From NCBI RefSeq assembly GCF_004010195.1, contig NC_057719.1:23501217-23544497 (forward strand): a DNA stretch of 43,281 bases, in the 5' to 3' direction. Below, piece after piece: positions 1 through 43,281 of the stretch. Each line of letters begins with the position of its first letter. Positions within the stretch are counted from its first letter, which is position 1. A model generated the notes under the pieces. That model had not been told where the DNA came from. It saw nothing but the letters and a program-made list of their open reading frames with translations, and made no database searches. Position numbers and translations under genes: made by a program. This DNA comes from Chiloscyllium plagiosum (taxonomy: Eukaryota).

Positions 1-890
1 TCAGGGCTGATAAGTTTATCAACCCCATTCTATTACTTTCTCCCTATAACCTTTGATCGCCTTGGCAATCAAGAACCTCTCTATCTCAGTGTCTTAAATA
101 TATTCAATGACCTGGCCTCCACAGCCCTCTGTAGCAGTGAATTCCATAGATTCACCACTCTCTGGCTGAAAAGTTTCTTCCTATCTGCATTCTAAAAGGT
201 CTCCCCTTTACTCTAAGGCTGTGCCCTCATACCAATGGAAACATCTTCACAACATCCATTCTGTCCAGGCTTTTTAATATTCTGTATGCTTCAAATAGGT
301 GCCCACATCCTTCTAAACTCCATTGCATATCGAGCCAGAGTCCTAAAATGCTCCTCATAATGTTAAGCTTTTCATTCCTGGAACCATTCTCGTGAACTCC
401 TCTGAACATGCTCCAGGGCCAGTACATCCTTCCTGAGATATGAGACCCATAACAGCGCACAATACTCCAAATGTGGTCTGACCAGAGCCTTATAGAGCTT
501 CAGAAGTACATCCCTGCTTTTACATTCAAGTCTTCTCAAAATAAATGCTAACATTGTATATGCTTTTCTAACTACTGATTCAACCTGGAAGTTTACCTTG
601 AGAGAATCGTAGACTAGAACTCCCAAGTCTCTTTGGACTTCAGACTTCTGAATCTTTTCATTATTTGGAAAATAGTTTATGCTTCAATTCATCTTATCAA
701 AGTGCACGACCTCATATTTTTCCACAATTTACTCTATCTGCCATTTTTTTGTCCACTCTCCTAAACCCGTCCAAATCCTTCTGCAGCTTCCCCTCTTCCT
801 CAACCCTACCTGTCCCACTACTTATCTTTGTATCATCTGCAAAAGCCAGAATGCCCTCAGTTCCTTCATCTAGATCATTAATGTAAAAAG
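1..890 (-). mobile_element. CR1-clade LINE fragment (RT C-terminal half and 3' region), decayed
   Basis: Minus ORF 372-626 reads KAYTMLAFI..LLKLYKALVRPHLEYC..W...LEHVQR, typical of the CR1 ORF2 C-terminus. The reverse complement of ~829-844 encodes the RT motif FADDT. Confidence 0.9.
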
Positions 891-1246
891 TGAAAAGTCC
901 AAGCTATGGACCTTAGATATGTAATCTGATTGATAAAGATTTTTGGTAGGCAAGTAAATGGGATTTGGTGAATTGAGTTGTGGCTCAGTCTGAGGGTGCA
1001 ATCCATTTGAAGATGCATTCACTGACTTTGACCACTCATGTCCCATCTTTAAACTTATCTTGAAACTGCATCCAGCTTTTCTGGCTTGACCCCTGACATT
1101 GACCTCTGCAGCAATCTGACAACATTAGCTTTTGACTTGTATCTGGAGAATCTCCTGTCTGCATGAGAAAACAGCGCATTTCTCCCACCCTCATCATTCA
1201 AGACCTCCAGCCCAGTCAGCAAAACTCCAAGCTCATTCTTTTCCAT

Positions 1247-1372
1247 AGTAAAAACAAATTACTGCGGATGCTGGAATCTGAAACCAAAAAAGAGAAAATG
1301 CTGGAAAATCTCAGTAAGTCAGATGCTGCCAGACTTGCTGAGATTTTCCAGCATTTTCTATTTTTGGTTTCA
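1247..1372 (-). mobile_element. Short inverted-repeat Penelope-like terminal fragment with 14 bp TSD
   Basis: Arms 1279-1320 and 1332-1372 are near-perfect reverse complements. Unpaired tail 1247-1278. Direct repeat tcattcttttccat at 1233-1246 and 1370-1383. Sequence resembles the other PLE ends in the window (gatgctgcc..gac.tgctg..ttttccagca). Confidence 0.75.
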
Positions 1373-1620
1373 TTCTTTTCCATGTTTTATCATTCCTCAG
1401 TTTTCCCAAGTCACAGACTATTGAGCACAATTCACTCCAATCGCTGCAGCCACAAGACTCTATCCCTCATTAAGGTGCAGCCTGATTTTAACACAACTGG
1501 TGAATAGTGTGGTTAGCTCTGATTATGTACAGCCATCATTCTAATTCACAGGAATCTCAAGGTTGGTGGATTATTCATATATCATGATTCCCATGCCTAT
1601 TTTAGGGGGTCACTCACTCG

Positions 1621-2041
1621 GGGTTGTTTTCCCTGGAGGGTCAAAAGCTGAGGGGTGACCTCATAGAGGTGTATAAAATTATGAGGGGCATGAATAGGAT
1701 AAATAGACAAAGTCTTTTCCCTGGGGTGGGGGAGTCCAGAACTAGAGGGCATAGGTTTAGGGTGAGAGGGGAAAGATATAAAAGGGACCTAAGGGGCAAC
1801 TTTTTCTTGCAGAGGGTGGTACATGTATGGAATGAGCTGCCAGAGGATGTGGTGGAGGGCTGGCACAATTACAACATTTAAAAGGCATCTGGGTGGGATA
1901 CGAATAGGAAGGGTTTAGAGGGATATAGGCCAAGTGCTGGAAAATGGGACTACATTAGGTTGGGATATCTGGTCGACATGGACGAGTTGGACTGAATGGT
2001 CTGTTTCCATGCTGTACATCTCTATGACTCTATGACTCTAT
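1621..2041 (+). mobile_element. 5'-truncated CR1/HER1 LINE 3' end
   Basis: ORF 1624-1881 (FSLE..KLRGDLIEVYKIMRG..RTRGH..FFLQRVVHVWNELP) is the CR1 ORF2 C-terminus. Ends in a (ctatgact)n tail at ~2021-2040. Confidence 0.92.
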
Positions 2042-2087
2042 ACTTGCCCCTCTCTTACAGGGCAAGGTTGTATACGTTCAGAGGTAG

Positions 2088-2453
2088 AGTCAAGATTAGA
2101 GTAGTGCTGGATATGCACAGCAGGTCAGGGAGCATCCGAGGAGCAGGAAAATTGATGTTTCGGGCCAAAGCCCTTCATCAGGATTTTATAAAATTCTATG
2201 AGGTCACCCCTCAGCTTTCAACACTCCAGGGAAAACAGCCTTGAGTGAGTGACCCCTAAAATAGGCATGGTAATCAAGATATATGAAATAACTACCAAAC
2301 TTGAGATTGACCAGGAATTTCCTGATGAATGGCTTTGGCCCGAAACATCAACTTTCCTGCTCCTCAGATGCTGCCTGACCTGCAGTGCTTTTCCAGCACT
2401 ACTCTGACCTTGACTTTAATCTCCAGCATCTGCAGTACCCACTTTCGCCTCCA
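2088..2453 (+). mobile_element. Inverted Penelope-like element with 11 bp TSD and a captured local-DNA spacer
   Basis: Arms ~2088-2183 and 2320-2417 (about 90% identical by eye). TSD ttcagaggtag at 2077-2087 and 2454-2464. Hammerhead-like CTGATGA..GAAA in both arms. Spacer 2184-2308 is the reverse complement of 1553-1678. Confidence 0.85.
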
Positions 2454-3424
2454 TTCAGAGGTAGCAGAATTAACCGGTAGGATCAGTTGTATTGGAACAC
2501 TCAAAAAGAGATGGCACTGACCATTACTGCGATGCTCAATTTAATCCCTTGACTATGTTTAAATCTAAAGCCACATTTCTGCCTTAGACAATATCATGTC
2601 ATTTACCAGCCTTTTGACTCTCTGCTATCCAGTTCTGGTCCATTTCAATTGACAAGCCAGAAGTTCTAGTTTAAAGGGTGGATGATCAGATGACACTGGA
2701 TATTCCCTCTTAGTTTGTTCACATTATAAAAAAACCCTATTACATTATCGTCAACTTAAATCAAGTCCTCAGTGGAATTAGATAAGATTATTACTGAATT
2801 ACTCCAATTAATTTGAAAATGTGGAATTAGAAACTGTAAAGAACAGATCATCTGGAAATTCAACATTTATGGTAGAGGATGGTTTAATGTTTGATAATGA
2901 CTTTAGTATGTTATTAAATCCTAAATATGGGGAGCCCTTATATTGAAATAGACGCCCACATTTCCAAAGAGTGTTTGAAATGTGACTAGATGTGAAACAA
3001 GATAAAATTATTTTTACAGCTTTCATCTCAAAAAGTAAATGCTTATCCAAAAAGATTGCCAAATTGTATGGTCTGTGAAGTACACTGAAAAAGAAATCAA
3101 ACTCAGATTGGCATCCTGCATTGTATCAATGCAGTAATTCTAGTTTACTGTTTCTATTCTAAAGTCTCTCAGGAAATGGTCAGCATCAATAATCCAAAGC
3201 ACTTATTAAGATATGTAGCCAATAATTTTTATTATTCCTTCTATTTGCGTTGTCTTGGTTGTAAAACTTAAAAGATAAAACATAATTTCTCCCTACTCAA
3301 TTTCTTTCATTGCCTTACAAAAGGTTCAGGATATATGTCTGAACTTTGACCAATCATGCAAATTAGAATCAGTAGCTTTATATCTCTCATGACTTTTACT
3401 TCTATTGAAGTCAATGGAAATTAA

Positions 3425-3645
3425 GTTAAAAATCACACAACACCAGGTTATAGTCCAACAGGTTTAATTGGAAGCACACTAGCTTTCGGAGTGACGCTCC
3501 TTCATCAGGTCATCAGGACAATCACCTGATGAAGGACCGTCGTTCCGAAAGCTAGTGTGCTTCCAATTAAACCTGTTGGACTATAACCTGGTGTTGCGTG
3601 ATTTTTAACTGTGTACACCCCAGTCCAACACCGGAATCTCCGAAT
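3425..3645 (+). mobile_element. Inverted Penelope-like element (second family) with 12 bp TSD
   Basis: 87 bp arms 3424-3510 and 3524-3610, 13 bp spacer, tail 3611-3645. TSD aatggaaattaa at 3413-3424 and 3646-3657. Confidence 0.88.
3523..3557 (+). ncRNA. Minimal type I hammerhead ribozyme motif (predicted)
   Basis: CAC | CTGATGA (3526-3532) A | GGA..TCC | GAAA G-C TA | GTG. Helix I is CAC/GTG. Predicted cleavage after CUA at 3554. The left arm holds the antisense copy with helix II GGAG/CTCC. Confidence 0.6.
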
Positions 3646-3912
3646 AATGGAAATTAAAGTTGGGAGGAATGTAAAATGGACTGGTGTGTCACTATCACTT
3701 GTCTTACTCTATTGAACAAAGTTGAAACCCACCTTTAACTCCTTTAGCATTTCTGCATCCTTCTGTACAAATCATCAAAGGTTAAGTATGAATTAAAGGC
3801 AAGTCATCTTGATACATCTGTTTGAAGTGTGCAGTTGTTTCGATTGGAAATAGTTGGGTTTACAAAATAGTGTGGTTAATGCAAGTTTAAAATTACTTTG
3901 CCCATTGATAGA

Positions 3913-4502
3913 CAGTGGTGCCTCGGAATCTGAATTTAATTCGTTCCAGGAGGCTGTTCGGATTGTGAAAATGTTCGGTTTCCGAAACTATTTTCCCCAT
4001 AAGAAGTAATGGAAAGTGAATTAATCCATTTCTGGACCCAAAACAAAAACATTTTAATGACACTTTTCACTGCAAATACACATGGTTAAGGTAAAATAGG
4101 ATGAGCAAATTACCTAAATATCAAGTAATAATAATAAAAGCAAGAAATGAATGTACTAACATAAAAATAACTTCATTTACCTTAGTGAGGAGTGCTAATG
4201 GTGAATGCACTTATTTGCTTCACTGCACTTCTTGGGTGCCATGGTGAATGTACAAGGGTGATAATTAAAATAAACAGCACAAATCAAGGTGAAAACACGA
4301 GGTAAACTAGTGATGGACACACGAGAGGTGCTTTCACGACTACTTCCCGGGACGAACTGAACAAACAATGTGCGACCTGAACGGTACGTGGTGTTCGGAT
4401 TCTGAAAATGTATTCGGATTTTGGACAAAATTTTCTTGAAATAATTGTTCGGATTCCAAGTTGCTCGAACAATAGGGCATTCGGATTCTGGGGTCATCAC
4501 TG
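3913..4502 (-). mobile_element. Tigger/pogo-like (Tc1-mariner) non-autonomous DNA transposon
   Basis: Imperfect TIRs: cagtggtgcctcggaatctgaat and (reverse complement) cagtgatgaccccagaatccgaat. TA follows the right end. Several subterminal ttcggatt motifs. An MAPKK-type transposase start remnant lies on the minus strand near 4242. Confidence 0.7.
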
Positions 4503-5024
4503 TACATACAGGTTTGTTTCGAAAACAATCCTGACAGCCTGTAACATAATTAAAATGTGAGGTATTTCTTAAAATTAATGATCAAAAGTTAATGACTTGG
4601 AAATATAAATTGCCTTTATTGATTGAGTTTTAATATCTGGTCACAGCTTCAGTATTTCAATGATCTAAAGGGATTAATGATGCACAACTAACATCTTGGT
4701 GATATTGCAGTCTCCTAATTAGCCGAAAGCATGAAGTTGTGAAAATGGACTGAAAAAATTTGTTCTAACTGACAAGTACAAGTGAAAAATTTGACTTTAT
4801 TTATATGGAATCCCTGCAGGAAAGCAAATATCCCAGTAAGATCGCAATGGTTTAGGAAAGCAACGTCAGTGGTGAAATAAATCTTCAAATTCACCCCACG
4901 ATCATTAGTTAACCATTAGCTCCCTTACTTCTCTGCAAAATACCTTTAGATAGCCATAACAATTTCTACTGATCTTAAATGAAGAGCATGACACTATCCC
5001 AAATTGTTGTATTATTTTCTCTCT

Positions 5025-5458
5025 GGGATATTTACAAACGAGAGGGACCGTATTGTTGAAGAGGAGAGTGTGAAATGGACTGGTAAGCTAGAGGAGATAC
5101 TTGTTAGGAAGGAAGATGTGTTGGACATTTTGAATAACTTGAGGATAGACAAGTCCTCTGGGCCTGACGGGTTATATCTGGGATTATGTGGGAAGCAAGA
5201 GAGGAAATTGCAGAGCCGTTGGCAATGATCTTTTCGTCTTCACTGTCCACAGGGGACTGGAGAGTGGCGAATGTTGTGTCCCTGTTCAAAAAAGGGAATA
5301 GGGATAACCCCAGGAATTACAGGCCAGTTAGTCTTACTTCAGTGGTAGGCAAAGTAATGGAAAGGGTACTGAGGGATAGGATTTATGAGTATCTGGAAAG
5401 ACACTGCTTGATTAGGGACAGCCAGCACGGATTTGTGAAGGGGAGGTCTTGCCTTACA
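5025..5458 (+). mobile_element. CR1 LINE fragment (start of RT domain)
   Basis: Encodes DKSSGPDG and DWRVANVVSLFKKGNRDNPRNYRPVSLTSVVGKVME..SQHGFVKGRSCLT, which are canonical CR1 RT N-terminal motifs. Confidence 0.93.
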
Positions 5459-5471
5459 NNNNNNNNNNNNN
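5459..5471. other. Assembly gap (13 N)
   Basis: Run of n characters. Confidence 0.99.
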
Positions 5472-6043
5472 CAATAAGCTTCTATCTGCAATTTGAGAGG
5501 GAGAGGGTACAGTCGGAAGTGACAGCATTTCTGTTGAATAAAGGGAATTATGGAGCTATGAGGGAGGAGCTGGCCAAAGTTCAATTGTGCAATACCTTAG
5601 CAGGGATGACCGTGGAGGAACAATGGCGGATATTTCTGTGTATAATGCAGAAGTTGCAGGATCAGTTCATTCCTAAAAGGAAGAAAGATCCCAGGAGGAG
5701 GCATGGGCGGCCGTGGCTGACGAGGGAAGTTAAGAAACATATAAAGTTAAAAGAGAAAAGGGAGAACATAGCAAAGATAATTAGGAAAACTGAGGACTGG
5801 GAAGCTTTTAAAGAGCAACAGAGGATTACTAAGAAGGAAATACGCAGAGGAAAAATGAGATATGAAGGTTAACTGGCCAATAATGAGTGGTGGGGGCATG
5901 GAATGCGCTGCCTGTGGTAGTGGTAGAGTCAGAATCTTTGGTGACCTTTAAGCGGCATTTGGATAGGTACATGGATGGGTGCTTAAGCTAGGACAAATGT
6001 TCGGCACAACATCGTGGGCCGAAGGGCCTGTTCTGTGCTGTAT
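5472..6043 (+). mobile_element. CR1 LINE pieces: EN-RT linker region joined directly to the 3' terminus
   Basis: 5472-5880 encodes KGNYGAMREELAKV..VEEQWRIF..FIPKRKK..PWLTREVK. 5885-6043 is the 3' end and matches the reverse complement of ~43020-43180. Confidence 0.88.
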
Positions 6044-6478
6044 TGTTCTATGTTCTATGTTCTATGTTCTATGTTCTATGTTCTATGTTCTATGTTCTAT
6101 GTTCTATGTTCTATGTTCTATGTTCTATGTTCTATGTTCTATGTTCTATGTTCTATGTTCTATGTTCTATGTTCTATGTTCTATGTTCTATGTTCTATGT
6201 TCTATGTTCTATGTTCTATGTTCTATGTTCTATGTTCTATGTTCTATGTTCTATGTTCTATGTTCTATGTTCTATGTTCTATGTTCTATGTTCTATGTTC
6301 TATGTTCTATGTTCTATGTTCTATGTTCTATGTTCTATGTTCTATGTTCTATGTTCTATGTTCTATGTTCTATGTTCTATGTTCTATGTTCTATGTTCTA
6401 TGTTCTATGTTCTATGTTCTATGTTCTATGTTCTATGTTCTATGTTCTATGTTCTATGTTCTATGTTCTATGTTCTAT
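6044..6478 (+). repeat. (TGTTCTA)n heptamer tandem repeat, about 62 copies
   Basis: Apparently perfect 7 bp period over 435 bp, directly continuing the CR1 3' tail. Confidence 0.98.
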
Positions 6479-6767
6479 ACCAAGGATAAATCTTGATACA
6501 AATGAATAAGTGATGGAGTAGAGGGGAAGTTCAGGTTTTGTTGAAGAATAGTTCTAAAAAAACATTGAAATAGCACCTCATCATGTTGACAAATGTTTAA
6601 AAATTTCTACACAATAAGTAGAATGTACTGATTGTTGTCATACAACCAACTAGGGCAGCCAATAGTATCTGATGAACAGCAATTTGATTAATCACCAATT
6701 TATTTGGTTTTCAAGGTGTTTAATGAAGAAGGAAAGTTAGCTTGAGTACTGGAGAACTTCCTACACC

Positions 6768-6990
6768 TTTTATCATTCACTCATGGCATGTGGCTATGCC
6801 AGAATTTATTACCCAAGCCTCACTGTCCTTAAGAAAGTAACATTGAGCTGCCTTTTTGAATGGCTACTGTCCATTTGCTAAAGGTATCTCACAGTGCTGT
6901 TCGGGAGGAAGCACCAGGATTTTGACACAGCAACACTGAAGGAATGATAATGCAGTTCTAAGCTAGGCTGGTGAGTCGCTTGGAGGGACT
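6768..6990 (-). mobile_element. Old LINE 3' region (part 1; probably resumes at ~7643-7772)
   Basis: The reverse complement ends gggtaataaattctggcatagcc..gtgaatgataaaa, the same tail as the SINE at 25091-25411. Continuity with 7643-7772 rests on my recalled family consensus. Confidence 0.6.
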
Positions 6991-7341
6991 CCATTACTGT
7001 ACTGTTAAGTAATATATAATAATATGTAATTTACTGATGTATGTCTACTTTCTACCTAAGATTAAATTATTATCAATAAGAACAGTTGGTGTCAAATCCA
7101 TACAAGACATCCACATAGTGCCTGACATTACAAGCACACCAAAGTATATGAGATTAAGGTTATTTTCCATATCAATGTATGTTAGGTTTTTGTTTTTCAT
7201 CTTATGCATTGATGAAAATATCTTATCTGTACCTTTTCACGTTTGGCCGAAGCTGATTAATTACATAGCAATTGTTTAGTTCAACTAGTGTATGACTTGG
7301 CTCCTGTAATGGAGGATGATCCTGAAATTCTATGCACAAGT

Positions 7342-7642
7342 ACAGTACAGTAATAGAGTCACTCAGCATGGAAACACATCTTTCGATACAACTCAAAACG
7401 CCAACTATGTTTCCCAATCTAAACTAATACTACTTGCCTGCATTTGGCCTGTATCCCTCTAAATCTTTCCTGTTCATGTATATGTCCAAATGTCTTTTAA
7501 ATGTTGTAACTATTCCTGCATCTACCACTTCTTCTGGAAGTTCATTGCACATATGAACCACCCTTTGCAAGAAAAGGTTGCCCCTCAGGTCCCTTTTAAA
7601 TCTTTATTTTCTGACATCAAAATTATGTCCCCTAGTTTTGAA
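7342..7642 (-). mobile_element. CR1 LINE 3' end fragment
   Basis: Reverse-complement similarity to the CR1 end at 1735-2040 (for example cccctcaggtcccttttaaatcttt, aaatgtcttttaaatgttgtaac). Confidence 0.85.
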
Positions 7643-8121
7643 ACACTTGCGGAAGATGATAAGGGCCATGGGTTTAGAAGGTACAGTCTCAGGACCCTTG
7701 GTGAATTTCTGTTGGGCATCTGGTAGTGGTATGCACTACTGCTACTGAGCGTCTTTGATGGAGGAAGTGAACAGAATATTTATGTCTATGTAAGCGAGTT
7801 AATGTTATTATATTTAACCTCAGTAGTTTCACTGTGTTGATGACTTATGCATAGAATTTCAGGATCATCCTCCATTACAGGAGCCAAGTCATACACTAGT
7901 TGAACTAAACAATTGCTATGTAATTAATCAGCTTCGGCCAAACGTGAAAAGGTACAGATAAGATATTTTCATCTAATGCATAAGATGAAAAACAAAAACC
8001 TAACATACATTGATATGGAAAATAACTTTAATCTCATATACTTTGGTGTGCTTGTAATGTCAGGTACTATGTGGATGTCTTGTATGGATTTGACACCAAC
8101 TGTTCTTATTGATAATAATTT

Positions 8122-8247
8122 TTTAAAAAAATTCTGTGTTACGATCGAGCCCTCCACAATCACCTGATGAAGAAGCATCGCTCCGAAAGCTAGTGTGCTT
8201 CCAATTAAACCTGTTGGACTATAACCTGGTGTTGTGTGATTTTTAAC
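8122..8247 (+). mobile_element. Penelope-like 3' fragment with hammerhead motif (same family as 3425-3645)
   Basis: 8157-8247 matches 3519-3609. CTGATGA at 8164-8170, GAAAGCTA at 8185-8192. Flanked by taattt, and absent from the left arm of the inverted duplication. Confidence 0.85.
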
Positions 8248-8324
8248 TAATTTAATCTACTTATATCTTAGGTAGAAAGTAGACATACATCAGTAAATTA
8301 TATATTATTATATATTACTTAACA

Positions 8325-8482
8325 CAGGACAACCTCAATTATCCAAATGAGACTGGCGGGGAGTATTTTGTTCAGATAACTGAGAGTTCGGATAATGGAT
8401 AACGTTTTTATGGAACCTTGAGATCTTATTAAGCTAATCCAAAATTCGGGTAATTGATGCTCAGATAATCAAGGTTGTTCCA
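8325..8482. mobile_element. Tigger-like MITE
   Basis: Imperfect TIRs ggacaacctcaattatcc and agataatcaaggttgttcc. Internal repeated (tt)cggataa-like motifs. TA follows the right end. Confidence 0.65.
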
Positions 8483-8523
8483 TAGCTAGTTACATTACAT
8501 TAGATATACATGATGTTGTCTTG

Positions 8524-9115
8524 TGTTAGGGACTAGACCAGATCACCTCAGAATATTTTAAGGTAGCCTAGACCCTATTTTTTAAATATATTTTAAAGGA
8601 AAAGGTAAAGTTTTGTGTCCCACATGCAATTTGACTGGTCAAACTACTCGAAATTAAGCAAAACGCAGTTTATTCAAACACTGTCATTAAAATATAACAA
8701 AAGAAAGAGGAATTAAGAATAACGTAACTCTATTGGAAAACTTAACAGAATAATAGACACAGTAACTATTACTAATTAACTGTTCCAATATAGTAACATC
8801 CTATAAATACACACCTTGGCAAAAAAAGAAAATTCAGGCATAGATTTTCACATGCAGTTCTCTAATCCAGGAGGAAAATAAATCAAGAGAAAATTCAGAA
8901 AGAGTAGCAGACCCCATTAGCTTCCGATGCTGCTGAAGAAAACCCAAAACCCGAATATCTGGATCTGTGAGAGCTGACCACACCAATTCAGGCTGTTTAA
9001 AAAAAATACCAAGGCCTCTCAAGCTGGTTACTCAAGTGGTCTCCAGTGGCTAGCTCGGCATCTCTTTAAAAAAAAACACAACAAAATAACTTCTTAAAGT
9101 GACGGCATCACCACG
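8524..9115. mobile_element. Solo LTR
   Basis: Starts TGTT and ends CACG (probably a mutated CA). 4 bp TSD cttg at 8520-8523 and 9116-9119. Similar in layout to the LTR at 33458-34101. Confidence 0.7.
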
Positions 9116-9449
9116 CTTGTAGGATATCAGGCTCAACATATGTGTAAGTACATCTCTAATTCCAAGAATAATCACTGAAACATACTAATTAACTCCTCCT
9201 GGGAGCAGTCCTTCATACCGTGAAGAGCAGAGCTTATCATTTGATGGCAGTTAACCCTTTCAGATACAAACTGCCTTATACAACAGCAGCATTGTAGAAT
9301 TTTGCTCATAGCTTCAAAGATCACATCAACAAAGGTGAAAGTTTGTTCACCTGAAGAAGCAACATTTTAAGCAAGCCACTTTAAATATGGAACTGATCTG
9401 AGGACTTTACAGACAGCTGCCCTTTCCCAAGTTACAATAAATGCAAAGT

Positions 9450-10050
9450 TACACAAATGCTGAAGATCTGAAACAAAAACATAAAAGAGACTGAACAGGT
9501 CTGGCAGCATCTGTGGAAAGAAAAACACAGATAACGTTTTGGGTCCAAAATTACTCTGAACTGAAGGAAATTGAACTGAAGGAAACTGAAAAATAATGTT
9601 TTGTGCTTTTGACAAAAGGGGAGAAGAAGCAAATGGAAAAGATAGGGAGGTGCCGAGAGCAAAAGGCAATTGAATGGTAATGGTAGTAGTGAAGAGATCT
9701 CGATGAGGAATTATTGTAAATGCTAGGAGTTAACAGCAGAAAAGAGCTCTCCTGAGAGAAAATCCATGTAAACAATACAGTGGGAGTGCAAGGGAAGCAG
9801 ATAATGGAATGTAATCAAATGGAAGACAATTGTCATGTTCAGAAGATGTTAAATGCAATATTGAGTCCTGATGGCTATGAAGTACTAAGTGGAAAATAAG
9901 ATATGTCGCTCTCACTTACGTTGAGCTTCATTGGAATACAGCAGAAGGCCTAGGACAGAAATGTTAGTGGGCGATTAAAATGGTGCATTGAAATGACAAG
10001 TAATTGGACGTTCGGCATAATGTTTTACAGACAGACCAAGGTATTGGCAA
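9450..10050 (-). mobile_element. Decayed Penelope-like element (GIY-YIG C-terminus plus terminal repeat)
   Basis: Minus strand ~9840-9910 gives frameshifted YLIFHL / PSGLNIAFN, resembling a PLE endonuclease C-terminus. 9455-9560 resembles the PLE ends at 21928 and 26154. Confidence 0.6.
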
Positions 10051-11927
10051 TTAGGAATAGTTATACAGTCAGAAATCTGTGATTGTGAACAAGTATCCTC
10101 ATGATGAAACAGTTTGTAGATTTCCTTCTACTTCCAGAGCCACATGGCCATGAAGATCCGGATAATATTTTCAGATATTACAGGACGTGGTGTTCTGGTT
10201 GGGTAGTTTACCATTACCAACCCTCCTTTCTTTACTCATTTAAAATTAACCAAATAAGTCAAGAGAGCCGTGGCTGGGACACAGAAACAAAAAGCAAACA
10301 GTCAACCGAAACTGACAGAACCGGAATAGAAATTTACTAAAATTAAATTGCAATATCACTATGGAGGTGAAGATGCACCCCTATGCTGAATATGGGGCCT
10401 GTCTAATTATTGGTGGTAAAGGACAGGCCATTGATGAGTCTAAACAGAAAAACCAATTGTCTCACATTAGGTAGCTTTATTCATGGTAGCAGCAAGTACA
10501 GTTTGCATTACTGGCCAGGCATTATTCCTAAGAATTTTCTGGAGGTGTAATAATATCTGATACCGTTGGATACTCATGCAAAACACAGTTGCCTCCATCC
10601 AAAGATACCACTTATGGGATTGGGTAGCAGTTACTGCAACACTAAGTCTCTTAGAGACATTATCATATACAACTGAAGATCTTCAACTCTCGAGTGAGAG
10701 CCCATGTGGAATGGTGGCAAAGAAAGGTATAGTCATGCAAGGAGGAAAAGAACCACCTTTGAGTCAAGCTGGGCCAATAAATAAATAGCCAATTATTTTA
10801 GGACCTATTTTCAGATGGAAAGCCGATGATGTTCTTTGAGCATATGGTTAAATAGAAGGTTTAAGGCTAGATGGAAATACCTCAGTGCTCACTGGTGAGT
10901 GATGGTGAACTGCTGGCACCTCTCACAATTCCAAAGGAACTTGCCCAGTGACTTGGATGCAATTTTATGTTGCTGTCTCATTGATAGTAAGGGCCAATAG
11001 TAAGAATCATTGAGATGTTATTAAGCTGACTAATGAATAAGCATAAACTAACAGGCCCAGAAGAGTACAATTTTGTGGTCAATTAATCTAAAAATAAACA
11101 CCCATTACACTGTAGCATCTGATTCCCATGAAGCACTGATCTGCTCTTTGTAATGCTAATTCCATCATATTCAAAGACGTTCCATGGCACAAATCACTTG
11201 ACTTACATTATTATGTTGCAAATTGCAGAAACAATGTGTGAATGCATGCTTTCAAATTAACAGCAGTTGAGCAGTTAGTATCAAAAATCTGAAAAGATAG
11301 ATTGAACACCGTGAGCTTAGCATATAAATAATACAAAATTTGGGAGACAGAACATAAACTTTAAGAAAAAATTATCTCTGTTTCATTTTGCTGAGGCATT
11401 TTTAAAAATGCTGTTTTGCTTTCCATAATGTTAAGAATTATATATCTGAAGGGCAAAGAAATGATTGATGGGGGTAGATTTCCATCTGCACAACTAAGTG
11501 CAGTGTAATGCTGAAACAGACATTAGAGAGGATAATGTAATGAGTAAGATTGCACTCTCATGGCAAAGCTTGCTCAATTTTGTGACCATTTAATCAAATC
11601 AAAGGGAAATCTTACAGGCATTATTATAGAATTATGGTTCTTGCTTTCTATTTGTGCATTATTCCAGTGCAATACAGATTCAAAATGTGACTCCCCTCTA
11701 ACTTTACCTAAGTGATGTGTGCAGGTGAAACACTTTTTTTATACCCAATCTAATTTAACTCCCTGTTGAAGTGACAGCACCATAGATTCAGCAGAGCTGC
11801 AAAATTAACACACATCCCACTCCTGTCATATTCAGGTCAGGCAGGTTAGGTTAAAATTACCTTTATAATTGCTTGATTCTGCAAAAGGTACATATGTCAT
11901 TATTTTTGAAAGTAGCTGTAAGCTTCC

Positions 11928-12892
11928 TCCTTCAGCATGCATTGCATTCAAAAGGAAACATCCCTTCCTAGATATTCAGAGGTATATAAGACAAAAGACA
12001 AAAATACTCTTTGAAGAAGGAATACTGTGAGTTCAATTTTATGCTCCCTTTAATGACACGGACAATGTTTGGAAAGTATGATAAGAATAGAAAAATCAAA
12101 ATCTCGAAGTCAAGAAAAAAAATTCCAAGTTCATAATTAAGTTTGTAAATGTGTTTAGAGCTATCAAATAAAGAAACGACACTTTCTCATTCTGTTGTAT
12201 TGTCTGATGTGCTGAATGTTCCCTTTGCCAGCTTTACAAAGTTACTGAAATCAGGCATAAAAGCCTTCATCTTCTTCATCTGCGGCACACAGCATGCAGT
12301 GGTTGCATTAAAAATTCTAACTGCTGAGAGCAAAGTACTTCATTCTAACAGAGAGGAAACATGGAGGTACCCACCAAAATAAGACTTTGGTGTTGATGAG
12401 TTTTTAAAAATTTTGCCTGCAGCATGTAGTGTGCACCCTGTAGATGCATACGTCTTCTTGTGATGAAAAATTCATACATTTAAATACTAAATATACTGCC
12501 ACCACCATTTATAACTGCTACCATATTTCATTGGAGAGCAAAAAATGCAAATAGTGTGATTTTAGACACAGTGTGAAGAACTTATTTTTGTCAAGTCAAA
12601 AGAAACTGCTTAAAACCAGAAGTTCTTCTGTTTACAATGGTGCTCCTTACAAAGGTTTTTTCCTTCAGCTTCCATTGCATTCACATGGAAACATTCCTTC
12701 CCAGATATTCAGGGAAATACAAGACAAAATACAAAAATATTCCTAAATGAGGGAATACTCAGTTGAGTTTTTTCCTCCCTTTAGTGGTGCAGACAATGTT
12801 TGGAAAATATGACAAGAAAAGAAAAATTAGAATCTACATGTCGAGAAAAACATTCCAAGTTCATAATTAAGGTTTTAACAGTGAGTTTAGAG
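11928..12892 (+). repeat. Diverged direct duplication, ~230 bp copies at 11928-12160 and 12661-12892
   Basis: Colinear shared blocks (attgcattca, agatattcag, aagacaaaa, ggaatact, gacaatgtttggaaa, attccaagttcataattaag) offset by about 733 bp, roughly 75% identical by eye. Confidence 0.9.
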
Positions 12893-14562
12893 TCTCACTA
12901 ATGAGCATTGATTAAGCTTGTTTCCATATATTTGCAATTCAATATCAGTCTACCCCCATCTCATTTCTTTGCACTTCTCTGATCTCTCCCTCCCTGGGAA
13001 ACTAATGGTACCAGTTTCCAAAATGAAACTGACAGCAATTACCTGGTGATAACAGCTTGCGTCCCTAGACTGTGTGTCTTCACCACAAAGTCCCTGCAAG
13101 CTCCACAAACATTGTCTCAACATGGGATCATCAACAAATCACCAGCTTCACCACATTGACATGGCTGCTCTCTGAATAACTCACAAACCATTTCAGCCCT
13201 CCAGGATTCTACCTTAAAGCTCAGGGACACCCAGTTTTGCATACTTCTGCAAGTTGCTTTATACAAGGAGTGACAAATCCATCTTTCTGTGCACTCGCTT
13301 TGCACTTACTTGGTACTTCTCAGCCTCTCGGCCAGACTTGCTTTTCAAAGCATAGGGAGAGGCCAGTAGCTTATCACAGTCCAGAGCACTGGACAGTCAA
13401 AGGGAAGTCATGTTGCTGAATGACACCATGCCACATCAATGTCACATCTGCAGAATGTGCCAGCAACTTACACAACAAACCCACTGCATGTGTATAAATT
13501 AAATGATCGCTGTTAAAAGTGAAATGGAAATCAGTCTTTAGTGGGAAGAAGTGGTCGATAATCAATCAGAGGTAATGCAATAATCCATCATGAGGCTCGT
13601 CTGATTCCAGTCCAGGGATTCTGACCTGGGCAGTCCTACAGGACTATTGTCACCAGTGCAAGGATTACATCTATGTCAGTTGGAGTGCAGTGGAGACATC
13701 AAACCAGGATATGGGCAGATATTTCCAGCAATGAGTCAAAGGGAGGGACTGAGTACAATGCCAGTGGATGAATTAGCATCAAGTGGTGATGCAGGAGACA
13801 TGGTGAAGTGTGTCCAGTGCAGAAGGCAGGAAGTGTGAATAGTTTGGTGGGCTAAGGTAGCTAAGAGCCATTGAATGGACAGCTGGTACCAAATGTTGCA
13901 AAGTCCCAGCAGCAGCAAGCACTTTTGTATCTCCTGCCGTACAATTCTATGAGATAGGTATCACAGAAGCCAGGTACACAATTAATGAGATGAAGAGCAG
14001 AAGATTCTTTAGGAAAATCTGACCAAAGCCATGGGCAGACTGCCAGCCATAACTGCTCTGCCATTCAATGAAATCATGGCTGATCTGATAATCCTCAACT
14101 CCACTTTCCTGCCCTTTCCCCATATACCTTGATTCACTTACTGATTAGAAATCTGTCCCCCTCAGCCTTGAATATAATTATTGGCCCAACCTTAACCAAC
14201 CTCGGCAATAAAGAATTCCACAGATTCATTACCATCTGAGAGAAGAAATTCCTCCTTATCTCTGTCTTAAATGGGTGACCCCATATTATGATATTATTGT
14301 GCTCTGATTCTAGACTCTTTCACAAGTGGCAACAACCATTCTGGATCTACCCTGTCAAGTCCCTCAGAATCTCATGTTTAAATACGGTCTTCTCTCATTC
14401 TTCTAAACTCAAATGAGAACAGGTCCAATGAATTTAACCTGTCTCCCTATACCTGCTATCAACCTAGTGGACCTGTTCTGAACTGTCTCCAGTGCCAGCA
14501 TGTCTTTCCTTTGATAAGAGGCACAATACTATTCACAGAATTCCTGTTGTGGTCTCATCAGT

Positions 14563-14801
14563 TTCTAGATTAGAGTGGTGCTGGAAAAGCACAGCAGTTC
14601 AGGTAGCTTCCGAGGAGCGACAAAATCGACATTTCAGGCAAAAGCCCTTCATCAGGAATACAGCTGTATTCCTGATGAAGGGCATTTGCCCGAAACGTCG
14701 ATTTTGTTGCTCCTTGGATGCTGCCCGAACTGCTGTGCTTTTCCAGCACCACTCTAATCTAGAATCTAGTTTCCAGCATCTGCAGTCATTATTTTCATCC
14801 C
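14563..14801 (+). mobile_element. Spacer-less palindromic Penelope-like element with 14 bp TSD
   Basis: 101 bp arms centred on cag|ctg at 14663/14664. Tail 14765-14801. TSD gtggtctcatcagt at 14549-14562 and 14802-14815. Confidence 0.9.
14670..14701 (+). ncRNA. Minimal hammerhead ribozyme motif with intact core (predicted)
   Basis: TC | CTGATGA (14672-14678) A | GGGC attt GCCC | GAAA C-G TC | GA. GUC triplet ends at 14699. Helix I is only 2 bp locally. Confidence 0.6.
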
Positions 14802-14829
14802 GTGGTCTCATCAGTGTCTTGTATATGGA

Positions 14830-15167
14830 ATCCCTACAGTGTGGAAATAGGCCATTTGGCCCAATAAGTCCACACCGACTCTCCATAGAGTATCTCACCC
14901 AGATCCATTCCCCTTGCCCTATTCCTCTACATTTCCCCTGACTAACGCACTTAGCCTACACATCCCTGAACACTGTGGACAATTTAGCACAGCCAATTAA
15001 CCTAACCTGCATAGAATTGTGGGAGGAAACTGGAGCACCCAGAGGAAACCCATGCAGACACAGGGATAATGTGCAAACTGCACACAGACAGTCGCCTGAG
15101 GCTGGAATCGAACCCGGGTCCCTGGTGCTGTGAGGCAGCAATGCTAACCACTGAGCCAAAGTGTCCC
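14830..15167 (-). mobile_element. HE1-type tRNA-derived V-SINE
   Basis: The reverse complement reads tggctcagtggttagcattgctgcctcacagcaccagggacccgggttcgattcc (A/B boxes), followed by the V-domain gtttgcacatt..gggtttcctctgggtgctcc. Confidence 0.92.
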
Positions 15168-15494
15168 GTGTAATGACTTTGCATTAGATTCTGTTGTACT
15201 CTGAGCTCAAGATTTAACAAAACCTCCAATTTTTATATTCTATTCCATTTGCCTTCCCTATTACACACTGAACTCGGATGCTCACATTTTGTGATCATGG
15301 ACAAGGACTCCCAAATCCCTCTGCGCTGCATCCATGAATCTTATTTGAGCATTTTGAGAAAAAAAATGGAAAATTCAGCTGATGTGCTTGGCCTTAGTTG
15401 GGCCAATATGGCTCCCATATATTGAGTAAGTTTAAGCACGGCATTGGTTTCCTACTTTTTGCAACATTTGTGCCATTCCAAAATGTTTCATAGT

Positions 15495-15740
15495 AAATGA
15501 AATATCCTGAAAGTGTTGTCACATTATTGTGGTGCAGCAAAACATGGCAAACAATTTTCACCCAGCTGCGCAGTAAATACCAGGTAATCTTTTGTGGAAT
15601 TGTTGTCTCAGAAATGAATGTTGGCCGGAGATACTGGAGTTCCTGCCCTTCGAATGCTGGAATAGGATCTGTGACATCCAGCAGAGTGGTAGATGGGACC
15701 TTGCTTGCACATCCAACAGTACAGCACTTCACTGAGACAT
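15495..15740 (-). mobile_element. Deu-domain SINE remnant (SacSINE1/AmnSINE-like)
   Basis: Degenerate similarity to the clearer copy at 38150-38420. Confidence 0.5.
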
Positions 15741-16819
15741 CAAGTTATATTATGTCCTTAATTGTTGCTTTTGTGCTCGGAGAACAGCAGAATTTAATGG
15801 TAAGTCATTACTGTTGGTCTTCCTGTTCTGCAGCTCTTTGCTCTATTGAGATACTTGTGAACAAACATCAATTACACATGTCTACATGCTAAAACTTGTA
15901 ATTCACTTTTTATGATTTACTTCTGTGATGTTTCTTCGAGACTTCATAAAGTGTTATATAACTGTAAATATCAATTTCTTTAAAAGACAGGATCACCCCA
16001 TCTTCTTTACTCTTCCAGTTAATGGATAGAGAATGACCAGCAAGCAAGAGTTGAATTGTTATTCGTCTTTTGCCTTGTGTTGAATATGACTGCGATCAAA
16101 TGTCGGTCCGGCAGCTTATAAGGTTTCCAGTCAGCTTTCCTAAACCTAATCAGTGACATAGCTTAAGCTACAAGTTCAATAACAGCACAAATAAAATAAA
16201 GTAATGAGGTAAACTATATGACACTGAGCACAATCAACACTAAAACCCAATCACACACTGTCTGTCCTAAAGTCGGCAATGAAATAAAGAACTTAAGTTC
16301 AATTTTCAGCTCAGAAACGTTAAAGAAACAGTAGCCAAGAAAATGAATCACCTGATTTATCAGCATTTGTCAGCAGATGAAGCTAAGTCAGGCCCGTATT
16401 CCACAATAGCAGTCGCTAAGGAACATCATGTTACGGACCTTTCACATTCAGAGACACGAATAAGATTACTCTGTTGCTGCCTTCAACAGAGAAGGAAAAG
16501 GAAGAGAGGTGTCAAGAAGGCACATCTCTTCTTTACGCAACCTCCATTAGGCATCAAATGGATGATTCACAACTGAATCTATAAACCGGGTAACTACCAT
16601 TGGCACATTCAGATAAAGTAGTTCTCTCTGGCTTGCAGGGATAGTGCCAGAATGTTAGTGTTTTAAAGTATTCAGTAGGATTCAGTGTCCAATTTGGGGT
16701 ATGTAAGTAGTAAGTAAGCATTTAGAAGTCCATTTCATTAGTAAGCTCCATTTGCAAAAAAGACTGATACTTTGTTGAAGGGTCGTAATTCTAATTTCTT
16801 CTTTTAAGATAATCCTTAA

Positions 16820-16940
16820 AATCAACCGCCTTTCCATCTTAATATTTCTTTCTGTGTCTCAATGCCAAATTTTGTCTGATGAGCCTCTTTGAAATTGCCT
16901 TAGATGGTTTAACTCCATTAAAGGAACTAGTTAAATAAAT
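16820..16940 (+). mobile_element. L2-like LINE 3' end remnant
   Basis: tgtctgatgagcctctttgaaattgccttagatggttttaactccattaaaggaactag resembles the L2/Deu-SINE 3' tail (recalled consensus). Confidence 0.4.
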
Positions 16941-18239
16941 AATGTGGGTTGTTATTGAGTATAACAGGTAGGTGGACTTTCTGTTAAAATGTACTGGTTT
17001 GTCCAATGCAATTTGCCTAGAATTGGCAAAAAGCATACAAAAGATTGCAGAATTGTAAGCAAAAGTTACATTCAGCAAAGTGTATCACCATCTTTGCACT
17101 AATTTAGAAACAATTATACTCAAGGCCAGTCCCACTGACAAAATCACACTTGCTCCAATCAGAATCAATCACCTTTTGGAGTCTTCACTCAATGCACTCA
17201 TTTGCAGGCTAAGCTTATTCAGAAGGGTATAACAGCATGACCCAGTGATTTAAAGGATTTCAAAAGTCTTTTATTTTAGCATACTAAGAAACTAACTATT
17301 GTACCTCAGAGTGACTAACAAGGTATCTGTATATTTTATTAACTCATTTCTATAATATAGGGCTGAATTTTACTATATCTTACCAAGGTGTTAGTTCAGT
17401 GAGATTCATGGTCTGCAGCAGCCCATGTTGACTTTTCTCATGCAGTCGTTTGCTCTTCAGCTCATTCATAATACAACTGGCCCCTTCGGTGCCTGGCTCA
17501 TGCAATCATCCAACAGGAGATGTTGAAAAGCTAAATCCTGCTGAGACTCTGTGATGCGTACATCCTTAATGCTATGTCTCTGTAGTACTTCATGCGTTGC
17601 AAGCCATGACCTGCTCTTCATAGTGTGACATTCAACTGTCATTACTGAGGGACATGGCACAGAAAGGGAAATGAACCCCTTTCTTTATCAACAGGAATCC
17701 AGAGGCACTGGTGGCTGCAGATGGTGGAAAGAAAGGTGTCTCAGGATAGGTCTTAATAAATTGTCTATAATGAGAAAGTCACTGGACAACACTTGGATCA
17801 AATATATTGCTTGATGTTTTAAGAGCCGTCTAACACCAGCACCATATGATGTTACTGCCTGTCTTGATGATTGCTGCTTTCTTCTGAATGGACCCATAAA
17901 ATGCAAATACCTTAAGGCAAATATTTGAAGAGACAAAGCATACAATGATATAGAAATAATTTATTCAGCAACAAGAAATTACAAAGAGTGCGGAAATTAC
18001 CAGGTCCATAAGCACTGTGGACTGACCAAGGGCTATTTGTTATATAATCAACAGCAGGTTACACAATGAAAGGAAGTCCAAACCCAGGGGGCTTATTCAT
18101 CCTGCAACTGGGCTCAGGGAGGTCCCTTCTGGCCTCTTGCACTCAACAGACCTCACTTTTATGATGGTTTCCTGGATGTTCCTTTCAGGCAATGCCCTAA
18201 TCCTGGACATCCTTACTTTTTCTTCTCTAGTTGGGAACA

Positions 18240-18840
18240 GCATAGCACATCCTTTCTGGGCCATAGAGCAAAGCCGCACCAAACCAGTCATGGAATCAAA
18301 TATTTGTCCCCATGAAATCATGGTCTATTCTATCATGACCCTGACAGAAACATGAGCAGCATTGTAACTCTGCTCTGCTTCAATCAGAGCTTCATAAATA
18401 TGTCATGAGTCATGTTAGCAAGGAGTAACTTTCATATCCCAGCAACCATCTCTGTATGGCCCAAAGACCTTGGAAGGAGATGGGAATATGTGATATGTTA
18501 CAGTCATGACACTCTCCTGGTATCTAAAGCATATCTCCAAAATTTGGCATCGAAGGCCACTCAAAATGTGATTATTGATGGAGTGGAAGACTTTTCTGAT
18601 GATAAACTCTTGAGGTTGTTCATAAGGCACTCAAAGTAAAGTGGGTGTTGGCTATAGTATTCCACAGCTGGTGAGTGCCAGCAATGGTGGGAAATCCTAC
18701 TGACTGTGAAGTTTGAATAGCAGCAGTTACATCCCAAATGCATTTACGGCGGGGGTGGGGTGAGGCAGGTGGAGGATTGGGAGACTTCACACAGATCCAC
18801 AGTTGCCCCTTGGAGCCAATAATCTGTGCAGAATGTCAGA
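18240..18840 (-). pseudogene. PIF/Harbinger (HARBI1-like) DDE transposase remnant
   Basis: Colinear minus-strand peptides: LTFCTDYWLQGATVDLCEVSQSS (cf. FFATGSFQ..GD..GISQSS), VGFPTIAG..NTIANTH (cf. GF..IAGFP.V.G.IDCTH), EFIIRKVFHSIN..QILEICFRYQES (cf. YVNRKGFHSINVQ..RYPGS.HD), WLLGYESY (cf. WLLGD.GY), DWFGAALLYGPER (cf. DRSGG.LQY.PE). Frameshifted, with catalytic residues degraded. Confidence 0.8.
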
Positions 18841-19827
18841 AATAGAATCAATAATAGTAACCAATAACAGTAATCACTGGCCTTAACATCAATCATTATG
18901 AGAAGCAACATTATGACCCAGTATGTTATGGAAGATTCACAAGGAGGGCAATCTCAGGCCTTCATATGGAGCTCTAAAGTATGTAATCTTATTTAGATAT
19001 ATGTTGCAAAATCTGTAACTTATTCTGCTTACTCTGAATGTAGTGGCCACTATTTTTTCTTGTTATTGCACAGTTGAATTGTTACAAAGATTACAAGATT
19101 TCAGCTGAACATCCTAATCTATGAGTTACAAACACCACCTGGAATGAACAATGATCACTGTCCTTCATGTTCCCATTTGTGTCACTGTCCCTGTGTTTCC
19201 AATGACCTTTCTACCTCCTTGCCCTGCCATTTCCATTCGGCCCTTTTATATTACTGTTAATGTTCCCAATTCGCCCCTGAGCCTTTGACTTTGCAAATTG
19301 TGGGCCAGACACTTTATACTCTCCTCTTGTTCATGCCATGGTGACTGCGACTTATGGAAAAGCCCTTGACCCCACCCCACATCTGCTTCCCCCTCCTATG
19401 CTCTAAGAAATCGTTTCACTATCATCGTTCACTCAATGACCCAGTCTAATGGAACACCAATCCAGATTTCAGCTTCCCACTTTCCCCAGAACGCACCAAC
19501 CATTAATACTCAAATCCCCAGTACTGCCAATGGCCCATCCTCTGGACTGACCTGGCAACTGAGGAGAGCCCAATCCACAGACAGGTGTGTCTACAGTACT
19601 CTGCCTGATGGACCTGTGATTGTCAGATTAGTTACACCTGATCCGAAGGGCTTACTGTGACCAATTCCACAGAGGCAAGGACTCTGATCCCTAGATTCTG
19701 GACCAGACTAAAATTGGGCAAACATCTTCATTGACGATAATGGCACTTCCAAACTGACCATTGGTCTCTTACATTCTACTCTGGACTACTCTCCTTTGAC
19801 TTCAAGATGTGGTTGTTTATTTGCTTG

Positions 19828-20035
19828 GGAGTTGGTTAGCTCAGGTAACTGGACAGCTGGTTTGTCATGCAGAGTGATGTCATCTGCCTAGGCTCAATTC
19901 CCACACCATGAAGGCCCCACCTTTTCAGTCTTGCCCCTCTCCTGAGGTGTGGTAAGCCTCATGGCAAACTCACCACCAATCATCTCTCTCTATAATAAGA
20001 TAGCAGTACTATGGTCCTCTGTGACCAAGGCATCA
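19828..20035 (+). mobile_element. tRNA-derived SINE, decayed
   Basis: Head gttggttagctcagg..ggctcaattccc and body cctgaggtgtggt..ctctctc. A reverse-complement relative lies at 28220-28402. Confidence 0.65.
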
Positions 20036-20301
20036 TTAGTTGGTTGATGCACATGCAGTGTGCTTGCTGTAGAAGCTGCTGGTACATGTTTTAGGTGTGA
20101 CATTGACCTGGCACACTGCTGTGTAAATTGGTAACAAACAGCCTGCCTCTTTACCTGTGCTAAATAACAACACCAGCCACAAAGCCTGTAAGTTAGAGCA
20201 GAAGAGCCGATAGACTAAAAAGCAATGCAAACCAAAGATGCTGGTGACCTCCGAGTCAGTGCAAGGTGAGTGAGTGCCAGGACATTAAGCCAAGAGTCAT
20301 A

Positions 20302-20496
20302 AGATTCTGGATTAGTAGTGCTGGAAAAGCACAGCAGTTCAGGTAGCATCCGAGGAGCAGTAAAATCGACGCCTTGAAGGAGTCCCTCTCCCACTGCAAC
20401 TCTCAGGTCATTTCCTCTGCCCTGAAGATGCTGTGCTTTTCCAGCACCACTAATCCAGAATCTGGTTTCCAGCATCAGCAGTCATTGTTTTTACCT
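20302..20496 (+). mobile_element. Inverted Penelope-like element with 13 bp TSD (same family as 14563-14801)
   Basis: Left arm 20302-20371, right arm ~20429-20463, ~57 bp spacer, tail 20464-20496. TSD aagagtcataaga at 20292-20304 and 20497-20509. Confidence 0.85.
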
Positions 20497-20959
20497 AAGA
20501 GTCATAAGAATGTCAATGCATGCATGTCAGTGCACAAGAGACGACCCGACAGAAGCATGGAAGTCATCAGTGGTGCTGCACTCTAACGTGAAGGGCTGAA
20601 GTGGCAAGAAAGTTGCTCTGAGAGCTGGTATGATGATATGGTGAGGCTGGTGCCTACTTGCATTGTTGAAGGTAGAAGAGGATAGACCATGGAGCATTCA
20701 GAGATATGCTGATGATGGTGGATAAAAGCCCAGTGAACTGCTGCTGCTAGGGTAACCTCCTGAACTTTCATGTCAGGAAATGGCACCATCCAAGATGGCG
20801 CCAACACTAGATGACCCTTTTTGAGCTCTCCATAGCAGATCTTATTTTCACATTTCTTACAACCATTCCACACTTTTAAACCTAAATTCTAAGCCTGTAA
20901 ACTTATTAGTGATGTTCTGTTAAATCTACCTACAGGTCTGAGGCTTCCCTGCTGTTATT

Positions 20960-21154
20960 AGTTTACTGAATGGACCTCTCTAATTTGAAATCCAATTTTG
21001 ATCTTGCTGTTGTGCACCTCCTTGTATGCCTCACTCAATCTAAGCACCCTTTGATTTGTATGTCCTTGTTTGTTATGTTCTGCCTGTACTGCTCGCAAAA
21101 CAAAACTTTTCACCATACTTCAGTACATGTGATAACAATAAATCAAATCAAATC
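20960..21154 (+). mobile_element. LINE 3' end with (AAATC)n tail, Rex1/Babar-like
   Basis: tgtactgctcgcaaaacaaaacttttcacc..gtacatgtgataacaataaatcaaatcaaatca. Clade assignment is from memory. Confidence 0.55.
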
Positions 21155-21734
21155 ATTTTGTTTCTCAGAAAAAGAGAGGAAATTAGCGAACTGCAAAGAA
21201 ATTAAGTTTAAACTTTAAAGGGAAAATTGAAAAAAAATTTCCTGGCATTGGGAATCTGATTTTTTTTCATTGTCATTGTATTTTATCAGCGTTCTCATCA
21301 TTGGGTATGTCAGTCAAGACAGTGGGCAATTTGTAGCAGTATCAGATTCCTTATTTGTGACACTAGTATTAAAATGTGTTCATTACAGTGCTAATCAAAC
21401 TGAATCTAGTCACCATTCTTAAATTTACCAAGGAATATGTTTAAAGTGAGAATCTGTGTATTTCTGCCTGGATCACTGATTCTATCCCAAAGTGGAACTC
21501 AACCCCAAAATCTCCATCATTACGTTAGTAATTATCAACAGTATAGGCTTGTCAGTTGTTGGGGGGGGAGAGGCGGTGAGTCATTAACAAATTCATCATG
21601 TATATGCCAAAGAAAGCCTTGATTTTCTAGACTCCTTACACAATTACCAATGGGTAGAATAGTAACTGTTTGATGGAGCTGCAGACTATCTGAGGCCAGA
21701 CTGTGCTTTAAGAATCCTTTACAATCAACGGTTT

Positions 21735-22074
21735 TGAAATAGCTCCACAAAGACGGTATCCCGTCACTAGGTCACCCTTTATTTACATGTGCATATTACT
21801 TGATACGGGTCCAACCCTCTCAGAAGCAGTGAACAGACCCTCTGACACTCCTGTTTATACCTATTAGCCAGGGGTTTCTGATTGGACCAGATTAATAGCC
21901 CCAATCAGGGAACTCATACTCTATGAGAAACAAAAATAGAAATTGATGGAAAAACTCAGCAGGTATGGCAGCATCAGTGGCGAGAAATCACAGTTAATAT
22001 TTTGGGTCGAGTGACCCTTCGTCAGATTTGGGTTCTATGAGGTCAACCTGGCTGACTTCATTACAATCACTACA
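21735..22074 (-). mobile_element. Solo LTR with 5 bp TSD
   Basis: TG..CA termini. TSD ggttt at 21730-21734 and 22075-22079. The minus strand carries CCAAT, TATAAA (~21855) and AATAAA (~21780) in promoter-to-polyA order. Confidence 0.85.
21928..22033 (-). mobile_element. Penelope-like terminal fragment nested in the LTR, with decayed hammerhead
   Basis: TSD tctatgag at 21920-21927 and 22034-22041. The reverse complement reads CTGACGA A GGGTC actc GACCC aAAA (G12 mutated). Confidence 0.8.
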
Positions 22075-22889
22075 GGTTTCAACTTCATTACAGGTTTCGT
22101 CTTCTCAGCTTCTTCAATGGTGCCAAATACCTTGAAACCTTTCTTCAGTTTTGTGCAGTCTTTGTGGTACTGGTTCTCTATTTCCTACGTTTTGCTTTTT
22201 TCTTAGATATTGTATTTCAGACAGTGTCAGTTGTTGCAAGTGGAATATGGTAAAGGACAATAAATCCTGCTTAGGCTTCACTTTCACCAGCATAATAGCA
22301 AAGAATATGATAATAGAGTGAAATAATATTATGAATATGGGAAATGTACACACATTCACAAATATAAACACACATACATCACTCATGCCAAGGAACTTGA
22401 GAAACGCTTAGAGTGGTGCACTTTTAGACTATTTCTCAAATTAAAATCCCCCTTAATATTGTAAAATACAATTTTAAAAATGCAACAGCCATATCACTAT
22501 AATTTTATTGAATAAATTAAACTCCTGATTATGTATTAATTTTCCGGTGTCAGTATCCAAATGTTTCACACATTTGAATTCTTTCTGTTGTGTTAGATCG
22601 GCACTTTTCGGTTAAACTTGGAGGGTGTATTATTGTTGGAAATAAAATGCTGACATTAAAATCTGGGAACCCTGACAGGTGTGTGAAATGGAAACATTCC
22701 ATCCAAATTATGAAGAAAATTGAGAATAGCTAAAACTATGTAGTATATATGTTAATCACTCAATAATTGGGTTTGCAAAAGATTTTGGCACGTTGCTATA
22801 GACCTCTAACTCTTTCTGCAATACAGTCAAATGAATTACTTTTTAATTGATGCATATTGATGACTGTGAATTCAGCTACTCAATGTATT

Positions 22890-22904
22890 GCTGCCATCTA
22901 CAGG
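22890..22904 (-). promoter_or_regulatory. Candidate CTCF site
   Basis: Minus strand CCTGTAGATGGCAGC fits the CTCF core CCnSYAGRKGGCRS. Motif match only. Confidence 0.3.
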
Positions 22905-24352
22905 TAATAACTTACCGAAGAGATCAGATATTACTGCTCATTCAGCGAGTTAGGATTTCAGTCAGGTAACTTGACTTTGACATGGTTTGCGGTTTTACTA
23001 AGTCTCATTTCTAAGTTTGATTACATGGAATAAGAAGAGATTGCATTGACTCTGGCATGTCGGCAGTTCCCCTTTAAGCTTCTGTTTGGCATAAGTCAAC
23101 TCAGAGAAATATTTCACTGTTCACCTATTGATCTTGGGACACACTATAGGTGCTGTGATATTTCATTCAGAAGTGCTGCTATCAATCTAATGCCACATCT
23201 AAACTAAAAGTAGCATGAATTTAATGTCACACATAATGTGACAACAGCCAAAGTCAGGCTATAGTGCAAAGAATAAATAGAGTACAATCTCAATACTTTG
23301 CTAATGCTGGCAAGTTAGGGGAAAGTTTTTCCCTATTGGACAAATTACTCTTCTACATGGAGTAGCTGTCCACTTAAAACTCAATTAGTGCAGATTTTCA
23401 ATGCATTGAAGTTATATTCAATATGACTGACATTATTAGTTTGTAACAGACAATACGACAGACATTATCCACATTGCAACTACTATTTGTTTCAATGGGA
23501 AACTAACAGAAGTCATAAAATTGGCCATTTTAAGAAATGCTTACAATTAAAATACATGCCCCATATGCCGAGGAGAAGTATAGAACAAATAAATCAAAAG
23601 TTTGATTTCAATTTTGATTAGCGTCAGTTAGCTGTTTGTTGTTGACGTAGACCTGAGATAGACTACATAAAGTTTGCATTTTACAGCAAAGGTGGCTTCC
23701 AGTATTCACCATTTTTTAAGCAGAAAGTTGTACACCAACCTCTGGTGACCACACATGTGCAATTACGTCAGGAAAGGCAGTTGCTGTCTAGGTCACACAG
23801 AACTTCCACAAGTTTTATTACATCATTATCTCATTTGGAAATATGTATCATTAAAATATATGTAAGGACCAGCAAAATTCAACATATTCACCCAACCGCT
23901 ACTCTGTTCAGCCAAGACATTTAGTGCTTGCCATTCCAGATAATTTTTTTTTGACACAGTTATAAGTTTTAATTACTCATAAACAACTTTGCTGGCCTTG
24001 AAAAGTAAATGTTCAAAAAGCAAAGAATAGTTTCTACTAATTTTAATTACAGTCAAAGAAATTGAAAATAAATAAAATATTTGTTGTATATATTTCTGTC
24101 TCTTATCTCTAAATATGTTACTCAATTCCTATCTAATTTATTATTTTGCATTTATGTAACTATGCTAACAAATGCCTCTGTTTCAACTCCGTGGTTCTGT
24201 AAGGACTTGCAAGTCAATTGGTAATTAAATACATAATTTCCCTTAGTTCTCCATTAGAGTGCACCATGCTGAAATGGACTTCTAATCCCTGCAAATTACA
24301 AAGCAAAAAACTGTTGATAAGTCTAAGTGTGATGAACAGTTGGTGTCATTTT

Positions 24353-24627
24353 ATTAGATTAGTGTGGAAACAGGCCCTTGGCCCAACAAGTCCACGCTGA
24401 CCCTCCGAAGAGCAACCCATCTAGACCCATTCCCCTACACCTAACACTACGGGCAATTTAGCATGGCCAATTCACATAATCTGCACATCTTTGGATTGTG
24501 GGAGGAAACCCACGCAGACATGGGCAGAATGTGCAAACTCCACACAGACAGTTGCCTGAGGCAGGAATTGAACCCGGGTCTTTGGCACTGTGAGGCAGCA
24601 GTGCTAAGCACTGTGCCACCGTGCTGC
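24353..24627 (-). mobile_element. HE1-type SINE
   Basis: Reverse complement of the copy at 36108-36421, with internal deletions. Confidence 0.92.
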
Positions 24628-25090
24628 TGACCATGAAAAAAACCTGACAATTAATTGTTGTACACTTTGCAGATATTGCTCACTGTAATACATACGTTGA
24701 ACTCCAATTGCATTAAACATCTTCTATATTATTGTGCAGAAAGGACGTCCATGGATTGAACAATGTTACCCCGCTAGACTGGAGTTTTAATAAGCAGTGG
24801 CTATAGATCCTGAAAGCAATTGCAATCAAGTATTCTTCTTCAAAGTGCTAGGGATGTAACTTTGCTTTTTTCAAGATATTAAGGAAGTTACAAAACTATT
24901 TAAATTACATCTGTTTTATTTGGAATAAGTAAGTTTATTGGATCAAATTAACTATTGTTGCTCAATACTTTTAAGTTAACTTTCCATGGAACAATACTGT
25001 GCTTTATGACTGTTATTCTGTATTCTTTTCAGCTTACCATGAAGACCTTGTCAGTGTTAACCATTATGGGGCCCAAATGTTAACTATTAC

Positions 25091-25411
25091 GGGAAGGTGG
25101 TGGCTTAGTGGTATTATCACTAAAATGTTAATCACGACACCCAGGTTCGAATCCCGCCATAGCAAATGGTAGAATTTGAATTCAATAAAAATCTAGAATT
25201 AGACATCTAGTGATGACCATGAAACCATTGTCAATTGTCAGGAAAAACCCATCTGATTCCCTATGCCCTTTAGGGAGGGAAACTGCCATCCTTACCTGGT
25301 CTGGCCGACATGTGATTGCGATCCACAGCAACATAGTTAACTCTTAACTATCCTGTGGGCAATAAATGTTGACCTAGAAAGTGATCCCCTCATCCTGTGA
25401 ATGAATAAAAA
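25091..25411 (+). mobile_element. tRNA-derived SINE with LINE-derived tail
   Basis: A-box ggtggcttagtgg, B-box ggttcgaatccc, tail gggcaataaatg..gtgaatgaataaaa. Confidence 0.8.
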
Positions 25412-26153
25412 GAAAGGATAGGGGATTACCTGCAGGATCAAGCTAAACAGTATCATGGGTAAGATTGTTCTCAACACATTTGTACATTTGCATCCTTAAA
25501 GCTCTTCAGTACTTCACCAAAGGGGCAGGTTTTTATTAAATATTGATCTAAACAATGAGAGAGGGAATTGCAACCCAAAATCACTCTTCATTCAACATCC
25601 TGATGTGTACTTTTTCACCTGAGGTCCTTGGATAATGATTAGGAAAAGTATATTGCTTATTTTTCATCATTTAGACAGTAGTTTTATCAATGGTAGTATC
25701 TTACAACTGCTTTGTCAGAGATTAGTTAACTACTTATTTAATGTGAACCATTTCAATCCATATAACTCAGCAGCATACCTGGCAGGGCACAAACCTATCA
25801 AAAGGTGAATCAAAAAAGTTATCGAAAAGGCGTATATTGTTGCAAATATACAAAGTTGACTGTTGAAAGGAAAAAGGTGACTTTCTCTTCAATGAAATGA
25901 ACATAAGTGGAATTGATCTTTGTACCTTGCGTATTACATTCACTCATGTTTATCTTCATAAAAATAGAATTCAAGTACAAAGCAATAAGCAACAGGTCAA
26001 AGCTGTACTGATTGTTAAGCATGGGAGATGTGTATTGTTTGCTGGAATGGACTTTTCACAATTCATTTATCTCTTAAGTCAGGAACATGAGGCCAGCATT
26101 TCACTGCAACTCCAAAGGTAATTGAGGACGTTCCAGCTTGACTCATATGTGTA

Positions 26154-26252
26154 ACAAAAACAGAAATTGCTCAAAAAACTCAGCAGGTCTGGCAGCATCT
26201 CTGCAGAGAAATCAGAGTTAATGTTTCAGATCTGATGACCCTTCCTCAGAAC
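26154..26252 (-). mobile_element. Penelope-like terminal fragment with hammerhead motif
   Basis: Same family as 21928-22033. The reverse complement reads GTT CTGAGGA A GGGTC atca GATCT GAAA CA TT AAC. Confidence 0.78.
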
Positions 26253-26829
26253 AGGCGTCCTGTTTGTAAACTATTTTATATAATCCTGAGCAAAAACTGG
26301 GAAGTACGTAAACCTTATTCACTCAAGGGTTAAATTGGCAGGATAGGATTGACAATCTGTATGGTAATGCACCTAATTCTGCTATGTATTTATATACTCC
26401 ATTGGCATTTTCATTTCCACTCGTGAATGGAGCAGACTATGTGATTCATGAAATATTGAATTCCTCATATCTATGGTTATTCTAAAAGTTTTCAATGCAC
26501 AAGTGACACAGCTGTCTGCTTTTCCACATGCTCTTGAGTAATTGCTGCAATTTAAACCTAGTTGTCAGCAAGATATGATTCCTCACCATACAGAAAGCAT
26601 ACCAACTAAATCTCAAAAAAAGCCACTATAACATTTGCCAATGGTTTAAAATACAAGCCTCTCCACTCTAGTAAAAGCAAAAGTCACCAAATATTTTCTC
26701 CCTGTATTGTTCCAACACAGCAAGAAAACAATGGGCATGTCATTGGGTTTTACTCAATCAGTGATAGAAATCTTAGTTATTTTTGGAAATCCAAGGGAGC
26801 AATACTTTCCACCATTGCAGGCAAAATCT

Positions 26830-27140
26830 CCCCAGTGTCATTGCTAATATTTATCACTCAACCACTATCTTGAAGAAGATTATTGCATTACTGCTTTTAA
26901 GTGCTTGCTAAGCATGTGCCACAGTGGTAGTGTCCCTACCTCTGAGCTAGGGGGCCTGGGTTTAATTCCTACCTGCTCCAGAGATGTCTGAACAGATTGA
27001 TTAGAAGCTATCCACAACAGGTTGCTACATTTCCTATATTATAGCAGTGACTACATTTACAGACACTTAATTGGCTGTCAAGCACTTTTGGACATGCTGT
27101 GGTGGTGAAAGCTGCAACATAAATATAGATTTTCCTTTCT
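26830..27140 (+). mobile_element. Deu-domain SINE remnant with a nested tRNA-like SINE head (~26915-27015)
   Basis: ctaatatttatcactcaacc..ctacatttcctatattatagcagtgactac..ttaattggctgt..aagcactttt. Nested head cacagtggtagtgtccctacctctgagc..ctgggtttaattcc. Confidence 0.55.
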
Positions 27141-28219
27141 TACTCCTCAGACTTATTTCATGTAACTCAGTATAGAGTATGGAACAAACTGTTATCTTCT
27201 AGATCCAAAAGGCTCAGTACTATGCCTCACAATGGCCTCATCCATTGATGATGCAGGTCATTTTCAGAGCTTAGTCATGAACATGTGGATTTGATGGTCC
27301 AGGCACACCATGATAGAAAGCTTTAGCAAATTCATCAAGAGTTGATACTTTTTGCCAAAACTAAATGCAATAGAAAAGGGAGAATTTCACAGTTGAAATT
27401 ACTGTCATCAAAATTCTTGTATAAATGTTTAAAGTGCTTGCATAAAATTCTTCTCCACAATCATAAGGGATATGCTTAAGACATAAAATGACTACTCTAA
27501 ATTGTATGCGCTTCTTTTTTAATTAGGGTCTGACTTGACAATGACCATTTCTGTTCTTATACGTTTGCTTGGTGGGCCATCAACAACCACACACATGGAA
27601 TACAGTGCCTTTAACACAGTAACACTTCATATTCATAAGTGCTAATTGGCAGTTGTTACAGATATGAATAATTAATGTTAAATTTACTTCTTTAAGCTGT
27701 TTTATTGTCTTTCAGCAAACCAGTTGGGGACACTAAACATACTCATTATCCGTGAATCAGTCAGTAGCACTTACACATCTTCAGATGGTTGTGAGTTCAA
27801 GACTCACCCCAGGGGTTTGAGCATGAAATCTGGGATGACACCGTGATACAATACCAGGAGACAGACACAATGTGACACAAATCTTTCTGCTTTTTAATTT
27901 TACTTGATCATGCCTAGTACACATCCTTCAATAATCTAATCCCAAAAGCAAAATTTGCTGAGAACAGCAATAAAACAGAAAATGCTGGAAACGTTCAAGC
28001 AGTCACAGCCTCGGGAGCAAAAACACCTAGAAAACTACAGGTTTTTAATCAGAACTGGGGGAAAAAATGGAAACATAACAGGTTTTAAACAAATGTAAAA
28101 GCAGGGAAACATGCGAGAAAGTTAGGAAATAAAGAAGAAAATGAAAGGCATGGGATAGAATGGAATATGGTAGGAGCTAAATGACAAAATGCATGAGGAG
28201 GGTGAATGTAAAACTAAGT

Positions 28220-28402
28220 GAAGTCACCTTTGTCTTACCATAGGGCTGCTCTCTCATTAGGAAGAGGTGACTGGTAGTGGTTTAGCTGGAAATTCACCAC
28301 ACCTCAGGAGAGATTGAGAAGATGAATCTTTCAGCTGGTGAGGTAACTGAACCTATTGACATCATAAACAAACCATCCATCTACTGCGCTAAACCGACCC
28401 CC
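28220..28402 (-). mobile_element. tRNA-derived SINE, decayed
   Basis: Reverse-complement relative of 19828-20035 (caccacacctcagg, gctgctctctcattag). Confidence 0.6.
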
Positions 28403-28454
28403 AACGATCGCTAAGTAATAGGTAAACAAAAGAGACCAGCATTTGTACATCTTG

Positions 28455-28590
28455 CATCAAGGCACTTCACAACCAACAAAGTACTTCTGAAATGTTGTAA
28501 TGTAGGAATCACAGCAGCCAATCAGCACAGGCAAAAAGAAATGTGACAATACCAGATAATCTGTTGATTGGAGATAAATATTGGCCAGGT
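28455..28590 (-). mobile_element. Deu-domain SINE remnant
   Basis: tgttgtaatgtaggaatcacagcagccaat..ccagataatctg..gataaatattggccagg. Confidence 0.6.
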
Positions 28591-30033
28591 CAAAACAAGA
28601 ATAGTGGTAATGATCTGAATTGTTCAATTCAAAGCAAGTTTTGTCATTCCTTGAACTATTGTCAAACTTCATTAGAACTGTAAGGAAGCTGAGAACAGGG
28701 ACTGGAGAGGCAGATTGTAAATTAAAATTTTAAACAAACAAAAAATTGGGTCACCCTTGCACACATAATAAATCACCAAACCAAGCTCTATTCTACATTT
28801 GATCCTTTCAATATGTAGGAGATCACCTCATGAGAATTGATATCAACATATGAATGTAAGAGAAATGTAAGTATATTGCTCAGATACAAAATGGTGTGGA
28901 AGATTGAAATCTATTAGAAGGTCATTGAGCTCAAGCATTAACTCTGTTTCTCCATCTAAAGATGTCACCTGGCCTGCTGTGTATTTCCTGCATTTTCTGT
29001 TCATTTCAAGTAAATTGCTATTCCATTTGGAAGGCATGCTTCAGAACCAGAAAGAGGTAAGAGAACTCCAACAATTGAATGGAAAAGTGCCTTGGAAAGG
29101 AGATGGGGTTTCAGGGGTGATTGAAGGTGGATTAGGAGGGAATAGTCCCTTTTTGAATACTGAATGGAGAGAAGTGTGGAGCAAAGATGTATTCAGTGAT
29201 TGCATCACACATTGAAAGAGTAGGCAGAAGGGGTGAGATGAAAAGGAGGACTACAGGAGCTCTATAGTGGTTCTGGGAAGGTGGGACACTAATCAAAGCA
29301 GAAATAACAAAAGAATAATCACTAATACAGACACGTCACTTGCTTCCAAATAACATACAACATCTTACAAGATCCAAAAGCTGGATTTGAACAAGGCATT
29401 TTGTCAATGCTCTCAGGTCAGCATTGTTGAAAAATCTTTTGGCTTCACATCTGTTCTTTGAGCTGAAAAATGAAAAAAATTAACCCAAGTGGCAGTTCAC
29501 AGAAAAGTAAAATTGAGGGCCTCATTATGATTTGCTTCTAGCTTCCTAACTGCAATTTAATTGGAACCTCTCTGAACAGATCTATATCATGAACAGAAAT
29601 CTATATGGTGAGTAATTATTTTCTCCCACACAAAGCTCTAGTGGGAAATAAAGTGCAGCATGTCATTTACATGCATTAAGAATAGGGCCCTGCTGTTACC
29701 TCACCTTAGATGTTGTATGCAGATAAGAAAAAAGCTCCAGAGGTTAGGAAATGGGTTTTGGCCCATTTTTAGAGCTGTGATTATCGACATGTTTGATGCA
29801 TACACCAGAGATTGGAGATCCGAAATGCAATGTAAGTTAGGCCTTTAATCTCATCTTTTCTAGTGAGATATTGATGTCAATGTCAATTCATGTCAACGCA
29901 GTTCGCAGGCCTTCAAGTATGTTCTGGGATGGATGCGTATTGCGGGAGGGCAAAGTGTGGGCCAGTATTAGGCACAACATTATAATATGTAAGTGGTCAA
30001 ATTCTGTTTAAAGTAGCTAATTTTTAATAATGC

Positions 30034-30625
30034 TCAAAGTTTGTGAGAAGATTTGTAGCTCGGGTGCTCGTTGTTGTGGTTCTGTTCGCCGAGCTGGGAA
30101 TTTGTGTTGCAGACATTTCGTCCCCTGTCTAGGTGACATCCTCAGTGCTTGGGAGCCTCCTGTGAAGCGCTTCTGTGATCTTTCCTCCGGCATTTGTAGT
30201 GGTTTGAATCTGCCGCTTCCGGTTGTCAGTTCCAGCTGTCCGTTGCAGTGGTCCGTATATTGGGTCCAGGCCGATGTGCTTATTGATTGAATCTGTGGAT
30301 GAGTGCCATGCCTCTAGGAATTCCCTGGCTGTTTTCTGTTTGGCTTGTCCTATAATAGTAGTGTTGTCCCAATCGAATTCATGTTGCTTGTCATCTGCAT
30401 GTGTGCCTAGAGGCATGGCACTCATCCACAGATTCAATCAATAAGCACATCGACCTGGACCCAATATGCCGACTACTGCAACGGACAGCTGGAACTGACA
30501 ACCGGAAGTGGCAGATTCAAACCACTACAAATGCCGGAGGAAAGATCACAGAAGCGCTGCACAGGAGGCTCCCAAGCACTGAGGATGTCACCTAGGTGGG
30601 GGACGAAACGTCTGCAACACAAATT
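30034..30625 (-). mobile_element. 5'-truncated Penelope-like element with inverted arm, GIY-YIG C-terminal remnant and 11 bp TSD
   Basis: 220 bp arms 30099-30318 and 30406-30625. Minus ORF HADDKQHEFDWDNTTIIGQAKQKTAREFLEAWH..SINKH is a PLE endonuclease C-terminus. TSD tttaataatgc at 30023-30033 and 30624-30634. Confidence 0.92.
30576..30615 (+). ncRNA. Minimal hammerhead ribozyme motif with intact core (predicted)
   Basis: GCA | CTGAGGA (30579-30585) T | GTC..GAC | GAAA C-G TC | TGC. GUC ends at 30612. The antisense copy is at ~30108-30148. Confidence 0.65.
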
Positions 30626-32207
30626 TAATAATGCCTAATTCAGCGTATGCCTGTCACACTTACATTGTGGCTCAGGTGTGGAATATGACCACGTAGACAT
30701 AACCCTGATTGTTTTTTGGCCTTGTTCTGCAACCAGAAAATAGCACAAACAGGCTCAAGGCTTTCCAGTGTAACTAAGGAGAAGCTACCAACAGTATTCC
30801 CTGTAATATATTTTGTCCAGTGCGTGGACCTTTGAAGTCCACACATGGCAACAGCTTCCCAAAGTGGAATCCAATATATTGACACACCAACCAACATGCA
30901 CCTCCAAGTGACTACATGGCAGTGCAGTTCAGAGGGAATGCTGCCTACCAAAGATAAATGATTGAAACTGATAAATACCACTCAGAATCAATTCTGCCAG
31001 TACAGGAGATTTGCATTTGAATCACAACCTGTCACAATTTGTGAAGTTAATGGTACCGGAAAAGACTGAAATGCTCTCTGCAGGGAATTAAATCAGCCCC
31101 CAGCAGAATAAAAGGCTCAGCACCATTGATTATGCACTAGTTGAATTTCATACTATTTGACATGGAATTCTCCCAAAATTTGCTTGGAATTTCAAATGCA
31201 CTAATTTGAAAGAAGTTGTTGGAAAGATAAAGATTGCTGTGTTTTATCTCCCCAGAGGAAGTTTTATTTTTTCCATGATGTTTTATTGCAAAAAGTGGCT
31301 GAGATTTTGATCTGTTGCCTGTGATTGTGAAGCTGTACTGTTATTAGATGTCAGGTATCCTCTGATTATTAAGCTCAAAGTCAAGTAGTTAATTATATTG
31401 CAATCAGCATGAGTTTGGTTGTAAGCTTTGGTAGCCATTGAAAATTATTCTGAAATAACATCAATACGTGGAACAAAATCATTAAAAACAACCATCTGAG
31501 GGAGGGGACTGGGGCAGGGGTTTTGAACGGTGGTGATAGGAATGGGGAAAGCTTCAGTTCCCACTGTGTTCTACTGCACTTTATTTACATTTATTTGCAA
31601 CCCCCGCCCCCACCACCAGAAAGTTGCCTGTCCCAGATGAATTGTCTGTGATTTGGAGTCATTGTAAGTGAGTGTGAAAATAAATGATTGTGTGTAAGTA
31701 ACCCCTGGAGCTCATATTCTCATCACTCAGGATTCCCAGAATGGGGGGGAAGGAGATATCAGTGACTGGACAGATTGTTGGGAGAATGGCTCATCTATTT
31801 TCACCTCAACAATAAGCCTGTTTCAATGTATCACGGGTTGGCTGAACCCAATACCGTGTTTTCTTTGTGGTATATTCTGAGTTAAAATGGAAGCTATAGT
31901 TTTATGTTTTATAACAGCATATTTGGTCACAGAGCAGTGAAACATGAGAGCTGTTTGAAATAAAGTCAAGCAGAACCACTCCTAAAGAGCAATTGTTTCA
32001 TTTTTCTTTCACCGTTGTTTATTCTGTTACACTAGTTTAAATTAATAGCAGCATTTTCTGTCGAAGTGAATGGATTTGAACATCAGGGACAATTTACTCT
32101 GTGATACAGAATTAATGGTGTTTTATTGCTTGCTGAAGGGCAAAGGTAAATGCTTTACACACATAAAACAATAATGATCCAATGACACAACTGACTTTCT
32201 GCCTTAC

Positions 32208-32280
32208 CTGAAGCAGCTCTGAAGCTCAATGTTTATATGATACAATTATTTCTCTGCTGGATCCGGTGCAATTGCTAATA
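32208..32280 (-). other. Candidate spliced exon (73 nt)
   Basis: Acceptor atctctgtctctctccag| and donor CAG|gtaagg on the minus strand. All three frames contain a stop; the longest reads ISNCTGSSREIIVSYKH*. Confidence 0.4.
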
Positions 32281-32708
32281 CTGGAGAGAGACAGAGATAT
32301 GGCCCAAGGTTAGATGTGAATTTTAGAAAAGGTGAACTGTTGATTCTACACAAGGGCTGGAATGATATGCAGCTAGTTTTGCCAAAGTGTATTCTCTAAC
32401 ATGCATTAGGACAAAGAAGACAAACCAATCAAACATGAATTCACTGTCAGCGCAAAAGAGTACGGATGTAATACAATGTGTCACAAAATGGTTGGGCGCT
32501 GGAGCTTAGATCTTTGAGCGCAATATGGGGAGGAACAGGGAATGATTCTTGACGTTGAGGGTCCAGTGTACCCAATATTGGGCTTCATTTTCACTGGCGT
32601 GGCAAGCTGGGGACTGTAACGTACCGTGTCAAAAGTGGGCATGAGAATGGAGGAAGGCAAGAGAGGGGAGATGATCTGGAGTTTGGTGATTGGGCAGAAT
32701 GCAATGCA

Positions 32709-32907
32709 CAGGGCGTTCTGATGTAACGTGACAGCTGTGTTCATCTGCAACCCTGTGCTACAGAAAATCGCATTATGGAAAGTAGCTATAGACAATCGCT
32801 GTACCCGTTCAGTAGAATGTTTACATTATGCAAATAGCGTCCACAATTCGTCAATCACATTATGGTCAATTCGCACTGGCGAAATGTGCTTAAACCAGAA
32901 CGACCTG
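32709..32907. mobile_element. Tigger-like MITE
   Basis: TIRs cagggcgttctg and cagaacgacctg, with TA after the right end. Confidence 0.6.
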
Positions 32908-33457
32908 TAATTAGAGCATGAACTTTGGTTTATCTAGTTGGTGTAGCACATAGAACATAAAAGAGTACAGCACAGGAACAGGCCCTTCAGCCCACAATGT
33001 TGTGCCAAAAATGACACTAAATTAAACCAATCCTTTCTGCCTGCCCTTGATCCACATCCCTCCATTGCTTGCATATACACATGCTTATCTAATAGTGCCT
33101 TAAACACTCCTGTTGTATCTGCCTCCACTACACCCTGGCAGCATGGTTCAGACTCCTACCACTCTCTGTATAAAAAAACTTGTCCTCTCATCTCCTTTGA
33201 ACTTACCCCCCTCACCTTAAATGCATGCCCTCTGCTATTAGACATTTCAACTCAGGGAAAAAGATCCTGACCCTCAACTAAATCTATGCATCTCATAACT
33301 TTATAGACTTCATTCAAGTCTTACCTTAACCTCCACCACTCCAGAGAAAGCAACCTGAGTTTTTCTAGCCTCTCTTTATAGCTCTTTACCCTCTAATGTA
33401 GATAGCATCCGGGAAACCTCTTTTGCACATTCTCCAAAGCCTCAACATCCATCCTGT

Positions 33458-34101
33458 TGTTATGGACCAGGCCAAGATTCTCAAAACATTTCAACAAAGT
33501 GGCCCAGTTCCTAACTTTGCTAGTTGCTTTAAGCAGGTACAAAGTGGATATTCCAGAAAATGTGTCACTGGTGAAACCGCGTAGTTTTAAACAAAACAGA
33601 ATTTATTTGCAAGATTACTGAATGAAACACGAACAAAAGTGAACAGAATACAGGATAAACTACCCGAAAACCCAACAGATTATCCCAACTTAATGATGCT
33701 ATTCTAAAGACTTGCAACAATCCCCACAAACACCATTTGGCACAAAAGGTAAAATCAAATACAGGGTCTTGCAGGAGAGAAGTCAGAGAAAGAGGATCAG
33801 CACAGAACTGCTTCTTTGGGTCCAGCAGCTTCAAAACTACCTGACTGCTTTCAGTGAATAGCCAGACTGGTAAAAACCAAATCAAACCAGAGCAAAGCTT
33901 AGCTGGGAGAACTGGCCACTCCCCTTTCATTATAAATATATTTTATTTTCAGACTTAAAAGCCTTTTGCCTGAGGCAGTACCTGTTAGCAACAATCAAAT
34001 TGCTCCTAAAATCTTTCAGCTTAAACTTTTTGGAGTCTGTGTCTTTTCTAACCTCTCTGAAAAAAACAACATAACCTTGTTAAGGGAGAAGCGGTGTCAC
34101 A
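33458..34101. mobile_element. Solo LTR (644 bp) with 4 bp TSD
   Basis: TGTT..CACA termini. TSD ctgt at 33454-33457 and 34102-34105. The CR1 sequence rejoins cleanly across it. Confidence 0.85.
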
Positions 34102-34643
34102 CTGTCGTGTGGCAACCAGAACTGAACACAATACTCTAAGAATGGCCTAACTAAAGTCTTATAAAGCTGTAACATGACATCCTGACTCTTGTACTCAATT
34201 CCCCAACCAATAAAAGCAAGCATACCATGTGCCATCTTTACCACCGTATATACTGGCATGGTTACTTTCAGAGAGTTATGAAATGGAATATCAAGATCCA
34301 TCCATACATTAATGCTGTTCAGGGTCTTTCCATTAACTATGTACTTTTTCTTAACATTTGACCTCCCAAAGTGCAGCACCTCACTCCATATCTGCAACTG
34401 ATTTATATCTCTGTATTCTTTGACAGCCTTCTACACTATTCACAACTCCACTGATCTTTATATCATCTGCAAACTTACTAACCCATCCATCTATATTTTC
34501 ATCCAAGTTATATATATATATATATCACAAACAGCAGAGGTTCCAGTATGGATCACTGCAGAACACCACTAGTCACGGACCTCCAGCCAGAAAAAAAAAC
34601 ACTCTTTCACTAATACCCTCTGCCTTCAATGGGCAAGCCAATT

Positions 34644-34732
34644 GTTGATGAAGAGCTTTTGTCCGAAACTTCGATTTTCCTGCTGCTCAGATGCTGCCTG
34701 ACCTGCTGTGCTTTTCCAGCACCACACTCTCG
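34644..34732 (+). mobile_element. Penelope-like terminal fragment with decayed hammerhead
   Basis: tTGATGA A gagcttttgtcc GAAA cttcga..., the family of 2088 and 14563. Imperfect TSD aagccaatt / aagtcaatt. Confidence 0.8.
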
Positions 34733-36107
34733 AAGTCAATTCTGACTCCTTGCGGCCATGTCACCACGGATCCCATGCATCCCAATCTTCTGGATGAGCC
34801 TACCATGAGGGGTCTTGTTGAAAGTTTTATTAAAATCCATATAAACAACATCCACTTCCCTACCCTCATTGATGACCTTCACCATGTCCTTGAAAAATTC
34901 AATCAAGTTAATAAGACATGACCTGCCCCACACAAAGTCATGCTGGCTGTCCCTAATTATGTCATGCTTTTAAAAATGCAGGTAAATCCTATCCCTAAGA
35001 ATTCTTGCCAATAGCTTTCCAACCACCAATGTAAGACTCACTGGTCTATAGTTTCCTGGGTTATCCCAATTTCCCTTCTTAAACAAAGGGACAACATTAG
35101 CTACTCTCCAGTGGCTAGCGAGGATACAAAGATCTTGGTCAAGGCCCAAGCAATTTCCTCGCTTGCATCTCTCAAAAACCTCAGGTTGATACTATTGGGC
35201 CCTGGGGACTTATCCATTTTAATGCTCTTCAACACCATTTCTTTCTTGATCTCAAAATGCCTGATCATATTAGCATGCTCCACACTAATCTCACTATCCT
35301 CCATATCCTTCTGCTGGGTGAACACTGACAGGATAATTTAGGATCTCACCCACATCCTCCAAGCATAAGTTCCATCCTTTATCCTTGTGGTTCTACCTTC
35401 TCCCTAGTTGTTCTCCTGCTTTTAATATATATGTAGAATGCCTTGGAATTCTCTTTGACGCCACTTGCCAAGGTCACTTCATGGCCGTTCTTGCTCTCCT
35501 AATTCCCTGCTTGAGTTCTTTTCTGGAATCAGGATAAATAAACTGTAAGATATCTTCTGTCTAAACCTAACTTCTTCAATGTTAATCTTCACTGTTAATC
35601 ATGTATTGCTGATTTAAACTTCTTCAGAATCATCAATTCATGGAATGATACAGCTTAGGGTTTCATTCAACCAATTGTGATGGTTTCAGATCTTTGATTG
35701 AGCTATTCAGTTCAATACCCCATTGCTTTGTAAATGTTCCCCTCATGATTTTTATTCAATTCCACGACTAAAAAAATTTCTTGAATTTGCTTTCAACATA
35801 TTTTCAAAAGTTGCATTGCAGATCAAAACAAATTGCTGGGTATTTTTTTGTTCTCATGTTTTTTTTGCCAATCAAATTGTAGCACTTGGTTTATATTGCC
35901 CCCATCTTTCTTTCTAACACACAAAAAGCTATTCCTCAGTTAGCATTCCTAATATTATCCTAAAAAATGCTGTGCCAAATGGGAAAGAATCGCTTTCCCC
36001 AAAGAAAACATGAAATGAAAGTGGGTGAATTCCTGATTGTCAGTGCTACAAAAGAAAAACTGTTAACTGACTTGAACTAAACTGACCCAAAAACCTTCCT
36101 TTTTAGT

Positions 36108-36421
36108 GGGCGGCATGGTGGCACAGTGGTTAGCACTGCTGCCTCACAGCGCCAGAGACCCGGGTTCAGTTCCTGCCTCAGGCGACTGACTGTGTGGAGT
36201 TTGCACATTCTCCCCGTGTCCGCGGGGGTTTCCTCCGGGTGCTCCGGTTTCCTCCCACAGTTCCAAAGATGTGCAGGTCAGGTGAATTGGCCATGCTAAA
36301 TTGTCCGTAGTGTTAGGTAAGGGGTAAATGTAGGGGTATGGGTGGTTTGCGCTTCGGCGGGTTGGTGTGGACTTGTTGGGCCGAAGGGCCTGTTTCCACA
36401 CTGTCAAGTAATCTAATCTAA
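36108..36421 (+). mobile_element. HE1-type SINE, full length
   Basis: gggcggcatggtggcacagtggttagcactgctgcctcacagcgccagagacccgggttca head, V-domain, CR1-like tail and (taatc)n end. Confidence 0.95.
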
Positions 36422-36496
36422 CTTTTAATAATTTATCGAATAAAATCTTTCAACTTGCTTCTTGCTTATTTCTTTTCATTTCTAGCTCACCATCTC

Positions 36497-37110
36497 TACT
36501 GACCCTCCTGACTCTCCTGACCCTCCAGTTCACTGAATTTCCTTCTTGTCCTTCCCTTCCTGACACTCCTGTTTTTCGCTACCTGCCCCTGGACTGCATG
36601 CATACCTTCCCAATCACACAATTCCCACTCTTATCACTCCTCTCACTGACCCTCACCCACCTCACTTCCTTCACTGACCCTCACAATTACTAATCCTCAC
36701 ACTAATTGACCCTCACACTCACTGGTCCTCTCACCAATCCTCACACTCACTGACCCTCCTATTCTCCATTTCCCTCACTGACCTACTCACTCACTATTTC
36801 CTGCACTGACCCTCAGATTCCCGATTTTCTTCACTGACCCTCACACTCACTATTTCCCTCACTTATTCTCACAATCTTCACTTCCCTCACTATCATCACA
36901 CTCAGTACTTCCTTCAACAAACTTCTGAGTCATCACTTCCCTCATTGACACCCTCACTTACCCTTCTCCTGACTGGCAGTTTCATTTCCCATGTTCCTCA
37001 CTGACCCTCCATCTTACCATCTCTCCTGCTCACACAAATTCCCACATACTGCATCACTCCCTAATTCTCCCACCCACTCCTTTCCTCACCACCTCATCTT
37101 CTCACTGTCT
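36497..37110 (+). repeat. Degenerate pyrimidine-rich minisatellite (cactgaccctc-based)
   Basis: Many irregular copies of (ct)cactgaccctc(acact). Confidence 0.75.
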
Positions 37111-37364
37111 TTCCTGCACACCAACCTTACAACTTGTTGCTTTCACTCACTCAAATCCTTGCTATGAGCGATGACACAAAGATTATTGGTGTGAAGAAGA
37201 CAACAAGCAAGGAAGTGAGAGTAGTGGAAAGGAAGGAGGGGTTGGAGAAGTGCATGCATCAGGGAGAAGTGAGCAGCTAGTTCAGTGAACGGGAGACTCG
37301 GCGAATGGGAGAATTGGCAAGCAGGATGCTGAATGCAATGGAATCGTGCCGTTATTCTCCATTT

Positions 37365-37750
37365 AATCAATACTCTGCCCTTTTATTCTTTCTGTAAAAT
37401 TGAAGTACTTGACGTTTTCCCACATTATAATCCATTTGCCAGATATTTTACTACTCACTCAACCTCAATCATACCATTGCTCCCCTCATCGAAGTCACTG
37501 ATCTGAATTATAACAAGGTGTGTCCCCAACATAGATCTTTACTGTATGCCACGCATCAAGCCCTGCCAATGATAAAAATATTTATTTGTGCAATCTCTCT
37601 GTTTCCAGACAGCCTTATGTCCAAGTTAAGATACGTTACTGCCTACATCATTAGCTCCTAATTTCCATAATAAACTGTTCAGTGGTACCTTGTGAGATGC
37701 CTTTTGGAAATCAAATTACAGTGTATCAATGGTTCCCCTTTATCGACAAT
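37365..37750 (-). mobile_element. Heavily decayed CR1 RT fragment
   Basis: ttttcccacattataatccatttgccaga and gtggtaccttgtgagatgccttttggaaatc resemble CR1 RT reverse-complement motifs elsewhere in the window. Confidence 0.55.
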
Positions 37751-38149
37751 AGCTCAAGGAGGAAGCCTACAGTCATTAGCTTCTTAATGTCATCACCATC
37801 AGATTTCCACAGACAATTATGTGTGGGCAAGAAATGCTGGGCATTTCCTGAGAATGAATGCTATAATTCCACCAAGCTGCCTTCACAATGTATTTTTCAC
37901 CTGACAATTCCATGGTGACATGTGATTGTTGACAATTTAAAAAATGATCCTTTGATGCATTAAAAAATAGATCTTAATCCTTAACCTCTGGAGATGAGGA
38001 ATTAGACTTGCCCGACAATCTAATATAAGGAAACTTATTTTATATCATTCTGGTAAACAGTGTCTGATTCTTGGTAAGAAAGAAAGTAGAAGTAAAAACG
38101 TAGGTTTATTTAAAATGTTTTGCAATCCCAGGGTACCCACAAACTGTAT

Positions 38150-38420
38150 GTTTCCACTGTTGATAGAGTAACGTTGCTGGATTTGCATCACAATAAACAT
38201 GCCGGATATATTGTGCACAGCAAGATCCCACAAACAACAGCTGTGACAATGGCCAGGAAATCTTTTGCGGTGGTGTTTGTGGAGGGATAAACTTTGGTCT
38301 GTTGCTTTTTACATGATGTCATGGGATGTATTTCAGCCAAGTGAGAGGACAGCTGAGGCTTCAATCCATCTGAAAGTCAGCACTTCCAATAACTCTGCAC
38401 TCCTTCAGCAATGCACTAAA
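38150..38420 (-). mobile_element. Deu-domain SINE remnant
   Basis: tgcacagcaagatcccacaaac..gagggataaa..catgggat..catctgaaag..cagcacttccaat..gcactccttcagcaatgcact. Confidence 0.7.
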
Positions 38421-38519
38421 ATCACAAAGTGAATTAGGTGGTATTTTCCCAGATGACCACTTCCATAACATGGTATTTACCTCTTCTACCAGTATCTGTT
38501 ACTGAGCAAGGATTATGGG

Positions 38520-39881
38520 GTCATAGAATTATACACCAAGGAAACAGACCCTTCAGCCCAACTCATCCATGCTGACTAGGTTTTCTAAACTGAACCAGTC
38601 CCATTTGCCTATACTTGCCCATATCCCTCTAAACCTTTCCTATTAATGTAGCTGTCCAACTGTCTTACAGAGACATATTGTAATTGGACTCCTCTGCTGT
38701 TGGGAAAGAACCTTGACTATTCACTTTATTTATGCCCCTCATGATTTCATAAACCTCTACAAGGTCACCTCTCAGCCTCTGATGTTCCAGGGAATAAAGT
38801 TCCAGCTTATTCAGCCTCTCTTTAGAACTCAAACTTCCAGTCTTACTGACATTCTTGCAAATCAGTTTTGTACCCTTTCCAGTTTAATAACATCCTTCCA
38901 ATAGCAGGAATACAAGAATTGTATGCAGTGTTCCAGTTGTGGCCTTACCAATGACTTGTACAGCCATAAAATGACATCCCAACTCCTGGATTCAGTACTC
39001 TGACCAATGAAGCCAAACCAATCAGTCCCTTAAGTTATCAGGATAGGTGGATAAATTGGTTAAGAAGGCATATGGGATATTTACTTTAATGCTGGAACTG
39101 TATAAAATGTTGGTTAAGTCACAGCTAGCATATTGTGTGCAGGTCTGGACTCCATATTATAAGAGGGATGTGATCATATTGGAGAGGGTATAGAGGCGAT
39201 TTACCAGGACATTGCCTGGGCTGGAGAGTTTCAGTTATGAAGAGAGACTCGATACACTGTTTCCCTTAGATAGGTTGCTTCCCTTAGAGTAATAGAGATG
39301 GAAAGGGGCATGATTGAGATGTACAAAATTATGAAAGGCACAAACAGGATACCTCTTCCCTTGATTGATGGATCAGTGACCAAAGGCATAGATTTAAATT
39401 CAGGAGCAGAAGGTTGAGAGAAAATGTGAGGAAAAGCTTTTACCCCCAGAGGGTGGTGGGAATCTGGGACTCACTGCCTATAAGAGTGATAGAAGCACAA
39501 ACACTAATGATGAAAAGTAGTGTACCCAACACCAATCCTTGTGGCACCAATTCACTGGTCACAGGCCTCCAGTCTGAAAAACAACCCTCCACCACCACCC
39601 CCTGTCTTCTACCTTCGAACCAATTCTGTATCCAAATGGCTAGTTCTCCCTGTATTCCATGAGATCTAACCTTGCTAACCAGTCTACCATGAGGAATCTT
39701 GTCGAACGCCTTACTGTCCACATAGTCCGCATAGATAATGTCTATCGCTCTGCCAAGGGATATACATCTATGGGAAACATGCTGGAAAATACAATTAGAA
39801 TAGGCAAATGGCTGTTTTTAATTGGTGTGGACATGATGCATGGAAGAGCCTTTTTCTGTGCAGTAGTTGTCTATGATTCTA
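38520..39881. mobile_element. Cluster of four interleaved CR1 pieces (-, +, -, +)
   Basis: 38520-39016 minus 3' end; ~39023-39503 plus; ~39505-39752 minus RT core (SKAFDKIPHGRL..VPQGLVLGTLLFII); ~39755-39881 plus 3' tail. Confidence 0.85.
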
Positions 39882-40853
39882 AGCACAGAAGCAATAAGTA
39901 CAACTACACTTGGTCAGTCATAACTATTAGGAAGTGATACAGATATATCTGCTCACTCGGAAAGCTGGAGTAGAACCCACAGAGGTGTGTGATATCAGTA
40001 GACTGGGTGGAGACAATGTAATATGAGCATTAACCACATCTGAACATTGATTTATGCAGCAAAGTTTGTATGCACTTTCCTCAGTGGCTAATTGTAGACA
40101 TCTCAAATTTACATCCCAAGGGCAGCAAGTAGCAGTGAAGTACTGTTAATCTGCTCTTCAAAACCCTGGACTCACAACTTTCAGTTTACACTAAAGTGAC
40201 AATCACAGGAGATTGCACACTTGCATATGTATTTTCTCAATGCTAACTGCAAACAGAAAAATGTTAAATCTACATTCAACCTAAGCAAATATCTTTTATC
40301 TCAAGATTGAGTTCCTGTTCTCTGATGTTTTCATAAAATTTGCACACCAGTTAACAAAATCATGATCTGATTCACCCTGAGTTGTGTAACTATCCAAACA
40401 TTAGCATTTATAAAGTGCAACCAGAAACTGAATACCAAGGAAGTCCCAATTCTCATGCCGATTGCTGGTTATTCTAATCTACCTGGGCTCAGTTAAAACA
40501 TATTGATGGGCATATCAAAATTTCTCAAGAAATATGTAAAAGTTATCTCAACCTAACAGGATATCTTCGTAGCTGAAATTCCCCTCTGGACTAAATCCTA
40601 TTAAGTCAGCATTCCTTTCTGCATGTATCGTATTACATAGCATTTAGTTTCACCTGAAGGATGTTGCAGCATTTGTGATTTATTGCTAATTTTACATGCA
40701 ATTATTCCAACTTGAATAATGATGGCTCCTTACGGGATTGCTGTTTTAGCTCTTGCTTATTTTAGGATCATATTAATGACTGAAGTTCATTAATGGTTAT
40801 TTACAATTGGTGAAAAAAATGCTTGTGTGATTATTAAAAAAATAAATGCTTAC

Positions 40854-40940
40854 CTTTCATAAACACAGTGATTCTTTTCATATTCATATTTGATAAACTT
40901 TTTTTCCAGGCTATGTTGAGCTTTTAAATATTTTAACAGG
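40854..40940 (-). CDS. Candidate coding exon (87 nt) of an unidentified gene
   Basis: Minus strand: branch-like ctaat, tract ttattttctgcacctcttacag|, donor AAG|gtaagc. Length is a multiple of 3 and exactly one frame is open (LLKYLKAQHSLEKKFIKYEYEKNHCVYE). I do not recognise the protein. Confidence 0.35.
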
Positions 40941-42321
40941 CTGTAAGAGGTGCAGAAAATAAATTAGACACAGGCATATAGATACTGAAGGAGTAGGCAA
41001 TTCAAATGCACTGATCAACATTGAGGATACATTTGCTCTCTTAACATCTGGCATTGTTTTTGAACTATACAACTTCAGTTACATCTTGCTAGCATTATCT
41101 GGACTTAACAAGCTATCTTGAAATTGCTTACAAATGGGTGATTCCCACAGTCACAAACCCCCTGAAATCTAGCACCCTACAAAAATGTTAATAGACAAAG
41201 ATTAGAAGTTTAGATATGATGCATCAGTTAGTTAGACAGACAGAGAAAGGAAAAATACCACTTGTGACAGATGAGAACACTTTACTGACTTTGAAGGCAT
41301 TTTGTAGAAGGTGGAAGGAGAGGCAGTGGGCTCCTGTGGTTTGGAGTGGTGAAGCGTTCATTCGTGATGTTTCACATCCTTTGGTGACAATCTTTGGCAG
41401 TAATAGTCTTCGTTCTTCCCTCCAAATCCTAGTCTTCTGCCACTTCTCACCTAGGTTGGAAATCTATGCTGTCAATCACTTGTCTGAATCTTTCCTGCAA
41501 ATAACCATGGACACCTGGTTAATAACTCTGGCCTTGCCTGTCTTCAAATGAGGGTTAGTTTACCATTTCTGTTAAGAACAAAAAACTCTTAATTTTTCCA
41601 ATCAATTCATTGATAATAAGGTACATATGGCAACAAATAGATTGATGACATTAGTTCAATGAAGAATCGTGACCTCAGTAATCCTTTTGTTTTCGTATGC
41701 CAAAAATTGGAAAAATAATTACTGCAGTAAGCGCAGTTAAACAAAATCTCATGCTATTCAGTAAATGCTAGGAAAATTTAGTTGTAAAAGGACCCCAATT
41801 TCTGACATATTCATTGAAGATAAACTTTTCCCAGGATAAGTTGAGCTATTAAATATCTTAATTGACTGGTAGTGATGAAGAAGATAACTTAGAATCAAAC
41901 ATGTAACTGACTGACAGAGTAGATAATTCAATGCATAGATCAACACTGAGTGCAGCTAGCCTTTTGATAATTGCCTTTGTTTTCAATTTAAGTCTTGTTA
42001 ATAGCTTCGAGACTCAAATTCCGGTCTTTGTCTAGCAACATTTATGTGGGATACCTAAGGACAATAAAATTGTTTTATATTTGACATAATATATACACTG
42101 TGCTTCATATGATCTTCAAAACCATTTCTAGTTAATATCTATAAACTTTAGGGAGAAGGACTGTCGTGTATAGCCTTTTGATGGATTGGTTGGTTTGAAA
42201 TTCAACTTAAAAGAAAGCAAAGCTCCCTGCTTATCTTCAAATAGCATTTTTTTTACCCAAAATGTACCTGGATGAAAAATGTTTCCTAACAAGGTAGTGA
42301 CTGCAACAATGAGGTACACAG

Positions 42322-42727
42322 TGTTTTGACACAGGGTAAACCCTCCTGCTAAATTTAAAATTAGCAACACAGAAAAGATTCGACCCGTTTGGTAATCCAT
42401 AAAAATTCAAGTGGCTAAGAACTATTTTAAGTAAACATTAACAGCTTTATTCCTTTAAGTATAACTATCAACTATTTACCATTCCTTATTCTAACCAATC
42501 TGTTACCTCCCCTTCTATAATACTAGTCTGATAAAACTCCCAATTAAGATTTACAAAACAAGACTTCTTATCTCAAAACCAGGCAGCTTTCATTCTTCTT
42601 TTCGGATCTTCCTGTGTCTTTTCTTTTTCTTAGCAATTTCTGCATCACAGGTTACTGATCTTTCTTAGGAGAGCTATTTTTCAGGCAGTCTGTTTACATG
42701 CTGGGCTTGGCAGTTCTCCTCTCAACT
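42322..42727. mobile_element. Probable LTR fragment cut by the SINE
   Basis: TG start and an AT-rich layout loosely like the other LTRs. No second end or TSD visible. Confidence 0.4.
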
Positions 42728-43001
42728 CTGCCTCACAGCGCCAGAGACCTGGGTTCAATTCTTGCCTCAGGCGACTGACTGTGTGGAGTTTGCACATTCT
42801 CCCCGTGCCTGCGTGGGTTTCCTCCGGGTGCTCCGGTTTCCTCCCATAGTCCAAAAGTGTGCAGGTTAGATGAATTGGCCAAGCTAAATTGCCCGTAGTG
42901 TTAGGTGTCGGGGAATGGGTCTGGGTGGGTGCGCTTCGGCGGGTCGGTGTGGACTTGGTGGGCCGAAGGGCCTGTTTCCACACTGTAATCTAATCTAATC
43001 T
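42728..43001 (+). mobile_element. HE1-type SINE, 5'-truncated
   Basis: Matches 36138-36421 and ends (taatc)n. Confidence 0.93.
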
Positions 43002-43281
43002 AGAACATAGAACATAGAACAATACAGCACAGAACAGGCCCTTCGGCCCACGATGTTGTGCCGAACATTTGTCCTAGCTTAAGAACCCATCCATGTACCT
43101 ATCCAATTGCCGCTTAAAGGTCACCAAAGATTCTGACTCTACCACTCCCACAGGCAGCGCATTCCATGCCCCCACCACTCTCTGGGTAAAGAACCCACCC
43201 CTGACATCTCCCCTATACCTTCCACCCTTCACCATAATGTTATGTCCCCTTGTAACACTCTGTTGTACCAGGGGAAAAAGT
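43002..43281 (-). mobile_element. Young CR1 LINE 3' end (runs off the window)
   Basis: Reverse complement of 5885-6060, with a short (agaacat)n tail. Confidence 0.92.

Follow-up and report, generated by a model that had tools for sequence, protein, structure and literature searches.

Copies of nearby flanking DNA in the seams of head-to-head Penelope-like element insertions in a shark genome

Introduction

How does a piece of chromosomal DNA come to lie, inverted, between the two arms of a mobile element, a few hundred base pairs from the sequence that it copies? The question is raised by a locus at 1553..2464 of the window, by which we mean the whole 43,281-nucleotide stretch of Chiloscyllium plagiosum DNA that was analysed. 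A sequence-only reading of this locus had proposed that a Penelope-like element (PLE), while integrating, switched synthesis from its own template to nearby chromosomal DNA and back, and that PLEs act as duplicators of local sequence. Inverted PLE copies, a tail and a target site duplication (TSD) are standard features of these elements (PMC8557442, PMC3846280). The formation of their head-to-head structures is called undefined in the main text of PMC8557442, and self-priming has been proposed for the palindromes (PMC3846280). Captured DNA is of value here in that it can be counted and bears on the sealing of head-to-head PLE insertions, and an open joint at the centre of PLE palindromes offers a cheap, countable test in any PLE-rich genome.

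Structure of the insertion

The window insertion is a head-to-head PLE insertion with a copy of DNA from 0.4 kb away in its central seam. An exact 11-bp TSD, TTCAGAGGTAG, present on the plus strand at 2077..2087 and 2454..2464, encloses the whole unit. Within it, the left arm (2088..2183, minus strand) is a PLE pLTR stub without a tail, its head toward the spacer, and the right arm (2320..2453, plus strand) is a pLTR stub with a hammerhead-like core and a tail of about 35 nt (2419-2453). The stretches 2085-2183 and 2320-2418 align without gaps and are identical at 89 of 99 positions; only the right arm continues through its tail to 2453, and the arm lengths are 99 and 134 nt. Between the arms lies the captured spacer (2184..2308, minus strand), an inverted copy of the donor at 1553..1678 (plus strand), which ends 406 bp from the left arm. 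In a search within the window, 2183-2308 matched the reverse complement of 1553-1679 at 86.6% over 127 columns (E 2e-36). Arms, TSD and inverted spacer had been described in these terms from the sequence alone, and all were borne out. The joints hold only 1 nt of exact microhomology on the left and, on the right, a patch of 10-11 nt (2309..2319) between the donor copy and the right arm; the patch is absent from the donor and echoes the arm end, which is repeated by the CAGGAA within it.

The donor is itself composite, comprising about 68 bp of single-copy flank and the first 58 bp of a 5'-truncated CR1-type LINE (1621..2040, plus strand), whose 3' end consists of CTCTATGA repeats and at which loose read ends lie at 1620 and 2040. 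Thousands of reads diverge from the window sequence before 1620, marking the 5' truncation. The segment 1621-1740 translates without a stop; we take the translation to be the C-terminus of CR1 ORF2, and the family name CR1 is likewise our presumption.

Local origin of the captured DNA

The junction of flank and CR1 makes the donor recognizable. A genome search with 1500-1690, by a method that skips common words, scored 40 matches among 1571 candidates, and the junction was covered only by the donor and the spacer, the remaining 38 spanning the CR1 part alone. With the single-copy part (1540-1622) and the same word-skipping method, both of the two candidates were again donor and spacer. The donor had been expected to be specific to this locus, and the chimera is indeed found at these two places only. 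Spacer and donor also have in common the CR1 variants 1644A, 1646A and 1662C, where other copies mostly carry G, G and T; among the other fetched CR1 copies these variants occur in 5/52, 5/53 and 5/69, respectively, and the first two occur together in 0/52. These private variants indicate that the spacer descends from the neighbouring CR1 copy and that the CR1 predates the PLE, an order of events that had also been read from the sequence. A dispersed-repeat origin of the spacer was ruled out by the two-place chimera and the private variants.

Related species retain parts of the same structure. In organism B, a second species, a contig spans 2185-2360 with 10 differences and includes the spacer-arm joint; by hand reading, four of its seven listed spacer differences restore the donor letter and three are private to B. 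In organism C, one contig covers 2378-2800 and another 1344-1654. An empty site, which had been suggested as a check, was sought in organisms B and C and was not seen, each holding parts of the element. No contig or long read ran across the whole element; the same-species raw reads, about 4 in 100 of a run, gave no depth on single-copy parts. The capture at the window locus is real and old, and the phenomenon, as described below, is recurrent.

Identity of the element

The window copy has no ORF. At two other loci, L118 and L106, the same arm lies directly 3' of a decayed ORF; the end of this ORF resembles a GIY-YIG domain, and two cysteines stand between its motifs. In the Atlas, this ORF end adjoins the GIY-YIG and HTH_animal clusters at 0.95-0.97, family labels being carried by 12-22% of the members; Pfam returned no family for four ORF fragments, and no RT core was recovered. 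Upstream of the putative endonuclease stands a CX4CxxC linker, CHRRNCKTC in L106 and CHHKKCKMC in L118, which agrees with the zinc-finger-like CX2-5CxxC motif described in the RT-EN linker of the Neptune and Nematis clades (PMC8557442). Because of this linker motif, the element is probably a Neptune- or Nematis-type PLE.

The insertions themselves have features expected of PLEs. An inverted, 5'-truncated copy with a one-sided tail of 30-40 bp is found in the window and likewise at 31 of the 34 captures introduced below, and in the window a short TSD (11 bp, exact) surrounds the whole unit. In the right arm, the words CTGATGA and GAAAC flank a short hairpin at 2322-2345, an arrangement that we take to be a minimal hammerhead-like core. 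The ribozyme is a putative one: Rfam gave 15 matches at E up to 5, sub-threshold hairpin matches only and none of them a hammerhead, and single-strand folding of the region did not yield the ribozyme fold. Minimal hammerheads are known in Neptune PLEs of fish (PMC4209133).

Other palindromes and repeats in the window

Two further insertions of the same family lie in the window. The head-to-head palindrome at 14549-14815 has a 14-bp TSD (14549, 14802) and a single tail; its centre is a perfect palindrome and holds no foreign DNA. The insertion at 20292-20509 has a 13-bp TSD, a shortened right arm and a seam that is apparently about 50 nt of element-internal sequence. A second PLE family, which captures local DNA at other loci, is represented by the palindrome at 3413-3657, with arms 94% alike, a 7-nt seam and a 12-bp TSD. 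A third, related family forms a short palindrome at 1279-1372 with 39-nt arms, around which no TSD was found; its weak scores against microRNA hairpin models are no more than any hairpin would give. The window also holds a young inverted duplication (7003-7341 and 7843-8324; 98.6% over 279 bp and 98% over a further 60 bp), one side of which is interrupted by a second-family PLE arm at about 8156-8253, and a tandem array at 6029-6478 (period about 56 bp, about 99% identity). The array adjoins a repeat that has a 98% similar copy at 43001-43180.

Recurrence of local capture in the genome

A search with an exact 22-letter pattern counted at least 3170 head-to-head copies with gaps of 0-33 nt. Local capture was tested in 120 stretches of 9.9 kb, each centred on a head-to-head palindrome. 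Twenty were unselected (consecutive rows 16-35 of one palindrome list); 47 were all the new loci among the matches listed (50 of 96) for a pattern that excludes continuation of the element on both sides; and 53 were picked by eye for non-element spacers among the matches listed (50-100 per list). For five loci (L091, L092, L094, L143 and L149), results within +/-1.5 kb were known before the test. Element sequence was masked, which left 81 of the 120 spacers with at least 25 nt. The best match (at least 40 bits) of 42 of these 81 non-element spacers lay in their own stretch, ranked first of 121, where chance predicts about 0.7; the genome-wide enrichment anticipated by the sequence-only reading is therefore present. 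Eight of the 42 were removed, namely L120 and L150 (tandem copies of the whole element), L145 (donor adjoining another arm), L105, L122 and L204 (nested or complex), and L168 and L185 (one arm of at most 13 nt), leaving 34 clean local captures. In the sets not picked by eye, clean captures occurred at 14/48 loci (29 foreign spacers) from the pattern that excludes element continuation and at 2/20 loci (4 foreign) from the unselected rows. The second PLE family behaves similarly, 5 of 15 foreign spacers ranking their own locus first of 141, in a sample of 20 loci picked by eye among the matches listed (50 of 139).

Among spacers flanked by a TSD, a local donor was found for 18 of the 23 with at least 40 foreign nt. 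The other five include L114, which has a weak local match, and L180, whose donor lies on another chromosome. The L180 insertion (4829-5074 of its stretch; C6:116997306-116997551) is a TSD-flanked palindrome with a 246-nt spacer and a 15-bp TSD, and its single donor, at C41:16593905-16594146, is 92-93% alike and adjoins no PLE arm. Transduction by a retrotransposon was considered and rejected, since the window donor lies beside the target site and not beside another copy of the element; the distant donor of L180, with no PLE arm next to it, does not suggest transduction either.

Among the 39 spacers without a local donor, 10 have a duplication inside the spacer, which is expected of two separate insertions around native DNA, and 11 have an outer TSD, L112 having both. 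At L102, L176, L178, L179 and L198, head-to-head arms stand 60-275 bp apart, each with its own short duplication; these are separate or coupled single-arm insertions around native DNA. At L179, the arms are 100% alike around a palindromic spacer. In L145 (4825-5540), an arm with a 62-nt spacer occurs twice, about 500 bp apart and 98-99% alike; of these, one ends in a second arm and a TSD and the other continues into flank, and the template may have been a nearby single-arm insertion with its flank. A 43-nt "local" match at L017/L149 was rejected as element sequence, and the extra 221 nt at L174 are a dispersed repeat with no assignable donor.

Frequency was estimated by rough arithmetic, scaling the clean captures to 96, 64 and 122 loci and correcting for a filter pass rate of 9/16. 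This gives roughly 90 captures per 4000 or so exact-pattern palindromes, near 2%, and the genome total is likely a few hundred because the exact pattern misses decayed copies. The notion of PLEs as local sequence duplicators thus stands for only about 2% of palindromes, and the copies that were checked genome-wide did not spread. Being small, rare and apparently inert, the duplications have a minor effect on the genome.

Geometry and joints of the captures

Among the 34 clean captures, one tailed and one short arm are present in 31/34, and a TSD score of at least 8 was reached by 20/34, compared with 3/300 shuffled pairs. Donors lie 34-3929 bp away (median 411), within 1 kb in 28/34, and the matched length is 22-490 nt (median 89). 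Side and orientation are evenly spread, with 10 donors inverted on the tail side, 9 direct on the other side, 8 inverted on the other side and 7 direct on the tail side (p=0.90). The orientation bias that had been looked for is thus absent, and the inversion of the window spacer is incidental. Inverted donors are somewhat nearer than direct ones (medians 304 vs 583 bp, p=0.047).

With the window included, 70 joints could be compared, 42 with patches and 28 without. At the patch-free joints outside the window, microhomology of at least 4 nt was found at 9/27, compared with 5% of simulated blunt joints (p=6e-6), and of at least 2 nt at 15/27, compared with 28% (p=0.003). A separate set of short spacers (18-75 nt, mostly below 45; 25 after removal of 5 duplicates from 30) had arm ends re-copied in 9/25. 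Their own flank ranked first in 2/25 with about 1 expected, so a local origin of short spacers is unsupported. The captures therefore display both the direct and inverted flank-copied inserts and the microhomology with iterated patches that are looked for in theta-mediated insertion. Some are built of several segments (L133 and L132 in the first family, L241 in the second); in the seam of L241 (4874-5029), an inverted local copy of 109 nt comes first, and then a 47-nt fold-back derived from part of the donor already copied.

Timing of the capture

At the window locus, arms and capture are of the same age, as a single event would have it: non-CpG differences are 8/84 between the arms and 10/120 between spacer and donor (Fisher p=0.8). 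Pooling the 29 loci with sufficient arm sequence gives a non-CpG divergence of 174/1912 (9.1%) for arms and 220/3408 (6.5%) for captures; the captures are the less diverged (Wilcoxon p=0.04), and the correlation is not significant (Spearman 0.22). Two outliers stand apart, L177 with a capture at 0/212 against arms at 7/81, and L126 with 3/144 against 13/104, two tails and no TSD. When both are kept, ages over all 35 loci are heterogeneous (Breslow-Day p=0.034); with both removed, a choice made post hoc once the numbers were known, the 33 loci are homogeneous (Breslow-Day p=0.67, odds ratio 1.17) and correlated (Spearman 0.43, p=0.013). The youngest element, L119, has a capture that is also young (0/28 and 1/138). 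At L177 (4842-5061), the spacer equals its donor over all 212 sites, and the arms differ by 9%; contigs of four runs left spacer positions 4872-4917 uncovered, which is uninformative either way, and L177 represents either a late event private to it or a misassembly. From the homogeneous and correlated ages of the 33 loci, most captures are therefore coeval with insertion, and a minority may be later. That capture took place at about the time of insertion is, in our judgement, very probable.

Mechanism and alternative explanations

Flank DNA from either side and in either orientation, inside an intact TSD, implies that, around the time of insertion, the palindrome had an open DNA joint in its middle, and an open central joint favours double priming with end joining. 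Work with a purified PLE protein shows cleavage and extension of both target strands, from two RNA start sites whose spacing equals the tail (PMC11167929). In our model, the protein would cut both target strands about 9-17 bp apart and reverse-transcribe from both 3' ends, and two RNA start sites about 35 nt apart would give one tailed and one tail-less arm. Synthesis of both cDNAs would halt close to the hammerhead, so that two free 3' ends come to lie opposite one another; microhomology-type end joining, polymerase theta-like, would seal them, usually without an insert or with a short patch copied from the arm ends. In about 2% of cases, one end would prime on the exposed flank of either side, copy 20-500 nt, then release and anneal to the other end. 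Either cDNA end could fold back on its own flank, giving an inverted copy, or reach the other flank, giving a direct one, which predicts four equal classes of side and orientation; flanks and TSD would survive because the join is made between disposable cDNA ends. The direct and inverted flank copies, the microhomology and the iterated patches match the published signature of synthesis-dependent microhomology end joining (PMC7407515). We consider it moderately probable that the seam DNA was added at insertion by host repair synthesis during the joining of the two new cDNA ends. Several observations weigh against this. The "small" templated insertions of the main text of PMC7407515 are exceeded in length and distance by inserts of 100-490 nt with donors as far as 3.9 kb off, which may call for strand invasion or a polymerase of higher processivity. 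Were resected 3' strands the only template, fewer patches would be expected at the predicted priming joint than at the other, yet the former is patch-free at 9/34 and the latter at 18/34, a test that is ambiguous as to which joint primed. The trans donor of the 246-nt L180 spacer is beyond what local resection could supply, and no sequence feature identifies the polymerase. Against capture at insertion stand the heterogeneity with both outliers kept (p=0.034) and the younger look of the captures. Given the length and distance of some inserts, and the single trans donor, capture seems to follow more than one route.

The agent of synthesis may instead have been the element's own reverse transcriptase, jumping from RNA to exposed flank DNA and then back or across to the other cDNA end. 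Timing, intact TSD and the four classes are explained as well by this account as by host repair, the multi-segment captures (L133, L132 and L241) show template hopping, and template jumps have been proposed for PLEs (PMC3846280) and template switching inferred for L1 (PMC11702581). We nevertheless think it rather unlikely, as the iterated arm-end patches and microhomologies of 4-7 nt fit host end joining, and the extra 5' nucleotides of zebrafish L2 depend on host cell type (PMC4245944, PMC4760211). The earlier proposal of a template switch during integration thus keeps its local origin and loses ground on a switch by the element's own enzyme, the joints looking like host end-joining scars. 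The same four classes would result if a spacer-less palindrome had inserted, later suffered a central break while in hairpin or cruciform form, and been repaired with a local templated insert. Captures are on average slightly less diverged than arms, L177 and L126 are clear outliers, and the contig-free L177 spacer fits a late private event as well as an assembly fault. Late repair is improbable all the same: the ages agree at the window locus, whose joint is present in a second species, 33 loci are homogeneous and correlated at an odds ratio of 1.17, the youngest element has a young capture, and at least 3170 palindromes persist with gaps of at most 33 nt. Less probable still is an RNA template: reverse transcriptase would have copied a nascent transcript of the locus or, where the donor is distant, some unrelated RNA. 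It accounts for the donor of L180 on another chromosome, and L1 insertions from two RNAs are known (PMC11702581), but donors cluster within 1 kb on both sides (28/34), a far shorter scale than pre-mRNA. Chance similarity, a dispersed repeat or an assembly artefact has next to no probability. The donor is partly CR1, palindromes are hard to assemble, with L177 perhaps an example, and no long read spans the element; yet at the window locus this explanation is refuted by the two-place chimera, the organism B contig across 2185-2360 and the private variants in common with the local CR1, and the 13% difference between spacer and donor means that the spacer is not an assembler copy.

Host repair at the time of insertion remains the reading that we prefer. 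It is possible, and we offer it tentatively, that head-to-head PLEs in general form via a two-ended break, with both target strands reverse-transcribed and the cDNA ends joined, and not by self-priming of one RNA. The seams of thousands of insertions would then be a record of germline break repair (tract length, reach, cis versus trans donors) with intact flanks, and PLEs would routinely make small local and occasional inter-chromosomal duplications.

Comparison with known systems

Junction DNA templated by the flank is already known for L1 and L2, and we have not found it described for PLEs. A literature search of main texts, mostly of openly available papers, gave no account of local capture in PLE seams, and the main text of PMC9977147 contains nothing on local capture by PLEs. 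The published endonuclease-positive PLEs (PMC8557442, PMC3846280, PMC11167929) have the same head-to-head arms, single tail of about 35 nt and TSD; their pLTR adjoins an ORF that ends in a GIY-YIG-like domain, as it seems to at L118 and L106. There, however, the inverted copy is immediately adjacent, with a palindrome at the joint, and the main texts describe no local flank DNA in the seam. Solo pLTRs of Adineta vaga (PMC3846280) likewise enclose unrelated sequence between pLTRs inside a TSD, but the spacers are kb-sized and read as mobilisation in trans, with no local donor given in the main text, whereas the shark donors lie mostly within 1 kb.

Zebrafish L2 elements (ZfL2-1/2; PMC4245944, PMC4760211) acquire extra, flank-copied nucleotides when their 5' ends are joined, in a manner dependent on host factors. 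In L2, "several" nucleotides are added at a joint of element to genome, whereas the PLE captures are of 22-490 nt from 34-3929 bp away, at a joint of cDNA to cDNA. L1 twin priming (PMC11702581) shares the extension of both target ends, the preserved TSD and an internal microhomology joint, and three L1 insertions carry DNA templated near the site. Those cases are rare, somatic and attributed to processing of the unextended end, whereas the PLE captures are heritable, recurrent and placed between two arms that both start at the element's 3' end. Closest in the character of the scar is theta-mediated templated insertion (PMC7407515), with the same direct and inverted flank copies, microhomology and iterated patches. 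Such insertions are usually small, near the break and accompanied by deletion, whereas the captures in PLE seams are long and distant and leave the flanks intact.

Follow-up and report, generated by a model that had tools for sequence, protein, structure and literature searches.

How did so many copies of one small ribozyme-like motif come to lie in the 43,281 nucleotides of the Chiloscyllium plagiosum genome analysed here (the window; NC_057719.1, positions 23,501,217 to 23,544,497), and does the motif still matter where it now stands? The original prediction described it as a CUGAnGA box followed by one extra nucleotide, helix II, GAAA-NN'UH and helix I, and in this form it was confirmed at every place proposed; the tally of about 11 copies in 43 kb rises to 12 core-bearing copies with four partner arms absent from the earlier list (cores at 3508, 14655, 30145 and 2181, all on the minus strand). 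The proposed search allowing one insertion was run under strict rules (a perfect core, one inserted base, at least 3 bp in helix II and at least 2 bp in helix I) and matched six sites in the window and none in 100 dinucleotide shuffles; over 765 kb it gave 55 matches, against 0.05 in shuffles. The strict matches have the CUGANGA and GAAA boxes, U16.1 and H17 of the minimal hammerhead ribozyme (min-HHR), and all 55 carry an unpaired base between positions 9 and 10.1. Descriptors with no insertion, two insertions or a looped helix III returned 4, 1 and 0 matches and no independent family, the 4 no-insertion matches being the same sites read again, so that the expectation of a +1 base in all families holds throughout the 765 kb. 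Standard models do miss these motifs, as had been suspected, since an Rfam scan at E≤1 gave 8 matches with no hammerhead among them; either the inserted base or the lack of helix III may be the cause. The mir-4662 matches of that scan were rejected, their sequence being the palindrome of one of the element families (family 2 below). A Pfam search for host genes in 25 of 55 long frames returned two LINE reverse transcriptase pieces only.

The CChMVd (+) hammerhead likewise has one base between A9 and G10.1, the extra core nucleotide reportedly having been described by De la Pena and Flores in 2001; this viroid hammerhead has a full helix III and works as a monomer. Closer relatives are the min-HHR found in the terminal repeats (pLTRs) of metazoan Penelope-like elements (PLEs; Cervera and De la Pena 2014, PMC4209133), whose consensus shares with the present motifs the CUGANGAH core, the base between 9 and 10.1, the G10.1-C11.1 pair, the lack of loop 3, a palindromic 15.2-16.2, a short helix I and a site of the form GAAAN-palindrome-NUH. 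The notion of the +1 base as an unusual variant must be abandoned, because an extra base after A9 already stands in this consensus: the class has been known since 2014, with its extra base and its palindromic, loop-less helix III (PMC4209133). As here, that paper finds many families that covary within a genome, their copies for the most part single and truncated, with pairs lying on opposite strands. The G15.2-C16.2 site type of family 1 recurs in its turtle row, most rows having the C-G type, and helix II is shorter in our families (4-6 bp) than in Schistosoma (7-8 bp). The searched supplement text of PMC4209133 names no cartilaginous fish.

The copies in the window belong to four families. 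Family 1 forms a head-to-head inverted insertion at 3425..3645 (cores 3508- and 3526+, N17 at 3480 and 3554), with a tail only on the plus arm and a 12-bp target duplication (3413-3424 / 3646-3657). It also has a solo copy at 8130..8248 (+; core 8164, with a helix II mismatch), which is inserted into an arm of an inverted duplication that is larger and unrelated. Family 2 has a similar head-to-head insertion at 14563..14801 (cores 14655- and 14672+, N17 at 14628 and 14699), tailed on the plus arm and flanked by a 14-bp target duplication (14549-14562 / 14802-14815); a decayed inverted pair at 2088..2453 (cores 2181- and 2322+), in which other sequence separates the arms, with an 11-bp target duplication (2077-2087 / 2454-2464); a decayed solo copy at 34645..34735 (core 34645+) that has lost C3; and an inverted tail pair at 20304..20491, truncated inside or before the hammerhead and devoid of a core. 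The inverted insertion of family 3 at 30034..30623 (cores 30145- and 30579+, N17 at 30112 and 30612; 11-bp target duplication 30023-30033 / 30624-30634) contains the C-terminus of an endonuclease on the minus strand (30132-30404). Family 4 is present as two solo minus-strand copies, one CpG-decayed (26150..26255, core 26249) and one lacking G12 (21928..22025, core 22025). The candidate cleavage positions 3554, 14699 and 30612 coincide exactly with N17, where a min-HHR would be predicted to cut itself as a dimer or with protein.

What are the elements that carry the motif? Longer genomic copies of all four families have reverse transcriptase (RT) and GIY-YIG endonuclease (EN) upstream of the hammerhead: family 1 in loci L245, L250 and L252; family 2 in L229, L230 and L240 (Pfam GIY-YIG E 4.5e-5, above the cut-off); family 3 in L015, L203, L205 and L216 (Pfam RVT_1 E 1.3e-11), the upstream pLTR continuing into the ORF in L205 and L216; and family 4 in L267, with a hammerhead downstream at 12 of 19 EN-anchored loci. 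The motifs Y(I/V)DD and then YIG(E/Q)T follow in the order of an RT with a C-terminal GIY-YIG domain, even if Pfam RVT_1 or GIY-YIG matches occur in only 3 of 8 PLE pieces and one endonuclease piece of the window had no Pfam match. Judged by these features, each of the four families represents the 3' end of a PLE, made up of pLTR and tail, and the motifs are identified as PLE minimal type I hammerheads, as predicted. A CX2-5CxxC linker between RT and EN is present in families 1, 2 and 4 and absent from family 3, by which the former would be of Neptune/Nematis type and the latter of Poseidon type, the clade names being taken from motifs rather than from a tree. RT, linker, C-terminal GIY-YIG and pLTR are shared with the Neptune clade of EN+ PLEs in the description by Craig et al. 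(2021, PMC8557442). The original description of four unrelated families does not survive, because two of the three Neptune-type families, 2 and 4, are sisters (81% identity across 32 nt of the tail, E 2.5e-6, and 59% across 63 aa of the endonuclease); there are instead two clades of one retroelement superfamily.

Family 3 resembles the Penelope/Poseidon clade in lacking the linker finger and in starting its ORF at stem II; the published text on PAc, the Poseidon element of Anolis carolinensis, places the ORF start at the same stem (Frangieh et al. 2024, PMC11167929). In both, A9-U(+1)-G10.1 is the start codon and the extra U is the U of AUG; family 3, whose activity is putative, is a separate family with stems of its own. 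The PAc hammerhead is protein-assisted and dispensable for insertion in vitro (PMC11167929). Could the motif then be kept as a protein-binding or translation-start structure that has lost cleavage? The overlap of core and AUG would suit this idea, as would the in vitro insertion of PAc hammerhead mutants, the lack of RNA-seq ends at the PAc cut site, the very weak helix I of family 2 and the U at position 17 of family 4. Against it, PAc does cleave with its protein and C3G/G8C partly rescues, while in all subfamilies of both clades the catalytic boxes, the G10.1-C11.1 pair and the helix III palindrome stay constant as the stems change; we regard the loss of cleavage as rather unlikely.

The stems themselves need some correction. 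Helix II of family 1, given as GGAG:CTCC, is right for the 3508- arm and for the commonest form of the family, not for 3526+, which keeps 3 bp, or 8164+, which has an A.C mismatch; helix I of family 2, given as TC:GA, has only 2 bp and then U.U in the two main subfamilies; and helix II of family 3, quoted as three pairs, actually has 6 bp with one A.G mismatch. The predicted covariation was borne out by compensatory changes between homologous subfamilies: 93% of 407 cells are paired in family 3, where a helix I pair alternates among UA, CG and GC, and 86% of 659 in families 2 and 4 together, where 6 of 11 pairs changed on both sides and slid controls gave 16-43%. Counts of pairs changed on both sides and of extra pair types, the two measures robust to relatedness, were no higher than in shuffles (494/500, 465/500; 442/500, 475/500). 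G10.1-C11.1 is G-C or decayed G-U in 37/37 rows of family 3 and 59/63 rows of families 2 and 4. Helix III is loop-less and palindromic as described, ACGU or AGCU in the commonest forms; C15.2-G16.2 is a CpG, broken in 14/37 and 30/64 alignment rows. In single-strand folding helices I and II formed the best fold of 3 of 8 copies, the window copies not being among these 3, and monomer and self-dimer folding, with models unsuited to such dimers, returned no hammerhead dimer. A chance match multiplied by repeats would make copy counts non-independent, which is the one argument for mere resemblance; yet the motif occurs in two PLE clades and at least 10 subfamilies, at the known position of the PLE hammerhead and with compensatory changes, and by position and covariation chance is refuted almost beyond doubt.

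The copies left by these elements are short. The inverted 5'-truncated copy with a one-sided tail of 30-40 bp and a target duplication of 11-14 bp is the layout known for EN+ PLEs (PMC8557442; PMC3846280), and 76 of 142 classified Neptune-type copies, all of families 1 and 2, are arms of short inverted pairs (79 with family 4 included). This abundance, with some identical junctions recurring among query-selected matches, might suggest a non-coding element, retrozyme- or MITE-like, spreading as a unit. Non-LTR retrozymes, reported from one chondrichthyan, do carry type I hammerheads that stem from the pLTRs of PLEs (Li et al. 2026, bioRxiv 10.64898/2026.07.22.740005), but they are head-to-tail tandem arrays, whereas copies here are solo or head-to-head, and the 8 tandem-repeat rows of the window include no head-to-tail hammerhead units. 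Moreover, junction positions vary from copy to copy and every unit is no more than the 3' terminus of a PLE that codes for protein, which makes an autonomous-style unit very unlikely. In all four families copies end at one of two 3' positions some 40 bp from each other, a bimodality that recurs in another organism's reads, where loose read ends are spaced by 36 nt. Measured against long natural copies, most Neptune-type copies have their 5' end at the hammerhead (95/125), a pile-up that we did not find described in the accessible part of PMC8557442. A length effect was rejected: the median stopping point is -1 for arms that have the 40-bp tail and -6 for arms that lack it, not a difference of 40 nt.

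Is the number of copies, then, a working ribozyme load? The strict motif occurs about 72 times per Mb, an estimate of roughly 250,000 per genome, compared with about 2,000 in Schistosoma, 4,000 in the coelacanth and 9,000 in Xenopus (PMC4209133), counts obtained with different descriptors and filters. The very large load that had been predicted thus stands as a number; as a statement of function it goes too far, the copies being dispersed truncated relics with partner arms on opposite strands. An active load that cuts host pre-mRNAs and is selected in place could draw on this density, on copies being read through in RNA of a related organism and on a raw core substitution rate about a third of that in the flanks (7/700 vs 135/4865; per-family P 0.11-0.16). 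We read the lower core rate as variation inherited from source elements, because shared variants number 0 in the core and 25 in the flanks; the test is small. Mutations private to single copies show no significant depletion in the core (5 observed vs 7.8 expected in 53 copies, P 0.21), and loss of G12 follows the pattern of CpG sites in general (9/53 copies vs 19/138 flank CpG G sites), so that no selection on the core was detectable in this small test of 53 copies. Old subfamilies keep G12 in 4/11, 4/9, 5/10, 0/7, 1/9 and 10/10 cases, values that carry little weight, being biased by the state of the query copy. None of the motif carriers listed is recorded as RNA; in polyA single-cell reads of the related organism (about 2 in 100 read) families 3 and 2 are covered and molecule ends show no pile-up, the library being unsuited to cleavage ends. 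Since partner arms lie on opposite strands, a read-through transcript would be a long hairpin and not a dimer, and the 80 sampled stretches hold only 3 same-strand strict pairs, separated by 0.6-4.6 kb; in published work min-HHR are inactive as monomers and poor at cleaving as dimers. An active load is therefore most improbable.

The explanation that we hold with high confidence is that the motifs are minimal type I hammerheads in the terminal repeats of four Penelope-like families, left behind as short, 5'-truncated and likely dead copies, the ribozyme probably mattering only in the RNA of the parent element. Following published PLE work, the element protein would nick target DNA and begin reverse transcription at an internal point of the RNA, some 95 or 135 nt downstream of C3; the RT would copy back through the uncleaved hammerhead, and most Neptune-type cDNAs would halt at its 5' edge, giving hammerhead-plus-tail stubs of about 100-150 bp. 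Two hammerheads would have to meet, by way of the ACGU or AGCU palindrome, for the loop-less helix III to form in the parent RNA, and cleavage would be weak or protein-assisted. The extra base is the standard PLE feature, additionally fixed by the AUG in the Poseidon family. More tentatively, the 5' edge of the Neptune-type hammerhead could mark where the template RNA naturally begins (transcription starting 10-15 nt upstream of C3) or be a hard stop for the RT, internal priming then mass-producing the cassettes of about 100-150 bp; this is possible, if somewhat less than an even prospect. In the literature searched we found neither this motif density nor the Neptune-type pile-up of 5' ends.

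What is distinctive here is only the estimated number and the position of the ribozyme at the very end of most short copies. If the reading of the 5' edge is true, it would explain the intact-looking minimal hammerheads, 25-60x the published vertebrate counts, and yield a genomic map of PLE RNA starts; the sharp wall of 5' ends makes the 5' end of the PLE template directly testable. Many subfamilies bearing compensatory changes, and a Poseidon family in which the AUG lies in the core as it does in PAc, make this genome a useful resource for asking if PLE hammerheads cleave in vivo and, if so, when.

The hammerhead motif of the original prediction is real and of a kind already known. A strict descriptor demanding perfect CUGAnGA and GAAA, paired 15.2-16.2, U16.1, H17, a helix II of at least 3 bp, a helix I of at least 2 bp and one inserted base matched the window at 6 sites, and 100 dinucleotide shuffles gave no match; decayed copies added through homology bring the total to 12 core-bearing copies, and the predicted cleavage coordinates proved correct against the window. 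An Rfam scan of the window gave no hammerhead match. In the portions of PMC4209133 covered here, the minimal hammerhead (min-HHR) of Penelope-like elements (PLEs) is defined with the consensus CUGANGAH, its recurrent features include a base between positions 9 and 10.1 and a palindrome, pairs on opposite strands are reported, and cleavage is described as absent for monomers and low for dimers. The extra base between A9 and G10.1, presented at first as an unusual variant, is therefore a recurrent min-HHR feature.

How frequent are such motifs in the genome? A sample of 80 stretches of 10 kb, taken at round positions on large contigs and comprising 765,363 called bases, yielded 55 strict +1 motifs, where a shuffle gave 0.05 on average; 23 of the 55 also passed a stricter stem cut. 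A descriptor without the insertion matched four times, each a re-reading of a +1 site, which upholds the claim that all families use the +1 form. The resulting density of 72 strict motifs per Mb (bootstrap 55-90) bears out the very large load that had been proposed, and extrapolates to 194,000-320,000 in the whole assembly, an estimate made with another descriptor than the published counts for Schistosoma (about 2,000), coelacanth (4,000) and Xenopus (9,000), which also used a proximity filter (PMC4209133, in part). Since homology detects 269 fragments across these random stretches, 165 of them covering the core, the window is typical of the genome for these motifs.

The carriers were traced by searching the animal genome (3.56 Gb) with each family, scoring the best 40 of 1,047-3,882 candidates and extending the longest copies upstream. 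Long copies of family 3 (30576 in the window) reach a full RT and endonuclease, and the window copy itself includes the endonuclease C-terminus. At two family 3 loci outside the window (L205 and L216) the upstream hammerhead continues directly into the ORF, the start codon being formed by A9, the extra U and G10.1; among 44 copies aligned across four subfamilies, 42 preserve this triplet. Families 1, 2 and 4 are linked to RT, a CX2-5CxxC linker and GIY-YIG (L245/L252, L229/L230 and L267); of 8 pieces put to Pfam, 3 were confirmed as RVT_1 or GIY-YIG, and the family 4 hammerhead lies downstream in 12 of 19 loci selected by the family 4 endonuclease. Families 2 and 4 are, judged by sequence, sisters (tail 81% over 32 nt, endonuclease 59% over 63 aa), with the family 1 endonuclease farther from both (31-34%); family 3 had no significant match in this comparison, where its piece is largely N. 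On the basis of the RT and endonuclease linkage, the linker and the family comparisons, we assign the four families, previously considered unrelated, to one superfamily, three of them being of Neptune type and one of Poseidon type. In a single case (L064:1450-1660), a family 2 copy lies within a family 1 copy, apparently at its helix III/cleavage-site region.

The covariation originally claimed across families is a weak comparison, and homologous subfamilies are preferable; we assessed these after adding six older subfamilies. By subfamily, the outer helix I pair of family 3 is G-C, U-A or C-G and the third helix II pair C-G, U-G or U-A, with pairing in 93% of 407 cells (44 copies) versus 26-43% when slid. 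In families 2 and 4 together, helix I alternates at pair 1 (C-G or U-A) and pair 2 (U-A or C-G), helix II at pair 2 (G-C or A-U) and pair 4 (C-G or U-A), with pairing in 86% of 659 cells (66 copies) versus 16-43% when slid. In family 1 a single change is seen in helix I, within a cluster of three copies. The number of cells with both sides changed was above that of all 500 shuffles in family 3 and in families 2 and 4, but cells count copies, and two pair-count measures showed no excess over shuffles in either group; what stands of the covariation is therefore a handful of compensatory events, short of formal significance.

Selection seems to operate on the source elements; none is detectable on inserted copies, in what is a small test. 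Among copies selected by their flanks, raw substitution was lower in the core (7/700) than in the flanks (135/4865; P 0.11-0.16 per family), while private core changes, counted with one arm per locus, numbered 5 against 7.8 expected (53 copies, P 0.21). G12, which sits in a CpG, was mutated in 9 of 53 copies, compared with 19 of 138 flank CpG sites.

The layout of the copies equals the inverted truncated copy with a one-sided tail described for PLEs (PMC8557442 and PMC3846280, both in part). Target duplications of 11-14 bp flank each of the window's four inverted pairs. In every family, copies end on the 3' side at one of two positions some 40 bp from each other, about +95 and +135 from C3 of the core (+80 and +125 in family 3). 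These positions agree with the pair of internal sites at which RT is shown to start in PAc, the Poseidon PLE of Anolis carolinensis, in the part of PMC11167929 covered; there the PLE hammerhead is also described as protein-assisted and dispensable for in vitro insertion. By eye, the region from about +45 to +130 in families 2 and 4 has a conserved segment of the tail near +48 whose complement lies close to the end of the tail, which hints at a stem-loop containing both RT start sites.

At the 5' side, 142 random Neptune-type copies, out of 172 with a bit score of at least 80, could be aligned at 86% identity or more to a long natural copy. Of the 125 that extend to +15, 95 end between +15 and -15, in a survey that tends to miss short fragments whose ends lie past +30; past -15, just 6 of the remaining 30 end in the following 30 nt (Fisher P 2e-8, the arms of a pair being non-independent). 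Solo copies peak at the same place (28/57), median stops are -1 for arms with a tail and -6 for those without, and in reads of a related organism coverage falls, and inverted joints appear, immediately 5' of the core. Family 3 has no pile-up at the hammerhead (2/11). RT stalling could account for this wall, as could transcription that starts immediately 5' of the hammerhead. Just upstream of helix I there is also a pyrimidine-rich stretch ending in CAG, resembling a 3' splice site, in family 2 (L069/L075, about 17 nt upstream of C3), a family 2 variant (L330-L339) and family 4 (L092/L119, 2 nt upstream); in the D. virilis Penelope, helix I is where an intron ends (PMC4209133, in part).

The window holds other repeats, and its repeat content appears similar to that of a cartilaginous fish. 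An apparently non-PLE inverted duplication (7003-7341 and 7843-8324; arms of about 340 bp, 99% identity, 501-bp spacer) has a family 1 copy (8130-8248) in its right arm only, so this copy inserted later than the duplication, unless the assembly is wrong here. CR1/LINE-like 3' ends at 5885-6064 and 43001-43180 are 98% identical, 37 kb apart and in opposite orientation, one terminating in 62 perfect 7-mer copies (6044-6478); LINE-type RT fragments lie at 5168-5869 (+) and 39443-39817 (-) (Pfam RVT_1, below cut-off). A tRNA-type SINE-like repeat recurs at 15014-15163, 24415-24627, 36110-36420 and 42728-43002, and a degenerate, pyrimidine-rich 16/28-bp tandem array occupies 36642-36916. No host exon was identified in 25 window frames scanned with Pfam.

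Literature on shark and elasmobranch Penelope, hammerheads and pLTR (PLE terminal repeat) truncation, including few subscription journals, did not yield these families, such a load or the breakpoint wall; a 2026 preprint, covered in part, describes tandem retrozymes in one chondrichthyan (bioRxiv 10.64898/2026.07.22.740005), and the portion of PMC6155905 covered holds nothing further on sharks. The elements may be filed in Repbase. The finding is of modest interest, owing to its copy number and to the pattern of breakpoints, the families themselves being new additions to the PLE hammerheads.
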